A stretch of DNA of 64,000 nucleotides, taken from the NCBI GenBank assembly GCA_963848815.1, contig CAWKFY010000029.1:110544-174543 (forward strand), in the 5' to 3' direction. Position 1 is the first letter of the stretch, and each line of letters starts with the position of its first letter. A model generated the notes under the pieces. It worked only from the letters and a program-made list of their open reading frames with translations, was not told where the DNA came from and ran no database searches. The translations under genes and the position numbers were made by a program. Source of the stretch: an uncultured Chloroflexia bacterium. GTDB lineage: Bacteria > Chloroflexota > Dehalococcoidia > GIF9 > UBA5629. This document shows, piece after piece, positions 1-64,000 of this stretch.

Positions 1-192
1 AGCCGCCCTCCAGGTCTATAATTTTAGCCGCTTTGCTGTATTCACCGATGCCGGCGATGCGGTCCTGGCAGATGGCAACATCGCCCTTTTCGATCTCCCC
101 CGTGAAAGTATTTATGATGCGGGCATTCTTAATTATCAGGTCGGCGGGCCGGTCACCCCGTGCCACAGCTATAAGATCGGGCAAGCTCATGT
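1..192 (-). CDS. adenine deaminase-like amidohydrolase, N-terminal fragment (gene runs off the left edge)
   Basis: This open-ended ORF is absent from the ORF track. Reverse-strand translation from an ATG at ~192 reads MSLPDLIAVARGDRPADLIIKNARIINTFTGEIEKGDVAICQDRIAGIGEYSKAAKIIDLEGG. This fits the adenine deaminase N-terminal pattern (..IKN.RI.N.F.GE...D.AI...RI.G.GEY...IID..G). GGAGGA lies a few nt upstream, and the neighbouring hpt fits a purine-salvage role. Confidence 0.55.
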
Positions 193-248
193 CATTCCTC
201 CGCAGACGGCCTTAACCGGCGCAAAATAATTTATAACGGCTGATTCTC

Positions 249-767
249 TCATTCAATGTAGCAGATATCCGGCAGGTAACGGTATTTCTCGTCCCAGTCG
301 ATGCCGTAGCCCACAATGAACTTGTCGGGAACGGTGAAGCCCAGGTAATCGATTTTAACCGGTATTTCGTGCCGGGACGGCTTGTCGGTAAGGGCGCATA
401 GTCGCACCGAGGCCGGCTTTTTTATACGGAGGCGGTCGATGAGATAGCTGGTGGTAAGGCCGGTATCGACGATATCCTCTACGACGATGAGATGCCTGTC
501 CTTCACATTCTCCTTCAGTCCGGCCAGGATCTTGATCTTGCCCGACGATTGGGTGCCGCTGCCATAGCTGGAGAGCCGTACGAAGGTCACTTCCAGCGGC
601 ATAGCGATACTGCGCACCAGGTCAGCCATGAAGATGAATGAGCCTTTAAGTATGCCGATGAGCAGCGGGTTTTTGCCTTTGTAGTCCCTGGCAATCTCGC
701 CGGCCAGCCTGTCGACTGCCTTATCGATATCCCGGCGTGCTATAAGTATTTGAGGGGCGGCGGACAT
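249..767 (-). CDS. hpt: hypoxanthine phosphoribosyltransferase
   Basis: The 172-aa ORF carries the PRPP-binding motif LIVVEDIVDTGLT and has typical HPRT length and N-terminus (ARDYKGKNPLLIGILKGSFIFMADL). Confidence 0.9.
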   Translation of the reverse strand: MSAAPQILIARRDIDKAVDRLAGEIARDYKGKNPLLIGILKGSFIFMADLVRSIAMPLEVTFVRLSSYGSGTQSSGKIKILAGLKENVKDRHLIVVEDIVDTGLTTSYLIDRLRIKKPASVRLCALTDKPSRHEIPVKIDYLGFTVPDKFIVGYGIDWDEKYRYLPDICYIE

Positions 768-859
768 GCAGACGATTATAGCCGCAGACGTAAAAACTGT
801 CTATATGCCTTTTGAGGGCCGGGGTCATCTTTTGCTGACCAGCTTTTTGACTGCCATGT

Positions 860-1930
860 TCAGTCCGTCGATGGTGAGATCGTACATGGGGAAGAGCTTG
901 GCGACCATCTGCACGGTGGGATAGTTGCGCAGGGCTGATGTCTCGGGATTAAGCCAGACGCAATGCGTAAAGTGCGAGTGAACTGCTTCAGCCGGTCCAG
1001 CCCGGACATCTTCTGGTAGCCGTGGAAGTAGATGTCGCCGTAGCGGTCGACCAGCTCGGAGTAGGCCATGCAGGCGTCGCCGACAAAGATGACCTTATAA
1101 TCCGGCTCCAACATTTTGAGAAGGTGTTCGATGGGCTCGCCTTTGCGCTGCTGGATATCCGAGTAAAGCACATCGTAGGGGCAGTTATGGAAATAGTAGT
1201 ATTTAAAAGACTTGAAATGGCTGAGGGAGTTGGCTGCCGAGAAAAGCTGGCTGCACAGGTCGGCATAAGGTTCCATGGAGCCGCCGGCATCCATGATCAG
1301 CAGGAGCTTGATGGTGTTCTTGCGCGGCCGCTTCCATTTGAACTCCAGCTCGCCGGCGTTCTTGCAGGTGGCGTCGATGGTCTTGTCCAGGTCCAGCTCA
1401 TCCTCGGGCCCGATGCGGTTCAACTGCCGCAGCTGTTTCAGGGCCACTTTGATCTGCCGGACGTCCAGCGTCACATCGCTGCGGTAGTTGCGGAAACGTG
1501 CTGCTTCGGCGATGCGCACTGCGCTGCGCATGCCGCCGGGCCCGCCGACCAGTATGCCCTGCGGGTTATGTCCGGAGTGGCCGAAGGGAGAGGTGCCGCC
1601 GGTGCCTATCCAGTAATTGCCGCCGTCGTGCCTTTCCTTCTGCTCCTTGAGCCGTTTTTCGAACTCCTTGAGCAGCTCCTCGAGGTCCATTTTCTTGATG
1701 GCGGCGATCTCTTCAGGCGTAAGCTGCGGCCTGTTCTTGGGGTCGGTCAGCCAGGAAAGCAGCTCCTCGGTGAAATCGAGCGGAGGGGCGATGCCGTTGA
1801 AATACTCCTGGAAGGCGACGTCATACTGGTCAAAATGCGTTTCGCTCTTGACCAGGATGGCGCGCGCCAGGTAATAGAATTCGCTCATGTTGCTGATACA
1901 GCCTTTGGCAAGCGCCTCCATCAGGATCAT
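860..1930 (-). CDS. VWA domain protein (CoxE/YehP-like partner of MoxR ATPase); both termini appear frameshifted
   Basis: The 356-aa ORF has a VWA MIDAS-type segment (LLLIMDAGGSM) and sits directly downstream of the MoxR ATPase. The family-typical N-terminus (MFTPFFYKLQ, ATG ~1995) and C-terminus (VWLNPETSALRNYPTVQMVAKLFPMYDLTIDGLNMAVKKLVSKR, stop ~825) lie in other frames, so the intact gene would span ~825..1995. Confidence 0.75.
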   Translation of the reverse strand: MILMEALAKGCISNMSEFYYLARAILVKSETHFDQYDVAFQEYFNGIAPPLDFTEELLSWLTDPKNRPQLTPEEIAAIKKMDLEELLKEFEKRLKEQKERHDGGNYWIGTGGTSPFGHSGHNPQGILVGGPGGMRSAVRIAEAARFRNYRSDVTLDVRQIKVALKQLRQLNRIGPEDELDLDKTIDATCKNAGELEFKWKRPRKNTIKLLLIMDAGGSMEPYADLCSQLFSAANSLSHFKSFKYYYFHNCPYDVLYSDIQQRKGEPIEHLLKMLEPDYKVIFVGDACMAYSELVDRYGDIYFHGYQKMSGLDRLKQFTRTLRIASGLIPRHQPCATIPPCRWSPSSSPCTISPSTD

Positions 1931-2021
1931 CCATTCCGTGAGTGGAAACGGGCACCTTCCTCTCCTTGCAGCTTGTAGAAAAATGGTGTAAACATAGACT
2001 TAACTCAAATCAGCCGCTGCT

Positions 2022-2888
2022 TCAGTTTCCGTAGATGTTATAGTCCCGGCTGCCGGGCTTCCTCCTGACGTAGTGGTTTACATAATGATCGATGTCCGTC
2101 TCTTTCTTGATGAGCGTACCCAGGAAGGGTATCTCGCCGTCTTTAATCTTGCCGTCCAGGCCGCTGGCCATCAGCGCCTGTATCCAGTCGATCAGCTCGC
2201 TGGTGGAAGGCTTCTTGCGCAGGTCATCGATCTTGCGCAAGCTGTAGAAGGACTCCAGGGCGTCCTTGAGCAGGGCGCTTTTGATATTGGGAAAGTGCAC
2301 CTTGACGATCTCCTCCATCAGCTCGGGATCAGGGAACTCGATATAGTGGAAGATGCAGCGGCGCAGGAAGGCATCGGGCAGCTCTTTCTCGTTGTTGCTG
2401 GTGATGATGACGATCGGGCGCTGACTGGCCGTGATGGTCTCGTTGGTCTCCGGTATATAGAAGCTCATCTCATCCAGCTCGTTGAGCAGGTCGTTGGGGA
2501 ACTCCAGGTCGGCTTTATCTACCTCGTCGATCAGAAGCACTACCTGCTCCGGAGAGGAGAAGGCCTGGCCCAGCTTGCCCAGCTTGATGTAATGCTTGAT
2601 ATCCGAAACGTCCTTGTCGCCGAAACGGCTGTCATTCAGCCTCTGCACCGTATCATAGACATACAGGCCCTCGGAAGCCTTGGTAGTCGACTTGATATTC
2701 CAGACGATGAGCTTCTTGTCCAGCGACTTGGCGATGCTGTGGGCCAGCAGCGTTTTGCCTGTGCCCGGCTCACCCCTGACAAGCAGCGGCCTCTGCAGGA
2801 CGATAGATACATTGACCGCATTCTTGAGCGCTTCGGAGATCACGTAATCGCTCGAGCCCTTGAACTGGTCGAAATGTTTCTGGGTCAT
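2022..2888 (-). CDS. MoxR-family AAA+ ATPase
   Basis: The 288-aa ORF has Walker A GEPGTGKT and Walker B LLIDEVDKA, plus the MoxR/CoxD-like size and C-terminal lid. It is paired with a VWA gene. Confidence 0.85.
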   Translation of the reverse strand: MTQKHFDQFKGSSDYVISEALKNAVNVSIVLQRPLLVRGEPGTGKTLLAHSIAKSLDKKLIVWNIKSTTKASEGLYVYDTVQRLNDSRFGDKDVSDIKHYIKLGKLGQAFSSPEQVVLLIDEVDKADLEFPNDLLNELDEMSFYIPETNETITASQRPIVIITSNNEKELPDAFLRRCIFHYIEFPDPELMEEIVKVHFPNIKSALLKDALESFYSLRKIDDLRKKPSTSELIDWIQALMASGLDGKIKDGEIPFLGTLIKKETDIDHYVNHYVRRKPGSRDYNIYGN

Positions 2889-3031
2889 GTTGCATCCTCC
2901 GGAGAATCAGGGGTTTTACATTTAAACCCGCCGGACGTGAAGCCGAGGAGGCGGGGGTGTTATAAATCCTGAGTGCGTTTTGATTAGAATTTTAGGTTAA
3001 GAGATGGCTAAAAGCAAGTTGCGGACGTCAA

Positions 3032-5200
3032 TCAGGCTGGAAGCTGATCGGAAGAAATGATCTGCGACGTGGGGATATCCACCTCGGGCATGCCGTCCGT
3101 ATAGTGGGGGACGGGTGGTTTGAGGGGTTGCTTAGGGCCATAGTTCCTATCCTCGTTAATGGTATCGAGGACGCTGTAAACTATCTCGGTCGCGCCTTTG
3201 TGGGTACCTTTGTGACCGGCCGGCAGCTTGCAGATATGCAGCTCCCATTCGTTATAGGTATTGCGCGTCCAGGTTACGGTGCGTCCTCCCGCCAGGGCCG
3301 CGCTCTTCTTGTCGCCGGGGGTAACCACGATCGGTTTAATGGCAGTGTTCTTCCACTGGGTCACCACGGTGCGCAGCAGCTTCTTGGTAGCAAAGCCACA
3401 CTCCTCGACAGACGGCGCTTTCTCGGGCACCGACATGGAGTCGATGAAGTTTATATCCGGCGCCGGCAGGCTCTTTTTCTCCATTGACGGGCCCAACTCA
3501 GTCATTTCGGGAGACTGTGGAAGCTCCCTGCCCTGTGATAATTCATCCTCATACTTTTGCAGCAATTCTCCGAATTTTTCCATGAGCTGCTCGCGGGTGT
3601 TCTGAGGAGGCTTTTTCAATCCATCGCCTATCATGAATACCGTAGTCTGAGGCGCCGGCATGGCAGGCTGTGGAGGTGGAGGAGGCGGCGCTACAGGGTA
3701 GGGCGGGTAATATATCGGTGGTGGAGGAGGCGGTGGCGCTGCGTACGGCGAAGGATAGGGCATAGGCTGCGGCGCCCTCTGGCCTCGCTTGACCAGTGTA
3801 TAAATGCCGTAGACCAGGCCGGCCAGGATTAAAAGGGTCAAGGGTATGGTGATGATGGGGGTGGTATAATCAGCATCCCACTGTACGTTGATGGTCTTGG
3901 GCCCATCCACGATCTCGGTGCCTGTAGAGAGCGTTGCTTTATATTTGCCTCCGAAGAAGCCCAGGATACCGGGCATGGCAACTTCGATGGGATTGACGTC
4001 CCATTTCATCTGGCTGCCCGACTTTTGCCAGCCGCCGCCCTGCACGTTGCCGAATTGCGAGGCGACCGTTATCCTGTAATACAGGTCATAGGTGGCGATA
4101 TATTGCCCCGCCTGGGTGACGCCGATATTCAAAGTCTGTGACTTGATCTTGTCCCCGCCGGGGGCGAGCCAGTATGAGAATTGATACTGCGAATTAGCAT
4201 CCTGAGTGACCACGTCATCGGCGCTGACGGCCAGAGGCTGTCCTTCCCTGTACCAGCCGGAACCGGAGATGGTAGTGATACCGGCTGGATCTGTCTTCAA
4301 CTCGACATCATATTGAGCGTAATAGTTAAAAGTAACCTGGCTGTTATCCTGGCTAATGCTGGCCGAGCTGTGCTCCGCCATATACCTGATATCCGTCCTG
4401 CCGGGAACGGCGACGGTGCTGTCCACGGTGACATTCGACGTGGAGTCAGGATCAAGGCCTGTTACCTTTACAGTATCTCCGCCGGTCATCGTGCCCTTCA
4501 GGCTGCCGTCAACATACATCTTGGTCTGCCCTTCCGCCAGCCCGTCGGAGATGCTGATGACGGCAGTATAAGTGCCCTTATCAACTGTTAATGAAAATGA
4601 CTGCTGGGTAGTAGTGGATCCGCTGGTGGCCGTGATAGTAAAACTGTAGCCCCCGGCTGTGCCCTTGGCGGGTGTGCCCAGGACCTGGCCGTTATTGAAG
4701 CTCATTCCCGAGGGCAGGCTGCCGTTGGTCATGGAATAGGTTATCGTTCCGCTGCCGCCTGAGGCAACGACGCTGTAAGAATATGACTGTCCAACCGTGG
4801 CGTCCGGCAGGCTGCTGGTAGAGAAGGTCAGGGCCGGCGCGGTTATAACGATAACAAAGGTCTGTGATGCGCTGCCGCTGGAATCAGTCACCTGAACCGT
4901 AATAGGGAACGAACCGGTCGTGGTGGGAGTGCCGTATATAAGTGATCCCGACGATGAAAGGCCGGGCGGTAAGCCTGATATCGTCCACGTGACAGTTCCT
5001 GTAGTGGTCGCCGTTAGGCTGGCTGAGTAGGACGTGTTCACCTGGCCGGTCGGCAGCGAGGAAGTAGTTATGGTCGGAGCGGCGTAAGTCGGGCCGGGCT
5101 TCAATCCAGCTGAAAGCGCAAAGACTGCAATGAGTACCAGCAGCCACCTGGCTAATCTGGTATATACTAGCGTTCTATGTTTTACAGGATAAATTTTCAC
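3032..5200 (-). CDS. surface/membrane protein with putative Ig-like (He_PIG-type) repeats, one TM helix, a proline-rich linker and an unknown cytoplasmic domain
   Basis: The 722-aa ORF starts with an N-terminal signal/anchor (WLLVLIAVFALSAG). Repeats of the type SLP.G.V...YS..L.A.GG.G..T..... G.LP.G....G.L.GTP follow. A TM segment (ITIPLTLLILAGLVYGIYTLV) is followed by PPPPPPPIYYPPYPVAPPPPPPQP and a ~200-aa C-terminal domain I cannot assign to a family. Confidence 0.7.
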   Translation of the reverse strand: MKIYPVKHRTLVYTRLARWLLVLIAVFALSAGLKPGPTYAAPTITTSSLPTGQVNTSYSASLTATTTGTVTWTISGLPPGLSSSGSLIYGTPTTTGSFPITVQVTDSSGSASQTFVIVITAPALTFSTSSLPDATVGQSYSYSVVASGGSGTITYSMTNGSLPSGMSFNNGQVLGTPAKGTAGGYSFTITATSGSTTTQQSFSLTVDKGTYTAVISISDGLAEGQTKMYVDGSLKGTMTGGDTVKVTGLDPDSTSNVTVDSTVAVPGRTDIRYMAEHSSASISQDNSQVTFNYYAQYDVELKTDPAGITTISGSGWYREGQPLAVSADDVVTQDANSQYQFSYWLAPGGDKIKSQTLNIGVTQAGQYIATYDLYYRITVASQFGNVQGGGWQKSGSQMKWDVNPIEVAMPGILGFFGGKYKATLSTGTEIVDGPKTINVQWDADYTTPIITIPLTLLILAGLVYGIYTLVKRGQRAPQPMPYPSPYAAPPPPPPPIYYPPYPVAPPPPPPQPAMPAPQTTVFMIGDGLKKPPQNTREQLMEKFGELLQKYEDELSQGRELPQSPEMTELGPSMEKKSLPAPDINFIDSMSVPEKAPSVEECGFATKKLLRTVVTQWKNTAIKPIVVTPGDKKSAALAGGRTVTWTRNTYNEWELHICKLPAGHKGTHKGATEIVYSVLDTINEDRNYGPKQPLKPPVPHYTDGMPEVDIPTSQIISSDQLPA

Positions 5201-5308
5201 GTACAGAAACCGTTTATGCTTGTATTATAATAACAATTTATACCATTGTCGATTTCGCTGCAAATACAACCTGCATTGAGCAGGGCCGGCCGCTTTTCAA
5301 ACGCATGG

Positions 5309-5337
5309 TTGATTTGCACCGCATTCGATAATACAAT
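5309..5337 (+). promoter_or_regulatory. candidate sigma70-type promoter for the histidine kinase gene
   Basis: TTGATT-17 nt-TACAAT lies about 65 nt upstream of the ATG at 5401. This rests on a hand-indexed motif match only. Confidence 0.3.
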
Positions 5338-5400
5338 AGGCTAATTTTATTAGAACTTTGTTAACATGCGATATGCACTTAGGCTGGCGGAACATATATA

Positions 5401-7695
5401 ATGGCAGATAATCTCGATCCGTCAAAAGAGATGGAGAAGCTTTCAGTTCAGGAATATCGGAAGATACAGAGATACCTGGATAGCGCTGACATCATAATAG
5501 TTATTCTCGATGCTGATGAAAAGGTGGTGCTGGTAAATAGAAAGGGCTGCCACGTGCTGGGCTATGACGAGAAGGAAATACTCGGACTGAACTGGTTCGA
5601 AGGCTTCATTCCGTTGAAGGTAAGGGAGGAGTCAAGGCAGGTTTACCGGAGGTTTGTCGCCCGCAGAAAAGATATGCCCGTCATTTTCGAGAGGCCGGTT
5701 ATTACCTGCAATGGGGAGGAAAGGATCATCGCCTGGCGCAACGCCCTGCTCAAGGACGAATCCGGACATGTTACGCGTGTGGTGTGGTCGGGCGAGGACA
5801 TAACCGACCGTAAAAAGATTGATTCCGAATTGTCGCTGAGGACGCACCTGCTCGACCTGGCAGTCGATTCGATCTATGTCATAGATGCAATGGGGAGGAT
5901 AGTTTTTGCCAATGAAGCAAGCTGGAGGACCCTGGGTTATGGTGAAGCGGAGCTTTTGGGCACCAGTATAACCAAAATCCTGGACCCTAAAAGCCGGGCT
6001 GTAATGGTGGAGCGCATCAAAACGGTTTTTCAGGATGGCGAAATTACTTATGAGTCCATACACTATCGCAAGGACGGCTCGGCTATACCGGTCGAGGTCC
6101 ATAGCCGCCTGGTAGTTGTCGACGGCAAGAAACTCATTAGCTGTATCGCCAGGGACATGACCGAAAGGAAACTGACCGAGGAAGTGCTGAAGCGTTCAGA
6201 GGAGAGGTTCCGCACTATCCTCGAAGACATGGATAACGGATACTTCGAGTTGGATAAAAAGAGCCATTACATATTCGTGAATGATGCCATGTGCAAGATT
6301 CTGGGCCGCAACAGGTCCGATATCGTGGCCAAACATTTCGGCAGCTTTATAGACCAGTCGGACGAAAAGTTCGTTGAAAACAGCCGGGCCGTTATGAGCG
6401 AGGCCATCCAAAAGGGCATGACGCTTTCGGGCCTGTTCGGGACTATCGTCAAAGGCGACGGGAGCAGGATAATCATCGGCGTGTCGGTCTCGCCGCTGAG
6501 GGATGCAACGGGGAATATAGCGGGCATACGCGGTATTACCAGGGACATCACCGACCGCATGAAAATGGAGCAGCAACTGCTGATGGCCGGTAAGCTGGCT
6601 TCGATCGGCGAGCTGGCGGCAGGCGTGGCGCATGAGATCAATAATCCTTTGACGGCCATCATGGGATATGCCCAGCTTTTGGCCGCTCAGGACGATGTGC
6701 CGGACCATATCAAGCCCGACCTGGATAAGATATTCAACCAGAGCCAGAGAGCAGCCAGGATCGTACAGAACCTTTTGACCTTCGCCAGAAGTTATGCACT
6801 GGAAAAGCGAATTATCGATATTAATCAGCTAATCCTCAAGTCTCTGGAGCTGCGCAGCTATGAGAACAAGGTCGCAAATATCGAGATAGTTGTCGATCTG
6901 CAACACGGATTGCCCGGTATTTCCGCCGATGAAAACCAGATTCAGCAGGTTTTACTTAATATCATCATCAATGCCGAGCATGCCATAACCTCTAAAAAGA
7001 GAAAAGGGAGAATAAAGGTAACTACCCGGCTGGAAGGTACTACGGTGAAGATAGTTGTAGCAGATGATGGGCCGGGCATACCCAGAGAGATGCTGGAAAG
7101 GCTGTTCGACCCGTTTTTTACAACCAAGGAGGTCGGCCAGGGCACCGGGCTGGGGCTCAGCGTATGCCATGGGATCGTAACCAAGCACGGCGGCCGCATA
7201 TATGCGGAGAGTATCGAAGGGCAGGGCGCCGTATTTGTGGTTGAGCTTCCGGCCAGCCAAAAGGTCAGGACACAAGAGAAGGAGCCGGCGGCAAAATCTG
7301 CCAGAGAACCGCTGAAGGCCGAGGTGTCCAAAAGGATTCTGGTAGTTGATGACGAGATGGTGATCCGCGACATTTTGTTCCGAATACTTTCCGAAAAAGG
7401 CTACAACGTCGAATCAGCCGCCAGCGGAAGCGAAGGCCTCGAGAAGATAATGAACTCTCAATACGATGTCTATCTGCTGGATATCAAGATGCCTGGCATC
7501 GACGGAAGGGATATGTACGAGGCTATAAGCGACAAATTCCCGCAGCTGATCGATCGCGTGATCTTCATAACAGGCGACACCATAACCCGGTCGACGCTGG
7601 ACTTCCTGGAAACTACCGGCAGGAGGTATTTGAGCAAACCGCTGGATTTTAACAGATTGATCAACAGCATCGAAGAAGCGACGACAGCAAACTGA
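5401..7695 (+). CDS. soluble multi-PAS hybrid sensor histidine kinase with C-terminal receiver domain
   Basis: The 764-aa ORF has no obvious TM segment. It has about three PAS/PAC modules, each ending in ..RDITDRK/ARDMTERK/TRDITDRMK, then an H-box (AHEINNPLTAI), N/G1/G2 boxes (NAEHA, DDGPGIP, GTGLGLS) and a REC domain (ILVVDDE, LLDIKMPGIDG, SKP). Confidence 0.85.
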   Translation: MADNLDPSKEMEKLSVQEYRKIQRYLDSADIIIVILDADEKVVLVNRKGCHVLGYDEKEILGLNWFEGFIPLKVREESRQVYRRFVARRKDMPVIFERPVITCNGEERIIAWRNALLKDESGHVTRVVWSGEDITDRKKIDSELSLRTHLLDLAVDSIYVIDAMGRIVFANEASWRTLGYGEAELLGTSITKILDPKSRAVMVERIKTVFQDGEITYESIHYRKDGSAIPVEVHSRLVVVDGKKLISCIARDMTERKLTEEVLKRSEERFRTILEDMDNGYFELDKKSHYIFVNDAMCKILGRNRSDIVAKHFGSFIDQSDEKFVENSRAVMSEAIQKGMTLSGLFGTIVKGDGSRIIIGVSVSPLRDATGNIAGIRGITRDITDRMKMEQQLLMAGKLASIGELAAGVAHEINNPLTAIMGYAQLLAAQDDVPDHIKPDLDKIFNQSQRAARIVQNLLTFARSYALEKRIIDINQLILKSLELRSYENKVANIEIVVDLQHGLPGISADENQIQQVLLNIIINAEHAITSKKRKGRIKVTTRLEGTTVKIVVADDGPGIPREMLERLFDPFFTTKEVGQGTGLGLSVCHGIVTKHGGRIYAESIEGQGAVFVVELPASQKVRTQEKEPAAKSAREPLKAEVSKRILVVDDEMVIRDILFRILSEKGYNVESAASGSEGLEKIMNSQYDVYLLDIKMPGIDGRDMYEAISDKFPQLIDRVIFITGDTITRSTLDFLETTGRRYLSKPLDFNRLINSIEEATTAN

Positions 7696-7720
7696 AAAAG
7701 CTACTTACAGCTACCCTTAC

Positions 7721-8263
7721 TCATTTTACCTTTATGGCTATTCCGGCAACCATTAAATAGACTTCATCCGCGGCTTTAGCCAGCAGTTGATTAGCCTTTC
7801 CCAGCAGGTCCCTATAGGCCCTGCCCAAAATATTATCGGGAACGAGACCGCCGCCGACCTCGTTGGACACCAAGAAATAGTTGCTCCGTTTTTGGCCCAT
7901 AAATTCGATGAGGTTGTTTATTTCCTCGAGCACAGCCGTTTCCGCCGACGCCGATTTATCTCCGGGGTGTAAACAGTTGGATACGAGCAAAGTGATGCAG
8001 TCAATAATAACGGCATCGTATCCGGAGGTTAAACCGGTTAAGGCGCGTCCTACGCCGCTGCGGACTTCGAGTGTTTCCCAGCCGCCGGGACGTGATTTTT
8101 TATGACGCTCGATCCTTTCCAGCATTTCATCGTCCAGGGGCTCGGCTGTGGCGCAGAATAAGATACGCTGCCCTATGCCGGAAGCCAGTTGCTGGGCATA
8201 GCTGCTTTTGCCGCTTCTGGCCCCGCCCAGGATTAAGACCGTTTTCTTAGGTACGTCAATCAT
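7721..8263 (-). CDS. cobU: bifunctional adenosylcobinamide kinase / adenosylcobinamide-phosphate guanylyltransferase
   Basis: The 180-aa ORF has the P-loop GGARSGKSSYAQ, plus IIDCITLLVSN and SNEVGGGLVP, which are typical of CobU/CobP. Confidence 0.9.
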   Translation of the reverse strand: MIDVPKKTVLILGGARSGKSSYAQQLASGIGQRILFCATAEPLDDEMLERIERHKKSRPGGWETLEVRSGVGRALTGLTSGYDAVIIDCITLLVSNCLHPGDKSASAETAVLEEINNLIEFMGQKRSNYFLVSNEVGGGLVPDNILGRAYRDLLGKANQLLAKAADEVYLMVAGIAIKVK

Positions 8264-8267
8264 ATCT

Positions 8268-9050
8268 CTACCAGTTAATCAGCGGCATTGTAGTCAGGTA
8301 AACCTGGGCGCTGGATGCCCTGAGATAAAATAGTACTGCGATTGATATAAGTGCCGCCGCTTCGCCCAGCTCGACCATGGCGCCGTAACAGTCGCCGGTC
8401 AGGCCTCCGAAAAGACGCCGCAGGATAAGTCCGAAGCAGCACATCAGGCCGAACAGTATCATAGCCATGACCGGGCCCGCAATCCATCCGCCGAAAAGAA
8501 CCATAACAAGTATCGCCACAGCAGTTGCTGCAGCGAAGCCAACCCATCCGGCGCCGCTTTTGACGGCGAAGCCCATCCCGACATTTTTAGCCGACGGAAA
8601 GATCAAAATGGCGCCGGCCATCGTCCACCTGCTGACAACCGGAACCATGATCAACATCGATACCGAAGCAATACCCGAAAGGGCTGCATATTTGATCAGC
8701 AGCGTCAGCACGATGGCTGTTATGCCGAAGACGCCGACTCTCGTATCGGTCATGATCGACAGCCTTTGTTCAGCCGTCCTTCCGGCAACGAGCGCATCGA
8801 AGGTATCGGCCAGGCCGTCGAGATGGTGCGCTCCCGTAACCAGTGCCAGACAGGCGACCAGAAGGGCGCTGACCAGCGGATTGGGGAAAATGTTTCGCAT
8901 AACGATATAAAGTCCCGCCAGCAGGAGGCCTATGATAAGACCTATTAAGGGGAAATACGCCACGGAGCGGCCGACCTGCTCCGGCCCCTCATTTTTTAAA
9001 GACGGTGCGGGAAAGACGGTCAGAAATTTTAAAGCGGTGAAAAACAGCAT
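8268..9050 (-). CDS. cobS: adenosylcobinamide-GDP ribazoletransferase (cobalamin synthase)
   Basis: The 260-aa polytopic ORF carries the CobS motifs HLDGLADTFD and GLTGDCYGA. Confidence 0.9.
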   Translation of the reverse strand: MLFFTALKFLTVFPAPSLKNEGPEQVGRSVAYFPLIGLIIGLLLAGLYIVMRNIFPNPLVSALLVACLALVTGAHHLDGLADTFDALVAGRTAEQRLSIMTDTRVGVFGITAIVLTLLIKYAALSGIASVSMLIMVPVVSRWTMAGAILIFPSAKNVGMGFAVKSGAGWVGFAAATAVAILVMVLFGGWIAGPVMAMILFGLMCCFGLILRRLFGGLTGDCYGAMVELGEAAALISIAVLFYLRASSAQVYLTTMPLINW

Positions 9051-10106
9051 TTATTTAATATCCGAGACCTTGGCGGATTCGAAAGTGGCCATCTGTGCGT
9101 GAAGGTTGAGCGCCGCCTGCGCCAGGAAGATGCCTACAGCCCCTCCTGTGCCCTCCCCCAGCCGCAAGGACAGGTCCAGCAGGGGAGTAAGGCCGAGGTG
9201 GCTCAGGCAGACCGAGTGGCCGTTTTCCGCCGATCGGTGCGAGGCTATGAGATAATCTCCGGCCTGTGGACATAGGCCGACGGCGATCAGGGCCGCCGAG
9301 CCCGAGATAAACCCATCGATCATCACGGGAATGCGGTTGGCGGCACAGGCGATGATGGCGCCCGCCAGGCCGCCGATTTCAAATCCTCCCACTTTGGCCA
9401 GCACGTCGAGTGCATCGACAGGGTCGGGTTGATTGACCTTCAAGGCTTTCTCGATGACCTTGATCTTGTGTTGAAGCTGATCGTCGCCTACCCCAGTCCC
9501 CCTGCCGGTGACCTGACGGACCGCTGAACCGGTAACGGACGAAATGACAGCGCTGGCTGCGGTAGTGTTGCCGATGCCCATCTCGCCCGTACCGAGTATG
9601 TCCATACCTTTGCCGATCTCATTTTCCACTATGTCCATTCCTGCCTGGAGGCTGTCGCGGGCCTGTGCAGGCGTCATGGCCGGCCCCTCGCACATATTCC
9701 GCGTCCCAAAATCGATCATCCTGCATACCATGCCTTCGGTGGGAGGAAATCCGCCTTTGACTCCCATGTCCACCACGACTACCCGGGCATTGACCATGCG
9801 GGCCAGCACATTTATGGCGGCTCCTCCATTTAGAAAATTGAGGACCATCTGCCGCGTCACTTCCTGAGGATAAAGGCTGACGCCTTCTGCAACTACACCG
9901 TGGTCAGCCGCCATAGTTAAAATGACCGCATCTTTTATGGATGGCATGGGATTGGCCGTTATACCTGCTATCTGGATGGCCAGTTTCTCCAGCGCCCCCA
10001 GGCTGCCGCGCGGCTTGGTCAACCGGTCCTGCCTTTCCGCGGCTGCTTTCATAGCTGCTGCATCCAGTGGTTTAACCCTTTTTACAATTTGTTCCAGTGA
10101 GGACAT
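9051..10106 (-). CDS. cobT: nicotinate-nucleotide--dimethylbenzimidazole phosphoribosyltransferase
   Basis: The 351-aa ORF has the GEMGIGNTTAAS motif and CobT length. Confidence 0.9.
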   Translation of the reverse strand: MSSLEQIVKRVKPLDAAAMKAAAERQDRLTKPRGSLGALEKLAIQIAGITANPMPSIKDAVILTMAADHGVVAEGVSLYPQEVTRQMVLNFLNGGAAINVLARMVNARVVVVDMGVKGGFPPTEGMVCRMIDFGTRNMCEGPAMTPAQARDSLQAGMDIVENEIGKGMDILGTGEMGIGNTTAASAVISSVTGSAVRQVTGRGTGVGDDQLQHKIKVIEKALKVNQPDPVDALDVLAKVGGFEIGGLAGAIIACAANRIPVMIDGFISGSAALIAVGLCPQAGDYLIASHRSAENGHSVCLSHLGLTPLLDLSLRLGEGTGGAVGIFLAQAALNLHAQMATFESAKVSDIK

Positions 10107-10119
10107 TTTTTCCCTTCCT

Positions 10120-10644
10120 TTAATATTCGATGCCTTTGCGCTGGTCTACGCCTTCCGTGAAAGGATGTTTGATCATCAGCATCTCCGTCACCAGGTCGGC
10201 CAGCTTCACAATTTCCTGCGGGGCCTTGCGGCCGGTCATTACCAGCTCTACGTTGGCCGGTTTCTTTTTCACCAGATCCAGTATTTGCTGGAGGCTGAGC
10301 AGGCCGCGCCAGTGCGCTATAAATATCTCGTCCAGTATAACCATATCGTAATCTCCGCCCGTCAGCGCTTTCTCGGCGAACTGGTAGGCCTGCAGCGATT
10401 CCGCCGCCAGCTCGGCATCGGACTTTCTGAACAGGTCTCCTTTACCGAATTGGACGATCTCAAAAGGCTTGAAATCGCGTGAGAAAAAATGCTCTCCGCC
10501 TTCCTCGCCTTTCATAAACTGGATGAAAATTACCTTCATGCCGTGACCAGCGGCCCTGGTAGCCAGCCCCAGGGCGGCTGTGGTCTTGCCCTTGCCGTCA
10601 CCCGTGTAAATCTGAATCAATCCCTGAAAATCCTTATCTGCCAT
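10120..10644 (-). CDS. cobO: cob(I)yrinic acid a,c-diamide adenosyltransferase
   Basis: The track ORF is 10120..10719. The family-typical N-terminus MADKDFQGLIQIYTGDGKGKTTAALG begins at the 26th codon (10644) and is preceded by GGAGGAAGG. That start overlaps the cobQ stop by 11 nt. Confidence 0.85.
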   Translation of the reverse strand: MADKDFQGLIQIYTGDGKGKTTAALGLATRAAGHGMKVIFIQFMKGEEGGEHFFSRDFKPFEIVQFGKGDLFRKSDAELAAESLQAYQFAEKALTGGDYDMVILDEIFIAHWRGLLSLQQILDLVKKKPANVELVMTGRKAPQEIVKLADLVTEMLMIKHPFTEGVDQRKGIEY

Positions 10645-12151
10645 CGGCACCTTCCTCCAATATTTTATATAAGCGTGGCATATCCAGGTTTTCCCTGAAC
10701 ACTTTTGCCAGTTCATCATAAGCCTTTTCCCTGTCCGGCCAGGTCTTATTCACCTGCGGGATGCCCCGCAGCCCGCACAAATTATCCAGCATTTTCCAGG
10801 TAAAATCGCGGTTGTCGAAGAGGCCATGCATATAGCTGCCGAAAATTGTACCTTCGGGATTAAGGCTGCCCTCGTGGTAAGTCCCCTCCGAAACGATGGA
10901 TTCAGTGACTTTGAAGGCAGGCTGCCCGGACAGCGGCCTGGTCCTGCCCATATGTATCTCATAGGCTGTGACCTCCACCGATCCCATGCCCTTCAACAGG
11001 CCGGCCTTACCTGTTACGCGGGCCTTGACCTGCGTCGTTATCTTCTCCGGCTCGAAAACCGTCTCCATATCCAGCAGTCCCAAACCCACGGTTTCCGTGG
11101 TATCGGACTCGACGTGGTGCGTGTCGATGATCCTCTGCCCGAGCATCTGGTAGCCGCCGCAGATGCCTACGATGGGGACCCCCGCCCCGGCCAGGCGCCG
11201 GACCTCGTCGCTCATGCCGGTATGGTTCATATGAATAAGGTCGTTAATAGTGCTCTTGGTCCCCGGCAATATGATTAAATCTGGCTGGCCCAATTCGTAA
11301 GGCCTGGATACGTATCTTACATTGCATAAAGCTTCCAGCGGATCGAAGTCATCATAGTTGGCTATATGAGGCAGGCGGATGATGCAGATATAGGGGCGGT
11401 CGATATTTTTAATGTTGATACGTTCGTCAAGGTATACGGAGTCCTCCTGGGCGATTCCTATATTTCTAATGTAGGGGATAACGCCGAGGACCGAGCGGGA
11501 GTAGCGTTTCTCCAGGAAGTCCAGTCCCGGCTTTAGCAGGGATATATCACCCCGGAACTTGTTTATGGCGAATCCTTTGATCAGCCTGCGCTGCCGGGGA
11601 GGTAGGAGCTGCATCGTTCCGGCGATGGAGGCGAAGACTCCGCCCCGGTCGATATCGCCCACCAGGATGACGGGCGCCGATGCAAACCTGGCAATGCGCA
11701 TGTTGGCGATCTCCCTATCCATCAGGTTTATCTCAGCGGGGCTTCCTGCGCCCTCGATGACCAGGATTTCGTAGTCGCGGCGCAGCTTATTGAGGGACTT
11801 CTTTATAGAAGGCAGCAGCTCCGAGTTATGCCGGTAATAGTCCGCCGCATCCGAAACTTGCTGAGCCCGTCCCAGCAGCACCAGTTGCGATGTATTATCG
11901 GCCTGCGGCTTGAGCAGAACGGGGTTCATTTCAACGCTGGGATCTATGCCGGCGGCCTCGGCCTGGATGGCCTGCGACCTGCCGATCTCCCCGCCCTGCG
12001 GGGTCACGAAGGAGTTCAAGGCCATGTTTTGCGCCTTGAAGGGCGCCACCTTGTAACCATCTTGCTTGAAGATACGGCAGAGGGCGGTGACAAATATACT
12101 CTTGCCGGCCGAGGAGGCGGTGCCCTGTACCATCAATGTCCTGGCCTTCAT
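10634..12151 (-). CDS. cobQ: cobyric acid synthase
   Basis: The 505-aa ORF starts MVQGTASSAGKS and has a C-terminal GATase1-like domain (GICGGYQMLG). Confidence 0.9.
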   Translation of the reverse strand: MKARTLMVQGTASSAGKSIFVTALCRIFKQDGYKVAPFKAQNMALNSFVTPQGGEIGRSQAIQAEAAGIDPSVEMNPVLLKPQADNTSQLVLLGRAQQVSDAADYYRHNSELLPSIKKSLNKLRRDYEILVIEGAGSPAEINLMDREIANMRIARFASAPVILVGDIDRGGVFASIAGTMQLLPPRQRRLIKGFAINKFRGDISLLKPGLDFLEKRYSRSVLGVIPYIRNIGIAQEDSVYLDERINIKNIDRPYICIIRLPHIANYDDFDPLEALCNVRYVSRPYELGQPDLIILPGTKSTINDLIHMNHTGMSDEVRRLAGAGVPIVGICGGYQMLGQRIIDTHHVESDTTETVGLGLLDMETVFEPEKITTQVKARVTGKAGLLKGMGSVEVTAYEIHMGRTRPLSGQPAFKVTESIVSEGTYHEGSLNPEGTIFGSYMHGLFDNRDFTWKMLDNLCGLRGIPQVNKTWPDREKAYDELAKVFRENLDMPRLYKILEEGADGR

Positions 12152-12155
12152 ATCC

Positions 12156-13235
12156 TCAGCCAGCCTCCCGTATGGCGGCGATCAGTTTACGGCAATCATG
12201 CATGCTGCGGGGCGAGACCCTGACATACTCGGGTAATCCGAATGACGTGCAGTCCCGTACTAGGAAGCCTTTTTTCAGCAGGCGTTTTTTAAAGGCGGCC
12301 GCGTCACCTGCCCGAAAGATGAAAAAATTGGTCTGCGTGGGAATTACCCTAAAACCCAGGCGGCTCAACTGGCCTGCAAGGTAGAGCTTGCACCTGCTTA
12401 TTCGGCTGCAGCAGTTGGCAAGGTAATCATCGCAACCTACGGCTGAAAGGCCTGCCTTCTGGGCAACCGAGTTAACATTCCAGGGAGGGCGAACTTTTTT
12501 CAGCATGTCGATAATATGGCGCGGCGCAATGCCGTAGCCCAACCTGAGTCCCGCAATGGCGAATTCCTTGGTCATCGAGCGTACTATCAGAAGGTTGGAC
12601 GCATTCAGCAGTTTGCGGGAATCCCAGGCGTTATCTGTAAATGCAATATAGGCCTCATCCAGGACTACCAGCGAGTCCGGAAAGTTACGCAGGACCCTAG
12701 AGACTTCATCGTAACTTAAGTACTGCCCTGTAGGATTATTGGGATTACACAGGAAAACGGCCGCCGGTTTATGGGATTTTGCGAAAGCGGCGAATTGGCC
12801 AGCGTCGAGTCTGAAATCATTTTCTTCAGGTAGTGCGAACTTGACCACTTCAGCATTGACGATGCGGCAGGCCAGCTCATACTCTCCGTACGTGGGGGAA
12901 GGGATAATCACCCTGTCACCGTGGCCGAGGTAGGCCGCTGCAGCCAGCCGGATTATCTCGGTTGAGCCGTTGCCTACAATAAGGTTTCCTACAGGGACGC
13001 CCAGCTTTTCGGAGAACGCCTGTGTCAGGGTGGCTGCATCGGGGTCGGGGTAGACGGCCACGTTGGCTTCCCGAACGGCCTTTTTCACGCTTGACGGCGG
13101 GCCATAAGGATTGCAGCAGGTGCTGAAGTCCAGCACATTGCCTGCCAGCCTCGTTGAGCTGAGGCCGCCATGGATACTATCCGGTAAACCAGCGATATGC
13201 GGCTTAGCGTGCAGCACTGACGGCCACCTCCGCAC
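12156..13235 (-). CDS. cobD: L-threonine-O-3-phosphate decarboxylase (class I/II aminotransferase fold)
   Basis: The 359-aa ORF has the N-terminal HGG motif, NPNNPTG and SMTKEFAIAGLRLGY (PLP lysine region). It lies between cbiB and cobQ. An alternative GTG start at 13217, preceded by GGAGGT, is plausible. Confidence 0.8.
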   Translation of the reverse strand: MRRWPSVLHAKPHIAGLPDSIHGGLSSTRLAGNVLDFSTCCNPYGPPSSVKKAVREANVAVYPDPDAATLTQAFSEKLGVPVGNLIVGNGSTEIIRLAAAAYLGHGDRVIIPSPTYGEYELACRIVNAEVVKFALPEENDFRLDAGQFAAFAKSHKPAAVFLCNPNNPTGQYLSYDEVSRVLRNFPDSLVVLDEAYIAFTDNAWDSRKLLNASNLLIVRSMTKEFAIAGLRLGYGIAPRHIIDMLKKVRPPWNVNSVAQKAGLSAVGCDDYLANCCSRISRCKLYLAGQLSRLGFRVIPTQTNFFIFRAGDAAAFKKRLLKKGFLVRDCTSFGLPEYVRVSPRSMHDCRKLIAAIREAG

Positions 13236-14130
13236 CGATAATTACCAGGCTCCAAATTGAAGCAGAAAGCAACATGATCACCTGCGAGCGGCCGATCGAA
13301 GCTACAGACATGGTCTCAATGCTTGTCCCCACGCTATATGCCCCGGCCTTTTCAAGCTGTATACCCAGGGTGCCTGCCATAGCGCCCATCGTCCATCCCG
13401 CGTTAGGGCTTTCAGTCTTGACATGCTCGTTAAGCATGGCTTGCCAGCCTTCCCTGGCGCGGCCCGTGTAAAGGGATGCCAGGACGATGAGAAAGGAACT
13501 GATACGGGCGGGGAAGTAATTGACCACGTCATCCAGCCGGGCCGCAAATTTGCCGGTGTACTCCCAGCGGCCGTGGAAGCCGATCATGGCGTCGAACGTA
13601 TTGACGATGCGGTAGACGATGGCGCCCGGCAGTCCGAAAATAACATAATAGAGAAGGGGCGCCACGAAGCTGTCGCACAGGTTCTCTGCGCAGGACTCTA
13701 TGGCTGCCGAAATAACTTGCTGCCGGCTGAGGTCCCGCGTTTCACGGCTGACCAGCGCCGTGACCTCCGTCCTCGCACCTGCGATATCATCATGGAGCAG
13801 GCATTCCTTCACTTTCTGGACCGCTGTCCATAGACCACGCAGGGAAAAAGTGTTTTTCAGCAGGTAAGCGGAAATAACCACATAGACGAAAACGCTCCAG
13901 CTTTGGAGAAAGGCCAGTGCATAATAGAGCGGGACAGTGATGATCGAAGCTGTCAGGAGCACCATCCAGGCGCCGTAAATAAACTGCCATACCTTGCCGC
14001 CGGCGGGACAGAATTTGAGCTGAAATGAGATCAGCTTGCCCAGCCATGCCACCGGATGCCAGCGGTTGGCCGGCTCCCCAAATGAAATATCCAGCAGCAA
14101 CGCCAGTACCAATACCAATACGGCAATCAT
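13204..14130 (-). CDS. cbiB: adenosylcobinamide-phosphate synthase
   Basis: The 308-aa membrane ORF has WHPVAWLGKLI and the overall CbiB/CobD pattern. Its start overlaps the upstream ATPase stop by 4 nt. Confidence 0.85.
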   Translation of the reverse strand: MIAVLVLVLALLLDISFGEPANRWHPVAWLGKLISFQLKFCPAGGKVWQFIYGAWMVLLTASIITVPLYYALAFLQSWSVFVYVVISAYLLKNTFSLRGLWTAVQKVKECLLHDDIAGARTEVTALVSRETRDLSRQQVISAAIESCAENLCDSFVAPLLYYVIFGLPGAIVYRIVNTFDAMIGFHGRWEYTGKFAARLDDVVNYFPARISSFLIVLASLYTGRAREGWQAMLNEHVKTESPNAGWTMGAMAGTLGIQLEKAGAYSVGTSIETMSVASIGRSQVIMLLSASIWSLVIIGAEVAVSAAR

Positions 14131-14936
14131 ATTTCTTCTTTATTCCCGTTATTTCTACCATTGGCTGTAACCAGGGTGACAGGCCGACCGTTCACCGGGT
14201 GCTTGAACACGTGAATGTTTGTGCCGAAAACGTCCCTTATCGTCGGAGCGTCTATTATGTCCTCGGGATGGCCCTGCTTCCATATTTGCTTATCGTTAAG
14301 CAGTATTAGAGTGTCGCAGTATTGCGAGGCCAGGTTGAGGTCGTGCAGGCTGGCGAATATGGACAGGTCTTTTTCCTGGCAAAGCTGCCTAAGGAAATTA
14401 AGCGTCTCCGCCTGGTAATTAATATCCAGGTTGGCTGTAGGCTCATCCAGCAGCAGGATGCCGGCCTCCTGCGTGATCATGCGGGCGATAATTATGCGTT
14501 GCCTCTCGCCGCCCGATAGCTCGTTGATACGCTTGTCGGCCAGCGATAGCGTCTGGGTGATTTCCATGGCGCGGCAGGCTATATCGATATCCCTGGCGCT
14601 TTCGTACCTTAAGAGTCCCAGATGGGGCGTCCTCCCCATCAGGACGATTTCCCTGGCGCTGAATAGCTCGGGCAATACGGCATTCTGCGGTACCAGGGCT
14701 ATGTTTCTGGCAATATACTCGTGATCGCAGCTGCGGATGCTTTTACCATCCAGGTTAACGCTGCCTTCATAAGGGCGAATGAGCCCCGACATGGCCTTGA
14801 GCAGGGTGGTCTTGCCTGCACCGTTGGGACCTATAATCCCGCAGAACCGGCCGGGAATGGAAGCCAGGTTGACCCCTCGCAGAACGATATTGTTCCCGTA
14901 TTTGAAAGCGGCATCTGTCAATATCAACTCCGGCAT
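14127..14936 (-). CDS. ABC transporter ATP-binding protein (FecE/BtuD type; corrinoid uptake inferred)
   Basis: The 269-aa ORF has Walker A GPNGAGKTT, the signature LSGGERQR and Walker B LLLDEP. A corrinoid substrate is inferred from the riboswitch and operon context. Confidence 0.85.
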   Translation of the reverse strand: MPELILTDAAFKYGNNIVLRGVNLASIPGRFCGIIGPNGAGKTTLLKAMSGLIRPYEGSVNLDGKSIRSCDHEYIARNIALVPQNAVLPELFSAREIVLMGRTPHLGLLRYESARDIDIACRAMEITQTLSLADKRINELSGGERQRIIIARMITQEAGILLLDEPTANLDINYQAETLNFLRQLCQEKDLSIFASLHDLNLASQYCDTLILLNDKQIWKQGHPEDIIDAPTIRDVFGTNIHVFKHPVNGRPVTLVTANGRNNGNKEEI

Positions 14937-15997
14937 CAGAATATAGCCTTCTTTTTCTGTCGTAATAGGTAGAGGAAGAAAGGCGCTCCGATCAGTGCGG
15001 TGATAATGCCGACCGGTATCTCGGTGGGGGCCAGCGCAGTCCGTGCGAACGTATCCGCAAGTATGAGAAATCCGGCGCCCGTCAGCAGCGACATGGGCAG
15101 CAGGAGCCTGTAATCAGGGCCAAAGACCAGCCTCACGGCATGCGGGATGATGATGCCCACAAAGCCTATGGCCCCGCAGAAACAAACGGCTGCCGCTGTA
15201 GCTATGGTCGCTCCGGCCAGAACGATTATTTTCACCCGCTCGACATTTACGCCAAGCTGCTGCGCCTGCTCTTCATCCAGTTGCATAACGTTCAGGGGAC
15301 GGGCAAATGCCAGGATGGCGATCACCCCCGCCAGTATGTAGGGCGCCATGACGGCTACGCTCCACCAGTCTGCCAGCGAGAAAGTGCCGAGCAGCCAGAA
15401 AATTATGCCGTGCACCCTGTCTCCCGAGGTAATTATCAGATAGGAGGTAATCGATGCCAGGAATGCGCCGAGGGCAACCCCTCCCAGGATTACCGTGGTT
15501 ACCGGCAGGGTTTTGCCCGTCCGTGCAATCGAATAAACGGCGATAACACACACTACTGCCCCCGCAAAGGCGAGGATAGGTATAAGGGCCGAAGGTACTC
15601 CCACCGGCAGCAGAAAGCCGATTACCGCGCCCAGCGCCGCTCCCTGCGAGATACCTGTGAGGTAAGGGTCAGCCAGCGGATTGTGGAACATGCCCTGGTA
15701 GGCCGCTCCGCTGACTGCCAGTGCGGCTCCAGCCAGCCCTGCCATGAGGATGCGTGGCAGCCGTATGTCGAACAGTATGGTTTGAAAAACGGCCGGGTAA
15801 GATGCGTCAGCGCCCGTGGAAAAGACCCTGGCCGCTATCATTTTAAAAATGTCGGGGAATGGGATTGGCAGGCTGCCGACAGATACGGCGCCGACGATGA
15901 TAAGCAGCAACACAAAGGCTGCGCCTGTAAGCGCGATGGTGATATTTCGCAGCTTCCGCTGGTGAAGCTTGAACTCAGTCTGGACAACGTTTTCCAT
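14936..15997 (-). CDS. FecCD/BtuC-family ABC permease
   Basis: The 353-aa polytopic ORF shows the typical FecCD pattern (RLPRILMAGLAGAALAVSGAAYQG, ..GAIGFVGIIIPH). Confidence 0.85.
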   Translation of the reverse strand: MENVVQTEFKLHQRKLRNITIALTGAAFVLLLIIVGAVSVGSLPIPFPDIFKMIAARVFSTGADASYPAVFQTILFDIRLPRILMAGLAGAALAVSGAAYQGMFHNPLADPYLTGISQGAALGAVIGFLLPVGVPSALIPILAFAGAVVCVIAVYSIARTGKTLPVTTVILGGVALGAFLASITSYLIITSGDRVHGIIFWLLGTFSLADWWSVAVMAPYILAGVIAILAFARPLNVMQLDEEQAQQLGVNVERVKIIVLAGATIATAAAVCFCGAIGFVGIIIPHAVRLVFGPDYRLLLPMSLLTGAGFLILADTFARTALAPTEIPVGIITALIGAPFFLYLLRQKKKAIF

Positions 15998-16054
15998 AAA
16001 GCTATAATTCCATAAGTGCGATTAAAAATTCTATCTCGCCTGTTTCTGGCCCGA

Positions 16055-16966
16055 CTATTTCCCCGGATTGTAGAAGGAGGCCATCTGTTCAAGGGCGGTA
16101 ACGCAGCGCGGACCGTAACGTAAAACAAGGTCTCCATCCATTTTGTAGATGGCATGGTTCCTGGCGGCGGTAGTGCTCCGGAAGCGTGGGTCAGTATTTA
16201 CAAAGTCCCACAGCGGATTATCCGTCTGTCCCATGTCTGAGGGTACGATTATGACCTCCGGATCCCGGCTGATTAAGCTCTCCATACTGATCGTGCCGTA
16301 GTCCGTTATGTCGGAAACAACATTCTTGCCGCCGGCGGCCTTGAGCATATCGTCGGGCAAGGTGCCGGATCCCGCTACCATCAGCGGGTCGTACCATATT
16401 ATGACCAGAGTGCGCAGAGGCTGTGACGCGGCCTGGTTTTTTGCCGCAGAAACGACGGCCTGAATCCGTTTATTAAGGCCGGCTGTCAGCTCCGAGGCCG
16501 TATTTTCCGCGCCGGTGATTTTCCCCACCAGGTTGATATCCGATAGTACTCCGTTCAGTGTTTTGGGATAGAGGGTTACCACGTTAAAGCCGACTTTTTG
16601 CAGCAGAGGTGTCACGGTTTTACTATGTATATCCGTGGCCAGAATGAGGTCAGGCTGAAGGGCCACCACCTTCTCCATATCAACGGTGCTGAATCCGCCT
16701 ATTTTAGCCTTATTCAAAGCGTCGGGAGGGTAGTTGCAATATTCGGTTACTCCCACCAGGCGGTCTTGAAGTCCCAGCGCATATACGATTTCAGTGTTAC
16801 TCGGAGCCAGGGAGATGATGCGTGAAGCAGGTTGATCGATTTTTACAGGTGCTCCAGCATCATCCGAGATATGAGCTGCAGGCATGGGCTGGCCGCAGGC
16901 CAGCCCCGATATAAGGACGGACAAGCCGGCAATCGCAGCCAGCAACAGGTTCTTCAAATTAGTCAT
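16055..16966 (-). CDS. periplasmic/lipoprotein substrate-binding protein, BtuF/cluster-A type
   Basis: The 303-aa ORF has a lipoprotein-like signal (LISGLACG) and the PBP pattern RIISLAPSNTEIVYALG. It is the first gene after the B12 riboswitch. Confidence 0.8.
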   Translation of the reverse strand: MTNLKNLLLAAIAGLSVLISGLACGQPMPAAHISDDAGAPVKIDQPASRIISLAPSNTEIVYALGLQDRLVGVTEYCNYPPDALNKAKIGGFSTVDMEKVVALQPDLILATDIHSKTVTPLLQKVGFNVVTLYPKTLNGVLSDINLVGKITGAENTASELTAGLNKRIQAVVSAAKNQAASQPLRTLVIIWYDPLMVAGSGTLPDDMLKAAGGKNVVSDITDYGTISMESLISRDPEVIIVPSDMGQTDNPLWDFVNTDPRFRSTTAARNHAIYKMDGDLVLRYGPRCVTALEQMASFYNPGK

Positions 16967-16992
16967 GTAAGGCTCGCTTTAAAAAATTGAAC

Positions 16993-17020
16993 AAAAAACC
17001 CCTGCTCACAGGAGCAGGGG
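16993..17020 (-). terminator. intrinsic terminator (expression platform of the cobalamin riboswitch)
   Basis: The reverse strand reads CCCCUGCUC-CUGU-GAGCAGGGG followed by UUUUUU. This is a perfect 9-bp GC-rich stem, ~25 nt before the btuF-like start codon. Confidence 0.65.
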
Positions 17021-17039
17021 GATCATTATAAATAATAAA

Positions 17040-17175
17040 TCCCACCCCCTAACTCCGCGGAGGTAGCCTTTGTTCGCAAGGTGGCGTTCTGACTGTAACA
17101 GCAGGCGGGACTGTACCGGAATTGCGCCGGTTTGCTTTCCAATTATGCCCGGACTAACTTCCAAGCGCCTTGCTT
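17040..17175 (-). promoter_or_regulatory. cobalamin (B12) riboswitch aptamer
   Basis: The reverse strand reads ..UUGGAAAGCAAACCGGCGCAAUUCCGGUACAGUCCCGCCUGCUGUUACAGUCAGAACGCCACCUUGCG.. This matches the conserved core as I recall it (GGGAA..GGUG.AA.UCC..AC.G.CCCGC..CUGUAA..AGUCAGAA..CC, including the B12-box region). It sits as the 5' leader of a corrinoid uptake/salvage operon. Confidence 0.8.
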
Positions 17176-17246
17176 TATATATTCAATTGGTTTACAGGAT
17201 ATACGGTTTATAATATGAAAGTCAAACTCGTAGGCAAACAAAGCTC

Positions 17247-17276
17247 TTGCCTTCGACGGAAAGGCAAGGCTATAAT
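17247..17276 (+). promoter_or_regulatory. candidate promoter for the oligosaccharyltransferase gene, overlapping an 8-bp inverted repeat
   Basis: TTGCCT-18 nt-TATAAT lies about 20 nt upstream of the ATG at 17297. The inverted repeat CTTGCCTT..AAGGCAAG spans the spacer. This rests on a motif match only. Confidence 0.3.
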
Positions 17277-17296
17277 CTACTCCAAGGTGTGAAAGT

Positions 17297-19645
17297 ATGT
17301 TTAAGAAAATACCGTCCTGGGTTATTCCGCTTGTGCTGCTTATCGTAATCCTGGCTGTTGCCCTGTGGTTGCGTATATTACTTCCCTACAATCAGGTCTT
17401 CGTAAATGATTGGGTCAAGATAACAGGCGTCGATGGCAATTTTTACATGAGGCTGGTAGAAAACCTTGACGCGCATTTTCCCAACATTACGCATTTCGAT
17501 CCCTATTACGTTTTCCCGGACGGTGCCCGTACCGATCAGCAGCCCCTGTTCTTTGCCTTCCTGATGGGAGGCATTGCATGGTTAGTCGGGCTGGGCAACC
17601 CCTCCACGCACCTTGTAGATGTCGTTTCGGTATATGTTCCTCCATTCCTCGCGGCCTTGAGCATTGTAGCAATCTTTTTTATAGGCAAGGCTCTGATCAA
17701 CAAATGGGTCGGGCTGATTGCTGCCGCACTACTGGCGGTTATGCCGGGCGAGTTTCTCAACCGGTCAATGCTGGGCTATACGGACCATCATGTCGCGGAG
17801 GTATTATGGTCGACCGCCTGTATGTTATTCACCATGCTTGCTTTCCGGTTTGGCGGAAGCATGGATATTAAATTCATCAGGGATAAGGGATGGAAGCCCG
17901 TTGTCAAGCCACTTGTGATGTGTGTCCTGGCCGGAATATCCCTGGCTTTTTACATGGCGACCTGGGTCGGAGCCGCCCTGTTCACCCTGATATTGGCTGT
18001 GTTCCTGGTTATCCAAATTATCGTCGATTACAACCGGGGCGTCAGCGCAGTGGCCGCCGGCGCAATAGGGATAGTAATCTTCCTCTCGGCACTGATAGTC
18101 TATTTGCCATTTGGGAGGGTGTTTTCCGTAACATTGATTTCAATGATCGGCGGGATGGGGTTGCTGGTGGTTCTGGTAGCGCTGGCCGAAATGCTGGCGA
18201 GGCGCAATATCAGAACGGTTTACTATGTTAGCTCGCTGGCAGGGCTGGCTGTAGTCGGCACACTTGCATTATATATGTTTTCACCCCAATTACTATCGAC
18301 CATATTCGACTCGCTAGCCAAGATTTTTTTCTGGGTCCCGGACACAACCATTATGGAGATGCAACCCCTTCTGCTTCAACAGGGACAGTTTACGCTGGTT
18401 AATATATTCAGCAACTATACCACGGCACTGCTGGTGGGGTTGGCTGGCCTGGTACTGATGCTTTACCAGGTATTCAAACAGGCAACACCACTCAGGATAT
18501 TGATGCTCGTATGGACTGTATTGATCCTGCTTTCCGCTCTCGCCGCCAGAAGGTTTGCCTACTATTTCGCCGTAAACGTAGCCCTGCTTTCAGGCTATTT
18601 TGCTTGGTGGCTGCTGGAAAAAGTGGGGTTCGGCAGGGAGAAAGCTCCTGCAGATCTGGTGCAGCCCTCGGCGAGGACCAAGACTTCCAGAACCAGGCTG
18701 GCCCAGATTAAGAAGGAGAAAAGGACCAAGCCGGCTGTCATGGCGCTGACTTTGATAGCCGTCCTATTCGTATTAATTTATCCGGATTTGGGAGTGATGC
18801 CGGGTGGACAGAAGCCTTCGATCGACCTGGCATCCCGGCCTCTTTTCGCCCCGCCGGATGCCTGGTACGCATCGTTGGAATGGATGCAAAAGAATACTCC
18901 GGAGCCGCTGGGCGATGCCAATGCCTATTATGGAGTATATAAAGCTCCGGGCCAGGCTGGAGGGTTTGTCTACCCTGACAATGCCTATGGCGTTTTATCC
19001 TGGTGGGACTATGGCTACTGGATATCCCTCGTGGGCAGGAGAATACCCTTCTCCAACCCCGGCACATCGGCCACGAGGGGAGAGGCTAAATTCTTAATGG
19101 CGCCCGACGAGGCCTCGGCCGAGCAGTCTATCAAGGATATCAACATCAAGTACGTCGTCATCGACAACGAAATGGCTTCCTGGGACAGCAAATTCTTTGC
19201 GCTCGCCCAATGGTACGGCAAATCCTATACGGACTACTACGATTTATACTTGCAGAAGGGAGATGGAAATAACTATTCACAGGTGCTGCTTCTCTATCCG
19301 GAATATTATCAGACCATGGTAGTCCGGCTCTATAATTTCGACGGCAAAGCGGTTACCCCCAGCAAGGTGACGGTAGTCGGGATCGGAAAGATTACAGCTA
19401 AAGATGGGACTGCATATAACCTGATCACCGACACCAAACAGTTTAATTCGTATGACGAAGCTGTAGCGTTTGTAGCCGGGCAAAAACCCGGCACGTACAT
19501 GATTGTGGGTGAAGACCCGTACAACAGCCCGGTTCCGTTGGAGGCAATAAAGGACTACAAACTGGTTCATGCCTCCGATCAGGAAGTAGCCGCCGGACAG
19601 AGCGGAATACCGCAGGTTAAGATTTTCGAGTATCAGAAACAGTAA
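17297..19645 (+). CDS. STT3/AglB/PglB-family oligosaccharyltransferase
   Basis: The 782-aa ORF has many N-terminal TM helices and a soluble C-terminal domain. The ordered motifs are KITGVDGNFYMRLVE, GYTDHHVAEVLW, SWWDYGYWIS (the WWDYG catalytic motif) and NIKYVVIDNEMASWDSKF (a DK-like segment). Confidence 0.85.
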   Translation: MFKKIPSWVIPLVLLIVILAVALWLRILLPYNQVFVNDWVKITGVDGNFYMRLVENLDAHFPNITHFDPYYVFPDGARTDQQPLFFAFLMGGIAWLVGLGNPSTHLVDVVSVYVPPFLAALSIVAIFFIGKALINKWVGLIAAALLAVMPGEFLNRSMLGYTDHHVAEVLWSTACMLFTMLAFRFGGSMDIKFIRDKGWKPVVKPLVMCVLAGISLAFYMATWVGAALFTLILAVFLVIQIIVDYNRGVSAVAAGAIGIVIFLSALIVYLPFGRVFSVTLISMIGGMGLLVVLVALAEMLARRNIRTVYYVSSLAGLAVVGTLALYMFSPQLLSTIFDSLAKIFFWVPDTTIMEMQPLLLQQGQFTLVNIFSNYTTALLVGLAGLVLMLYQVFKQATPLRILMLVWTVLILLSALAARRFAYYFAVNVALLSGYFAWWLLEKVGFGREKAPADLVQPSARTKTSRTRLAQIKKEKRTKPAVMALTLIAVLFVLIYPDLGVMPGGQKPSIDLASRPLFAPPDAWYASLEWMQKNTPEPLGDANAYYGVYKAPGQAGGFVYPDNAYGVLSWWDYGYWISLVGRRIPFSNPGTSATRGEAKFLMAPDEASAEQSIKDINIKYVVIDNEMASWDSKFFALAQWYGKSYTDYYDLYLQKGDGNNYSQVLLLYPEYYQTMVVRLYNFDGKAVTPSKVTVVGIGKITAKDGTAYNLITDTKQFNSYDEAVAFVAGQKPGTYMIVGEDPYNSPVPLEAIKDYKLVHASDQEVAAGQSGIPQVKIFEYQKQ

Positions 19646-19662
19646 TCCGGGAACAACTATAT

Positions 19663-19693
19663 AAACCGGTGGAGCTAATTACAGCCGGTTTTT
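19663..19693 (+). terminator. possible intrinsic terminator after the OST gene
   Basis: A 7-bp stem (AAACCGG / CCGGTTT) with a 15-nt loop runs into a T5 tract, ~20 nt after the stop codon. The loop is long, so the call is weak. Confidence 0.3.
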
Positions 19694-19865
19694 ACATAGT
19701 CGCAGTTGCATCTCGGGTTACGTTAACCGGCGTATCCTTCAGTCGAGGACTATACCGTACGAATTATGCTTCGCATGTGAGAAGAGTTTAATTTGGACTC
19801 CGCCTATTTGAAGAATGAAAAGAATTTTGACATAATTCTAGCCGTGTTACACTGTATTTAAATAC

Positions 19866-20945
19866 ATGAAAAAGAATATTAAGGCTTTGATACTCAGCGG
19901 TGGCAAGGGGACCAGGCTCAAGCCTCTTACAACCACCATCCCGAAACAGCTTCTGCCCGTGGCTAACAAGCCCATACTTTCGTACGTGTTAGACCAGGTA
20001 GTTGAAGCGGGTATCACGGATATCGGGATGATAATTGCTCCCGAGACCGGCTACCTGATAAAAGAGTTTGCCGGCGATGGGTCAAGGTGGGGCGCTAAAA
20101 TCACTTATATCGTGCAGGCAGACCCCCTGGGCCTTGCTCACGCCGTAAGCACTGCCGCAGAGTTCCTGGGCTCGTCCTCCTTTTTGATGTTTCTGGGCGA
20201 TAACCTGATCCAGGGTGGTGTTAAGAAATTTGTCGACCGTTTCCGCAGTGATGAGTCGGACTCGTTGATACTGCTTAAATCCGTACCGGACCCGCGCCTT
20301 TTCGGCGTGGCCGAGATCGATAAGAAAGGAACCCTGCTTAGACTGGTAGAAAAACCCAAGAAGCCCAAAAGCGACCTGGCCATAGTGGGCGTATATCTTT
20401 TTAATGAACGTATCCATACCGCTATTAAACAAATAAAACCTTCCTGGCGCGGCGAGTTGGAAATAACCGATGCCATACAAAAAATGATAGATACGGACCG
20501 TAAGGTCGGCAGCCATATTTTGAAAGGCTGGTGGTTGGATACCGGTAAGAAGGACGATATGCTGGAAGCTAACAGGGTTGTACTGGATGACCTGCTGGTC
20601 CGGGATATACAGGGGAAGATCGATAGCAACAGCCGCGTGGCGGGGCGTGTCGCAATCGGTAAAGGCACCGAGATCATTAACAGCCGGGTACGCGGGCCGG
20701 TATCGATATCCGAGGGATGCAAGATCATCAATTCGTTCATCGGGCCCTTCACCAGCATAGGGTCGGGGTCTATCATTGAAGACTCTTTTATAGAGCATTC
20801 GGTTATCCTCGAGGGGTGCTATGTTAAAAAGATCGAACGTCTTGAAGATAGCATCATTGGAAGGGCATGCAAGGTGATTTACGACGAAAGCAGTTTCCAC
20901 AACAAGAAATTGTTCCTGGGCGATGATGCTATTGTTGAACTTTAA
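19866..20945 (+). CDS. rfbA: glucose-1-phosphate thymidylyltransferase, long form (nucleotidyltransferase + left-handed beta-helix)
   Basis: The 359-aa ORF has the LILSGGKGTRLKPLT motif and C-terminal hexapeptide repeats. It is followed by rmlC/B/D homologues. Confidence 0.8.
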   Translation: MKKNIKALILSGGKGTRLKPLTTTIPKQLLPVANKPILSYVLDQVVEAGITDIGMIIAPETGYLIKEFAGDGSRWGAKITYIVQADPLGLAHAVSTAAEFLGSSSFLMFLGDNLIQGGVKKFVDRFRSDESDSLILLKSVPDPRLFGVAEIDKKGTLLRLVEKPKKPKSDLAIVGVYLFNERIHTAIKQIKPSWRGELEITDAIQKMIDTDRKVGSHILKGWWLDTGKKDDMLEANRVVLDDLLVRDIQGKIDSNSRVAGRVAIGKGTEIINSRVRGPVSISEGCKIINSFIGPFTSIGSGSIIEDSFIEHSVILEGCYVKKIERLEDSIIGRACKVIYDESSFHNKKLFLGDDAIVEL

Positions 20946-20970
20946 TATTCTTTGATGGGAAGGATTTATC

Positions 20971-21486
20971 GTGATTAAAAATTATGCGTTGGAAGGAATA
21001 AAAAGCCAGGAGATCAACTTACTGCCTGATGAACGCGGCCTTTTCGCTGAAATAATGAGATCAGACTGGCAGGACCTGATAGATGAGAAGATAGTCCAGG
21101 CCAATTTGAGCCAGAGTTACTCCGGGGTTGTTAGGGCCTGGCATCGCCACATGCGCGGCCAGGTCGATTATTTTATAGTGGTGAAGGGCGCCCTGAAAAT
21201 CTGCGCCTATGATGACAAGTCCAGGCAACTGGTTGAAATCGTTGACAGCAGCAGCAGGCCGATGCTGGTAAGGATTCCCGGACATTACTGGCACGGCACT
21301 CGCAACGTGGGCGATGAACTTTCCATAGTGGTGTATTTTACCAATCGTCTTTATGATGCCGGCAATCCGGACGAGGAGCGCCGCAGCTGGAATGATCCTC
21401 AGATAATACCGGTTGAGATAAACGGCAATAGGAATGACCCTCGGGCCGGCAAACCTTTCGACTGGTTCTTTCCTCCCTATAAATAA
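20971..21486 (+). CDS. rfbC: dTDP-4-dehydrorhamnose 3,5-epimerase-like cupin
   Basis: The 171-aa ORF has a GTG start and a cupin core (RAWHRH..QVDYF.VV.G, HGT.N). It lies between rmlA and rmlB. An alternative role as an NDP-sugar ketoisomerase cannot be excluded. Confidence 0.65.
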   Translation: MIKNYALEGIKSQEINLLPDERGLFAEIMRSDWQDLIDEKIVQANLSQSYSGVVRAWHRHMRGQVDYFIVVKGALKICAYDDKSRQLVEIVDSSSRPMLVRIPGHYWHGTRNVGDELSIVVYFTNRLYDAGNPDEERRSWNDPQIIPVEINGNRNDPRAGKPFDWFFPPYK

Positions 21487-21504
21487 TCTCGGGCGTGAAT
21501 CACA

Positions 21505-22512
21505 ATGAAAATAATAGTTACCGGCGGCGCCGGCTTTATCGGAAGCAATTTTATTCGGTTGGTTCTTCAAGAAAAAACCCAATGGGAAGTCGTCAATTTC
21601 GATAAGCTGACCTATTGCGGAAACCTGGAAAACCTCAAGGACTTTCAAGATGATCCAAGGTACCATTTCATTCACGGGGATATCGCCGACAGAGAGTCGG
21701 TCGATGGTATGCTGGCGAAGGAGCGCCCGGACTCTATCATTAATTTCGCGGCCGAGTCCCATGTAGATCGCAGCATACTCGATGCTTCTCCTTTTATACA
21801 TACCAATGTTGAAGGCACCATGGTGATGCTGGAAGGCGCCAATAAATATCAGGTCAAAAAGTTCGTACAGGTGTCCACCGACGAAGTTTACGGATCTATA
21901 AACAGAGGCAGCTTTAACGAACGTTCAAACCTGGCGCCGGGCAGCCCCTATTCGGCCAGCAAGGCCGCGGCGGACCTGCTCTGCCTGGCCTATTGGAACA
22001 CGCATAAGACTCCGGTTACGGTGACCCGCTGTACCAACAATTACGGCCCCTACCAGTTTCCCGAAAAATTGATCCCGCTGGCTATCAGCAACGTTATTGA
22101 GGGCAAATCCATACCTGTGTATGGTGATGGCCTTAATGTACGCGATTGGATATATGTGGAAGACCATTGCCGCGGCCTGCTTGATGTGCTCGAGAAGGGT
22201 AAGCCCGGTGAAGTCTATAACATAGCGGGAAGCAGCGAGAAAACCAACCTGGAGATTGTGCACACCCTGCTCCGTCTGCTGGATAAAAAGCAGGACATGA
22301 TAGATTTTGTTAAGGACCGGCCGGGACATGACCGCCGGTATAGCCTCGATGATAAGAAAATACGCAAAGAGTTGGGTTGGAAGCCGCGCCACAACTTCGA
22401 CGAAGCTATGAAACTGACAGTCGACTGGTACCGTTTGAATAATGCCTGGTGGCAGAGGATCAGGAGCGGCGAATATTTAAAATACTACGAGAAAATGTAT
22501 CTCAATAGATGA
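21505..22512 (+). CDS. rfbB: dTDP-glucose 4,6-dehydratase
   Basis: The 335-aa ORF has VTGGAGFIGSNF, STDEVYG and YSASKAA motifs and the typical C-terminus. Confidence 0.9.
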   Translation: MKIIVTGGAGFIGSNFIRLVLQEKTQWEVVNFDKLTYCGNLENLKDFQDDPRYHFIHGDIADRESVDGMLAKERPDSIINFAAESHVDRSILDASPFIHTNVEGTMVMLEGANKYQVKKFVQVSTDEVYGSINRGSFNERSNLAPGSPYSASKAAADLLCLAYWNTHKTPVTVTRCTNNYGPYQFPEKLIPLAISNVIEGKSIPVYGDGLNVRDWIYVEDHCRGLLDVLEKGKPGEVYNIAGSSEKTNLEIVHTLLRLLDKKQDMIDFVKDRPGHDRRYSLDDKKIRKELGWKPRHNFDEAMKLTVDWYRLNNAWWQRIRSGEYLKYYEKMYLNR

Positions 22513-23378
22513 AAATACTACTGATTGGCGCCAATGGGCAACTGGGCAGCGATCTCTGTATAGCGCTTCAAGAAAATGACCTGACGGCCCTGACTGATAA
22601 AGATATAGACATAACGGATATCGATTCTGTCTTCGAAGCATGCAGTAAATACAAGCCTCAGATCGTAATTAATACGGCTGCGTATGTTCGTGTGGATGAT
22701 TGTGAGGATAATATTGATCTGGCTTACAAGGTGAATGCGTTGGGTGCACGCAATGTTGCTGTAGCAGCCCAGAAAGCAGGGGCCGTTCTGGCACATTTAA
22801 GTACGGATTATGTTTTTGGTGAAGATGAGAAGAGAATGGTTCCCTATACGGAGTTCGATCCGCCTGCGCCAATAAGTGTATACGGTCATTCAAAGCTGGC
22901 AGGGGAAAACTACGTTCGTCATCTATGCAGCAGGTATTTTATTGTGAGGACTTCTGCCTTATTTGGGGTGGCGGGAAGCATGGGGAAGGGTGGCAATTTT
23001 ATTGAGACGATGATCAAAATGGCGCAAGAAAAGGATGAACTGCGTGTAGTCAATGACCAGGTCTTTTCACCTACCTACGCCAAAGACCTGGCCAATGAAA
23101 TAGCCCTATTGATAGATACAAAATACTACGGAATATTTCATATCACGAATAGCGGTGTTTGTTCCTGGTACGACTTTGCGAGCGAAATAGTGACATTGTG
23201 CGGCGCCAGGGCGCGTGTGGTTCCCATTTCTTCGAGAGATTATCCGCAGAGGGCGAGACGCCCGGAATATTCAGTTCTGAGTAATTACCATCTGAAACTG
23301 CTGGGAATGGATGATATGAGAGACTGGAGAGAAGCGTTAAAGGATTATATGCTGGCTAGAAGGGGAACTCATTCATAG
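22509..23378 (+). CDS. rfbD: dTDP-4-dehydrorhamnose reductase
   Basis: The 289-aa ORF has the RmlD pattern (ILLIGANGQLG, STDYVF, YGHSKLAGE). It overlaps the rfbB stop by 4 nt. Confidence 0.9.
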   Translation: MKILLIGANGQLGSDLCIALQENDLTALTDKDIDITDIDSVFEACSKYKPQIVINTAAYVRVDDCEDNIDLAYKVNALGARNVAVAAQKAGAVLAHLSTDYVFGEDEKRMVPYTEFDPPAPISVYGHSKLAGENYVRHLCSRYFIVRTSALFGVAGSMGKGGNFIETMIKMAQEKDELRVVNDQVFSPTYAKDLANEIALLIDTKYYGIFHITNSGVCSWYDFASEIVTLCGARARVVPISSRDYPQRARRPEYSVLSNYHLKLLGMDDMRDWREALKDYMLARRGTHS

Positions 23379-23395
23379 TGGCAGTTCACTACATT

Positions 23396-24154
23396 TTATA
23401 ATTTCGAAAACAGCGGTTTAACCAGTTCAAATGCTTTGGATGCAAGATATGTCGGTATTACCTCTGTATTATTACACCGTTTGCAAAGATCGTACCAAGG
23501 TTTATAATTTTGTTTCACAATCTCATATCTCTCTGTAAAAAGATTGCCTATTCTATGCCGAAGTCCAAAATCCATGCAGCAAAGGTAAAGATTTCCATTA
23601 GGTAACATTGTGAATCCAGGTTTTTCCCATTTTGGACAAATCCTAAAAAACAGGTTTTTTTCTCTATAAATACCTCTGCAATAATTTTCACGATTGTTTG
23701 ATGCAAAATTATCGTTCATAATATCGAAAGTAACATTGTGAACTTTTTGTATTACAGTGAATACATGCTCCTTATATTTCTCTGTAATTTGTATATGGGC
23801 GTGTTCTCCATCCGGTAAATGTAAACAAAATTCGGCATATTTATAGCTCGCCAACTCATCAATGTCCTGGTCAGATGCTCCGACTAATGTAGTATTTACA
23901 ACTACAGGATGTTTTTTTTCGATTGAATAGCGAATAAATTTTATAGCATCTTTATTGGCAAATGGTTCACAAAATCCGGAGAAAACTACCGGTAGATTAT
24001 CGGGCAAATTGTTTAAAGCGATCTTAAAATTATCTACTGTTAACGATCGATTATTTTCGCCGTAATTCTTTACGGTTATTTCCTGTGGACAATACTTGGC
24101 GCAATTGATCGGACATCCTATATGCGTGGTTATTTCAACAAATTCAGCATTCAT
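23396..24154 (-). CDS. small radical SAM-like enzyme with SPASM/twitch-like C-terminal Cys motifs
   Basis: The 252-aa ORF has an N-terminal Cys triad in THIGCPINCAKYCPQ and C-terminal LYLCCMDFG...GNL...DLCKRCNN. It is the first gene of the low-GC island. Confidence 0.6.
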   Translation of the reverse strand: MNAEFVEITTHIGCPINCAKYCPQEITVKNYGENNRSLTVDNFKIALNNLPDNLPVVFSGFCEPFANKDAIKFIRYSIEKKHPVVVNTTLVGASDQDIDELASYKYAEFCLHLPDGEHAHIQITEKYKEHVFTVIQKVHNVTFDIMNDNFASNNRENYCRGIYREKNLFFRICPKWEKPGFTMLPNGNLYLCCMDFGLRHRIGNLFTERYEIVKQNYKPWYDLCKRCNNTEVIPTYLASKAFELVKPLFSKL

Positions 24155-24400
24155 TTTTCGATAATAATGTAAAAGTATAACAATGATGAATAGTTATTAA
24201 CAATTTATTATATATAGTATATTTAAGGCCAGTATGACCTTACCCTGTAACCATGTTTGGTCGACTAGTTGGAATCTGTTTTGCCTGCCTAGCAAGTCAT
24301 ATTTTATTGATGGTAGTCATGCTGCCTTACTTTTAAAGGTTGTTAATTGTGGTCATACTCCCAATAAACAAATTTCGAGTGGAAGCATGGGTTAATACAC

Positions 24401-24429
24401 TTGACAGTAGACTTTGTAATGTCTACCAT
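24401..24429 (+). promoter_or_regulatory. candidate promoter/operator for the heptose operon
   Basis: TTGACA-17 nt-TACCAT lies ~40 nt upstream of the ATG at 24468. A perfect 6-bp inverted repeat (GTAGAC-N8-GTCTAC) fills the spacer. This rests on a motif match only. Confidence 0.3.
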
Positions 24430-24467
24430 AACGTAGTTGCAATCGATAAACGTGGAAACTAATCTAA

Positions 24468-25169
24468 ATGCAAGCGGTAATATTATGCGGTGGATTTGGT
24501 ACACGTCTGGCATCCATCACTCGCACAGTTCCAAAAAGTATGATTGAAATTGAAGGCAAAGTATTTTTGGAATACCAACTGGAACTTCTCAAAAAATATG
24601 AAATTCGGGATATAGTTTTATGTGTGGGCCATCTTAAAAATGAGATAATTGACTTTTTCGGGGATGGATCTCAATGCGGAGTCAATATTATATATAGTGA
24701 AGAGAGATATCCACTGGGGACAGCTGGAGCAGTAAAAAACGCAAATAAGTATTTACAAGATAATTTTATACTGCTAGATGGAGATGCATATGTTCCTATT
24801 AATTATACTGAGATAGTAAATGAATTTGGCATTGTTGATAGCCTTGGTTTGATGGTTATATTTAAAAATAATAACCTTTATGATAATAGTAATGTTATCG
24901 TTAATGGTGGATTAATTACTGCCTATGAACGTTCGGGTAGATTTCTGGGGATGGTATACATTCATTCGGGTATCACTATTTTGAGAAAAAGTGTATTGGA
25001 TTTGATTCCAGATGATCAGTTTTATCAATTAGATTTATTATTTAGTGATCTGATTAAAAGTAAGCAGCTTTGTGCTTTTGAAACTGCGCAACGCTTCTAT
25101 GAAATAGGTTCGTTAACTGGACTAAACGAATTTAAAGCGCTTGTTAAATCAGGAGGATTACCTAAGTGA
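24468..25169 (+). CDS. hddC: D-glycero-alpha-D-manno-heptose 1-phosphate guanylyltransferase-like nucleotidyltransferase
   Basis: The 233-aa ORF has AVILCGGFGTRL and is clustered with hddA, gmhB and gmhA homologues. Confidence 0.7.
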   Translation: MQAVILCGGFGTRLASITRTVPKSMIEIEGKVFLEYQLELLKKYEIRDIVLCVGHLKNEIIDFFGDGSQCGVNIIYSEERYPLGTAGAVKNANKYLQDNFILLDGDAYVPINYTEIVNEFGIVDSLGLMVIFKNNNLYDNSNVIVNGGLITAYERSGRFLGMVYIHSGITILRKSVLDLIPDDQFYQLDLLFSDLIKSKQLCAFETAQRFYEIGSLTGLNEFKALVKSGGLPK

Positions 25170-26164
25170 TTGCGACACGGACGCCCTATAGAATACCGCT
25201 GGGAGGCGGGGGAACAGATTTACCTTCGTATTACAGTCGGTATGGCGGTTTTCTCATCACGGCAGCAATCAATAAGTATATTTACATTTTCATTGACCAC
25301 AGATTTGAGAAAAATATACGTGTCAGCCACCACATTGCCATTGAAATTAAGGACCGTGTAGACCAGTTGGAGCATCCTGTAATTCGGAATGCTTTGGCTA
25401 TGCTGGACGTCAACGATGGAATCGAGATAGTTTCATTGGCTGACATACCGCCTAATACAGGAATGGGATCTTCAGGTAGTTTTTCAGTTGGGCTTCTGGC
25501 TGCTTTACATCGCTATAAAGGAGATTATATCTCTAAACAGGAGTTGGCTGAAGAGGCATGCAGACTGGAAATAGATATCCTGGGAAGGGTGGGCGGCAAG
25601 CAGGATCAATATGCAGGAGCATTTGGAGGCATAATAGCACTCGATATTAATGTCAATGGCAAAGTCGAAGTTAGCTCGGTAAAGATTCCTCCTGACGCAT
25701 ATAAGGAGTTAGAAAAAAATATCCTGCTTTTTTACACAGGTATAAGGCGGGATGCATCCGAAGTGCTGAAGGTTCAAAATCAGGCTACGGAGCAACACGA
25801 TCAAAGTACAATAGAGTCCCTGCACACGATCAAAGACATAGGGAAAGAAAGCAAAAAAGCTTTAGAGAAGGGGGATCTACGAAGATTTGGTGAACTGCTT
25901 GATGTACATTGGAAGACAAAGCGAAGTTTATCGAAGGGCATAACATCCGACCATATAGATAGGCTTTATGACATCGCTATTAACAATGGCGCTCTGGGGG
26001 GTAAGATCATGGGTGCTGGTGGAGGTGGTTTTTTCATGTTTTATAGCGAGGGAGAGCACAGAGAAAAATTAAAGAGAGCACTGGCAACTGAGGGTTTGCA
26101 GCATTTTCCGTTTAAGATAGATATTGAGGGAACGTCAGTTCTACTGAAATCCAATGGGGATTGA
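25166..26164 (+). CDS. hddA: GHMP kinase, D-glycero-D-manno-heptose 7-phosphate kinase-like
   Basis: The 332-aa ORF has GHMP motif II (PPNTGMGSSGSFSVGLL) and a C-terminal GKIMGAGGGGFFMF. It overlaps the hddC stop by 4 nt. Confidence 0.75.
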   Translation: MIATRTPYRIPLGGGGTDLPSYYSRYGGFLITAAINKYIYIFIDHRFEKNIRVSHHIAIEIKDRVDQLEHPVIRNALAMLDVNDGIEIVSLADIPPNTGMGSSGSFSVGLLAALHRYKGDYISKQELAEEACRLEIDILGRVGGKQDQYAGAFGGIIALDINVNGKVEVSSVKIPPDAYKELEKNILLFYTGIRRDASEVLKVQNQATEQHDQSTIESLHTIKDIGKESKKALEKGDLRRFGELLDVHWKTKRSLSKGITSDHIDRLYDIAINNGALGGKIMGAGGGGFFMFYSEGEHREKLKRALATEGLQHFPFKIDIEGTSVLLKSNGD

Positions 26165-26182
26165 TCAAACGCAGGCGTAAAA

Positions 26183-26788
26183 TTGTTGAATAGAAATAAT
26201 ATGGCCGTGTTCTTAGACAGAGATGGCGTCATCAATGAACTTATATACCATAGGGAGGCTGGAGTAATCGATACGCCTTTCACGCTTGGGCAGTTTAGAT
26301 TGCTTCCCGGCGTGGTGGAGGCGATCAGGATTCTCAATAATGAGCAAATAAAGGTAATCGTGGTGTCTAATCAACCCGGTATCGCAAAAAATCACTTCAC
26401 CAGAACTACATTAAACTCGACCAATCGCAAAATGAAATCACTGTTGGCACGTGGCGGTGCGCACATTGACAGTATCTATTATTGTCTTCATCATCCAGAG
26501 GCCGTCAAGGTAAGGTTCTTGAAAGTATGCAATTGTCGTAAGCCTGCCCCTGGTCTTATTTTAAAAGCAGCACGTAAATTTCAAATTGATACAAATAATT
26601 CCTACATGGTCGGAGACAATCTCTCGGACATAAAAGCTGGCAGGGCAGCCGGTTGCAAGACAATCTTGATCGGAAAGCACAAGTGTGAGTTATGTCGTCT
26701 GATGCAGGAAGAAAATGCCGTGCCTGATTTTATTGCTGCTAATTTACTTGAGGCAGTTGAAAGGATAGTACAAGTGAGGAGTAAATAA
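26183..26788 (+). CDS. gmhB: D,D-heptose 1,7-bisphosphate phosphatase (HAD-IIIA)
   Basis: The 201-aa ORF has FLDRDGVINE, SNQPGIAK, a Zn-site-like C.H......C.C (YYCLHHPE..VCNCRKP) and GDNLSDIKAG. Confidence 0.8.
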   Translation: MLNRNNMAVFLDRDGVINELIYHREAGVIDTPFTLGQFRLLPGVVEAIRILNNEQIKVIVVSNQPGIAKNHFTRTTLNSTNRKMKSLLARGGAHIDSIYYCLHHPEAVKVRFLKVCNCRKPAPGLILKAARKFQIDTNNSYMVGDNLSDIKAGRAAGCKTILIGKHKCELCRLMQEENAVPDFIAANLLEAVERIVQVRSK

Positions 26789-26789
26789 T

Positions 26790-27461
26790 ATGGAGTTGTT
26801 TCTGGATACAGCAAATCTGGACGAAATAAAGGCGATTCTTCCTTGGGGGGTCATATCGGGCCTCACCACGAACCAGAAAATATTTCTTGCCGAAAAGGGG
26901 TGCAATTTCGAAGATAGGGTTAAATCAATCTTAGCTCTTATAGACGGCCCTGTTAGCGTTGAAGTTACGTCGGGTAGTTTGTCTGGGCTTGTGGAGGAGG
27001 CAAAAAATTTTTCTCGCTGGGGCAAAAAAATCGTGGTCAAGATTCCCATGTTTGGGAATGGGGATGGACTGAAAGCTACTGCCATACTTAGGCGTGAGGG
27101 TATTAAGACCAATATGACTGCCCTGATGAACCCTGGCCAGGCCTTGCTCGCTGCAAAATGCGGTGCCACGTATGCGAGTCTATTTTTCAACCGCATAAAA
27201 GATGCTGGACGAGATCCGAATCAAGTAATCCGGGATGCGCGAGTCTTAATTGATGCCGCACACTCCACAACCAAAATAATTGTTGGCAGCATCCGTAAGC
27301 CGGAAGATGTTTTTCATGCCGCTTTGGCTGGCGCTCATATTGTGACGGTACCATACAAAATAATGCTGCAAATGCCGTTCGATTCTAAGACGGAAGAGAC
27401 CATTGCCGAATTTGACCGTGCGTGGAAGGAATTTACCAGCGCAAGTGCTCAATCAACATAG
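26790..27461 (+). CDS. transaldolase type 3B / fructose-6-phosphate aldolase family
   Basis: The 223-aa ORF has MELFLDTANLDEIK and VKIP, with the Schiff-base lysine context typical of the short TalC/FSA subfamily. Confidence 0.8.
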   Translation: MELFLDTANLDEIKAILPWGVISGLTTNQKIFLAEKGCNFEDRVKSILALIDGPVSVEVTSGSLSGLVEEAKNFSRWGKKIVVKIPMFGNGDGLKATAILRREGIKTNMTALMNPGQALLAAKCGATYASLFFNRIKDAGRDPNQVIRDARVLIDAAHSTTKIIVGSIRKPEDVFHAALAGAHIVTVPYKIMLQMPFDSKTEETIAEFDRAWKEFTSASAQST

Positions 27462-27506
27462 TGGCCAATGGTATCTCAAGCAAGCCTAAAATTCGCCGTT
27501 ATTTAA

Positions 27507-28358
27507 ATGAAATTACAGGGGAAAGTAAGCATAGTAAGCGGAGCTGGCAGGGGAATCGGCGCGGCCATTGCTGTATCTTTTGCAAGGGAAGGGAGTGAAC
27601 TGGTATTGATATCCAGAACTATGCATGAACTCGAGCAAGTTGCGCAACAGGTTAGGAAGTATGGCAGGCGCGCCGTGGTGATAGAGGCCGATGTGTCGCT
27701 CACAGAGCAGGTCGAAAATATCTTTGAAGTTACAACTCAAGAGTTTGGTAGAATAGATGTTTTGGTCAACAATGCGGGAATTCAAGGCCCTATCGGACCA
27801 CTCATAGATAACGACATTACGGAATGGTTCGAATCTGTCAGGATAAACTTGTTCGGGAATTTCCTTCTCACGAGAATGGCAATTAGATCCATGAAGGAAC
27901 AGCGTTCAGGCAAGATAATAAATATCTCCGGTGGCGGAGCAACTTCTTCGCGCCCTTACTTCTCTTCATATGCAGTTTCCAAGGCAGCCATAGTGCGCCT
28001 GACGGAAGTAATTAGCGACGAGGTTAAGGAATACAATATACAGGTGAATGCAATTGCGCCAGGGTCGGTGAACACGCGTATGCTGCATGAGATTATAAAG
28101 GCCGGTGATGCCGCGGGCAAGGAGGCTGCGGTTTCTGCCAGGAAGCAACTGAAAACAGGAGGAGTCCCTCCTGAAAAGGCAGCAGCGCTCGCTGTATTTT
28201 TGGCTTCGAGCGATTCCGATGGGATTACAGGACGTCTATTAAGCGCAGTATGGGACAAGTGGCCGGAAACACCCAAACACCTGAGTGAAATAGCTGCTTC
28301 AGATGTATATATGTTACGTAGGATAGTGCCGAAGGATAGAGGATTTAACTGGGGATGA
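27507..28358 (+). CDS. SDR-family oxidoreductase
   Basis: The 283-aa ORF has VSGAGRGIGAAIA (TGxxxGxG), NNAG and YAVSKAA catalytic motifs. Confidence 0.8.
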   Translation: MKLQGKVSIVSGAGRGIGAAIAVSFAREGSELVLISRTMHELEQVAQQVRKYGRRAVVIEADVSLTEQVENIFEVTTQEFGRIDVLVNNAGIQGPIGPLIDNDITEWFESVRINLFGNFLLTRMAIRSMKEQRSGKIINISGGGATSSRPYFSSYAVSKAAIVRLTEVISDEVKEYNIQVNAIAPGSVNTRMLHEIIKAGDAAGKEAAVSARKQLKTGGVPPEKAAALAVFLASSDSDGITGRLLSAVWDKWPETPKHLSEIAASDVYMLRRIVPKDRGFNWG

Positions 28359-28407
28359 TAGGCAGCCAAAAGATGATTTTATATCGGCAGGTGGAGTATT
28401 TGAAAGT

Positions 28408-29409
28408 ATGAAAATAGGTTTAGTGGGAGCTGGTCTTCAAGGGCGCCGACGGGCACAGGCGATAAGGTCAGCCGGGCCGGCGGGGTTGTTAATCTACGAC
28501 ATAGATACGCAGAAGGCCAAGCGTCTCGCCGAAGAATTCAAGGGTGAAGTAGTTAGCAATTGGCAGGAATTAATGATCGATAAAGATGTGGACGTAGTCG
28601 TAGTCTGCACGCCGCCAGATTCTCATGCTGAGATAAGCATCATGGCCATGAATAACGGGAAACACGTACTTTGTGAGAAACCTTTGGCTCAGAAACTGTT
28701 GCAGGCCAAACAAATGCTTCGTGCGGCTAAGAAGAACAAGGTGAACTTAAAATGCGGGTTTAACTTGAGATTCCACCCTGGAATACGTCTGGTTAAGGAA
28801 TGGATTGATAACGGGGAAATAGGTGATCTTATATTCTTACGATGCCGCTATGGAATTGGTGGTAGACCGGATTACGATAAAGACTGGAGGGCGAACGCCA
28901 TGATATCTGGAGGAGGCCAGGTACTTGATCAAGGCATCCATATAATCGATCTATCCAGATGGTTTTTAGGCGACTTTATTGAGGTTGCCGCCTTGACGCA
29001 AACTGGTTATTGGGATATCTCTCCATTAGAAGACAATGCGTACGCCATCTTGTCAGGGAAGCGAGGGAATACAGCTTTTCTCCACGCTAGTTGGACACAG
29101 TGGATAAATCTTTTTTCTCTCGAGATATTTGGACGTGATGGTTATGCGATTGTAGAGGGTTTGGGGGGTAGCTATGGGAATGAAAAAGCTACACTAGGGA
29201 AAAGAATCTTCACGAAGCCGTTCGAGGAGAAAGTAGTATATTTTAGGGGAGCAGACGTGTCATGGGATGAGGAATGGAAAGAGTTTATTTCATCTATCAA
29301 AGAAAAGAGAGAGCCTGTTGCAAATGGACATGATGGCGTAGAAGCTTTAATAATAGCGGATGCTATTTACAAGAGTGCAAAAAGCAAACGTTTTATTCAA
29401 ATTAAGTGA
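28408..29409 (+). CDS. Gfo/Idh/MocA-family NAD(P)-dependent sugar oxidoreductase
   Basis: The 333-aa ORF has MKIGLVGAGLQG and HVLCEKPLA. It is a paralogue of 30932..31939. Confidence 0.8.
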   Translation: MKIGLVGAGLQGRRRAQAIRSAGPAGLLIYDIDTQKAKRLAEEFKGEVVSNWQELMIDKDVDVVVVCTPPDSHAEISIMAMNNGKHVLCEKPLAQKLLQAKQMLRAAKKNKVNLKCGFNLRFHPGIRLVKEWIDNGEIGDLIFLRCRYGIGGRPDYDKDWRANAMISGGGQVLDQGIHIIDLSRWFLGDFIEVAALTQTGYWDISPLEDNAYAILSGKRGNTAFLHASWTQWINLFSLEIFGRDGYAIVEGLGGSYGNEKATLGKRIFTKPFEEKVVYFRGADVSWDEEWKEFISSIKEKREPVANGHDGVEALIIADAIYKSAKSKRFIQIK

Positions 29410-29424
29410 GGAAATCGAGAAGGC

Positions 29425-30015
29425 ATGAATTGGAAAGAAGATATAATTAGACAGCTTGATGACAGCATCTCCCTTAAGCAAGCTCTAAAAAAGAATTACA
29501 AATCAATCGTGATTGTGGCTAGAACTATAGTAAAGTCTCTGAAAAATGGTCATAAGGTTCTGCTGTTTGGAAATGGAGGGTCCGCTGCCGATGCACAGCA
29601 TATTGCTGCCGAACTTGCAGGTCGGTTTTATATGGATCGTAAGCCGTTGCCGGCTATAGCTCTAACGACGAACACTTCAATCCTCACAGCGATAGCCAAC
29701 GATTACGGCTATGAAACTATATTTATACGTCAACTGCAGTCTCTGGTAGAAAAAGGTGACGTGGTCATTGCACTCAGTGTCGGTGGCAGTTCACCCAATG
29801 TTGTACTAGCCATTGCGGAGGCAAAACGTGCTAAAGCGATCACCATAGGCATTACTGGCAAAGGAGGCGGTGAAATCGGAAAGATGGTCGATCATTTGAT
29901 CGATGTGCCTTCCAGGGACACCCCCCGCGTTCAAGAGGCGCACATCACAATTGGTCATATCATTTGCTACCTTGTCGAGAAAGAGATCTTTAAGGTAAAA
30001 GGAGCTACACATTGA
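29425..30015 (+). CDS. gmhA: phosphoheptose isomerase (SIS domain)
   Basis: The 196-aa ORF has LLFGNGGSAADAQHIAAEL and SVGGSSPNV, which are typical of GmhA. Confidence 0.85.
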   Translation: MNWKEDIIRQLDDSISLKQALKKNYKSIVIVARTIVKSLKNGHKVLLFGNGGSAADAQHIAAELAGRFYMDRKPLPAIALTTNTSILTAIANDYGYETIFIRQLQSLVEKGDVVIALSVGGSSPNVVLAIAEAKRAKAITIGITGKGGGEIGKMVDHLIDVPSRDTPRVQEAHITIGHIICYLVEKEIFKVKGATH

Positions 30016-30914
30016 AATTTGCTCGTAAAAGAATTCTAATAACTGGTGGAAGTGGGCTGCTCGGACATACCATAGCCACACAGGCTGTCCGAAACTATGA
30101 TGTCTATGCCAGTTTCTGCAAGCATAGACCACAACTTACCGACTGCAACGTGCTTCAGTTTGATCTATGTGATTCGAATCAAGTTTTATTGACCTTAAGA
30201 GAGATAAAGCCGGATGTCGTAATACATACTGCGGCATTGCGGTCGATAGACTACTGTGAAAAGAATAAACAAGAAGCCGAGCTTATCAACGTGACAGGCG
30301 CAAAAAACATTGCCCTCGCATGCGCTGAATACAGTTCAAAGTTAATTCATATCTCCAGTGACTCGGTTTTCGAGGGAACAAGAGGTATGTATAAAGAAAC
30401 CGATGCACCCAACCCCGTAACATTCTATGGAACGACCAAACTGGAATCAGAGAAAAAGGTCCTGGAACAAAAGTCAGATTGCACTATTGTGAGAGTTAAT
30501 AGCATTTATGGCTGGAGCCTTTTTGGTCAGAGTATTGGCGAATGGATTCTTGCCGAGCTTCGGCAGGGAAAGTCAATAAAGATGTATCAGGATACCTATT
30601 TTACGCCCATACTTGCTAACAATCTTGCTATGGCCTTACTGGAGATCGCCGAGCGTGATTTATCTGGTGTATATCACATCTCTGGAAACCAGAGATGCAC
30701 CCGCTATGAATTGGCGCATGAGATAGCCGTAGTTTTTGAATTAGATGCGTCTTTGGTAGTACCGGTAAATCAAGCTGAGGTAGGACTGGCTGTGTCAAGG
30801 GGGAGAGATTCATCTTTGTGCATCGATAAAGTTAAGAAGGTGTTGAACACTCCACTTTTTAATCTAGCGGATGGGGTGCGAATGTTTAAACAAGTTGAAG
30901 GTATTAAATCATAA
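30012..30914 (+). CDS. RmlD-like NDP-4-keto-sugar reductase (extended SDR)
   Basis: The 300-aa ORF has ILITGGSGLLG, ISSDSVF and YGTTKLESE, matching RmlD substrate-binding domain architecture. Confidence 0.7.
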   Translation: MKFARKRILITGGSGLLGHTIATQAVRNYDVYASFCKHRPQLTDCNVLQFDLCDSNQVLLTLREIKPDVVIHTAALRSIDYCEKNKQEAELINVTGAKNIALACAEYSSKLIHISSDSVFEGTRGMYKETDAPNPVTFYGTTKLESEKKVLEQKSDCTIVRVNSIYGWSLFGQSIGEWILAELRQGKSIKMYQDTYFTPILANNLAMALLEIAERDLSGVYHISGNQRCTRYELAHEIAVVFELDASLVVPVNQAEVGLAVSRGRDSSLCIDKVKKVLNTPLFNLADGVRMFKQVEGIKS

Positions 30915-30931
30915 GTGTTGATGGAGTTAAT

Positions 30932-31939
30932 ATGAAAGTAGGATTAGTTGGCGCTGGTCGCCAGGGAAAGAGAAGAGCAGAGGCTCTAAGGCAGGCCGGC
31001 AATCAGCAGCTGGCTCTTGTAGTGGATACAGATATGCAGTTGGCCAAATCGCTTGCCGAAAGCTTTGGCTGCGCCATATCCAATGATTGGGAAGAAATAG
31101 CTCGTCGAGACGATATTGACGTCGCGCTTGTTTGTACTCCGCCGGACACGCATTACAAAATGTGCACTACTTACCTGAGCAGCGGTAAACACGTTCTTTG
31201 CGAAAAGCCCCTCTCCCGGACAGCAGAAGAGGCCTTAAATATAGTGAAAGCCGCCGAGAAAGCCAACAAAAAACTGAAATGTGGCTTCAATCTTCGATTT
31301 CATCCCGGCATCAAGCAGGCGAAAGAATGGGTGGACAATGGTATTATCGGAGATATGAATTTTATACGTTGCCGCTATGGCATCATGGGGATACCGGATA
31401 TCAAAAAGGACTGGCGCGGCGATCGCGAGAGGGCGGGTGGTGGTGAAATAATGGATCGAGGTGTGCATGTGCTGGATTTTTTCCACTGGTTCTTGGGGGA
31501 TTTTTCAGAGGTTGTAGGTTTTGCCGCCTCCAGGTACTGGGGTGAGGCTACTTTAGAGGATAACGGCTTTGCTCTATTGCGGACCGACAAGCAGCAGGTC
31601 GGCCTGATGCATGTAAGCTCAACACAGTGGAGAAACCTTTTCTCCCTGGAACTATACGGCAGCAACGGATACGTTATCATAGAGGGCTTGGGCTATGTGT
31701 ATGGCACTGAGCGGGTCATTCTGGGGAAGAAACCGATGATACCAGGTCCAAACCATGAAGAAGTGATCGAGTACCTCGGTCCTGATCAATCGTGGCTGGA
31801 GGAGTGGAAGGAGTTTGTCAAGGCGATCGAGCAGGATCGAGAGCCGTTAGGCAACGGATACGATGGGTGGCATGCGGTACGTTTGGTCAACGCCGTATAT
31901 GATTCAAATATTACCGGCAGTGTAGTCAAACTGAAATGA
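30932..31939 (+). CDS. Gfo/Idh/MocA-family NAD(P)-dependent sugar oxidoreductase (paralogue)
   Basis: The 335-aa ORF is collinear with 28408..29409 (MKVGLVGAGRQGKRRAEA, HVLCEKPL, KCGFNLRFHPGI, LFSLE.YG.NGY.I.EGLG). Confidence 0.8.
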   Translation: MKVGLVGAGRQGKRRAEALRQAGNQQLALVVDTDMQLAKSLAESFGCAISNDWEEIARRDDIDVALVCTPPDTHYKMCTTYLSSGKHVLCEKPLSRTAEEALNIVKAAEKANKKLKCGFNLRFHPGIKQAKEWVDNGIIGDMNFIRCRYGIMGIPDIKKDWRGDRERAGGGEIMDRGVHVLDFFHWFLGDFSEVVGFAASRYWGEATLEDNGFALLRTDKQQVGLMHVSSTQWRNLFSLELYGSNGYVIIEGLGYVYGTERVILGKKPMIPGPNHEEVIEYLGPDQSWLEEWKEFVKAIEQDREPLGNGYDGWHAVRLVNAVYDSNITGSVVKLK

Positions 31940-31960
31940 AATAAAAGAGGAAAGATTAAT

Positions 31961-32899
31961 TTGAGTAAGGCTCTTATCACTGGTTGCGATGGGCTAATTG
32001 GTTTTCACCTGGCGCATTTCCTTTTAGAACGAGGTATGTGCGTAATTGGTACTGTCTTTGAAAATCCCAGTATATTGGATGAAATAGCTAATAAAGCGAT
32101 TCTCATCCCCTGTGATTTCAGAGATAGACCTTCGGTAGAAGGTTTGGTTAAAGAAGCAAAGCCTGAATATATATTTCACTTGGCCGCGCAAAGTCTGGTA
32201 AAGCCTTCATGGGATGACCCGGTGAAGACTTTTACGACGAATATATTTGGTACACTATACTTACTTGAGGCGGTAAAAAAGGAGGGATTAAACCCCCGCA
32301 TTGTAGTAGCTTGCTCAAGCGCCGAGTATGGCACGACGCACGAGAATGAAATACCGATAAAAGAGACTAAAGAATTCCGACCCACGAGCCCATATGGGGT
32401 AAGTAAGATTGGCACTGACATGATTTCCCTGCTGTACTGGCATATTTTTGGAATGCAGATAGTCAGAGTGAGACCGTTCAATGTGACAGGTCCCGCCAAG
32501 ATGGCAGATGCGAGCTCAGATTTTGCTAGGGGAATCGTTGAAATAGAAAAGGGTACGAGGCGATTTTTAGAAGTGGGCAATGTTGATAGAATCAGAGATA
32601 TACTTGATGTTCGCGATGCGATAAATGCAATCTGGGTGCTGGCCGAGAGGGGTATCGCCGGCGAAGTGTACAACATTTGTTCCGGCCAAGGATATCAAAT
32701 CAGGGATATTCTTGAGAAATTGTTAGGCTTATCGTCAGTTAAAGTTGAAGTTAGAGTCTCAGAGGAAAAATTCCGTCCTGGTGATGAGCCTGTCTATATC
32801 GGAGACAACTCAAAGTTGCGCGATCTTGGCTGGCATAGTGAGTATTCAATTGATAGAACACTCTCCGATACTCTTCAGTTCTGGCGCAATCATATGTAA
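31961..32899 (+). CDS. NDP-sugar 4,6-dehydratase/reductase-like extended SDR (GMD/Rmd-like)
   Basis: The 312-aa ORF has a TTG start, ALITGCDGLIGFHL, CSSAEYG and YGVSK. Confidence 0.7.
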   Translation: MSKALITGCDGLIGFHLAHFLLERGMCVIGTVFENPSILDEIANKAILIPCDFRDRPSVEGLVKEAKPEYIFHLAAQSLVKPSWDDPVKTFTTNIFGTLYLLEAVKKEGLNPRIVVACSSAEYGTTHENEIPIKETKEFRPTSPYGVSKIGTDMISLLYWHIFGMQIVRVRPFNVTGPAKMADASSDFARGIVEIEKGTRRFLEVGNVDRIRDILDVRDAINAIWVLAERGIAGEVYNICSGQGYQIRDILEKLLGLSSVKVEVRVSEEKFRPGDEPVYIGDNSKLRDLGWHSEYSIDRTLSDTLQFWRNHM

Positions 32900-33066
32900 T
32901 TCGTAATCAAAGGGGTCCATGGGCATTTTTAAAGGAGTATCATCCTATGAAGAAGCCCCAATGCACGGCAGAGCAAATCGCCTTGAACTCAGACAGGCAG
33001 TAACCTTACCCCGTGATTAGAATCACTGCCACGTAGAATCCAGCTATTTGCTGGGGATATCTAATT

Positions 33067-34555
33067 TTATTGGGGCTTTGTAGCAAATATAATCATGTAA
33101 CCAATATCTAGGGCATAACCCTTGTTTTTAATAAACGAAGGCAGCAATACCGAAATGCCTTTGTAAATAATTTTCATCAACAGACTGTATTCTTGAACCT
33201 GGGAAAACAAATAATTGATCGATAATATTGTTTTTGCATTTTCAAAATGAATAGAGCGATATCCTGATTCGGATAAATTTTTGTATAGGTCATTTTTAGA
33301 AAATGACGCGTTATGCCTGGAGTAAAGCATCGGCCAGCGTCTGGTGATGAAATGATACAGCCAGTGTCTGGTACTGGGGATTGTTAAAACGAGCATGCCG
33401 CCTGGTTTTAAAATCTGCCAGATGTCTATTAAGAGTTGGTCTGGACTTCTGAGTCTGCCCCAGAATGTTAGATTCGGCGACCACATCAAATTGGGTAGGT
33501 AGCTCGTTAGATCGCAGACTAAGGTCTCCGTAGGTTATCCTTTTTTGGATGTCCGTTTCAAGGGCTGAAGTCGAAGAGCTGGAGCAATCAATTCCGTATG
33601 CGTCAAATCCGCTCTTAAGGGCTGCGCGCAGAAACAGGTGACAGGAATAACCCAGACACAGCATCATTCCAGCGGTTTTATGGGTTTGAACTCTCTTCAT
33701 GAGGCTTTCAAATGTCAATAATCTCAGATATGAAGCAGTTAAGCTCTTGTCTTCTATGTAAAAAAAAGATTTTAACGGTTGGTCTGCCGGTACCCTATTC
33801 AGCGCATCGACTATGGGGTCATCCAGATGACTGGCGCACTCTTTCATAATATATTCTTCTGTAACATTCCAGTTTTGATGGCCCAATTTGAGAGCTTTAT
33901 TTCTGGTGGAGATCCTGTTCCTGCGCTTTATCCTTCTCTCCAGGGCTATGGAAGGGTCCGCCATATACCAATGCGCTCCGGCGAACAATTCAGGCGACAT
34001 ATTGACATCCCCCACAACGAGGTGATTTCCGCGTAAGAGCTGGATTTTGCTCGAAGGCCTGATTATGATCGGCTTGATATACTCGGCATTTTTATCACGG
34101 TTGGGGTCTTGAGCATCAGTGTATAGATTGGGGTCGCCGTGAACTCTCTGGAGGAGTGGTGGCAAGTCGGGATTAAGATCTGCGTCCGTTCTGTGCCTGT
34201 AGACTTGAAACATTGCGGCCCTGACGATATTGTAATTCTGCCGCATCAGGAATTCAGCGCTTGGTTCATCAGGTGCAAAAATAAACTCATCCGGATCTAA
34301 GACAAACACCCAGTCGGCTTTCATATTATGCAAGGTCTCGTTAATCAGCTTGGCCTTATCCGTGTCATCAAGCCCGCCTTCTATATGGCAGTTCTCGATT
34401 GTGACGTTAGCTGCCTGCTTTAAAATAGCCAGTGATGAATCTGTGCTGTCCGTTTCATACAGGGCATGGATCTCATCTAGATAAGCATAATGGCGAAGGA
34501 AATAGGGTAAAATCAATGATTCGTCGTAAACCATTATTAAGGCCGCTATCTTCAT
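33067..34555 (-). pseudogene. glycosyltransferase (GT2-like, Glyco_tranf_2_4 type) fused to a class I SAM methyltransferase, interrupted by one frameshift
   Basis: Track ORF 33311..34555 carries the GT domain (VYDESLILPYFLRHY, VLDPDEF) and MTase motif I (LCLGYSCHLFLRAALKSGFDAYGIDCS), as far as ..FDVVAESNILGQ. The MTase continues in another frame as track ORF 33067..33489 (LRSPDQLLIDIWQILKPGGMLVLTIP..). The junction is near 33455 at a GGGG run. Confidence 0.7.
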
Positions 34556-35250
34556 TTATAAACTCCGGTTTCCCTCTTATTTGCCAATGATACGCAAAAC
34601 CATTGCTGTATCGGTCTTGTCGAAGACTCTGAATACAAAGATGAGTACAAAGTATAGTATTGTGAATATTGCTATTACTGCTGCCAGGTTGAGCGCGCTT
34701 AAAGCATATGCTGCTATGCCCATTAGTATGGTGGCCGTGAGTACCTTGATCACTAAAACCACCAAATGACCGACAGATATTTTGTTAGCGGCTTTGATGC
34801 CATGCAGGGTCTCATTTATTAAATTTGCCTTTTCCAGATCATCAAGCCCATTTTCTATATGACAGTTCTCGATTGTGACGTTAGCTGCCTGCTTTAAAAT
34901 AGCCAGTGATGAATCTGTGCTGTCCGTTTCATACAGGGCATGGATCTCATCTAGGTAGGCATAATGGCGAAGGAAATAGGGTAAAATCAATGATTCGTCG
35001 TAAACCATTGTTAAGGCTGCTATCTTCATTTAAGTACTCAACGTTTTTCTATTTACCGATTATATGCATGGCCATATCTATATCACTTTTATCAAAGACT
35101 CTAAATGCAAAGATTAATATAAAATATGCCAAGGCGGATATTATTATTACTACTGCCAAGTTAAGACTGCTCAAAGCAAATGTCAATATCCCCATCAGTA
35201 CGGTAGCTGCAAGTACTTTCAAAACTAGACTCAATGTGTGACGGATGGAC
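34316..35250. repeat. tandem duplication (period ~474 bp) of the flippase-3'end / GT-5'end junction
   Basis: Segment ~34386..34557 is nearly identical to ~34860..35031, with a handful of mismatches over ~170 bp and more diverged flanks back to 34316/34790. Segment 34577..34775 is a diverged copy of 35049..35250, the wzx 3' end. Confidence 0.8.
34577..35029 (-). pseudogene. chimeric remnant ORF: GT N-terminus (78 aa) fused in frame to the last two TM helices of a Wzx-like flippase
   Basis: The first ~78 residues of this 150-aa ORF nearly match the N-terminus of 33311..34555 (MKIAAL.MVYDESLILPYFLRHYAYLDEIHALYETDSTDSSLAILKQAANVTIENCHIE). The last ~65 residues parallel the C-terminus of 35049..36503 (..VLKVL.AT.LMGI...ALS.LNLA.VI.I....YF.LIF.FRVFDK.D..M...IIGK). 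Confidence 0.7.
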
Positions 35251-36503
35251 ACTTTATATCCCGTTACGAGTACGCTATACACTACTAAAATAAACATGAT
35301 GCACTCAACTAACATGCGTATCCAACTGGAAGCAATATAGCTATATTGTGGTATTAGTATTAAGTTGAATGCTATGCTCAATACCGCTCCAACGAAACTA
35401 ATTATTGTATTATTTATTTGGCGATTGATTGAACTCAAATAGATATTTAGAATAATATTGAGAAAGAAAACAATAAGGGCGGAAGATAATATTTGAAGCG
35501 TGATTGCTGCCGGCATATATTGCTGGCCATATATCTGATCGATAATGCGCGGCGCAAGTATGGCTAGACCTGCAGATATAGGTAGACCAATTATGAATGT
35601 ATACTTGCTTGATTTTTCCAGGGAAATCTTCAACGAGTCTTTCGATGATATATGGTAGTGTGACATAATCGGGAAAATAGCCGAGGTAAATGCATTAGGC
35701 AAAAACAATATTGCTAAAAATATCCGGGATCCGGCGCTATAGATGCCAACGATATCATTTCCTTGTATACTAGCTAAAATTACCGAATCGAACCATGTGT
35801 ATATGTTAGCGAACAGTATATGAAATCCGAAAGGTATAGTTTGATTTAAAGATGATTTCCAGAAAGTCCAGTCGAACTCTAATATATGTTGCCCCGCGTG
35901 AGGAATTTTACTGAAAATTATTAAATTTACAGTAACGAGATTGTAAAGTAGAACTATTGCACTGGCTACTAAAAATACGAGAGCATAACCGGGTACACTA
36001 AGCTGGTAATTTATTGCCACCAGCACACCGGCAAAAATAAGGAGGCTGTAGAGAAGCTGGCCGATTCCCGAATATTCCATCATTTGAAAAGCCTGGTAAA
36101 TTGAATAAAACATGTAGTTAAATGTGTTGAGAATCAGAGCAAAAGCAAGAACATATACAGCTATAATTGTTTCATGGGAGTGGCCGGTTAAATTTATTAT
36201 TAACGCTATCAAAATGAACGTGATGATACACAGGATAATCTTAAGGGCAACGGTGTTTGCCATATATTTAATAGCAAGGTTTTTATCGCGTGAAATTTCT
36301 CTAATGAGCAGTTGCTGAAGACCCCAATCATAGAATATGGAAAAGGTAGTGGTGAAGGCTATTGCAAATGAGAGCACGCCAAAATCCGCGGGCCCGAGGG
36401 CGCGAGCCGTATACATCATATAAAGGAAACCGAGAAGATAGCTTAACGCCTGCGCAATGAAAATGATTATTGAGTTTTTGGCGATGTTGCGGATTGTACT
36501 CAA
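35049..36503 (-). CDS. wzx: Wzx-like oligosaccharide flippase (MOP/polysaccharide biosynthesis protein family)
   Basis: The 484-aa ORF has about 12-14 TM helices and the typical N-terminus (IAKNSIIIFIAQALSYLLGFLYMMYTARALGPADFG). Confidence 0.8.
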   Translation of the reverse strand: MSTIRNIAKNSIIIFIAQALSYLLGFLYMMYTARALGPADFGVLSFAIAFTTTFSIFYDWGLQQLLIREISRDKNLAIKYMANTVALKIILCIITFILIALIINLTGHSHETIIAVYVLAFALILNTFNYMFYSIYQAFQMMEYSGIGQLLYSLLIFAGVLVAINYQLSVPGYALVFLVASAIVLLYNLVTVNLIIFSKIPHAGQHILEFDWTFWKSSLNQTIPFGFHILFANIYTWFDSVILASIQGNDIVGIYSAGSRIFLAILFLPNAFTSAIFPIMSHYHISSKDSLKISLEKSSKYTFIIGLPISAGLAILAPRIIDQIYGQQYMPAAITLQILSSALIVFFLNIILNIYLSSINRQINNTIISFVGAVLSIAFNLILIPQYSYIASSWIRMLVECIMFILVVYSVLVTGYKVSIRHTLSLVLKVLAATVLMGILTFALSSLNLAVVIIISALAYFILIFAFRVFDKSDIDMAMHIIGK

Positions 36504-36741
36504 CTTATCTCCGGGTGCAGCTTCCTTCTGAACTCAACTTCACCTTTCCTGGCCTTAATAGGTTGCCGGTCCATCCGCTGTCACCTTTGCCGCTAATTAT
36601 ATCCGACAGTATAGTGGTAAACCAATTCTAAATAAAGCTATAAAAGCCCACTTTTTTATGTTAATCTATATGAGATGAAGGCGGTTTCGTTATGACCGTA
36701 CCGGTCTTGCTTCCACTTATTTCAGCCAGGGCACCGCGCAT

Positions 36742-37674
36742 TTGAAAAAAACGACTATTATAGTGATAAATTGGAATAGCGTTCAGGTTACGACGGAATG
36801 CCTGAGCAGCCTGAAAAAGCTGAGCTATCCTGATTGTGAGATAGTCGTGGTAGATAACCACTCTGAAGGTCCCGACGTAGAAATCTTGAGAAGAGAGTTC
36901 TCCGGTTGGGTGACCATTATCGAGAACGATCAGAATTACGGCTTTGCCGGCGGACAAAGCAGGGCGATTAAATATGTATTGGAACATTCCAATTCCGACT
37001 ATTTGGTGCTGTTAAATAACGATACGGTGCTGGCTCCCGATTGCATTACGCACATGGTTGAAGCCGCTGCGAAGGACCCCAAAATCGGCATAGTGGGGCC
37101 CAAAATACTTTTTTATGACGCCAAAGACCGTATACAGAACGTGGGCTGCCGGGTTAGTATGATTAAAGGCTCGACCATATCCATCGGCTATGGCAAGCCC
37201 GATTCCGTCCTGTATCCCGATGTGATGGAAGTGGACTATACGGACGCCTGCATATTCGTCAAAAGGGAGGTTATAGAACGAATCGGACTGCTCGATGAGA
37301 GTTACTTTCTTTACTGGGAAGATATCGATTTTTGCACCCGTGCCAAAGAGGCGGGGTTTCAGGTGGTCTGCGCCACCCGGGCCAGGATATGGCACAAAAA
37401 GCCTTTTATGCCCCAAAACAGGAACAAGGTCTGGGGCGGTGGCAGGGCAATTCAGGAGCCTGCCTTTATTATTTATTATATTACCCGTAACATGTTCAAG
37501 TTCCTTAAAAAGCACGCTTCCGGATGGCAGTATTTACTTTTCATTCTCTACTTTTTTATTTTTAAATTCTGGTATACCAACGTCGTCCTCTTGATATGGC
37601 GGCAAGATTGGAATGCCTTGCAATCATACTATCGTGGAGTACACGATGGCCTCTCGATAAAGAAAGGCCTTTGA
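36742..37674 (+). CDS. glycosyltransferase family 2 (rhamnosyltransferase-like)
   Basis: The 310-aa ORF has a TTG start, TIIVINWNS, VVDNHS, NNDTV and WEDIDFC (the DxD/ED region of GT2). Confidence 0.8.
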   Translation: MKKTTIIVINWNSVQVTTECLSSLKKLSYPDCEIVVVDNHSEGPDVEILRREFSGWVTIIENDQNYGFAGGQSRAIKYVLEHSNSDYLVLLNNDTVLAPDCITHMVEAAAKDPKIGIVGPKILFYDAKDRIQNVGCRVSMIKGSTISIGYGKPDSVLYPDVMEVDYTDACIFVKREVIERIGLLDESYFLYWEDIDFCTRAKEAGFQVVCATRARIWHKKPFMPQNRNKVWGGGRAIQEPAFIIYYITRNMFKFLKKHASGWQYLLFILYFFIFKFWYTNVVLLIWRQDWNALQSYYRGVHDGLSIKKGL

Positions 37675-37689
37675 GGAGATCCAGACTTT

Positions 37690-38874
37690 ATGGCCGGCAA
37701 GCATATAGCAGTTGAAGCCTGCGCCTTGGGCGAGAGAAATAAAGTTGGCATAGCTACTTTTTCGATAAACCTGCTGCGCGCCCTTGGTAAAATCGATGCT
37801 GCCAATAAATATTCGCTATTTACAGTCTATGATACTGATAAAAACGCTCTGGATAACCCGAACTTCAATTTCCAGTCGCTGCCTCGAGCCCCGCATACCC
37901 TGCCGCCGCTGATCGCTTCGATATTGTGGTATGCTTGGTATTTCACCGGATTCGGCCTGCAAGTAAAGACCGTAAAACCGGATATTTTCCTATCCCTCAG
38001 TCCTTCCCTGCCTCCTTGCTGCCCGCATCCCGCAGTCTGCATGATCTACGACCTTACGCCGCTCTCTCTGCACGATGCCCACAGGTGGGACTTCAAGGCG
38101 AGGTTTAAGCTGCAAGTTGAGGATGCTGTTAGAAGGTCAGACAGGCTGATCACTATTTCGCAGGCCACTAAAAATGAAATTGTCAGCTATTTCGGCGTAA
38201 CTCCTGAGAAAATTTCCATTGTTTACCCGGGATTCGACTCCAATTTATTTAAACCCGAGCCGGACTCAGAAAAAATCAGGCTGACCTTGCATAAATATGG
38301 CATACAAAGCCCGTACCTGTTGTATAACGGCACCCTGGAACCCAAGAAGAACATTGTCCGGTTGGTCGAGGCGTTTTGCCGTTTAAAGAAAGGCAGACGT
38401 ATCGATCATAAGCTTGTCATCGCCGGAAAACGCGCCTGGAAGGATAGCGAGATTTTCGATAAGATCCGATCATCGGGCTGCGAGCCTGACATAATATTCA
38501 CCGGCTACGTCCCGCAGGGGGAATTGCCCGCTCTGATGAACGGGGCGGATGTCTTCGTCTTTCCTTCGCTGCACGAGGGCTTTGGCATGCCGCCGCTCGA
38601 GTCCATGGCCTGCGGCACGCCCGTAGTCGCTTCCAATACCTCTTCGCTGCCGGAGGTTATGGGAGATGCCGGAGTTACGGTCGACCCTTATAACGTGGAA
38701 GCTATGGCTGAAGCTATTTACCGTGTGATTTCGGATACGGGCCTCAGGGAGCAAATGCGGCAAAAGGGCCTGGAAAGAGCCCGTCAGTTTTCGTGGGAAA
38801 AGGCAGCAACGCAGACCTTAAAGATTTTGGAAGATACATCGGCCGGATACAAACTCAAAATAAGGCAGAGGTAA
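37690..38874 (+). CDS. glycosyltransferase family 4 (GT-B)
   Basis: The 394-aa ORF has the C-terminal EGFGMPPLESMACGTPVVASN motif. Confidence 0.85.
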   Translation: MAGKHIAVEACALGERNKVGIATFSINLLRALGKIDAANKYSLFTVYDTDKNALDNPNFNFQSLPRAPHTLPPLIASILWYAWYFTGFGLQVKTVKPDIFLSLSPSLPPCCPHPAVCMIYDLTPLSLHDAHRWDFKARFKLQVEDAVRRSDRLITISQATKNEIVSYFGVTPEKISIVYPGFDSNLFKPEPDSEKIRLTLHKYGIQSPYLLYNGTLEPKKNIVRLVEAFCRLKKGRRIDHKLVIAGKRAWKDSEIFDKIRSSGCEPDIIFTGYVPQGELPALMNGADVFVFPSLHEGFGMPPLESMACGTPVVASNTSSLPEVMGDAGVTVDPYNVEAMAEAIYRVISDTGLREQMRQKGLERARQFSWEKAATQTLKILEDTSAGYKLKIRQR

Positions 38875-38909
38875 ATTTGATAGGGCTGATATGACCGGCC
38901 CACAGCCGG

Positions 38910-41216
38910 TCACCTCGTGAAAAATATCTGCGCCCCGCCATTACTATAAATCCTGTCGCTCCGGCTTAAAGTATCCGCCAGGCCTGTAACATCCTGGATT
39001 TTTACGTGTTTCCGCAGCCCTGCTTTCCCGATGGTGAAAGTAATCTCGCCCTTTTGGGTATTCCACGACCTTAGATAAATATATGAGGGCCCCTGAAATT
39101 TACTGTCGAGTGTAATCAAACCGGCCGTAACTTTATCATTTACAAATATGAGCATGTTTTCAGCATGATAGTCGGAGTAAACTGTTATTCGGTCCCCCGC
39201 CCGTTCAAACAGCCATTGCGGCGCATGCTGGTCCATTTGATTAAAAATGCCCACGATATCGACGCGGCCTGCTGTTAAAGCTATAGAAAAAGGAGTGTCC
39301 ACACTCTCAGTATCCTGTTGCGTGGTGATTTCATACACAATTCCCGATGTAAAAATGAAATAGGGCACCAATAACAGGCATGACACGGCTATATAGAATG
39401 CGGAATTCACGCCGGGCCTTGGCGCATTTTGGGCTTTAGTCCTGATCTTATTAAGCAGAGATTTACCGATGTCCCATACCGCTCCGGCACCAAGTATGCA
39501 AAACGGGGCCAGTGTGATAAGGGCTATATGGTACCAGCGTGTGATGTTTAACCGGTCGGCAAAATCGGGAAGCATAATGCAGGCTGCCAGGATGCCGAGG
39601 CTGACCAGGCTCAGGCCGATATATTCTATACGGAACTTGAGGCCGCTGGGTTTTATAAGCAGCCTGAGGCAGCCGGCAATAATGAAAAATTGGGTCAGGT
39701 ACTGCAATATGCGGAATATTTTGCCCGGCAGGGAGACCTGTGAAAAATCCAGGCCGAGAGCCGTCATGATAAGCGCATTGCCCTGCCCGAAATTGGACAG
39801 GTGCGCCGGACTGAAAAATGCGGAGATCGCCCGCGCCGTATCCGCAAATTGGCTGGACAGAGTGTTTTCGAGAAATTTCAGGCTGCTTCCGGAAGCCGTT
39901 AATCCGGCCCAGGTTATCCCAAGAAGCAGGTACAGTATTATGGGCGCCGCGAGGATTATCAAAGGGAGCCCTCCTGCGCCTGGTTCCTTCATATAGGCTG
40001 GTAGTCCTCCTGTCTTTCGAGTCAGCCATTCCCAGGCTTTGAGGAAGCAGCCTGTCCTCATGATGATGACGAATACCAGCATGAGTCCGAGATATCCGAA
40101 ATTAATAAATCCCAGTGCGTAATGCGATGCGGCAATGAACATGGGGAAAATGATCATCAAGATTATTTTGGCCTTGAATTGAATCCGCCGTTCAATGCAG
40201 AGGAGGATGAAGAGGGCGAAAAACAGCTCTGCTATTTGCTGTCTGCAAAGGCTGATCATCTCGAGCGAAAAGGTGGGCATGGCCATGAAGAAGAAAGCGG
40301 CCAGGAATGCACCCCTATCGCCGATCTGCATTCTGAAGATGCGGTAAAGCAGGAGGGGCACAAGCGAGAAAAACAGCGGGTAAATTATTTTGAATACATA
40401 TACCAGGTCCAGGTTCATCACCTGTGAATAGACCGGAGCCATTATAACTATGCTGAGGCAGGAGTTAACCGTACCAGGCAAGGAATAGGCCCAGATGCCG
40501 CTGTTAAGCACAAGCTGGGCGAACTGGTATTCAACATAGACATCGGTGCCGATTAGTAGAGGGGAGATCAGCGTCGTCTGGTATAAAAGACAGAGGCTGA
40601 TAATAAAAATTGCGGCGGGGAATAGAGGTGGAGTGATGAATTTGCCGCAAGCGGCCAGTATTACTATCAGCCCGATCAAAGCCAGGCAAATGATAAGCAG
40701 GAGGTTATTTCCAAAGGCATATATGAGGTTAGCGCCCAGGATTGTGAGGGCCAGCAGCAGCACCAGGAACAATGCCGGCAACAGCTCTTTGACCGGGGGC
40801 CATTTAAAAGGCTGCTCGGGCTGGAAATCCCTGTCCCTGAAATAGGCGGCAACCGCCAGGACGATGGTCGCTATAACGAATGTGGCCATCAGGGCAAATA
40901 GATTCAGCGGCGAATGGATGCCCAGCAACGGCAGGGCGAAGTTCAAAAGCGCTCCTGAGAACATGACGAAAGCCAGGCTCAGTCCCGCCGAATAGCCCAG
41001 GCTCTCGACCGGGTTGATCCTGTGAACCCGTAATATCCTCAGGATGAGTACGCCCGGCACGAAAGAAAGGAAGAGGAAACCGGTAAGCTGCCTGAGGACG
41101 GGTACGTCGATTCCGGCCAGGCCAAGGCAGATGAACAGGACCAGCGCTGCAGTCAGTGCGATGACCGCATTTAATAGATGTTTGAAGGACCAGTCGGCGG
41201 GTGCAACGATATTCAT
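38910..41216 (-). CDS. large polytopic membrane protein with C-terminal soluble domain; candidate GT-C-type glycosyltransferase/polymerase (possibly DUF2206-like)
   Basis: The 768-aa ORF has more than 15 hydrophobic segments over ~620 aa, then a ~150-aa hydrophilic tail (..RITVYSDYHAENMLIFVND..YIYLRSWNTQKGEITF..RIYSNGGAQIFFTR). It is embedded among GT genes. The family assignment comes from memory only. Confidence 0.5.
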   Translation of the reverse strand: MNIVAPADWSFKHLLNAVIALTAALVLFICLGLAGIDVPVLRQLTGFLFLSFVPGVLILRILRVHRINPVESLGYSAGLSLAFVMFSGALLNFALPLLGIHSPLNLFALMATFVIATIVLAVAAYFRDRDFQPEQPFKWPPVKELLPALFLVLLLALTILGANLIYAFGNNLLLIICLALIGLIVILAACGKFITPPLFPAAIFIISLCLLYQTTLISPLLIGTDVYVEYQFAQLVLNSGIWAYSLPGTVNSCLSIVIMAPVYSQVMNLDLVYVFKIIYPLFFSLVPLLLYRIFRMQIGDRGAFLAAFFFMAMPTFSLEMISLCRQQIAELFFALFILLCIERRIQFKAKIILMIIFPMFIAASHYALGFINFGYLGLMLVFVIIMRTGCFLKAWEWLTRKTGGLPAYMKEPGAGGLPLIILAAPIILYLLLGITWAGLTASGSSLKFLENTLSSQFADTARAISAFFSPAHLSNFGQGNALIMTALGLDFSQVSLPGKIFRILQYLTQFFIIAGCLRLLIKPSGLKFRIEYIGLSLVSLGILAACIMLPDFADRLNITRWYHIALITLAPFCILGAGAVWDIGKSLLNKIRTKAQNAPRPGVNSAFYIAVSCLLLVPYFIFTSGIVYEITTQQDTESVDTPFSIALTAGRVDIVGIFNQMDQHAPQWLFERAGDRITVYSDYHAENMLIFVNDKVTAGLITLDSKFQGPSYIYLRSWNTQKGEITFTIGKAGLRKHVKIQDVTGLADTLSRSDRIYSNGGAQIFFTR

Positions 41217-41227
41217 TCGGTTATCAA

Positions 41228-42362
41228 TTAAGCCCTGCGTTTATTGGCTGAATGCGCAGCCACCGCTTCATTATAGATTGCCATTGTGAGGGCGGCTATC
41301 TTATCCCATGAATACTCGCCGCTTTTCATTCTGGTATAGGCATTCTCTCCCATACTCTTGCGAAGCTCATCATTATTCAACAGCTTCAGCATAGCTTCGG
41401 CCAGTGCGCGTGCGTTTCGCGGCTGGACTATGATGCCCATCTTGCCATTTTCCACCATTTCAGCAAAGTTTCCCACATCTGTTGACCACCACCGGTTTTT
41501 TAAAGTCGGCCGCCACGGAAATCAGGCTGGTCTGCGTGCCGTCGGTGTAGGGCAGGACCACCAGATCGGCTGCCTCGAAGTAGTCCGATGCTTCAGAATC
41601 GGGGATATAGCTGTTACGGACCAGGAAGAAGCTGCGGTCGGCAAGCGATTTTTCGAATTTTGAGAGGTCCCCTTCTCCTGCTATAGTAACCGTCAGGCCG
41701 GGCACCGATGGCCTGATAATATTTACTGCTTCGATGAGGTACTCCAGTCCTTTATAGGGTGCGATCCTTCCGAAGAAAAGTATGTTTTTACCTGTCTTCT
41801 TCCGGTCATGCGGTTGCCGAGGAGAAAAAGGAAAAATTGCCGTGCGGCACTACGTGTACCTTTTCCACCGGCAGTCTGGAGATCAGCCTGGTATTTTTCA
41901 GTCCTGCGCTGTGAATGATTATTTCGTCGGAGCAGCGGGCCAGCCGGCTGTTGTTGATATATTGAAGGCCGCCGGCGAGCAGGTTGGCGGCCCATCCCCT
42001 GTTGGGGATGGCCCTCGGCTCGTGAATGGTCGCCACCATCGGGTATTTGCGATTGAGCCTGCAGGCGTAGAAAAAGGGGAACCTGTGCTCGAAAACCAGG
42101 TGTACGACGTCGGGCTTTTCACGGTCCAGGGTGTTGAGGAATAGCTTCATAAAACGCGGGCTTAGCGCTGTAAAGGCGGCCGGCGCCAGGGTAAACGGCA
42201 GCGGCAGCCTTATTATGGAGACCTGTTGAGCAAAAAGGCCTGTATCGGCGGCGGCCGGAAGCAGTACGGATACCTTGTTTTCAACGGACAGGGCGTTGAC
42301 AATTCTGCCGTATATTGCGCCCCGGCTCCATAGGCCGCAAACGTGACGATGGCTATTTTCAA
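41228..42362 (-). pseudogene. GT4 glycosyltransferase broken by at least four frameshifts
   Basis: The reading order across five frames is as follows. First comes (TTG)KIAIVTFAAYGAGAQYTAE, the tail of track ORF 42213..43646. Next is IVNALSVENKVSVLLP...MKLFLNTLDREKPDVVHLV..VHVVPHGNFSFF (41806..42150). Then FLLGNRMTGRRQ (41723..41995) and GKNILFFGRIAPYKGLEYLIEAVNIIRPSVPGLTVTIAGEG...FKKPVVV (41460..41705). Last is GNFAEMVENGKMGIIVQPRNARALAEAMLKLL.. (41228..41476). Confidence 0.75.
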
Positions 42363-42367
42363 ATTTA

Positions 42368-43592
42368 TTACCGCGATGGGTCCAGGTAATAATTCAATTG
42401 GTCGTTGATGATGTCCTTGAGGCTGTACGCCGTCTTGAAACCAAGCTTTTCTATCTTGGCAGTCGAGGCCAGCAATATGGGCACTTCCGCCGGCCTGAAC
42501 CGTTCCGCGTCGAAGCTGATAGTTACCTTGCCTTTGGAGGTGAAGACGTAAAGGCCTTCGTCTTCGGCCTGTGAACTCGATCTCACCGTCCAGCAGCATC
42601 CGGTCGATCTTAGTTTTTTCGAAGCTGAGTCCTGAGAATTTTGTCTTATCGGGAGCGGTGGGGTTGACCACGGTCTTCTTGCCCCTGATGGACTTTATTT
42701 TTTCTACTTTATAGTCGGCGCATTCGAGGCTCAAAAGCAGGTAGGTGATAACCGAGTTGGTGCGCTGCGAGCCCTGGTTATATACGTCGCCGTACTTGCC
42801 TTTCTGCGCCAGCAGGCAGTAACCCTTGATAACGTCGGTAACGTGCGACCAGTCCCGGAAGGCGTTAACATTCCCGATCACTATCTTGTCGGTCTCGCCC
42901 CTTTTCAGCTTCATTACCTGCCGTGTTATGTTGGAGGTGACGAACATGATGCCCCGGCCGGCGCCCTCGTGGTTAAAGCCCCTGGAGACGACGGTTTTCA
43001 GGCCGAAGCTGTGATGATAGTTCCTCATGAGGAAGTCGCCGTAAACCTTGGTGACGGCATAGGGCGACATGGGACGCAGCGGGTTCTCTTCGGTGATGGG
43101 CACTTCGGGAATCCTGGCAGGCTCGGGGAATATCACGCCGTATTTCTTTTTGGCTTCTTTATATTGAGCATCGGAGTAAATGACCAGGCCATACTCTTCG
43201 CTGCTGCCGGCAAACACGATAACCGGAGTAATTCTCTTATTGCTGACAGCTTCCAGCAGGTTGCTGGTGCCGCCGCAGTTGATATCCATCGTCTCGCTGG
43301 GACAGGCGAAGGACCGCTGCACGAAGGATTGTGCGCCAAGATGGAAAATAAAATCAGGCCTGGTTTTATCCAGCGCCGAAGCTATGCTGGATATATCCAG
43401 CAGGTCGCTTTCCACTAAGGTCAGATCGTCCTGAATTCCCAGGCATTTAATGTTGTAGGGACAGATGCCGTCGGCGCGCCTGCGGAAGAGGCCGTAAACG
43501 TGTGCGCCCAGCTTGATCAGGTGGTTGGCCAGGTAAGAACCTGCGAAGCCGCTGATGCCCGTGATGAGGACATTTTTATTTTTAAAACTCAC
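42368..43592 (-). pseudogene. NDP-sugar dehydratase/epimerase (extended SDR, long GMD-like form) with one frameshift
   Basis: The GTG start at 43592 follows GGAGGTGAAAAC (VSFKNKNVLITGISGFAGSYL, YAVTK). After ..MLLDGEIEFT the frame is lost near ~42575, and the true C-terminus is track ORF 42368..42586 (AEDEGLYVFTSKGKVTISFDAERFRPAEVPILLASTAKIEKLGF..). The 477-aa track ORF 42213..43646 is a read-through chimera. Confidence 0.7.
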
Positions 43593-43608
43593 GTTTTCAC
43601 CTCCTTTA

Positions 43609-44738
43609 TCATGAGTTGCCGGTTGCCTGCCGGTAAATTCTATCATAGTTATCGATGCAACTGGCCCAGTAAAAATATTTCTTGTCGGTCTTAACGGCCT
43701 CTCCGCGATAAATGCGTATTACACCGTCTGCGATTGCGGCTGCATTGCCCGGCTCAACAAGCACATAATTGCCCGAGACGATCTCGGGCAGGGACGCAAC
43801 ATTAGAGGCTACCACCGGCCTGTCCATAGCACAGGCTTCGGCTGCGGAGAAACCGAAACCCTCGGAGATGGAAGGTACTACCACGCAGTCGGCGGCGGCA
43901 ACGTAGCCCGGCAGCTCGATGCGTGGCACCGGGTCGAGGACCACGATCCTGTTCCCCATTTGCATTTCCTCCACCATGGCCAGTATCTTTTTGTAGCCTT
44001 CAACCGGCTCCTTTCCCAGAAGTACGATGAGCCTGGCGCCGGGATATCCCTGGATATCAGAGGGGCCGCCGCTACCAGGTGCTCCACCCCCTTGGAGATG
44101 CCCGGCCGCCCGAAATACATGTAGACAAAATTGTCTTTTACATTCAGCATTTCCCTGATGTGCGGCCTGTCCGCCCTGGATATATCGAAGAAATCGTAGT
44201 CGATGCCGTTGTAAGACACCGAGATCTTTTTAGTATCTATATGGTATTTTTCTATCCGCCCTGCCGTGTATTTCGATACCGACATATAGCGGTCGAAGGG
44301 CAGCGCCACGATCAGCCATTCCAGAATCCTGTGCAGCCAGGCCGTCAACCGGTTCATACCCTGCATATCCTTCCAGCCGGAGCCGATGATTTCGTGGACG
44401 GTGATAACACACTTTTTACCCGTCAATTTTGCAGCCAGCCAGGCGGGGAAGGCGCCGTTGTAGGTCGTGGTCTGGATTATATCGAACTTTTTGGCCAGCC
44501 TGAGGGCGGGCGGAATAGCCAGGAATGTGAACCAGTAGCGCGACCCCTTGTGGGGAGTTTTAACGCGCAGCACCTGGACTCCGTTTACCACCTCGTCATA
44601 TGGGGCCTGCGGCAACCTGCTGGTTATAACCGTTACGTCGTAGCCCCTCCCAACCAGGCCCTCGCACAGGTTCTTAAAAAGCACCTCGGCCCCACCGATG
44701 AAAGGGAAGTAGTTCTCCAGGACGAACAGGACTTTCAT
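43609..44738 (-). pseudogene. GT4 glycosyltransferase with one frameshift
   Basis: The N-terminal part is track ORF 43878..44738 (MKVLFVLENYFPFIGGAEV.., up to ..ISRDIP). The C-terminal part is in another frame, as track ORF 43609..43977 and upstream (GARLIVLLGKEPVEGYKKILAMVEEMQMGNRIVVLDPV...SEGFGFSAAEACAMDRPVVASN). The junction is near ~44045. Confidence 0.7.
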
Positions 44739-44749
44739 ACGCTCAGCTT

Positions 44750-45454
44750 TTAACCGGTCTTTCTAAATTCTTCCTTTATCCTTATTTTAAATACTGCGGC
44801 TGCAACGCTCAATCCGTGGATAAACGGGTTAAGGGTGGACCCCGCATCGTGATAGATGCAGGATATGGGGACCTCCACCATTTTCAGTCCCTTTTTGCGT
44901 GCCTGCACCAGCGTCTGAATGCTGAAGCCGAAGTCCTGGTAGGTTATATGCATAGACTCCGCAGCCTTCCGGCTGTAGGCGCGGAACCCGCTCTGGGAAT
45001 CGAGTAGCCTGTCTTTGCGGCCAAAATTATACAGCCAGTTTATCAGATTGATTCCGAACTTACGGTAAACCGGTGCACAGTCCTTTTTCATAAAACGGGA
45101 ACCGATGACCATATCCGCATTGCCTGTAGTAAGAGGCTTGAGAAGGAAAGGTATCTCATCCGGGTTATGCTGGTTATCGCCATCCAGTGTTACTATAACT
45201 TCTGCGCCGTCCCCGAGGGCTGCCTCCAGGCCGGTCCTGGTGGATGCGCCGGCTCCGAGGCTGGCCGGATGGCTGATGACTTCGGCGCCGGCCTGGACAG
45301 CCGCCTGCGCGGTCCTATCGGTAGAGCCGTCATCCACGACTATAACTTTATCCACATATTTGGCCGCTCTGGTTACGACGTCGCCGATGAACCTTTCTTC
45401 GTTGAGACAGGGGATGACGGCGACGACTCTGGAGATATGGTCGTCAGGGTTCAT
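44750..45454 (-). CDS. GT2 polyprenyl-phosphate glycosyltransferase-like (Dpm1/AglJ/GtrB-type catalytic domain)
   Basis: The 234-aa ORF has AVIPCLNEERFIG, VVDDGSTDRT and TLDGDNQH (DxD). No TM segment is apparent. Confidence 0.75.
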   Translation of the reverse strand: MNPDDHISRVVAVIPCLNEERFIGDVVTRAAKYVDKVIVVDDGSTDRTAQAAVQAGAEVISHPASLGAGASTRTGLEAALGDGAEVIVTLDGDNQHNPDEIPFLLKPLTTGNADMVIGSRFMKKDCAPVYRKFGINLINWLYNFGRKDRLLDSQSGFRAYSRKAAESMHITYQDFGFSIQTLVQARKKGLKMVEVPISCIYHDAGSTLNPFIHGLSVAAAVFKIRIKEEFRKTG

Positions 45455-45720
45455 TTGTTTAAAAGAGTATCTGGAATAGGGCTTTTAGTCAACAAAACCG
45501 GCTATGTTAGGCTGTAACGGCATGGCGAGGAGCCCGTCCCTCATTATTGCGGCAATCCCCGCACCCTTCGATCGAAGGATTGCCACTTCCCGATTTTATT
45601 GGGGACATAGTCAATTGGTTTTGGAGTTTGGAACTTGGAATTTTCCCCGCAGGGTTAGGTTCCCTCTCAGGAAAAAAATTCCCCTCTCTGGGGAGAGCAG
45701 GTGGGGGACAAATCCCCTGT

Positions 45721-47499
45721 TTATTTAACGGTTACAGATTTAGCAAGGTTGCGTGGCATATCGGGGTTATGCCCGCGCTTGATGGTCATATGGTAGGCCA
45801 GTAACTGCAGCGGAACGACGGCAACTATGGGGTAGAGAAGCTCGTGCACCTTGGGCAGCCTGATCCAGTGGTCGTAGATCTCGTTATCTTCATCGGAGAC
45901 GGCGATGATCCTGGCGCCGCGGGACTTGGCCTCAATGGCGTTGCTTAGAGTCTCCCTGTAGGTGTAATCGCCCGGGCAGATAGCCAGCACCGGTACTCCC
46001 TCTTCTATAAGTGAAAGCGTGCCGTGCTTGAGCTCGCCGGCGGGCATGCCCTCGGCATGGATATAGGATATTTCCTTGAGTTTGAGGGCGCCCTCGGAGG
46101 CGATGGCAAAATTGATGCCGCGTGCTATGAAATAAAAGTCGCTATTTCTATAGTATTTGTTGCATATAAGGCTGATTTCATCCTTGTTCCAATCGATCAC
46201 CTTGGCAACCTGCTTGGCCACCTTGCGGATGTTATCCACAGCCATATCGAAACAATGCACCATAGAGAAAGCGAGCAGATAGAAGACGGCGATCTGGTTC
46301 AGGAACGACTTGGTGGCGCAGACGCCGATCTCGGGGCCGCAATTCAAGTAGATCACGTAGTTGCTGAGCTCGCCCAGCAGGGATTGGGGCCTGTTGATGA
46401 TGGATACTATCTTGGCCCCGGCGTTGCGCGCCAGTTGAACGCCCTCGATGACGTCCAGCGTTTCGCCGCTCTGTGATACGGCCAGCACCACTGTATTCTT
46501 GCTGACGGATTCGGCAAAATACTGGAACTCCGAGGCCATGACGACTTCGGCGAATTTCTTGCCCACGCTCGAGAACAGGTAGCGGCCTACCAGTGCAGCG
46601 TAACGCGATGATCCGCAGGCGGTTATGATCACCTGGTCCGCCCTCAGGATATCCAGGGCGATACTGGTGAAGTTCTCTTTGTCCTGGTTGGCGGCGGCCA
46701 GCAGCGTTTTAGGCTGCTCCATGATCTCTTTAAGCATGAAATATTCATAATCGCCCTTGTCGGTCTCGGCCCATATGACATCGGGCTTGATGAACTTCTT
46801 GCTTATTTCGCGTCCGGTATGGTCGTAGAACGTGGTCTTCTCGGGGGTCAAAACGGCAGTTTCTCCGTCTCCCAGCAGGTAGAGCTGGTCGATCTGGTCG
46901 AGGAGGGCCAGCGAGTCGCTGGCGGCAAAGGCCTTATGGTCGCCCAGGCCGACTACCAGCGGGCTGCCCTTGCGGGTGCCGACGATCTTATTGGGTTCCC
47001 TGGTGGAGATGGCCAGGAAGGCATAAGAGCCGTGCAGCCTGGGCGCCACATGCATGACAGCTTCCTCGAGGGAGCGGCCTTTATTCATCTCATCTTCGAT
47101 TTTATGCGGGATGACTTCCGTGTCTGTCTCGGATACGAAATGATGTCCCCTTTTGATCAGGTCATCGCGCAGTTCCTGGTAGTTATCGACGATTCCGTTG
47201 TGGATGACGGCTATCTGGTTTTTGCAGTCGCAGTGCGGGTGGGTATTGATCCGGGTTACGCCACCGTGCGTGGCCCAGCGGGTATGCCCGATGCCCATAT
47301 GTCCCGGCATCTTGTCCAGCTTATATTTACTGTTGACCTCTTCCAGCGTGCCGACGCCCTTTTTAACCGCCAGCGACTTGCCGGAGATCATAGCTACTCC
47401 CGAGGAATCATAGCCGCGGTACTCCATGCGTTTCAGTCCCTGGAAAATTATGGATGCCGCATTGCCGTTTTTGCCGCAGTAGCCGATAATCCCGCACAT
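45721..47499 (-). CDS. glmS: glutamine--fructose-6-phosphate aminotransferase (isomerizing)
   Basis: The 592-aa ORF starts MCGIIGY, has two SIS domains and ends ..PRNLAKSVTVK. Confidence 0.95.
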   Translation of the reverse strand: MCGIIGYCGKNGNAASIIFQGLKRMEYRGYDSSGVAMISGKSLAVKKGVGTLEEVNSKYKLDKMPGHMGIGHTRWATHGGVTRINTHPHCDCKNQIAVIHNGIVDNYQELRDDLIKRGHHFVSETDTEVIPHKIEDEMNKGRSLEEAVMHVAPRLHGSYAFLAISTREPNKIVGTRKGSPLVVGLGDHKAFAASDSLALLDQIDQLYLLGDGETAVLTPEKTTFYDHTGREISKKFIKPDVIWAETDKGDYEYFMLKEIMEQPKTLLAAANQDKENFTSIALDILRADQVIITACGSSRYAALVGRYLFSSVGKKFAEVVMASEFQYFAESVSKNTVVLAVSQSGETLDVIEGVQLARNAGAKIVSIINRPQSLLGELSNYVIYLNCGPEIGVCATKSFLNQIAVFYLLAFSMVHCFDMAVDNIRKVAKQVAKVIDWNKDEISLICNKYYRNSDFYFIARGINFAIASEGALKLKEISYIHAEGMPAGELKHGTLSLIEEGVPVLAICPGDYTYRETLSNAIEAKSRGARIIAVSDEDNEIYDHWIRLPKVHELLYPIVAVVPLQLLAYHMTIKRGHNPDMPRNLAKSVTVK

Positions 47500-47591
47500 A
47501 TTTCCTTATATCCTAAATATTATTTGATTGTCCGCTTCGATAATATTCAGTATAGTCCTATTTGACCATTTTAATAAAATCAGAGTCCGGC

Positions 47592-48029
47592 TTACCTTAC
47601 AACGTCTAACCTGAGTGTCAAAGGGTCTTTGATATGGGGCTTGTCCCCGTTATTCATAAACAGGTAGAACTGGACCGTCTGGTTTTCGCCCGGATTACTG
47701 AGAGTAAAACTGGTCTTCTCCTCCCATTTTTGATTGATAGCCAGTTCAGGCGACCGAAGCGATTGCAGGGTTGCTCCGTTGGAGACAACGGTTATTTTGT
47801 AGGATGCGTTATAGCCCTCATGGTTGACCACTCCCAGGATGACCGGGACGGGTATGCCGGCCCGGACCGTCGTGGGATAGCCGGTGGCCGTACCGTTATC
47901 GCTTAAAAGGTAAAATTCTGTGAACCTGTCGGAAGGTGGTGGGGTTACCTGCAGGTAGACAATGGCAGCGACGCTGACCAGGATGGCGGCCGCCGTTAAA
48001 CCCAGCAAGACCTTATTCAGGACGCTCAT
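47592..48029 (-). CDS. small membrane-anchored extracytoplasmic protein, DUF1616-like (archaeal-type) domain
   Basis: The 145-aa ORF has an N-terminal TM anchor. The segment FTEFYLLSDNGTATGYPTTV..VILGVVNHEGYNASYKITVV...NQKWEEKTSFTLSNPGENQTVQFYLF resembles the conserved C-terminal module of archaeal DUF1616 proteins as I remember it. This is unverified. Confidence 0.5.
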   Translation of the reverse strand: MSVLNKVLLGLTAAAILVSVAAIVYLQVTPPPSDRFTEFYLLSDNGTATGYPTTVRAGIPVPVILGVVNHEGYNASYKITVVSNGATLQSLRSPELAINQKWEEKTSFTLSNPGENQTVQFYLFMNNGDKPHIKDPLTLRLDVVR

Positions 48030-48089
48030 AATATAAAGATGCGAAATTTTACGTACTTGTGAATACGATTGTCAAAACGGCGGCCTTCG

Positions 48090-49097
48090 TCAGATTACCA
48101 GCATGGCATCGCCAAAACTGTAGAAGCGGTAGCCGGATTCCCTGGCTTTTTCGTAACAACTCAGCAGGAATTCACGTCCGGCGAAGGCCGAGAGCATCAT
48201 CAACAATGTCGATTTGGGTAGGTGGAAATTGGTAATGACTGCATCGGTGCTTATGAAATGGTAGCCGGGCAATATGAAGAGTCCTACCTGGCCGCGGAAG
48301 GGCAGGGGCTCTCCCGCCTGGGAAGCCGCCTCGATCAGACGCACGGAGGTGGTACCGACCGCTATGACGCGTTTTCCCGCTTTACTGGTCCTGATTAAAA
48401 GCAGCGCCGTCTCCTCGTCTACACAGCCGAATTCAGTATGGATTTTATGGTGAGAAGGGTCTTCCGCCCTGACCGGTTGGAAGGTGTCCAGCCCGATATG
48501 CAGGGTGACGAAGGCCAGGTTGACCCCCTTATTGCGCAGCTTGTCCAGCAACCCGGGGGTGAAATGCAGCCCGGCCGTGGGGGCGGCTGTGCTGCCTTTG
48601 ACGGCCGAGTAGACCGTCTGGTAGCGCTCACGGTCTTGCAGTTTGGCCTTGATGTAGGGTGGGAGAGGCATCTCGCCCAGTCCCTCCAGCCCTTCGGGGT
48701 CGGAGAACTTCACGACCCTGACTCCGCCTTCCCGCTTCTCTATAATTACAGCGAACTGATCACCCGTTAGTAAAATCCTGGAGCCTGGAAACAACTTGCG
48801 GCCAGGCCTTACGAGCGCTTCCCAACTGTCTGGCGTGAGCTGCTTCAACAGTAGTATCTCCGCCTGCCTTGCGCTGCCTGCTATGGTTCCTTTGAGGCGG
48901 GCTGGTATGACGCGGCTGTCGTTGAATACCAGCGTATCTCCCGGATTGATATAGGCCACGATATCGTAGAAATGGCGGTGTTCGACGAGGCCGGATTTAC
49001 GGTCAATGACCATCAGCCGGGAATGGTCCCTTTGCTCCAATGGATGCTGTGCGATGAATTCAGGAGGCAGGTCGTAGTCGAAATCGCTGAGCTTCAT
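48090..49097 (-). CDS. queA: S-adenosylmethionine:tRNA ribosyltransferase-isomerase
   Basis: The 335-aa ORF has MKLSDFDYDLPPEFIAQHP, LPPYI and TAGLHFT motifs. Confidence 0.95.
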   Translation of the reverse strand: MKLSDFDYDLPPEFIAQHPLEQRDHSRLMVIDRKSGLVEHRHFYDIVAYINPGDTLVFNDSRVIPARLKGTIAGSARQAEILLLKQLTPDSWEALVRPGRKLFPGSRILLTGDQFAVIIEKREGGVRVVKFSDPEGLEGLGEMPLPPYIKAKLQDRERYQTVYSAVKGSTAAPTAGLHFTPGLLDKLRNKGVNLAFVTLHIGLDTFQPVRAEDPSHHKIHTEFGCVDEETALLLIRTSKAGKRVIAVGTTSVRLIEAASQAGEPLPFRGQVGLFILPGYHFISTDAVITNFHLPKSTLLMMLSAFAGREFLLSCYEKARESGYRFYSFGDAMLVI

Positions 49098-49101
49098 GCG
49101 G

Positions 49102-49332
49102 TTACTTGTTGAGGAAATGGATAATGACGTTAACTATGATGGTGATCACGATGCTGATGATAATGAAGGTCACAATGGGGAAATAGAAGGAGAAATTGTC
49201 CTTCTTGATGAAGATGTCCCCCGGCAGCTTACCGAAGAAGGGAATATGCTGTGCAAAGATGAACAGCAGCCCGACCAGTACGATGACGCCGCCGCATATC
49301 AGCAGAATTTTGCCCAGGCTCGTTAAGTCCAC
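49102..49332 (-). CDS. small membrane protein, DUF2905-like
   Basis: The 76-aa ORF has two TM segments flanking GKLPGDIFIKKDNFSFYFPI, the pattern typical of DUF2905. It lies 5 nt upstream of queA. Confidence 0.6.
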   Translation of the reverse strand: MDLTSLGKILLICGGVIVLVGLLFIFAQHIPFFGKLPGDIFIKKDNFSFYFPIVTFIIISIVITIIVNVIIHFLNK

Positions 49333-49565
49333 AGGAAGATTTTAGCCTAACGAAGAAGAGAGTACAAAGCTATGTCTAACTGAACTGGCTTTAAATCACT
49401 GGGTCATGGATTCGATACTATGCGCGCTGTCAAAGCGTTTGAAGCAAGAACTCCAAATTTCTCCTTTTTCTCCATATAAAATGGATAGCTGCCCCACTTA
49501 TCCCATGGCTTGACAGCTTTCCTTCTTTTATATTGCGGCCCCGATCTTTCTCAGTATGTATCCGT

Positions 49566-50720
49566 CTAAATGGCTTCGCTAACTAACTCGGCAATATCTT
49601 TGACCTGCAATTTGCCTTCCAGGTCCTCCGCCTTGATTGCATCATCGAGCATGGATAGGCACGTGGGGCATGCGACGGCCAGAATCTGTGCGCCGGTCCG
49701 GAATGCTTCCCGCACTCTTATTCGATTCGGGCTGTTTTCCTTGCCACCAATAAGATCAGTATAAAAATTGCCTCCGCCCCCGCCACAACAAAATGAATGA
49801 TCTTTGGACCTTCGCATCTCGACCAATTCCAAACCCGGTATAGACAGCAATATGTTCCTGGGAGCGTCATATTCAGCGTTGTACCTTCCCAGTAAGCACG
49901 GATCGTGATAGGTCACCTTTGCTTTATTCTCTTTTGTAAAACGCAGACTCTTGTTTTTGATCAAGTCTGCGAGTAACTGTGTATAGTGTGTAGCTGTAAT
50001 GCTCCCCATTTGTTCGCTATATTCATTCTTAAAGACATTATATGAATGTGGTGAAAGACATACTATCTTGTCTATTTCAAGTTCATTGAATTTTCTAACA
50101 TTTTCTTCTGCAAGGTATTGAAACAAGTCGCGCTCTCCCATCCTTAGAACTTCGTTTCCATCGCAAGTCTCGTCCTCAGCAAGTATGCCAAAGCTCACTC
50201 CCGCCTTAGTTAAAACACTGGCCAACGCTTTTGTTGCCAACTGGCTGCGTGGGTCATAGGAACCAACGCAGCCTACGTATAGTAGATACTTATCTCCCTT
50301 CTTATATTTGCCTATTTTCGTGCCGCTGGCCCATATCGCTCTTTTGTCAGCCGCTTCACCAAACGGGTTGCCATACTTCTGAATATTTTCAAGGAAATCT
50401 CTTACCTTCGGGGGAACGAGGCCCTCTTCAACTATATCAGCCTTCATGAATTCGACTAAGCGAGGTACATTGATTATCGATATTCCAGTTTCACTGTCGA
50501 AACCACCGCATAGGATGCGACATGCAGCACAATGGGTGCATCGATACAGAGATTCTGCCATTGAACTGGAATAAGTAAGGAGATCATCAAGTATGTCCTG
50601 GGCTATTGTTACCCTGCCTCTTGGCAGGCTATCTTCGAAACCGATACCTGTAGCAAATATAGAACACATGCCCTCTTCTTTTTGCTCCAGCTGCCGCGAC
50701 ACACACCGCAACCCATGCAT
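49566..50720 (-). CDS. (Fe-S)-binding CCG-domain oxidoreductase subunit (GlcF/HdrD-like); N-terminus appears frameshifted
   Basis: The 384-aa ORF has a ferredoxin-like CTHCAACRILC motif and two CCG-type domains (YHDPC.., CCGGGGGNF). It is a paralogue of 52249..53421. The expected first Cys motif is found in another frame starting at an ATG at ~50764 (MSSKYLSELKDSVSRCMGCGVCR). Confidence 0.75.
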   Translation of the reverse strand: MHGLRCVSRQLEQKEEGMCSIFATGIGFEDSLPRGRVTIAQDILDDLLTYSSSMAESLYRCTHCAACRILCGGFDSETGISIINVPRLVEFMKADIVEEGLVPPKVRDFLENIQKYGNPFGEAADKRAIWASGTKIGKYKKGDKYLLYVGCVGSYDPRSQLATKALASVLTKAGVSFGILAEDETCDGNEVLRMGERDLFQYLAEENVRKFNELEIDKIVCLSPHSYNVFKNEYSEQMGSITATHYTQLLADLIKNKSLRFTKENKAKVTYHDPCLLGRYNAEYDAPRNILLSIPGLELVEMRRSKDHSFCCGGGGGNFYTDLIGGKENSPNRIRVREAFRTGAQILAVACPTCLSMLDDAIKAEDLEGKLQVKDIAELVSEAI

Positions 50721-50765
50721 CTGGAAACCGAATCCTTGAGTTCGCTTAAATATTTTGAAGACATT

Positions 50766-52208
50766 TTATATCCTCCATAAACCTGGCATCAGGATGTTAT
50801 TGGGATCGAGCGCACGTTTAATCGTTTGCATGTAAGCCTTATAAGATGGAGACCATACTGAGGCTGCCTGTATGGAGCCCATCCCCTGGGCAAGTTCGGT
50901 AAAGCCACCGTATTTTGAGAAAAGCTCATTGTGCCATTCATTATCCGTGTAATCCTTCAGTCGCTTTGTGAGCTCGTCAAAAGGTACCTTTCTGCCAAAA
51001 TAGACCATTATTCCGCATATACTCAGTTGTCTAAGATAGGGTAAAGCGAAATCGCTTCTGACCACCATGTCAAGATCACTAAATCTTTTGTCAAGTGCCT
51101 TGTTCAAGTATTCAAGCCATTTGGGCACAAGAAGCCTTGGTATGAGCGACTCTCCAAAATAAGTCATTGTGTTTGCAGTCGGCAATACGGCTTTTCCTAA
51201 CTGCCGTGCCGAGAATAGAGTGCCCATCTCCATGGCCGTTCCAAATCCTCCAGGTTTACCACCGAACGATGATAATATATCCTCAAGGATTTTCTTCTTA
51301 TAATTTACCTCTTCGGAAGAGTGTCCTCGGATAACATACAGCAGAATTGCCGCTTCTCCGGGCCTGCGCAGCAACATCAAACGCGTGTAGGGATAGGGCT
51401 CGATAGAGACCGCTTTGGATACAGCCTTCCAGGCGATTTCTACCGTACCCATATCAAAGGCCCCATTAAGGCTGTGTTTTGGATATGGCAATAAATTCAA
51501 CGTGGCCTCAGTCTTTATTCCAAATACACCGGCATCCCCTACGAACATACCCGTCATATCCGGGGAGTGGGCTTCTCTATGCAATATTTCACTTTGATAA
51601 ATATTTGTGCCCGGTCCCCCGCCAGTCTGTATTATAGATCCTGTGGGCAAAACAACTTTCAGGCCCATAAGATATTTGTTAATCGTCCCGGAGGTCGCCA
51701 GGTCTGCGGGTTCCCCACCCCCAATAAATCCGCTTAGCACGCCTCCAAGAGTATCCATGTGTATTGGAACATCAACCGTATGGAGCAGAAATCCTTCTTT
51801 TCTAACCTCCTCGGCAAGTTGAGATAATACGATGCCGCACTCGGCCGTGACGGTCATGTATTCCTTGTTAAAACTCAATATTTTGTTCATCCTCGTCGTG
51901 TCTATTAGGATATTTGCATCGGTTCCAACGTGAGGTGGCGGAAAAGTGGATAGACTCCCTCCACCCCCCTTCGGCACGACAGCGAAACCCGTCCTATTTG
52001 CCAGTTGCAATATAGCAGAGATTTCCGCAGTGGTCCCGGGTCTAATGATAATGCCCGGAGTCTTTCCCCTGGGTTCTCCATAGATTTTCATGAAAGGTGC
52101 GCGAGTGTATGAGCGTCTTACATATTCTTCGTCACTCACATTATCCTGACCTGAAATGGCGCAAAGGTCTTTATATAGCGCATGATGTTTCTGTATTTGC
52201 GGCGGCAT
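50766..52208 (-). CDS. FAD-binding oxidoreductase (GlcD / FAD-linked oxidase family)
   Basis: The track ORF is 50766..52244 (TTG). The ATG at codon 13 (52208) is preceded by GGAGG. It has a PCMH-type FAD-binding domain (VVPKGGGGSL) and a C-terminal FAD-oxidase_C-like region. Confidence 0.75.
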   Translation of the reverse strand: MPPQIQKHHALYKDLCAISGQDNVSDEEYVRRSYTRAPFMKIYGEPRGKTPGIIIRPGTTAEISAILQLANRTGFAVVPKGGGGSLSTFPPPHVGTDANILIDTTRMNKILSFNKEYMTVTAECGIVLSQLAEEVRKEGFLLHTVDVPIHMDTLGGVLSGFIGGGEPADLATSGTINKYLMGLKVVLPTGSIIQTGGGPGTNIYQSEILHREAHSPDMTGMFVGDAGVFGIKTEATLNLLPYPKHSLNGAFDMGTVEIAWKAVSKAVSIEPYPYTRLMLLRRPGEAAILLYVIRGHSSEEVNYKKKILEDILSSFGGKPGGFGTAMEMGTLFSARQLGKAVLPTANTMTYFGESLIPRLLVPKWLEYLNKALDKRFSDLDMVVRSDFALPYLRQLSICGIMVYFGRKVPFDELTKRLKDYTDNEWHNELFSKYGGFTELAQGMGSIQAASVWSPSYKAYMQTIKRALDPNNILMPGLWRI

Positions 52209-52248
52209 AATAACCTCCCTGTATAAATCCAGTAGTGATTTCAATACG

Positions 52249-53421
52249 TCAGCAATTTGCTTCTACTAGCTCAGATATGTCCGCAACCTGGATCTTACCT
52301 TCCAGGTCTTCAGCCTTAACAGCGTCTTCCAACATAGCCAGGCATTTTGGACAAGCCACTGCCAGGGTATCAACGCCTGTCGTCAATGCTTCCCTGATTC
52401 GAATCCTGGCCGGGCTGTTGCTTGCAGTACTCAATATTTCAGTATAAAAATTGCCTCCGCCCCCGCCGCAGCAGAAGGAATGTTCCTTATTACTGCCCAT
52501 CTCAACAAACTTCGTGCCATACATCGATGTTAATATTGTCCGCGGGGCTTCATATTCATTGTTGTAACGCCCGAGAAAGCATGGGTCATGATAGGTGATC
52601 TTTCCCGTACGCTTCTTAGCCGGTTTAATTTGTCCTCTCTTGAGCAAATCAGCCAAAAATTGCGTGTAATGGACCACCTGAAAATTTCCGCCGAGCGCCG
52701 GGTATTCGTTCCGAAATACGTTGTACGAATGTGGTGATAGAGTCACTATTTTGCTAACACCGAGTTCTTTGAACAACTTTATATTTTCCTCGGCTAAATA
52801 CTGGAAAAGGTCTTTCTCTCCGAGTCTCAATACCTCGTTGCCATCGCAACGTTCTTTTTCGCCGAGCACGCCAAAACTCACACCTGCAGTCGATAACATA
52901 TGGGCCAGTGACTTTGCTGCTTTCTGGCTTCTCGTATCATAAGAACCCACACAACCCACATAGAGAAGATATTCGTCCCCCCTGTCAAAGCGCTTAATCT
53001 GACTTCCATTCATCCAGTTCACCCGTTTTTCAGCCGTTTCTCCGTAGGGGTTGCCGAACTTCTGGATGTTCTCAAAGAAATCGCGTACTTTCGGAGGGAC
53101 CTTGCCGCTTTCTACCAAAATCGCCTTCATTTCTTCAATCACTTTAAGAGGTTTCAGTCCCATCGCAGGGTAGCATTGTTCATCGCAGGCGCCACAACTA
53201 ACACAGCTAAAAATGCGTAGCGCTGTCTTTTCATCCGGAACCATGCGCTCTTCTAATATTGCGCGTGCGAGTGTCAGCCTTCCTATGGCGTAATATGAAT
53301 CGAACCCAAACCGTTCACCGGAGGGACAAGTGGGGCCATATACCCGGAAAGCAGACCGGCAGGCACCGCATTTCAGACAATGGTATATGTATTCTTTGTA
53401 GTCTGTCAGCATATTAACCAC
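52249..53421 (-). CDS. (Fe-S)-binding CCG-domain oxidoreductase subunit (GlcF/HdrD-like)
   Basis: The 390-aa ORF has two 4Fe-4S motifs (CLKCGACRSA....CP and CVSCGACDEQC) and two CCG domains (YHDPCFLGRYN, HSFCCGGGGGNFYT). Confidence 0.8.
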   Translation of the reverse strand: MVNMLTDYKEYIYHCLKCGACRSAFRVYGPTCPSGERFGFDSYYAIGRLTLARAILEERMVPDEKTALRIFSCVSCGACDEQCYPAMGLKPLKVIEEMKAILVESGKVPPKVRDFFENIQKFGNPYGETAEKRVNWMNGSQIKRFDRGDEYLLYVGCVGSYDTRSQKAAKSLAHMLSTAGVSFGVLGEKERCDGNEVLRLGEKDLFQYLAEENIKLFKELGVSKIVTLSPHSYNVFRNEYPALGGNFQVVHYTQFLADLLKRGQIKPAKKRTGKITYHDPCFLGRYNNEYEAPRTILTSMYGTKFVEMGSNKEHSFCCGGGGGNFYTEILSTASNSPARIRIREALTTGVDTLAVACPKCLAMLEDAVKAEDLEGKIQVADISELVEANC

Positions 53422-53444
53422 CTAATCAGTAAATTCTTGCAGAG

Positions 53445-54923
53445 TTAAATCAATGCCTCGAAAGAATATGGACCTCCGGGCAGCATTATCCCGTTCGGGT
53501 CCACCAGTTTCTTAATTCCCAGAAGCATGTTGGCGTAACTGGGCATCATCATTCTCATAAATGTCTGGTTTGGTATGGTATGGCATGCACCGAATTTGGA
53601 AAACAGGGCGACGTAGCAGTCACGCAGGCACTTCATGGCTTTTTTCGTATCTTCTGATTTTAATGGATCGTATAGTATTTCATGTTCTACGTATACGGTT
53701 GAACATCGGTCCCAGGGAATTACCAACAACTCCGGAATCAAAGGCTCACCAAGGATGTCGTCCATGAGTTGATGTTTCTCTACTATTTCTCTAATTGTCC
53801 GGTTCATAGCCGGTACAAAGCTGATGGGAGCGCATCCTACTATTGTGCCGAAACTGCCATACGGCTCAAACATACGCAACACTTTCTGGCTGGCGCCATC
53901 AGTCACCTCTTGCCAGTCTCGCCGCATATCATCGTCAACATCAAGAACGCGGCCATTCTGCTTGAGCACTTCCTCAGTAATCATTTCATCATAAAGCGCA
54001 ATCTGCTTTGCATTTCCCCCTATACCACATATGATTGTATATTCAGCCAAGTTCTCAGCTATCTTCAACCTTTCACTTTTTACACGGTATTGATCAGGAT
54101 GCATGACAAAACGCACGGCAACGTCCTTGTTGCTAAGCTCACTGTAGCGTGTTATCTCAAGTCGCTCAATCCTCTGAAATGCATTGAGACTGGGTTGAAG
54201 TTCATCAAAACCGAAAATTAGACAGGTTTCTATATCAGCCAGTGGCCGTAATCTGATGACCATCTGGGTAATAATCCCGAAATTACCCAGCGACCCTCTG
54301 AAAAGGCCGGCTATGTCTGGGCCGTAGGCATACCTGAAATATGGATTTAGTTTAGCTCCAATCTCAGTGCACTGAGAACCGGTCCGCAGTATCTCACCAT
54401 TTGGAAGCACCGCTTCAAACGTTACGGCCCTATCCATGCAATATTTAGTCGAATAGGGCGTTATGTTGGTTAAAAGAAAATTACCTATTGGGCTGGTCTC
54501 GTAAGGACCGCCAATAGGGATAATGTCCATTTTTTTCTTTTTAGCCATCATGCGCAGCCTGTCCCAGGTTACTCCCGGCTCGATCGTCGCCGTCATCGTA
54601 TCTTCGTTAACCTCAATAATACGGTTCATCCGTTTTAAGTCGATGACGATCCCACCTTTATAGGGAAGAGCCGATCCCGCTATGCCGGCCCCATAGCTCC
54701 GGGGATAGATAGGTATCTTATACTCATTTGCAAGCTTAACTATTTTCTGCACTTCGTCCCGCGTTGTGGGCATGATGACAAAATCGGGAACCGGTACCTG
54801 CTGTCGCAGAATGTTGGCGTATGCATCCCTGGTATAAGGCACCATGTCGTTTACATCATCAGACACATTTTCAGGACCAAGAATTTGGACAAGTTCTTTC
54901 AAGATTTGTGCTTTATCGCTCAT
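53445..54923 (-). CDS. FAD-binding oxidoreductase (GlcD / FAD-linked oxidase family), diverged paralogue
   Basis: The 492-aa ORF has PCMH-type FAD-binding N-terminal half features (IPIYPRSYGAGIAGSALP) and a C-terminal ..DPNGIMLPG. Confidence 0.75.
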   Translation of the reverse strand: MSDKAQILKELVQILGPENVSDDVNDMVPYTRDAYANILRQQVPVPDFVIMPTTRDEVQKIVKLANEYKIPIYPRSYGAGIAGSALPYKGGIVIDLKRMNRIIEVNEDTMTATIEPGVTWDRLRMMAKKKKMDIIPIGGPYETSPIGNFLLTNITPYSTKYCMDRAVTFEAVLPNGEILRTGSQCTEIGAKLNPYFRYAYGPDIAGLFRGSLGNFGIITQMVIRLRPLADIETCLIFGFDELQPSLNAFQRIERLEITRYSELSNKDVAVRFVMHPDQYRVKSERLKIAENLAEYTIICGIGGNAKQIALYDEMITEEVLKQNGRVLDVDDDMRRDWQEVTDGASQKVLRMFEPYGSFGTIVGCAPISFVPAMNRTIREIVEKHQLMDDILGEPLIPELLVIPWDRCSTVYVEHEILYDPLKSEDTKKAMKCLRDCYVALFSKFGACHTIPNQTFMRMMMPSYANMLLGIKKLVDPNGIMLPGGPYSFEALI

Positions 54924-54959
54924 TTTGGGGACTCCTATGTATATTATTCATCTGACATT

Positions 54960-55934
54960 TTATTGTTTGATCTCCCGGATCTTTGAGGTTAAGACGGGTA
55001 ATACCTTGAACAGGTCATCCACTATCGCATAATCAGCCACGCTCATTATAGGAGCATTAGGGTCTTTGTTGATTGCCACTATTATTTCTGAGCCTCGCAT
55101 GCCCATGACATGTTGAAAAGCCCCTGAGATTCCAATGGCCAGGTAAAGCTTGGGTTTTACAGTCTTGCCTGATTGTCCAACCTGCCTGTCCTTTGCCAAC
55201 CACTCAGAATCGACAACCGGCCTGGAACAGGCAACCGCGCCGCCGGTTACGTCTGCCAATTCCTGAACAATCGATAAATTCTCCTTTTTCTTGATACCAC
55301 GTCCCACCGAGACCAGTATATTTGCCTGCGAGATATCCACATCGCTGATTTCAGGATCAACGTAGCCAATGAAACGTTTTCCTTCCGAGTTCAGATTCGC
55401 GGGGGCCACCATGGCTGATATAATGCCGGCAGACTTTCTCTCTTCGACGGCGCAGACACCCTGGCGAAGTGTCAGCATGTAGTTTTCTGCCGATGGGAAA
55501 GATACAAGAGCATTTACTTTGCCACCGTACATCTGCCGTATTGCCTGCAGCCTGCCGTCGGTAACGATTATGTCTATACAATCGGTGGCAAGAGGCAAAT
55601 TACACTCAACGGCAAGTGAAGGCGCCAGATCCATGCCGAAAGCCGAGTGTCCCATAACAAAAGCAACTGGTTTTTGCTCCTTAATGAGCGGGCTAAGAAT
55701 TCTCTGGTAAAGTGCCTGATTGAATTCTCCTAATCTCTCGTCGTCCAGCACCATAACTTTGTCGGCATATGACGAAAGCTTCTTGGCAAGCTCGCCTACC
55801 TTTGCGCCTAACAGTATGGCTGTTATTTGGGCGCCAAGTTGTTCTCCCAGTTGTCGGGCTTTGCTCAGAACCTCAAAGCTTATAGCCCGGAGTTCACCCC
55901 TGCGGTGTTCTGCGAGGCAGAATATTTCTTTCAT
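54960..55934 (-). CDS. etfA: electron transfer flavoprotein subunit alpha
   Basis: The 324-aa ORF has the C-terminal FAD-binding signature PKLYLAIGISGAFQHVMGM and ..AINKDPNAPI. Confidence 0.9.
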   Translation of the reverse strand: MKEIFCLAEHRRGELRAISFEVLSKARQLGEQLGAQITAILLGAKVGELAKKLSSYADKVMVLDDERLGEFNQALYQRILSPLIKEQKPVAFVMGHSAFGMDLAPSLAVECNLPLATDCIDIIVTDGRLQAIRQMYGGKVNALVSFPSAENYMLTLRQGVCAVEERKSAGIISAMVAPANLNSEGKRFIGYVDPEISDVDISQANILVSVGRGIKKKENLSIVQELADVTGGAVACSRPVVDSEWLAKDRQVGQSGKTVKPKLYLAIGISGAFQHVMGMRGSEIIVAINKDPNAPIMSVADYAIVDDLFKVLPVLTSKIREIKQ

Positions 55935-56723
55935 TTATATAAGTCCTTTGTCTTTCATAATTCCTGCAAGTTGTGCTGCCGTTTCCTCTGCTGATCCGGT
56001 AATAATTTGTGCGGTCTTTTCAGAGTGTGGCACAAAAAGTTTTTCTATCTTGACCTGTGGACAATTTCCGGCTAGTTCGTCTTTATTTAGGGATAGAGCG
56101 GCGCAGTCGAGCACCTTTATTTCCCTCTTGTATGCCTCTTTGATGCCTCTAAATGAAGCGTACCGTGGCTCATTTATGCCGGTCTGGACGGCGAGTACTG
56201 CCGGCAGTTTGAGCTCTAAGATCATTGCAAGACCGTTTTCAAGTTCCGATTTGACCTCGGCTGTACCATCCTTTATATCTATTTTTGTCAACAGCGTGGC
56301 ATGAGGGAAGCCCAACATCTGGGCCAATTGCACACCCACTTGCGCCGACGCATCATCACTGGCCATGCAGCCCGTCAACACCAGATCGGGAGTAAGTGGT
56401 CTTATAGCAGAGCATAATATCTTCGCAACAGCATAGTTGTCCAAGGCTATGAATTGATCATCGTGCAAACGCATGGCAAGGTCTGCTCCCTTAGCCAGAC
56501 AAGTGCGTAACTGTTCATTAGAGGCTTCATCTCCAACCGTTACGACAGTCACGGAGCCACCGTGCCGGCCTTTCAAAAGAAGGCCTTCCTCCAATGCGTA
56601 ATTGTCAGCCTCGTTTATATCATGCACGAGCTTATCACGCTTGATGCCAAGTCCATCGTCCGTAATGCTTAATGGCGCTTCGCCCGTGTCCGGAACCCTT
56701 TTTATGCATATAACTATATTCAA
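55935..56723 (-). CDS. etfB: electron transfer flavoprotein subunit beta
   Basis: The 262-aa ORF has MNIVICIKRVPD and DLVLTG....D...AQVG. It abuts etfA. Confidence 0.9.
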   Translation of the reverse strand: MNIVICIKRVPDTGEAPLSITDDGLGIKRDKLVHDINEADNYALEEGLLLKGRHGGSVTVVTVGDEASNEQLRTCLAKGADLAMRLHDDQFIALDNYAVAKILCSAIRPLTPDLVLTGCMASDDASAQVGVQLAQMLGFPHATLLTKIDIKDGTAEVKSELENGLAMILELKLPAVLAVQTGINEPRYASFRGIKEAYKREIKVLDCAALSLNKDELAGNCPQVKIEKLFVPHSEKTAQIITGSAEETAAQLAGIMKDKGLI

Positions 56724-56807
56724 TATAATATTCCCTTATCCCAGTTTGAATCCGGAAAACCCTGAAATGATTTCTTTACAAGTTGACTTCCGGCCCAGCC
56801 TGGGCTT

Positions 56808-57602
56808 CTAGAGTTTTTGTTTACGCACTTCGGCCAGCAGTAGATCAATGCCTGGATAACTCTGGTTTATCAAAGGCAGCATATTAGCCCTATATCCAAA
56901 ATGAGGAAGTGGATACGCGATCGTTCGAGACGCCCGCAAAGCATTGAGTCCATCCATGACTTTTTTCAACATGCTGGCCGGTATAGCCAGTTCCATCTCA
57001 TCGTCTTGAACCATGCCCATGCAACGTTCTCCTATACAAGGCACAGTGCACTGTGGTTTCCCACTATTATATGCTTCCGCAAATGCATCGGCACAGGAAC
57101 CTTCACCGCTGAAGTAAAAATGGAGCCTCTCGTAGTTTTCATACTGTAACGCGTTGAGAAGGAGATTCATCTGGGCTGGGTTAGCGAAGATATAGGCCAG
57201 ATCAGGCGATGCGATTCTATCTGAAGTTAGCGGTGAAGCTACGGCAACTTTAAATTTGCCTAAAGGTAGACTTGGAACAGTCTTAATGTACTTGATCGAT
57301 TCCTCTTTTGTCTTGACCCAGATGCCCTGGTAGATGCCCTGGTACGCCTCAGGCATATATCCGAATCCTAATTTGAACGCGCAGACAGGCGTCATTAAAT
57401 CATTTATTGTGATAGCTATGGTCCAGCCAAGGTTTCTTGCGATTCCGACAGCCTGACACCAACTCATTTTAGTCTCAGGACGTCTCACTTTTTCAATAGA
57501 ATTTAAATCCTCTTCTTTCTCAAGGAATTTTATAGCGAGTGGCAACGTTCTCAATCTCAGAAAGTCCCTGATCCCATTTGCTATGTCATTCATTTCAGAC
57601 AT
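56808..57602 (-). CDS. DUF169-like protein (COG2043-type, function unknown)
   Basis: The 264-aa ORF has a pattern (..LRTLPLAIKFLEKEEDL....RRPE.KMSWCQAV..AR..GWT...) that matches my recollection of DUF169 proteins. This is unverified. Confidence 0.55.
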   Translation of the reverse strand: MSEMNDIANGIRDFLRLRTLPLAIKFLEKEEDLNSIEKVRRPETKMSWCQAVGIARNLGWTIAITINDLMTPVCAFKLGFGYMPEAYQGIYQGIWVKTKEESIKYIKTVPSLPLGKFKVAVASPLTSDRIASPDLAYIFANPAQMNLLLNALQYENYERLHFYFSGEGSCADAFAEAYNSGKPQCTVPCIGERCMGMVQDDEMELAIPASMLKKVMDGLNALRASRTIAYPLPHFGYRANMLPLINQSYPGIDLLLAEVRKQKL

Positions 57603-57660
57603 ATTAACACCTCAGTAATTATTTATATTTCCTGACGCGAATTGATTTGCTCGTGGTCTT

Positions 57661-58182
57661 TCACGTAACCATATCGAAAGCCCAATCACACCAAAGGTTT
57701 TCAGGATGCTCATCCGGCGGACAGATCAGACAGGTGGTCTTGATATTTGGATTTATCGCCAGTGCGAACTTGCTGTTGGCAGCTATACCAGCAATTTTGC
57801 AGGGCAACTCCGGAAGTCCTGCTTTACGCCTTGCCAGTTGCATGCTGCAACTTGTTACACGAACCCTGCAGCGCTTGTCGCTGACTTCACTAATATCGTA
57901 ATCAACATTCGCTAACAACGTTGAGAGACTCATAGCCTTAATGAACGAATCCATATCATTTCCCAGGCCGAACATCTTTACCAGGCGCCATGCCTGTACC
58001 TCCGCCTGTCTGCCAAATACCAAAGCGTCATACTTGGCCGCTGTTTCACTCCCGAAGTCTTTGCTGATATTTAACATCCAGTTATTCTGCAGATTCCACC
58101 AGTTATTGGCCATCATTTCGCAGTAGTCAATTATTACAGCCTTTGTGAGTTTATTAAGTTCGCCTTTATAGCTTATTTTCAT
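57661..58182 (-). CDS. hypothetical Cys-containing protein (first gene of the Etf-linked operon)
   Basis: The track ORF is 57661..58215. The ATG at codon 12 (58182) follows GAGGAG. Conserved-looking Cys residues (RCRVRVTSCSM, LPCK, TTCLICPPDEHPENLWCDW) are present. I make no confident family assignment. Confidence 0.55.
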   Translation of the reverse strand: MKISYKGELNKLTKAVIIDYCEMMANNWWNLQNNWMLNISKDFGSETAAKYDALVFGRQAEVQAWRLVKMFGLGNDMDSFIKAMSLSTLLANVDYDISEVSDKRCRVRVTSCSMQLARRKAGLPELPCKIAGIAANSKFALAINPNIKTTCLICPPDEHPENLWCDWAFDMVT

Positions 58183-58748
58183 TCCCATCTCCTCTAGTCG
58201 AAATAGGGGGCGCATTATTACCTGAGTACTCTAACATATCAGATTCTAACCAGCGTTTTCTCCGTTTGTGATATTTAAAATCTTTGAAGTGTCGTCTGTT
58301 ACTCTTGTTCGACTCCTTTTCCGCAATCTCGGTGAGTTCCCGCTCAAACTGCTGGATGTCTCTATTGCCTTTCATTTCGTTTGCAGGCCCGTCTTTCACG
58401 ATTCTGCTGTTATCCATTATATAGATGTATTAAGCTGCGTTAAGTGCGGTGCAACCAGTGCGACGGCTTGCTGATTTCCAGCGTATCTGATAGTATTATT
58501 AGAAAACAACATATTGTTATGCAACTCAATTTTATAACGGGACTTACAATTTGATTAATAATATCAGAGAAAAAATCGGTATGTCAACTTTCGGCATATG
58601 TCATTTGGACATGCTGCTCAGGTAATCATGCAACAGCCGGCAATCTCGCTGCCGAACATCTCACTTTTCCCCCGTTTGTCTGCTGGCGGTACTGGAACCA
58701 TTAAATTTGAAATACTCAAATATAGCTGTATACTTGCATACATGGACA

Positions 58749-58777
58749 TTGACCTATTTGAAAAAAGAGCAGATAAT
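58749..58777 (+). promoter_or_regulatory. candidate sigma70-type promoter for the HxlR-like regulator
   Basis: TTGACC-17 nt-GATAAT ends ~12 nt before the GTG at 58789 and ~39 nt before the ATG at 58816. Confidence 0.35.
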
Positions 58778-58788
58778 TTTGTAGTTAG

Positions 58789-59763
58789 GTGAGTAATTAT
58801 AGTTTCATAGGAATTATGTTTAATAGAAGTAGAAAGATAAAAAGAGTACCGCCGAATATAATAGAATTTATTTTTGATAGATGGACTACCTTAATAATAC
58901 GTGAAGCTTTTTTCGGTGTTCACCGCTTCGAGCAGTTTCAGAGAAATCTGAAAATCGCCAGAAATGTTCTATCTGTGCGTCTGCAGCACCTCGTGGAAAC
59001 GGGAATATTTGAGGTTAGGCGATATAGTATGTCCCCGGCCCGTTTTGAGTATTATTTTACCGAAATGGGCTTTGATGTTTATCCTTTTATTCTTGCCTTG
59101 ATGGAATGGGGGGATAAATGGCTTGACGTGAAAGACCCAACAAAATTAATATATCATCACAATTGCAGCAATCGTGTTTCTCCCGTTGTCATATGCTCGA
59201 GATGCGGAGAACAATTGACTATAGATCAGATCATCTACGAGGGCGGCTTGAGGGACCGGCACAATAACGAGAAACGGCTTCTTTCTTCGCGAAGACGCAA
59301 GCCCCCCCGAACGGTTACTCATATCGAGAATGTTTGCACGGTCGAGGGTACGCTAAACCTGATTGGAGATAGGTGGACTTTTCTGATTTTAAGAGAGGCC
59401 ATGTTCAACGTGCGACGATTTGAGGAATTAAGCAAGAATCTCTCAATATCGCGCAACATATTAACTGCCCGTCTCAAGAATTTACTCAAGAACCATATAT
59501 TTATGCGGGTTAAGTATTCTGAACATCCGGCAAGATATGAATACAGGCTTACCGACCGCGGCGTGGATTGCCTGCCCATAATCCTGGCTGAAATTAACTG
59601 GGAGAATAAATGGGTGGCAAGCAGCAGCTCGGATCTGATTTTACTCAGGCATAATAAATGCGGTCAAATCTTCGAACCTGTCATTATATGCGCTCACTGC
59701 AATACGGTTGTAAAAGGAAGCGATATTAGGTTTTCAACCGATGCCGCTGTCTGCAGCAAGTAA
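58789..59763 (+). CDS. transcriptional regulator with two tandem HxlR-type winged-helix domains, each followed by a Cys/His cluster
   Basis: The 324-aa ORF has domain 1 (DRWTTLIIREAFFGVHRFEQFQRNLKIARNVLSVRLQHLVETGIF..RFEYYFTEMG) and domain 2 (DRWTFLILREAMFNVRRFEELSKNLSISRNILTARLKNLLKNHIF..RYEYRLTDRG). The true start may be the ATG at 58816. Confidence 0.8.
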   Translation: MSNYSFIGIMFNRSRKIKRVPPNIIEFIFDRWTTLIIREAFFGVHRFEQFQRNLKIARNVLSVRLQHLVETGIFEVRRYSMSPARFEYYFTEMGFDVYPFILALMEWGDKWLDVKDPTKLIYHHNCSNRVSPVVICSRCGEQLTIDQIIYEGGLRDRHNNEKRLLSSRRRKPPRTVTHIENVCTVEGTLNLIGDRWTFLILREAMFNVRRFEELSKNLSISRNILTARLKNLLKNHIFMRVKYSEHPARYEYRLTDRGVDCLPIILAEINWENKWVASSSSDLILLRHNKCGQIFEPVIICAHCNTVVKGSDIRFSTDAAVCSK

Positions 59764-60035
59764 TTCCTTAGAAATAGCCGTTTAAAACGCCTTCCCAGTT
59801 TTCTCATATCTGGCGAATTCCAATTTATACGAAGTATTGACAAAACTGATATTTATGTTATTATAAGTTTCATTAAGAAATTAAGTCTTATTATGATATG
59901 TTCCCTCAAGTAAAAGATACCTTTAGTTATTTACAATTAGCGGGAGATGGGCTGTAGGCATCTAATGACTTAAGGGAATTTTTGTTTGTGTTCCATTGTT
60001 CAGGCGAATAATTGAAAAAATGCAAGGAGGATTTT

Positions 60036-60566
60036 ATGGCTGACCTGGTTTCTTCTGAAGATCAACTGAAAAAATTCATTGCGGAGCATAATCTGGATCC
60101 CATGCTTGTGGAGGGGATGAAGCAGTTCATCGGATATAGTAATGAGGATATCCTCAAGACTACGCCAAGGCAACATAAGTCCTGGAAAGCCCAGTATAAA
60201 TTGAATGAATGGTTTCTGGTGGCAAATATTGTGGAAGTACATAATTGTGGCGCCAGGGCAAAGGTCGGAGACCGTTATGTTATACAGAGTGCCACTTCGC
60301 TCGTGCCGGAAGAGTCCACAGTTCGTTTTCTCTGCACGGCGGCAATTATGCCAATAGCCCAGCTAGCAACCATATTATATGAGCGTCTTGCAGAAGGAGT
60401 CGACCCGCACGATTTCGCAGCTAATGAGTATGCCTGGTGCACAGATACTGGAGTCGAATGCGGCGGTTACGGCAGGATACTTATGAAGGTCAGTTTCGAA
60501 CATGTATCCGAATTCAAGTCAGCAAAAGATATTTCATACTGGAACAAAATAAAAAAGAAGAAATAA
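60036..60566 (+). CDS. hypothetical Cys-containing protein
   Basis: The track ORF is 60012..60566. The ATG at 60036 is preceded by AAGGAGG. Its C-terminal half (HNCGARAKVGDRYV...FLCTAAIMPI...WCTDTGVECGGYG) is reminiscent of small TIGR04076-type proteins, but this is uncertain. Confidence 0.55.
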   Translation: MADLVSSEDQLKKFIAEHNLDPMLVEGMKQFIGYSNEDILKTTPRQHKSWKAQYKLNEWFLVANIVEVHNCGARAKVGDRYVIQSATSLVPEESTVRFLCTAAIMPIAQLATILYERLAEGVDPHDFAANEYAWCTDTGVECGGYGRILMKVSFEHVSEFKSAKDISYWNKIKKKK

Positions 60567-60626
60567 TTTCACGGCGCGGAGCTTTTGCCGTACTGCCGAG
60601 CAATTTAATAAAGAAAGGGAATTGCC

Positions 60627-62330
60627 ATGGAAAAGATATGGATGAAGAGTTGGCCCTCGTTTGTTCCTAAAAAATTGAACTATCCCAGGGGTAAAAAACC
60701 TATTTTCAAATACCTGCGTGATAATGCTAAAGAATTCCCCGACCGTATAGCCATTATCTTTTATGGCAAGGAAGTGACCTACGGCGAATTGGATAGGATG
60801 TCCGATAAATTCGCCAATTTTTTAGTCGATTCCGGTTTAAAGAAGGGTGACTGCGTTGCGATCTTCATGCCCAATTGCCCCCAATACCATATAGCTCACT
60901 ATGGAATTAACAAGATGGGTGGTATCATCGCATCCTGCAGTCCCCTATTTAAGGAATGGGAGCTAACCTATGAATTGCAGGATTCCAATGCTAAGGCAAT
61001 TGTGACGCTCGACCTATTACATTCCGTGGCGGCCGGCGCCTGTAAGGAATGTGGTATCAAGAATATCGTTGTCACCAGCATGCATGATTTCCTCCCCAAG
61101 GAAACCACAATTAACCCTGTCCAGATAATGAGCTACCCGAAGATGACCTATCCTGAAACAATTGAGCTTGTGGATATCCTGGCGCGCTATGACTCCACTC
61201 CGGTGAAGTGCGATGTCGGCCTTGATGACCCGGTACAATATCAATATACGGGTGGCACAACAGGGTTACCCAAAGGGGCAATACTAACACATGGCGGCAA
61301 GCTCTACAAAGCGGCAACACTTATGAATATGTTGCGTTCCGATATAGCGCATGTCGGCTATAAGGAAGACAATATTTCCTCCCTTACTTCACTCCCCACC
61401 TTCCATATTCTGGGCATGACGGCCAGCGTAGATACCATGATCGCACAGGGTAATACTCAGGTTTTGCTGGTCATGTTCGACCCTGTTGCCGCTATGCAGG
61501 CGATCGATCGGTACAAGCTCCGATTCTTTCATGCGACGGTACCCATGAACATTGCAATCATGGACCATCCCGAACGCCAGAAATATGATCTTTCATCTCT
61601 CAAGCTATCCCTTACGACCAGTTTCGGCATTCAACTAACCGAGGATATAGCCAGACGATGGAAGGAAGCAACAGGAGCTGTCGTTGTAGAGGGTGGCTAT
61701 GGTATGACGGAGACGCACACTACTGAAAGCTTCATGCCACTGGACCGGCCAAAATACACGCCTGGATGCCAGGGCATTCCTATAGCCGGCAATAATATAA
61801 AAATAGTTTCCTGGGAAGATAGGTCCGAAGAAGTACCTGTGGGTGATATGGGCGAAATCGCCATGAAAAACCCGGCCGTTATGAAAGGCTATTTGAACAA
61901 GCCAAATGAAACGAAGAATACGCTTATCGATGGCTGGATATATAGCGGCGATATGGGAAAATTCGATAGCGATGGGTACCTCTACTTTTTAGGGCGTAAG
62001 AAGGAGATGATTAAGGTATCAGGCTTCAGCGTCTTTCCGGAAGAGGTGGAAACATTTCTCCTGCGGCACGAAGCGGTTGAAAAGGTCGCTGCCGTCGGTG
62101 TACCTGACGAGAGAAAGGGTGAGATTATAAAGGCTTATATAGTATTAAAAGCCGAATTTAAAGGAAAGGTCAAAAGTGAAGATATCATTGCATGGGCCAA
62201 AGAGGGTATCTCCTCTTACAAAGTGCCCAGGGCGATTGATTTTAGAGATGAGCTTCCCATGAGCAGCGCGGGTAAGGTACTGAGGAGAGTACTCCTCGAA
62301 GATGAGCTACAGGGAAAAAAGGTACCCTGA
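60627..62330 (+). CDS. AMP-dependent synthetase/ligase (acyl-CoA ligase family)
   Basis: The 567-aa ORF has the AMP-binding motif YTGGTTGLPKGA, plus GYGMTE, YSGDMG and a C-terminal SSAGKVLRR. Confidence 0.85.
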   Translation: MEKIWMKSWPSFVPKKLNYPRGKKPIFKYLRDNAKEFPDRIAIIFYGKEVTYGELDRMSDKFANFLVDSGLKKGDCVAIFMPNCPQYHIAHYGINKMGGIIASCSPLFKEWELTYELQDSNAKAIVTLDLLHSVAAGACKECGIKNIVVTSMHDFLPKETTINPVQIMSYPKMTYPETIELVDILARYDSTPVKCDVGLDDPVQYQYTGGTTGLPKGAILTHGGKLYKAATLMNMLRSDIAHVGYKEDNISSLTSLPTFHILGMTASVDTMIAQGNTQVLLVMFDPVAAMQAIDRYKLRFFHATVPMNIAIMDHPERQKYDLSSLKLSLTTSFGIQLTEDIARRWKEATGAVVVEGGYGMTETHTTESFMPLDRPKYTPGCQGIPIAGNNIKIVSWEDRSEEVPVGDMGEIAMKNPAVMKGYLNKPNETKNTLIDGWIYSGDMGKFDSDGYLYFLGRKKEMIKVSGFSVFPEEVETFLLRHEAVEKVAAVGVPDERKGEIIKAYIVLKAEFKGKVKSEDIIAWAKEGISSYKVPRAIDFRDELPMSSAGKVLRRVLLEDELQGKKVP

Positions 62331-62516
62331 GAACTAATTCACGACAAAATGAGGAGGCATGAGATACGGGTGACTAACGTGCTCATGGCGGCTGGAATGC
62401 AGGCTAGTCTCCGGGCACCAAAATGAAATGGTTATCTGCTAGTAAAAAATGAACAAATGCGGGTAGATCGAGAAAAATCTAAGGATTTTAAAATAAAAAA
62501 GGTAGGAGGAATTATT

Positions 62517-64000
62517 ATGGATGATGTAAAAACTGTTTCGGATGCTTGGCGCCTGCACAGAGAAAAAAGACCTGACCATATTGCTTTAATGTGTGGGGAA
62601 AAAACGCGAACCTGGAAGGAATTCGAGGAAAGAGCTAACCAAATTGCAAATGCTCTCCTTGCTTTAGGGGTTAAAAGGAAAGATAGAATAGGAGTGTACA
62701 TCCTATTTGCCAAGTCAGTAGAATTTATAGAAGTATTCTATGCAGCTATGAAATTAGCTGCAATTCCCTTTTATGTAAACTTCAGATATACCTCGAGGGA
62801 AATTGAACCTGTGATACAGGATGTAGATGCGGCGTTTCTTTTTCTGGAAGATGGTTTAGTGCCTCGTATACAAGAGATAAAGGGAAACCTCAAAATCAAG
62901 AAATACATAGTGATTGGGGAAGAGAAAAATGTGCCCGAAGGCATGATTCATTTTGAAAGTTTGTTACAAAAACAACCCAAAACTCCACCTCGTTTCGATT
63001 GGGAGCCGCCAAAGCCAGAAGATATCGCATGGTTACAACACACAACGGGAACTACTGGCAACCCGAAAGGGACTATCTTAACCCATGAAAGCGTCATTCA
63101 TACAATGACGAAGGTTCTTCCTCTGATATATATACTTCTTGCTGGAAAGTGGGATAAAGCACCAGAAACACTTAATATAAAAAAGGAAGCTATGCAAAAG
63201 GGTTGGCATCCTATGAGAGTTGTACAAAAACTCTCATACGGAGGCATGAACCTGGATACCTTAACAGATGTATACGGTGAGCGCATTTTCTTTTCTCTTC
63301 CGCCGACAAGTACGGCAGCGGGAATAGACCATTCTGGGCTTTATCTTACCGCCGGCGCTGCGGTGGTCTTCCCTTCAGCATTTGAACCTGGTCAAATCTG
63401 TGCAACTATTGAACGGAGAAAAATAACAGACATTCTGGTTGCTGGTGATGTGATAACATTGCCGTTGCTTAACGAACTAAAAAAGGGGAAATATGATACA
63501 AGTAGTATTAGTGGGGACTTACAGTACCGGGGTGAAATTGTCAAAAAATCTTAAGAAAGAGTGGTTGGATTTGGTCCCTACCACGTTCATTTTCGATGCG
63601 CTTAGCACTACCGAAGCATGGTATAACTCAGGTAATGTAACATTTCCAGGGGAGGAGCCCGAGGAAGGGGTGTTTACGCCATTTTCTCCTAGAACTTTAG
63701 CCATACTAAACGACAAAGGACAACTTGTGGAAGAAGGCGAAGTGGGGGAAATCGTTGTTCCTAAATATGCGAGTGAAGGATATTATAACGATCCTAAAAA
63801 ATCAGCAGAAACCTTTAAAAATATTCGAATGCCCTTCCAGGATGCGGAGTCAGTTTGGGTCTTTACCAGTGACTACGCTACATATGATAAGGAAGGAAGG
63901 GTAATACTAAAGGGGAGAGGTGCTGAGGTCATTGATACTGGTGGTTTGAAGGTCTTCACTCCGGAGGTTAGAGATTTCATCGCTCAGAACCCCAAAGTTC
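62517..64000 (+). pseudogene. second AMP-dependent synthetase/ligase, frameshifted and running off the right edge
   Basis: The ATG at 62517 follows GGAGGA. The AMP motif HTTGTTGNPKGT lies in track ORF 62457..63554, which ends ..YDTSSISGDLQYRGEIVKKS*. The family continues in another frame from ~63505 (LVGTYSTGVKLSKNLKKEWLDLVPTTFIFDALSTTEAW...GEIVVPKYASEGYYNDPKKSAETF...TSDYATYDKEGRVILKGRGAEVIDTGGLKVF..) to the window end. Confidence 0.7.

Follow-up and report, generated by a model that had tools for sequence, protein, structure and literature searches.

An AglB-type oligosaccharyltransferase predicted beside a variable glycan island in a Dehalococcoidia bacterium

The question raised by this locus is whether an archaeal-style enzyme of protein N-glycosylation may operate in a bacterial lineage other than those in which PglB is found. 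To our knowledge, bacterial N-linked glycosylation is characterised only for PglB of Campylobacterota and some Desulfobacterota. The window analysed here (the whole stretch of 64,000 nucleotides) contains an open reading frame, aglB, with the motifs of N-oligosaccharyltransferases (OSTs). Its features are collected in Table 1.

Table 1 Features of the analysed window, with positions counted from its first letter
Feature	Position	Strand	Remarks
hpt	249-767		confirmed
cob/btu operon (CobU, bacterial CobT, CobS, CobQ, BtuFCD)	7721-16966		
Cobalamin riboswitch RF00174, near-threshold	17062-17188	-	30.6 bits against a gathering threshold of 31.5; E 5.7e-6
Sigma-70-like promoter match TTGCCT-18-TATAAT	17247-17276	+	consensus match only, 10/12; 20 nt 5' of the aglB start codon
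aglB, predicted AglB-type oligosaccharyltransferase	17297-19645	+	ATG start, 782 aa, full length
rmlA (long form), rmlC-like cupin, rmlB, rmlD; dTDP-rhamnose (6-deoxyhexose) synthesis	19866-23378	+	directly after aglB
Nucleotide-sugar block: HddC-like nucleotidyltransferase, HddA-like GHMP kinase, HAD phosphatase, transaldolase/FSA, SDR, two GFO/IDH/MocA oxidoreductases, GmhA sedoheptulose-7-P isomerase, RmlD-like reductase, GMD-like 4,6-dehydratase	24468-32899	+	GC 38-46%
GT2-like glycosyltransferase	33311-34555	-	
Wzx/MOP flippase	35049-36503	-	
Rhamnosyltransferase-like GT2	36742-37674	+	
GT4	37690-38874	+	
DUF2206 polytopic membrane protein, 768 aa	38910-41216	-	PF09971, 168 bits
GT4 split over two frames (frameshifted)	43609-43977 + 43878-44738	-	
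Putative GT2 polyprenyl-phosphate glycosyltransferase	44750-45454	-	closest families PpgS 136 bits and AglJ 125 bits, both below cutoff
glmS, glutamine-fructose-6-phosphate aminotransferase; amino-sugar supply	45721-47499	-	
queA	48090-49097		confirmed

Sequence motifs and predicted fold of AglB

The start codon of aglB is preceded by a Shine-Dalgarno-like sequence, AAGGTG, at a distance of approximately 8 nt. The original prediction had given the boundaries and length of the reading frame exactly, and its assignment to the STT3/AglB type is borne out by significant profile matches. Pfam STT3 (PF02516) scores 74.2 bits over residues 25-438 (cutoff 24.5, E 2e-20), Pfam AglB_core-like 73 bits (E 2.5e-20), and NCBIfam TIGR04154 608.5 bits (cutoff 450, E 2e-182). 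With the latter model, archaeal members reach 720-835 bits, the AglB-L of Archaeoglobus fulgidus (AfAglB-L) scoring 835, and other bacterial homologues 467-580. By its score, the protein is assigned to the Methanotecta-type AglB subfamily that TIGR04154 describes. The match spans profile positions 2-740 of 831; therefore, the last domain, the C-terminal AglB_L1 (PF18079) of Archaeoglobus type, is missing here. The best solved relative in a PDB sequence search is AfAglB-L (AF_0329; PDB 3WAJ, 3WAK, 5GMY, and 7E9S), with residues 12-642 aligned at E 3.5e-51.

One AglB chain consists of a polytopic N-terminal membrane part (approximately residues 1-500) and a C-terminal globular domain (approximately 505-782). 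The four motifs claimed at the outset are all present in canonical order, namely GVDGNFYMR at residue 44, TDHH at 162, WWDYG at 569, and DSKFFAL at 630. In addition, a TIXE motif that had not been listed before is formed by T351-I-M-E354. In the STT3/AglB/PglB family (GT-C, CAZy GT66), the two acidic DXD-type motifs belong to external loops 1 and 2, TIXE (or SVSE) belongs to external loop 5, and the Ser/Thr pocket is formed by a DK or MI motif. The roles of residues in metal and sequon binding are assigned from the AfAglB structure paper (PMC8342417). Herein, D46 of the first DXD motif aligns to AfAglB Asp47, D163 and H165 of the second DXD motif (DHH) to Asp161 and His163, T351-I-M-E354 to Thr357-Ile-Ala-Glu360, and W569-W-D-Y-G573 to the WWDYG of AfAglB. 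In the AfAglB DK motif, the Lys is matched by K632 and the Met by L636. The claimed resemblance to the archaeal DK motif thus stands for the lysine but not for the spacing: in the segment W-D-S-K, the Asp is located at K-2 (D-x-K) instead of the canonical K-3 (D-x-x-K-x-x-x-M/I), and hence the motif is DK-like and non-canonical. Among 42 bacterial homologues with identities as low as 39%, D46, D163, H165, E354, W569, W570, D571, and G573 do not vary, and K632 and Y572 are each conserved to at least 90%. The protein retains every putative metal-binding and sequon-binding residue. As judged from sequence, the family matches and the motif set lie far beyond chance.

The AlphaFold (AF2) model of AglB, with a pLDDT of 85.7 and a pTM of 0.84, has the predicted fold of an AglB. 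It superposes along its whole length on AfAglB-L—including the peptide-binding C-terminal core—and Foldseek ranks AfAglB-L first (TM 0.73), followed by eukaryotic STT3 (0.62), PglB (0.49-0.51), and then DPY19, PMT, and ArnT. Membership in the ArnT or PMT enzymes is rejected, with TM values of 0.36 (E 9e-5) and 0.25-0.32, respectively, far below those of the OSTs, with which sequence and structure place the protein. The last hydrophobic helix (approximately residues 479-498) is preceded by a loop with 10 K/R residues, and WWDYG follows it in the soluble domain. From homology and the positive-inside rule, this loop is predicted to be cytoplasmic and the globular domain with WWDYG to be oriented toward the outer face of the membrane.

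The glycan island and the putative function of AglB

The region 3' of aglB is a variable island of low GC content. It starts with the rml genes, of which the profile scores of TIGR01208 (467 bits), TIGR01181 (484 bits), and TIGR01214 (317 bits) all exceed the cutoff and the rmlC-like match is weak; their arrangement is syntenic in a related locus (L001). The adjoining nucleotide-sugar block resembles, at the level of gene families, a GDP-(deoxy)heptose-type pathway, an assignment made by family only because the matches lie below equivalog cutoffs. Further downstream, the DUF2206 protein, which has neither an NCBIfam nor a PDB sequence match, could, speculatively, be a glycan-processing membrane enzyme, and the GT2 at 44750-45454 is a candidate for the maker of a polyprenyl-monophosphate-sugar. 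An initiating phosphoglycosyltransferase of the WecA/PglC type is not seen within the 64 kb. The island also carries a recombination scar.

We consider it likely, judging from conservation, that the product of aglB functions as a single-subunit N-oligosaccharyltransferase of the AglB type, its host being a bacterium of the Dehalococcoidia (Chloroflexota). In the proposed mechanism, dTDP-rhamnose, heptose-type sugars, and amino sugars would be joined into a glycan on polyprenyl phosphate at the cytoplasmic face. The carrier would be bacterial polyprenyl phosphate and not dolichyl phosphate since the host is a bacterium. The adjacent island would provide the sugar pathways, the GT2/GT4 transferases, and the AglJ/PpgS-like polyprenyl-phosphate glycosyltransferase, and the Wzx-type flippase would carry the glycan across the membrane. 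There, the glycan would be transferred en bloc by AglB onto exported surface proteins, at the Asn of their N-X-S/T sequons. Herein, D46, D163, and H165 would bind a divalent metal, and the TIXE strand with E354 together with WWDYG and K632 would bind the sequon. The cells of cultured Dehalococcoidia are devoid of peptidoglycan and bounded by a surface layer made of protein. We propose only tentatively, at somewhat less than even chances, that many Dehalococcoidia run a complete archaeal-style N-glycosylation, in which an AglB derived from Methanotecta—the donor group of the Chloroflexota archaellum—decorates S-layer or envelope proteins with strain-variable rhamnose/heptose glycans; the donor might be a polyprenyl monophosphate, as it is in Euryarchaeota.

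With rml, a heptose pathway, and Wzx, the island looks like a locus for O-antigen or capsule, which would also suit an active GT-C enzyme repurposed to transfer glycans to Ser/Thr, lipid, or polysaccharide, or mainly to hydrolyse lipid-linked oligosaccharides. The vicinity yields neither an acceptor protein nor a PGF-CTERM substrate: sequon counts show no enrichment in the window proteins and pick out no acceptor, and none of 1997 ORFs from the window and related loci has a PGF-CTERM-like tail. Because of the latter, the "archaeosortase A-associated" context in the name of TIGR04154 is not seen locally; exosortase-family matches are likewise absent among the window proteins scanned. Moreover, the sole experimentally examined archaellum of Chloroflexota has densities interpreted as O-linked and not N-linked glycans (PMC12488501), and degenerate WWDYG motifs of other bacterial AglB-like homologues in Lombard's alignment suggest an altered function in some lineages. 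However, the sequon-binding TIXE strand and WWDYG are conserved across the bacterial clade, as is the DK-type Lys to at least 90%, and the fold match to AfAglB-L reaches through the peptide-binding core. Such conservation of residues that contact the sequon rather than the sugar donor disfavours a changed acceptor, and repurposing is regarded as unlikely.

Being bacterial and single-subunit, with WWDYG and TIXE as in PglB, the protein might also be a PglB-type enzyme of the Campylobacter/Desulfovibrio lineage, with a D/E-X-N-X-S/T sequon, that is merely AglB-like. We give this very little credence. The PDB sequence search returned no PglB chain at E <= 1, Pfam STT3-PglB_core remains sub-threshold (15.5 bits against 23), and the TM value to PglB is lower than those to AfAglB-L and STT3. 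In the neighbour-joining (NJ) tree, the PglBs belong to another clade, together with Methanococcales and Methanobacteriales. In the second acidic motif, D-H-H is shared with AfAglB, and the C-terminal motif can be aligned to the Lys-containing DK motif of that enzyme, whereas eubacterial OSTs have an MI and not a DK motif (PMC8342417). The original view of the enzyme as AglB-like rather than PglB-like is hence upheld by structure and tree.

One neighbouring glycosyltransferase is frameshifted, and this, along with the scar in the island, could indicate a decaying relic of a transfer that has no current function. That is highly improbable, considering the full-length reading frame, the catalytic residues that are invariant among homologues diverged to 39% identity, the hundreds of family members in Dehalococcoidia, and the conservation of the locus in this sublineage.

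Host, locus conservation, and origin of aglB

The host of aglB is a bacterium of the Dehalococcoidia (Chloroflexota). Its closest named relative is the syntenic MAG 'Dehalococcoidia bacterium UBA1162', with 72% identity for AglB and 69-90% for the cob/btu/rml proteins. This relative and the bacterial neighbours agree with the proposed lineage outside Campylobacterota and Desulfobacterota; queA, glmS, hpt, and the cob operon, which had been named as the bacterial neighbourhood, were all recovered. As for the predicted B12 riboswitch, a match to RF00174 exists on the minus strand, followed by a terminator-like hairpin upstream of btuF, but it stays just under the gathering threshold. An Rfam scan of the whole window returned nothing at that threshold, and the riboswitch was recovered only by a permissive intergenic scan.

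The junction between btu/cob and aglB persists in 7-9 loci with AglB identities of 41-72%, and the opposite flank is variable. In this Dehalococcoidia sublineage, aglB is fixed beside the btuFCD-cob operon and adjoins the variable glycan island. The GC content is approximately 0.50-0.51 across 16-20 kb, with no compositional break at the aglB borders. That aglB is archaeal DNA brought in by contamination, mis-binning, or chimeric assembly, so that no bacterial AglB exists, is scarcely credible and largely refuted by the recurrence of the locus across MAGs: a subfamily model named for archaea, an archaeal nearest solved structure, and the presence of both DUF2206 and DUF1616—mostly archaeal families—in the window speak for it, whereas bacterial-type genes on both sides, the even GC content, a btuF-aglB junction that separate studies recovered on independent MAG contigs of Dehalococcoidia, homologues on Chloroflexota contigs as long as 1.76 Mb, and full-length alignments that set the bacterial sequences apart from the sampled archaeal ones speak against it.

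A homologue search with AglB gave 2639 cluster representatives with E-values below 1e-3, of which 832 were below 1e-30; taxonomy was drawn from named genome loci, Lombard's alignment, and gene neighbours. Eleven of the representatives were taken as archaeal, as they cluster with named archaeal sequences and include one CDP-archaeol-synthase neighbour. Instead of a possible one-off, as the original prediction had it, AglB belongs to a family that is large in Chloroflexota MAGs, is also present in Planctomycetota and Acidobacteriota, and is already auto-annotated by the NCBI and JGI pipelines.

In the broad NJ tree, built on 268 trimmed sites, AglB groups with the Methanotecta-type AglBs of Methanosarcina, Methanocella, haloarchaea, and Archaeoglobi, and apart from PglB, Thermococcales, TACK/Asgard, and eukaryotes. 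A homology search seeded with AfAglB-L yielded Archaeoglobi only; the Methanosarcina and haloarchaeal sequences were taken from the supplement of PMC4973528. The rooting of a first NJ tree was dropped since its lone Thermoproteota outgroup, at a saturated distance, gave an implausible root. Archaea and bacteria are split in 48/60 NJ bootstraps on 733 columns (full-length alignments, sampled archaea). Inside the Methanotecta-plus-bacteria group of the 268-site tree, bootstraps are only 1-21, and in its alignment visible misalignment near TIXE affects some PVC and Acidobacteria sequences; therefore, no claim is made on the exact donor or on bacterial monophyly beyond this split.

The gene may stem from an old transfer into bacteria whose archaeal donor belonged to the Methanosarcina/Methanocella/haloarchaea/Archaeoglobus lineage and would then have been inherited and diversified inside Dehalococcoidia. 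For the archaellum, PMC12488501 documents a transfer from Methanotecta to both Dehalococcoidia and Anaerolineae. The finding is not wholly new, since NCBI auto-names these proteins, and bacterial AglB homologues nested in a euryarchaeal clade are read as archaea-to-bacteria transfers in Lombard 2016 (PMC4973528). As far as it was accessible, Lombard's N-OST alignment has no Dehalococcoidia entry, though D. mccartyi 195 and Dehalogenimonas are in the genome set. In the literature searched, which left most subscription journals aside, no paper connects AglB, STT3, or an oligosaccharyltransferase to Dehalococcoidia or Chloroflexota.

If the proposed function is true, bacteria would have a second N-glycosylation system that is independent, widespread phylogenetically, and directed at the minimal sequon N-X-S/T. 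With an AglB clade active across Dehalococcoidia, Planctomycetota, and Acidobacteriota, N-glycosylation would be far commoner in environmental bacteria than assumed. Such activity would also tie in with the unusual archaea-like envelope of Dehalococcoidia, add to the archaellum as evidence for gene flow from Methanotecta to Chloroflexota, and offer new single-subunit OSTs for glycoengineering; an AglB-type enzyme native to a bacterial membrane may be free of PglB's acidic -2 sequon requirement.

Comparison with known systems

AfAglB-L shares with the window AglB the TIGR04154 subfamily, the fold, the metal ligands, the TIXE Glu, WWDYG, and the Lys of a DK-type motif. Compared with it, the window AglB is 27% identical over 723 columns, approximately 90 residues shorter, and without the AglB_L1 domain found in Archaeoglobi; the DK motif reads E-T-G-K-Y-Y-A-M in AfAglB-L and W-D-S-K-F-F-A-L here. 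The closest archaeal AglBs are those of Methanosarcina (M. mazei YP_007489348), Methanocella, and haloarchaea (Natronomonas YP_327503) and the cluster representatives P0193 and P0255, with 30-36% identity and 310-420 bits. These proteins have the GFTDHHVAE, RFAYY, and SWWDYGH/Y blocks in common with the window AglB, and GT2/GT4 genes and a flippase also flank aglB in archaeal loci. Their hosts are archaea, P0193 having a CDP-archaeol synthase gene as its neighbour, and the closest archaeal AglBs are split from the bacterial clade in the 48/60 bootstraps given above.

Campylobacter PglB is likewise a single-subunit bacterial GT-C OST with DXD, TIXE, and WWDYG motifs, encoded beside glycan synthesis genes; it differs from the window AglB by its separate clade and a TM value of only approximately 0.5. 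PglB requires an acidic residue at sequon position -2 and uses undecaprenyl-diphosphate donors. The homologues from Anaeromyxobacter, Stigmatella, Geobacter daltonii, and Chloracidobacterium described in Lombard 2016 are bacterial and fall into the same broad group of the NJ tree. In Lombard's alignment, however, their WWDYG is degenerate (RWDWG, SDWGLG, YFNLG, and CDWTPG), whereas the Dehalococcoidia proteins keep WWDYG.

Family, fold and active site of the window protein

The aglB gene is a single ORF that begins with ATG, is preceded by a Shine-Dalgarno–like AAGGTG and has no rival long ORF on either strand. Its start codon is placed correctly since alignments with homologues begin at residues 1 to 3. 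The four motifs from which the original prediction had been made are all found, namely GVDGNFYMR at residue 44, TDHH at 162, WWDYG at 569, and DSKFFAL at 630, and the TIXE motif is present as TIME (residues 351–354).

The prediction of an archaeal-style, AglB-like N-oligosaccharyltransferase (OST) in a bacterium is supported by family, fold, conserved catalytic and sequon-binding residues, bacterial host, and a kept locus. The STT3-family match is significant, with 74 bits for Pfam STT3 (residues 25–438), 73 bits for an AglB_core-like domain (residues 523–627), and 608.5 bits for NCBIfam TIGR04154, [quoted passage not shown] (curated cutoff 450; profile positions 2–740 of 831). The top solved relative by sequence is AglB-L of Archaeoglobus fulgidus (AfAglB-L; E 3.5e-51, aligned over residues 12 to 642), to which the window protein is 27% identical. 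An AlphaFold2 model, calculated from an alignment of 42 homologues, reaches a mean pLDDT of 85.7 and a pTM of 0.84, and a Foldseek search of the PDB with this model again places AfAglB-L first (TM 0.73), followed by eukaryotic STT3 (about 0.62), PglB (0.49–0.51), and then DPY19, PMT, and ArnT. Hence, the AglB-like character is upheld by both sequence and structure. A PglB identity is rejected by its low TM score, by a match to Pfam STT3-PglB_core that stays under threshold, and by the position of PglB elsewhere in the neighbor-joining (NJ) tree. An ArnT/PMT identity is dismissed by the rank of these enzymes beneath all OSTs.

In AfAglB, the metal is bound by Asp47, Asp161, and His163, the TIXE Glu360 participates via water molecules while the TIXE strand pairs with the sequon, and the Ser/Thr pocket is formed by WWDYG and the DK motif (PMC8342417). 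The active-site residues align to D46, D163, H165, E354, W569–G573, and K632 of the window protein. Across the 42 bacterial homologues (down to 39% identity), D46, D163, H165, E354, W569, W570, D571, and G573 are invariant, and K632 is at least 90% conserved. In the DK-like motif, W-D-S-K-F-F-A-L, the Asp precedes the Lys by two residues as opposed to three in the canonical motif. By sequence and structure, the protein thus belongs to the STT3/AglB/PglB superfamily and to TIGR04154, with a noncanonical DK spacing. The loop preceding the last hydrophobic helix contains 10 Lys/Arg, and no hydrophobic segment follows that helix, which agrees with a C-terminal domain that is external as in AfAglB-L. 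WWDYG lies in this predicted domain, so that the topology is not contrary to the original prediction.

A conserved junction next to a variable glycan island

On the minus strand upstream of aglB lie btuF, btuC, btuD, cbiB, cobD, cobQ, cobA, cobT (the bacterial DMB-phosphoribosyltransferase equivalog), cobS, and cobU (a bifunctional kinase/guanylyltransferase), and beyond them a PAS histidine kinase and hpt; glmS and queA are located farther downstream of aglB. The cob/btu operon, hpt, glmS, and queA are bacterial in type, as had been claimed. The claimed B12 riboswitch is essentially right, judged by its E value and the hairpin that follows, but formally sub-threshold, and it is absent from the default whole-window Rfam scan.

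Features of the window in positional order
Feature	Position	Strand	Description
VWA (CoxE-like) protein and adjoining AAA ATPase	860–2888	-	ATPase match to MadB-family ATPases sub-threshold; no counterpart in related loci
722-aa protein	3032–5200	-	N-terminal signal/anchor, Ser/Thr-rich He_PIG Ig-like domains, one transmembrane helix, long proline-rich cytoplasmic tail; three N-X-S/T sequons, about chance expectation
GC-rich hairpin with T-run	17020–16999	-	After the aptamer, upstream of btuF
Cobalamin riboswitch-like aptamer	17062–17188	- (btuF strand)	btuF–aglB intergenic; RF00174, 30.6 bits (gathering score 31.5), E 5.7e-6
Promoter-like site	17247–17276		TTGCCT-18-TATAAT, 5' of aglB; sequence match
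aglB	17297–19645	+	782 aa
HddC-like, HddA-like, HAD phosphatase, transaldolase/FSA, GmhA genes	24468–30015	+	All matches under equivalog cutoffs
150-aa ORF	34577–35029	-	Weak GT2_4-like N terminus
wzx flippase gene	35049–36503	-	Adjoins the 150-aa ORF
DUF2206 polytopic membrane protein	38910–41216	-	768 aa; PF09971, 168 bits
GT4, C-terminal domain	43609–43977	-	Overlapping frame; frameshift
GT4, N-terminal domain	43878–44738	-	Overlapping frame; frameshift
DUF1616 fragment	47592–48029	-	145-aa ORF directly downstream of queA; matches C-terminal half only (positions 151–298 of 307)
Two tandem pairs of FAD-binding oxidase and CCG-domain (heterodisulfide-reductase–like) Fe-S protein, then ETF alpha and beta	49566–56723	-	Looks like an electron-bifurcating or lactate/glycolate-oxidase–type module

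A scan in which each GTDB species is represented by a single genome, seeded with query peptides and, thus, biased toward query-like sequences, yields 478 relatives. Among the best 80 of these, 79 are bacterial, mostly from Dehalococcoidia, Dehalococcoidales, or Chloroflexota MAGs, and the remainder include Phycisphaerae/Planctomycetes, Bryobacterales, Vicinamibacteria, other Acidobacteria, and a few others. The closest named genome among the matches listed is Dehalococcoidia bacterium UBA1162, with an AglB of 72% identity and with cob/btu and rml genes of 69 to 90% identity in the same order as in the window. The btuFCD/cob–aglB junction recurs in seven to nine loci whose AglBs are merely 41 to 72% identical, which argues against contamination or recent insertion, and the GC content does not break at the aglB borders. 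The flank opposite btu/cob varies in gene content among related Dehalococcoidia loci. A kept junction with a variable other flank is the pattern of a gene that is resident and passed on vertically, with a changeable island at its side.

After aglB and on its strand come rmlA in its long form, a cupin resembling RmlC, rmlB, and rmlD. The subsequent HddC/HddA/HAD/GmhA-type set resembles, by its gene families, a GDP-glycero-manno-heptose–type pathway; similar sets adjoin aglB in two related loci (L011 and L058). Dehydrogenases, a 4,6-dehydratase, transferases of the GT2 and GT4 families, including a rhamnosyltransferase-like one, and a Wzx/MOP flippase are also present. Over the glycan-synthesis genes (about 22000–38000), the GC content falls from about 0.50–0.55 to 0.38–0.46, and the low-GC island with its variable flank resembles a hypervariable surface-glycan locus. 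The 3' end of the 150-aa ORF is a diverged copy of the wzx 3' end, with nearly alike protein C termini, and looks like a recombination scar.

Beyond the low-GC stretch follow the DUF2206 protein, a second dehydratase/epimerase, the frameshifted GT4, a 234-aa GT2, and then glmS, the DUF1616 fragment, and queA. DUF2206 and DUF1616 are mainly archaeal families. For the DUF2206 protein, neither an NCBIfam match nor a sequence relative of solved structure is found; its relatives occur in three of the related loci. The first ORF of the split GT4 has an out-of-frame-looking tail, and the frameshift points to a pseudogene or to an error in the assembly. For the 234-aa GT2, the best families are the polyprenyl-phospho-GalNAc synthase PpgS and haloarchaeal AglJ, both under cutoff. 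No WecA- or PglC-type initiating phosphoglycosyltransferase is seen in the 64-kb window. In the two archaeal relatives inspected (L081 and L082/L083), aglB is likewise found among several GT4 and GT2 genes and a flippase; the L082 gene also lies among toxin–antitoxin genes (PIN, HEPN, nucleotidyltransferase), near a CDP-archaeol synthase-like gene.

Phylogeny and origin

When 1.84 billion cluster representatives are searched exhaustively with HMMER, 2639 relatives are found at E<1e-3, of which 832 reach E<1e-30, and source annotations already name such proteins [quoted passage not shown] TIGR04154 scores amount to 720 to 835 bits for archaeal proteins, 608 for the window protein, and 467 to 580 for other bacterial representatives, all above the cutoff.

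An NJ tree was built from the named, trimmed sequences of the Lombard 2016 N-OST alignment (PMC4973528, supplementary file 11) and those of this analysis. Within this set, the window protein and other Chloroflexota, Planctomycetota, and Acidobacteriota proteins group with archaeal AglBs (Methanosarcina, Methanocella, Methanoculleus, Natronomonas, Archaeoglobi). PglB falls in another part of the tree, together with Methanococcales, Methanobacteriales, Deferribacteres, and Aquificae-type sequences, and separate positions are also taken by Thermococcales, TACK/Asgard, and eukaryotic sequences. Because bootstraps within the group of the window protein are very low (1–21), no donor lineage is assigned. 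The named Methanotecta sequences of this set are joined in their cluster by 11 unnamed representatives, one of which, P0193, comes from an NCBI chromosome-scale contig and has a CDP-archaeol synthase-like gene next to it. With these 11 counted as archaeal, a full-length alignment (733 columns, 85 sequences) splits archaea from bacteria in 48 of 60 bootstrap replicates. The window protein shares 34 to 74% identity with Chloroflexota homologues, 30 to 36% with the nearest archaeal ones, and 26 to 29% with Archaeoglobi. This picture fits an ancient transfer after which the gene diversified in bacteria; the direction of the transfer, from archaea to bacteria, is taken from the Lombard analysis, wherein AglB is inferred to be widespread and ancestral in Archaea (PMC4973528), and not from the present trees.

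Proposed pathway and comparison with known systems

The island products would build a rhamnose- and heptose-containing glycan on polyprenyl phosphate, Wzx would flip it across the membrane, and AglB would attach it to exported proteins at the Asn of their N-X-S/T sequons. Speculatively, the donor may be of the monophosphate type, since lipid-linked donors of Euryarchaeota are (PMC8342417) and the AglJ/PpgS-like GT2 is of the kind that loads a sugar onto polyprenyl monophosphate. Sequon counts are unremarkable in window proteins. None of the 1997 ORFs scanned in the window and in related loci has a PGF-CTERM tail; hence, the archaeosortase association that names TIGR04154 is not visible there.

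The enzyme family, its mechanism, and archaea-derived bacterial homologues are already known, and the gene alone would not astonish a specialist. AglB-subfamily OSTs are widespread and automatically annotated in Dehalococcoidia, yet apparently unstudied; among open-access papers and preprints, none was found on AglB, STT3, or an oligosaccharyltransferase in connection with Dehalococcoidia or Chloroflexota. Dehalococcoides mccartyi 195 and Dehalogenimonas were among the genomes covered by Lombard (PMC4973528), and the examined part of the N-OST alignment from that study holds no Dehalococcoidia entry, which indirectly suggests that the cultured organohalide respirers are without aglB. A 2025 paper shows that Dehalococcoidia and Anaerolineae received the archaellum by transfer from Methanotecta; it reads the densities on a bacterial archaellum as O-glycans and leaves AglB unmentioned (PMC12488501). 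An intact, widespread Dehalococcoidia AglB clade beside a glycan island renders bacterial AglB-type N-glycosylation directly testable and is of practical appeal to glycoengineering.

Compared with AfAglB-L, the window protein lacks the AglB_L1 C-terminal domain and has a differently spaced DK motif. The AglB-like homologues of Anaeromyxobacter, Stigmatella, Geobacter daltonii, and Chloracidobacterium, as represented in the examined part of the Lombard alignment (PMC4973528), carry a degenerate WWDYG motif, whereas it is intact in the Dehalococcoidia proteins.

Follow-up and report, generated by a model that had tools for sequence, protein, structure and literature searches.

In archaeal model systems, dolichol monophosphate serves as a carrier of the glycans transferred by AglB (PMC5867893; PMC11407970), and the linking sugar is attached to this lipid by a dolichol phosphate glycosyltransferase (PMC11407970). 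The agl cluster of Haloferax volcanii has aglJ and aglB at its opposite ends; AglD/AglR/AglS constitute a branch in this organism, and rhamnose is added by Agl10-14 (PMC5867893). A DUF1616 protein of the same species is an AglB-dependent glycoprotein (PMC8241124), and a Thermoplasma N-glycan contains a heptose (PMC11407970). Dehalococcoidia isolates and single-cell genomes are without peptidoglycan genes and with S-layers, and archaeal-like glycosyltransferases have already been suspected to glycosylate these S-layers (PMC4959651; PMC4959059). The sole Chloroflexota surface filament studied structurally carries putative O-linked densities, with no N-linked ones reported (PMC12488501).

The window analyzed here is a stretch of 64,000 nt (assembly GCA_963848815.1, contig CAWKFY010000029.1, forward-strand positions 110,544 to 174,543) from a Dehalococcoidia MAG, and Pfam and NCBIfam searches, with all ORFs accounted for, delimited within it a single contiguous glycan locus of ~31 kb (17297-48029). 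The gene classes listed in a preliminary description of this DNA were each recovered by the same searches at the positions given; its interpretation held in part, notably for the oligosaccharyltransferase (OST) and the missing phosphoglycosyltransferase (PGT), and failed for the sequon argument. Comparison was made with 86 related AglB-centered loci, designated by L-numbers. The host is a bacterium, with cob/btu and queA beside the locus; the cob/btu operon and queA also flank it in independent assemblies (L001, L003-L006, L019, L054, L085 and L086), and in relatives it occupies the identical chromosomal site. The conserved core, composed of aglB, rmlACBD, a rhamnosyltransferase-like GT2, a GT4, DUF2206, an AglJ-like GT2, glmS and DUF1616, is 68-88% identical to relatives, against 38% for the Wzx flippase. 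At the same time, the middle of the island is variable and low in GC (0.38-0.46 at 27507..32899 versus 0.50-0.57 in the flanks), being represented here by a heptose cassette, absent from L001 and L004, and by its own Wzx. The ends are conserved and the middle is probably exchanged horizontally, so that relatives would display different glycans in a serotype-like manner.

One end of the locus is formed by aglB (17297..19645, plus strand), whose 782-aa product matched Pfam STT3 with an AglB_core-like part and reached 608.5 bits against NCBIfam TIGR04154 (cut-off 450). The closest solved structure is Archaeoglobus fulgidus AglB-L (5gmy/3waj; E 3.5e-51), and all of the catalytic motifs are intact (D46, D163/H165, TIME354, WWDYG569-573, D623..K632). 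The OST thus belongs to the STT3 family, as had been proposed, and by its sequence it is a true archaeal-type AglB. The other end carries the AglJ-like GT2, an arrangement that is also the layout of the H. volcanii agl cluster (PMC5867893); the resemblance to the archaeal system is a matter of homology, a point that the preliminary description had missed. Many Dehalococcoidia MAGs carry AglB homologues, which have been annotated automatically, and glycan islands linked to AglB are likewise widespread in the group; no mention of these homologues was found in the literature searched.

The genes for dTDP-L-rhamnose synthesis, rmlA (long form), an rmlC-like gene, rmlB and rmlD (19866..23378, plus strand), are 70-86% identical to those of relatives; RmlA, RmlB and RmlD pass the equivalog cut-offs (TIGR01208, 467 bits; TIGR01181, 484 bits; TIGR01214, 317 bits), and RmlC is backed at the Pfam level only (dTDP_sugar_isom). 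The glmS gene (45721..47499, minus strand) also scores above its cut-off (TIGR01135, 672 bits). The first part of the heptose cassette (24468..27461, plus strand; Pfam) encodes an HddC-like nucleotidyltransferase, an HddA-like kinase, a GmhB-like phosphatase and an FSA/transaldolase, and support for these and for the GmhA-like gene is at the family level, the best NCBIfam matches (HddC, HddA, GmhB and fsa_talC) and the GmhA-like score all being under the equivalog cut-offs. This GmhA isomerase is followed and preceded by tailoring enzymes (27507..32899, plus strand; Pfam, NCBIfam) in the order SDR, GFO/IDH/MocA, GmhA, RmlD-like reductase, GFO/IDH/MocA and NDP-sugar 4,6-dehydratase-like protein, which makes five redox enzymes. 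Comparable heptose cassettes adjoin AglB in L015, L019, L071 and L082. As for the radical SAM enzyme noted earlier, the ORF is present (23396..24154, minus strand; 252 aa), but the Pfam family call is weak, Radical_SAM reaching 25.7 bits where the gathering score is 29.5 (SPASM, 20.9), and this small radical-SAM/SPASM-like protein had no homologue among the 86 related loci.

Instead of the six glycosyltransferases counted previously, four intact genes were found (33311-34555, 36742-37674, 37690-38874 and 44750-45454); in addition there are a truncated duplicate (34577-35029), a split GT4 (43627-44738) and a GT4 pseudogene that had escaped notice (41237-42362). The GT2_4 gene (33067..34555, minus strand; Glyco_tranf_2_4 at 1.8e-12) has a fused methyltransferase domain, frameshifted near 33489, with a Methyltransf_23 match in the overlapping ORF 33067-33489. 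Its 5' end is duplicated in the truncated copy (34577..35029, minus strand) by a direct repeat of 251 nt (34315-34565 and 34789-35039, 90% identity), the two ORFs being near-identical over their first ~75 residues. Next to it lies the gene of the 484-aa Wzx-type flippase of the variable cassette (35049..36503, minus strand; Polysacc_synt at 3e-41), followed by the rhamnosyltransferase-like GT2 (310 aa; TIGR01556 rhamnosyltran at 1.9e-25) and the GT4 (394 aa; GT4 families) of the conserved core (36742..38874, plus strand), which are 70-74% identical to L004 with synteny kept. Three neighboring core genes at 41.2-44.7 kb, all on the minus strand, are frameshifted in this assembly. The GT4 pseudogene (41237..42362), which a tblastn search with the L004 protein recovered in four pieces and three reading frames, contains three frameshifts; in relatives, the orthologue encodes 376 aa and lies immediately upstream of DUF2206. 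The 477-aa "epimerase" ORF of the preliminary description is really a 407-aa NDP-sugar epimerase/dehydratase gene (42371..43592; Pfam Epimerase/GDP_Man_Dehyd) with a frameshift near 42572, residues 1-340 lying in frame -3 and 341-407 in frame -1; it is also 407 aa long in relatives. The other GT4 (43627..44738) is split by one frameshift near 44040 (tblastn: frames -3 then -2) into an N-domain ORF (43878-44738) and a C-domain ORF (43609-43977), and is intact in relatives (374 aa).

The 768-aa polytopic membrane protein (38910..41216, minus strand) belongs to the DUF2206 family (PF09971 at 2.6e-49; 4704 representatives at E<=1e-3) and is 45-68% identical to its counterparts in L004, L085 and L086. 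In a Foldseek search of the PDB with its AF2 model (pLDDT 82.6, pTM 0.87), the top 22 matches were all GT-C enzymes (probability 0.99-1.00), among them STT3, ArnT, AglB, AftA, PglB, DPY19, ALG9/12 and AftD. The modeled protein thus has a GT-C fold and is therefore a second candidate transfer endpoint, as had been suspected. The 145-aa protein beyond glmS (47592..48029, minus strand) is indeed a DUF1616 protein (PF07760 at 4.4e-26), but a short one that covers only the C-terminal half of the family (profile positions 151-298 of 307); its low-confidence AF2 model (pLDDT 59) suggests a single TM helix and an ectodomain rich in beta structure, with about seven strands. DUF1616 is kept beside glmS in L004, L005 and L086, and adjoins AglB in L031 and L068. 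This protein and the He_PIG protein had been proposed as acceptors, each with three N-x-S/T sequons; the sequons are real, but their number is at chance level (He_PIG, 3.2 expected from composition, P=0.65; DUF1616, 1.3 expected, P=0.12) and carries no statistical weight as an acceptor argument. No S-layer protein, archaeosortase or PGF-CTERM was found in the 64-kb window.

The candidate polyprenyl-phosphate sugar synthase is the soluble AglJ/PpgS/Dpm1-like GT2 of 234 aa (44750..45454, minus strand), with the best NCBIfam match to PpgS (136.5 bits), followed by AglJ (124.9 bits), both under the cut-offs, and with P. furiosus DPMS (5mlz) and ArnC as its closest PDB matches. Its homologues stand beside AglB in 13 of the 86 loci, Methanocellales included, at one to three genes from AglB in divergent Dehalococcoidia and Methanocellales, against two loci with a PGT gene. 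No WecA-, WbaP- or WcaJ-like PGT was detected in six frames of the 64-kb window, and Wzz, Wza, WaaL/Wzy_C and glycan ABC exporter families had no match in any ORF of 17297-48029, in agreement with the preliminary description.

These data make the Dpm1-like GT2 a candidate for the glycan initiator. It is nevertheless possible, at a clearly lower probability than that of the preferred reading, that AglB is the endpoint of a lipid-linked oligosaccharide begun on polyprenyl diphosphate by a WecA-/PglC-type PGT encoded elsewhere, with the AglJ-like GT2 and DUF2206 forming a side branch, in which the GT2 makes a polyprenyl-P-monosaccharide, plausibly HexNAc because glmS and the epimerase are next door, and the DUF2206 GT-C adds this sugar on the outer face. 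Such a module would be comparable to AglD/AglR/AglS, GtrB/GtrA/GtrC, ArnC/ArnT, GacI/GacK/GacL and PpgS/Rv3779; as AglD makes the donor for AglS, the GT2 might do likewise for DUF2206. Polyprenyl-P-sugar donors are used by GT-C enzymes, whose fold DUF2206 shares. The best match to PpgS, the fact that the locus has a single Dpm1-like gene (the 310-aa GT2 being rhamnosyltransferase-like) and the WecA-like gene directly upstream of AglB in L051 (Vicinamibacteria) point the same way. Moreover, synteny of the GT2 with glmS is preserved in L004, L085 and L086 as part of a fixed block, glmS - AglJ-like GT2 - (GT4) - epimerase - GT4 - DUF2206, so the GT2 could be the donor-maker for DUF2206, and the block fits such a pair as well as an initiator. 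However, AglJ-like GT2 genes occur beside AglB in many loci with no DUF2206 within 10 kb (L029, L038, L048, L058 and L067), hardly any PGTs occur in 1.3 Mb of AglB neighborhoods, and in the archaeal model systems dolichol monophosphate is a carrier of AglB glycans (PMC5867893; PMC11407970).

It appears rather unlikely that the locus makes a surface glycan independent of protein (a rhamnose/heptose polysaccharide or else a glycolipid), with DUF2206 as terminal transferase or polymerase and AglB as a mere neighbor with a separate substrate. The rml genes, rhamnosyltransferase-like GT2, GT4s, Wzx and polytopic transferase are also parts of rhamnopolysaccharide and O-antigen loci, DUF2206 lies up to 19 kb from AglB, and in more distant Dehalococcoidia no DUF2206 gene stands within 10 kb of AglB. 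At the same time, in every close relative AglB and DUF2206 bracket this one island, located at the same site, sugar genes, heptose cassettes included, begin directly downstream of aglB in many lineages, the DUF2206 fold is that of GT-C transferases and not of any solved Wzy/WaaL-type protein, and the export, polymerization and PGT families named above were not found in the locus. Decay of the island in this genome, or assembly errors in a strain-variable region, is less likely still: at least five frameshifts all fall within the three adjacent genes at 41.2-44.7 kb, with the damaged methyltransferase domain and truncated duplicate at 33-35 kb and about 25 further orthologous genes in a single frame, but no damage is seen in AglB, DUF2206, the AglJ-like GT2, GT2, GT4, Wzx or any of the rml and heptose genes, and the pattern looks like glycan remodeling, not pathway loss. 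Mis-assembly or mis-binning, by which an archaeal fragment would have entered a bacterial contig, might be suggested by the archaeal-type naming of TIGR04154 and by the DUF2206 and DUF1616 families, described mainly from archaea; this is effectively refuted by the btuF|aglB and DUF1616|queA junctions, which recur across independent JGI, ENA and NCBI assemblies, and is opposed by the GC content of aglB, which matches the flanks, and by an NJ tree that places the AglBs of Chloroflexota in a deep clade separate from the Methanomicrobia group.

We therefore favor, as fairly likely on sequence grounds, a Dehalococcoidia protein N-glycosylation island with a logic homologous to that of euryarchaeal agl clusters. 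RmlA, RmlB and RmlD (equivalog level) with the RmlC-like protein (Pfam only) would supply dTDP-L-rhamnose, GlmS (equivalog level) would feed UDP-HexNAc synthesis, and the HddC/HddA/GmhA/GmhB/FSA cassette (family level) would make NDP-heptose, to be modified by the 4,6-dehydratase-like enzyme, RmlD-like reductase, two GFO oxidoreductases and SDR (family level). A lipid-linked oligosaccharide would be assembled on polyprenyl phosphate at the cytoplasmic face, most likely started by the AglJ/Dpm1-like GT2 with a monophosphate linkage, as with archaeal AglJ, extended by the conserved GT4 and rhamnosyltransferase-like GT2 and then by the cassette-specific GT2_4, and flipped by the cassette-specific Wzx. 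Envelope proteins would receive the glycan from AglB at the Asn of their N-x-S/T sequons, and the DUF2206 GT-C may make a further outer-face transfer from a polyprenyl-phosphate sugar, probably decorating the glycan by analogy with AglS. AglB-type N-glycosylation is documented in archaea and has apparently never been studied in Dehalococcoidia; here AglB caps a sugar-assembly cluster, and rhamnose/heptose glycans are therefore probably put on Asn of surface proteins by what is, judging from the genes, a probable bacterial AglB N-glycosylation system.

The gene at 17297–19645, which borders the corrinoid operon at one end of the glycan locus, encodes a 782-aa oligosaccharyltransferase (OST) with the Pfam STT3 (PF02516, 2e-20, residues 25–438) and AglB_core-like (PF22627, 2.5e-20, residues 523–627) domains, and scores 608.5 bits with NCBIfam TIGR04154 ([quoted passage not shown]), for which the curated cut-off is 450. 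Its top solved relative is Archaeoglobus fulgidus AglB-L (AfAglB-L; 5gmy/3waj) with E 3.5e-51; eukaryotic STT3 chains rank far below, and no PglB chain occurred among the PDB sequence matches at E ≤ 1e-3. The catalytic motifs aligned to AfAglB-L are D46 (GVD for GND), D163-H-H165, T351-I-M-E354 (TIXE), W569WDYG573, and the DK-type D623..M626..K632, whose spacing is two residues longer than that of AfAglB-L; the catalytic residues are invariant or near-invariant across 20 homologues. Judged by its sequence, the enzyme is intact. The preliminary description had made its model depend on the OST being an STT3-family member, and this assignment withstood examination; by Pfam, TIGR04154, and motifs, it is more exactly an archaeal-type AglB.

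AglB is regarded as an archaeal enzyme. The proteins closest to that of the window, where named, come from a "Dehalococcoidia bacterium" or "Chloroflexi bacterium" and bear an identical PGAP name. Scanning one genome per GTDB species confirmed at least 434 AglB loci, the best 80 of which belong mostly to Dehalococcoidales and Dehalococcoidia MAGs, with weaker relatives (26–35% identity) in Planctomycetota and Acidobacteriota MAGs and, at the same level, in Methanocellales, Methanosarcinales, ANME-1, Methanoperedens, and Methanolobus. In a midpoint-rooted neighbor-joining tree without support values, the Chloroflexota AglBs formed one deep clade, apart from both the methanogen group and the Planctomycetota/Acidobacteriota group, which suggests old residence rather than recent transfer. 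A profile of Dehalococcoidaceae-labelled AglBs, used in the search for a cultured carrier, yielded 920 further AglB matches, and every AglB among the 120 matches listed was a metagenomic or MAG protein. Two to four tandem AglB paralogues were seen in the Dehalococcoidia loci L008, L013, L014, and L017 (L-numbers denote the AglB-centred loci of relatives, P-numbers homologous AglB proteins), which recall the three AglBs of A. fulgidus. Some Dehalococcoidia AglBs carry an N-terminal DnaJ domain (PF00226; P0244–P0246, P0253, P0259), and others are extended C-terminally to ~1040–1070 aa, a few with VCBS (P0034, P0068) or fn3 (P0074) domains. Automatic annotation has already recorded the gene in hundreds of MAGs, so that as an observation on sequence it is not new. 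At the same time, the full-text literature search returned no study tying Dehalococcoidia or Chloroflexota to AglB, STT3, or OST, and thus none on the biology of the Dehalococcoidia enzyme; the nearest statement found is that single-cell genomes of this class are without peptidoglycan genes and contain genes for glycoprotein synthesis, whose glycosyltransferases (GTs) are similar to the GTs of archaea with S-layers (PMC4959651; see also PMC4959059).

The locus (17297–48029) is single and runs without interruption from the corrinoid salvage/uptake operon on its 5′ side (cobU, cobS, cobT, cobA, cbiP/cobQ, cobD, cbiB, and btuFCD; 7721–16966, minus strand) to queA (48090–49097), after which ETF, FAD-oxidase, and CCG genes follow. 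The host is not an archaeon: the flanks are bacterial in type (CobU, the cob/btuFCD operon, QueA), the nearest named homologues are those of Dehalococcoidia and Chloroflexota, and an archaeal contaminant or chimera was ruled out by the recurrence of the btuF/aglB and DUF1616/queA junctions in independent assemblies. The flanks and the two ends of the locus have a GC content of 0.50–0.57, against 0.38–0.46 at ~22–38 kb. No tRNA gene was found in the window, and no Rfam family, the cobalamin riboswitch included, reached its gathering threshold there; this also holds for the divergent btuF/aglB intergenic region heading the corrinoid operon (16967–17296, 330 nt). A near-consensus sigma-70-like promoter, TTGACA-18-TAAAAT (11/12 positions; 48046–48075, minus strand), closely precedes the DUF1616 gene and so heads the arm of minus-strand genes from DUF1616 to glmS. 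Farther out, 49566–56723 (minus strand) carries two tandem pairs of FAD-linked oxidase and CCG/Fe-S protein genes, then ETF alpha and beta, a module like an electron-bifurcating dehydrogenase of the lactate or glycolate type and unrelated to the glycan locus.

The synteny of the locus is conserved. Among the 86 AglB-centred loci compared, three from independent JGI metagenomes (L001, L004, and L005) represent a relative with a 73% identical AglB and a 68% identical DUF2206 protein, the latter present in ~100 assembly blocks, and this relative has the same island in 22 kb: queA, DUF1616 (145 aa), glmS, the AglJ-like GT2, GT4, methyltransferase, epimerase, GT4, DUF2206, GT4, GT2, methyltransferase, GT4, rSAM/SPASM, Wzx, rmlDBCA, aglB, and btuF. 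It contains no heptose genes, and no initiating phosphoglycosyltransferase (PGT) family occurs among its precomputed Pfam matches. More distant loci (L003, L006, L019, L054) keep the cob/btuF–aglB junction with different downstream genes, and L085 and L086 keep the block glmS, AglJ-like GT2, epimerase, GT4, DUF2206, GT4, and GT2. The core genes are 68–88% identical to those of the nearest relative and Wzx only 38%, and homologues of the rSAM and GT2_4 genes of the window are absent from all 86 loci; the ends of the island are thus conserved, and its low-GC middle is replaceable. Wzx moves together with the variable genes, an argument for the variable oligosaccharide as what it flips. In another lineage, L089 (GCA_041300405.1, 10001–15469) has AglB followed by GT4 and an ABC-2 membrane/ATPase pair, so that in some lineages the partner of AglB would seem to be a glycan exporter of the ABC type in place of Wzx.

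With respect to sugar supply, homology predicts dTDP-rhamnose synthesis and GlmS, since RmlA (long form), RmlB, RmlD, and GlmS score above their equivalog cut-offs and RmlC is recognized by Pfam alone. The HddC-, HddA-, GmhB-, and GmhA-like genes and the FSA/transaldolase gene gave family-level matches only; as they co-occur, and as heptose-type cassettes recur directly beside AglB (L012, L015, L019, L067, L071 of Bryobacterales, and L082), an NDP-heptose pathway is a reasonable reading. Tailoring would fall to an SDR, two GFO/IDH/MocA proteins, an RmlD-like reductase, and a 4,6-dehydratase-like protein, a set from which the heptose may emerge deoxygenated or modified in some other way.

Part of the island is damaged. 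With L004 as reference, at least five frameshifts fall in three adjacent conserved genes (41237–44738; GT4, NDP-sugar epimerase, and GT4): the first GT4 (374 aa in L004) is split near 44040, the epimerase (407 aa) shifts frame near 42572, giving a spurious 477-aa ORF, and the GT4 5′ of the DUF2206 gene (376 aa; 41237–42362) lies in four pieces in three frames. The 237-aa methyltransferase of the relatives is missing from the window. In the cassette, the C-terminal methyltransferase domain fused to GT2_4 (33067–34555) is frameshifted near 33489, and a 251-nt direct repeat of 90% identity (34315–34565 and 34789–35039) duplicates the GT2_4 5′ end, its second copy being fused to a short hydrophobic tail as a truncated duplicate ORF (34577–35029). 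The damage, together with the acquired heptose cassette, looks like remodelling of the glycan. The frameshifts may instead be assembly errors in a strain-variable region; about 25 other orthologous window genes are each in a single frame. Phase variation is an unlikely cause, as no long homopolymer tracts were present at the two sites inspected.

The 768-aa polytopic protein (38910–41216), which the preliminary description had left as an unknown endpoint of glycan transfer, is the only unassigned polytopic protein of the locus, and a fold can now be proposed for it. It matches Pfam DUF2206 and has neither an NCBIfam match nor a PDB sequence match. The AF2 model, built with 29 homologues, is confident (pLDDT 82.6, pTM 0.87), and in the Foldseek search against the PDB, ranks 1–22 were all GT-C glycosyltransferases (STT3, ArnT, AglB, AftA, PglB, DPY19, ALG12, ALG9, and AftD), with probability 0.99–1.00, a lowest E of 1.4e-5, and a highest target-normalised TM-score of 0.50; beyond rank 22 the probability falls to ~0.1. 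The predicted architecture is therefore that of GT-C, and on this model the locus encodes two GT-C enzymes. GT-C enzymes use polyprenyl-P-sugar donors and have a conserved catalytic acid in the first outer loop. Among 30 homologues of the window protein, E71, D225, E229, E319, and E330 are invariant (alignment numbering plus 1), and D37, after TM1, is a consensus residue but not an invariant one. The family has 4704 representatives at 50% identity with E ≤ 1e-3, and in the relatives, a GT4 gene lies directly 5′ of the DUF2206 gene. A separate conserved polytopic protein of 481–496 aa adjoins AglB, the DUF1616 gene, and the AglJ-like GT2 in L024, L031, L066, and L068 (12818–14272 in L068) and has an invariant H-x-D-x-W motif after TM1; it has no Pfam match, and its hhalign comparisons with the DUF2206 and AglB profiles were not significant, so we do not claim it as a GT-C enzyme.

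How the glycan is started is the point at which readings of the locus diverge. The AglJ-like GT2 (44750–45454, 234 aa) has no predicted TM segment; its best NCBIfam scores, PpgS with 136.5 bits (cut-off 370) and AglJ with 124.9 (cut-off 325), are both below threshold, and its best solved relatives are the Pyrococcus furiosus DPMS (2.4e-12) and then ArnC. The 310-aa GT2 was considered as a second Dpm1/GtrB-like enzyme and rejected, its best matches being instead a rhamnosyltransferase and GlfT2-like proteins. As the preliminary description had stated, no PGT is found in the locus: no window ORF matches PF00953 or PF02397, and phmmer --max with E. coli WecA and WcaJ (NC_000913.3) gave 0 matches in the six frames of the window. 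The same search of the window and the 86 loci (~1.3 Mb), in which single-sequence queries have limited sensitivity, gave PGT matches only in L051 (WecA-like) and L072 (WcaJ-like). In L051, from a Vicinamibacteria MAG, the WecA-like gene (8730–9956) lies immediately 5′ of the AglB homologue, which points to a diphosphate-linked route for this acidobacterial lineage and sets it apart from most Dehalococcoidia loci. When all ORFs of the AglB-centred loci were clustered, the commonest AglB neighbours were NDP-sugar epimerases/dehydratases (24 loci), GT4 (17), and the AglJ-like GT2 (13), the last often one to three genes from AglB in Dehalococcoidia and Methanocellales alike. Within these limits, the locus is without a PGT, and Dpm1-like GTs are favoured over PGTs around AglB.

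The AglJ-like GT2 may, by analogy with AglD and AglS, serve instead as donor-maker for the DUF2206 protein, with a PGT elsewhere in the genome. That it keeps a fixed place in one block with glmS, the epimerase, and DUF2206 speaks for this role, and a small Dpm1-family GT2 near a large polytopic GT-C-fold protein is likewise the arrangement of the GtrB/GtrA/GtrC, ArnC/ArnT, GacI/GacK/GacL, and PpgS/Rv3779 decoration modules, PpgS, DPMS, and ArnC being the best families of the window GT2. In contrast to these modules, the window GT2 lacks the TM helices that GtrB and ArnC have at their C-termini, and DUF2206 is an uncharacterised family. PGTs are scarce near AglB, and AglJ-like GT2 genes adjoin AglB across domains. 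Because of this scarcity and adjacency, initiation by the Dpm1-type enzyme on a monophosphate carrier, as proposed earlier, would be slightly favoured within AglB N-glycosylation. No isoprenoid gene was found in the window; in a bacterial host, one would expect a bacterial polyprenol as the carrier in place of dolichol.

In the AglK/AglC/AglB pathway of Methanococcus, Dol-P-GlcNAc is formed by a Dpm1-like GT, and the glycan is then elongated and transferred by AglB; a Dpm1-family GT, and not a PGT, starts the glycan on a polyprenyl monophosphate and AglB is the OST, as may by analogy be the case in the window. The sugars differ, and the product of the window GT2 may, by the same analogy, be elongated. 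With the Campylobacter jejuni pgl cluster, the locus shares the general form of a bacterial en-bloc N-glycosylation cluster with a single-subunit STT3-family OST. Unlike pgl, it has an AglB-type OST (best match AfAglB-L), no PglC-type PGT (the WcaJ catalytic domain gave 0 matches in six frames), no diNAcBac genes, and Wzx in place of the ABC flippase PglK, the sole ABC transporter of the window being btuCD. The slg clusters for S-layer O-glycans of Gram-positive bacteria (Aneurinibacillus, Geobacillus) also use rhamnose and GDP-D-glycero-D-manno-heptose, and, like the Wzx/Wzy O-antigen clusters, they have in common with the locus the rml and hdd/gmh genes, Wzx, enzymes of the GT2 and GT4 families, and a variable cassette of low GC content enclosed by conserved flanks. 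In contrast to both, the locus is without PGT, Wzy, WaaL/WsaB-type O-ligase (Wzy_C), Wzz, or ABC exporter, and its transfer enzymes would be two GT-C proteins, one of them AglB. No Wzy, WaaL, Wzz, or Wza family was found in the locus by Pfam; the preliminary description had likewise recognized no WaaL, Wzz, or Wza. Since their defining parts were tested and found absent, the locus is neither of the Campylobacter Pgl type nor a Wzx/Wzy O-antigen system.

The closest fit is the Haloferax volcanii agl cluster (AglJ, AglG, AglI, AglE, AglD, AglR, AglS, AglB), whose two ends are occupied by an AglB-type OST gene and by aglJ, for a Dpm1-like dolichol-phosphate GT (PMC5867893); in the locus, aglB and the gene of the AglJ-like GT2 are likewise placed at either end. 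Both comprise aglB, a Dpm1-like lipid-phosphate GT, soluble GTs that in H. volcanii extend a lipid-monophosphate-linked glycan, sugar-nucleotide genes, and a flippase (the Wzx-like AglR/Agl15); the parallel extends to the outer-face transferase with a lipid-P-sugar donor (AglS, of the AglD/R/S module, to which the GT2 and DUF2206 would correspond), to rhamnose from RmlABCD (the homologues Agl11-14 of the low-salt Agl5-15 pathway), and to a variable, serotype-like cluster composition (PMC5867893). DUF2206 is likened to AglS by role and matches no NCBIfam entry. In contrast to H. volcanii, the host is a bacterium, the AglJ-like GT2 scores 124.9 against the AglJ equivalog cut-off of 325, a heptose cassette is present, and the window shows neither an S-layer glycoprotein nor an archaeosortase; there is a precedent for heptose in the N-glycan of an archaeon, and the charging of dolichol phosphate has been reviewed (PMC11407970). 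The locus would work like a euryarchaeal agl cluster but is not archaeal by host, and the logic of archaeal N-glycosylation, rather than of O-antigen synthesis, that was first read from it is supported in part, by this layout and by the lack of PGT, Wzy, WaaL, Wzz, and Wza in the locus.

The N-x-S/T sequons that had been brought forward for the He_PIG and DUF1616 proteins as candidate acceptors do exist; as evidence for acceptors they were rejected, since shuffling showed no enrichment and the counts are at chance, and only one DUF1616 sequon position is common to the window protein and two relatives. In close relatives, the DUF1616 gene keeps its syntenic place in the island, in L031 and L068 it is next to AglB, and an AglB-dependent N-glycoprotein of H. 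volcanii is a DUF1616 protein (PMC8241124); the protein may thus be a component or client of the pathway. Its AF2 model from a single sequence (pLDDT 59) was too poor for a fold search. The He_PIG protein (3032–5200, minus strand) is a membrane protein of type I, with one TM near residue 450; its outer part has Ig-like repeats rich in Ser/Thr, and its inner part a proline-rich stretch (PPPPPPPIYYPPYPVAPPPPPPQP) and a ~250-aa cytoplasmic tail without domain match. No S-layer protein, archaellin, or archaeosortase A/PGF-CTERM partner was recognizable within the window.

Cultured Dehalococcoidia have no peptidoglycan and possess an S-layer (PMC4959651, PMC4959059). In the pathway that we propose, an oligosaccharide containing rhamnose and heptose would be built on polyprenyl phosphate, flipped by Wzx in its lipid-linked form, and transferred by AglB to Asn in N-x-S/T, with the DUF2206 protein adding a further outer-face transfer. 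That N-glycosylation by AglB is the endpoint of the locus seems to us rather probable. We advance with less assurance, as a tentative whole, that the envelope glycoproteins of Dehalococcoidia are made by a vertically inherited archaeal-type AglB pathway with a polyprenyl-monophosphate start and no PGT, and that DUF2206 (at least 4700 representatives, 50% identity) is a new GT-C class beside AglB, either a second protein-glycosylating transferase or an AglS-like glycan finisher. To our knowledge, the bacterial N-glycosylation established by experiment is almost only that of the PglB systems of Campylobacterota and Desulfobacterota. If this joint reading is true, AglB-type N-glycosylation would be a common bacterial trait, Planctomycetota and Acidobacteriota MAGs included, and would no longer be a hallmark of archaea and eukaryotes. 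The hypervariable aglB-anchored island implies serotype-like surface diversity, affecting phage susceptibility in these communities. Moreover, a functional pathway would mean that DUF2206 (as a GT-C enzyme) and DUF1616 each receive their first assigned function, and it would offer a natural case of AglB working with a bacterial polyprenol carrier, of use in glycoengineering; it would bring N-glycosylation of the archaeal type to a bacterial class that is abundant in the subsurface and relevant to bioremediation and would help to explain the envelope stability of wall-less, S-layered Dehalococcoidia cells.
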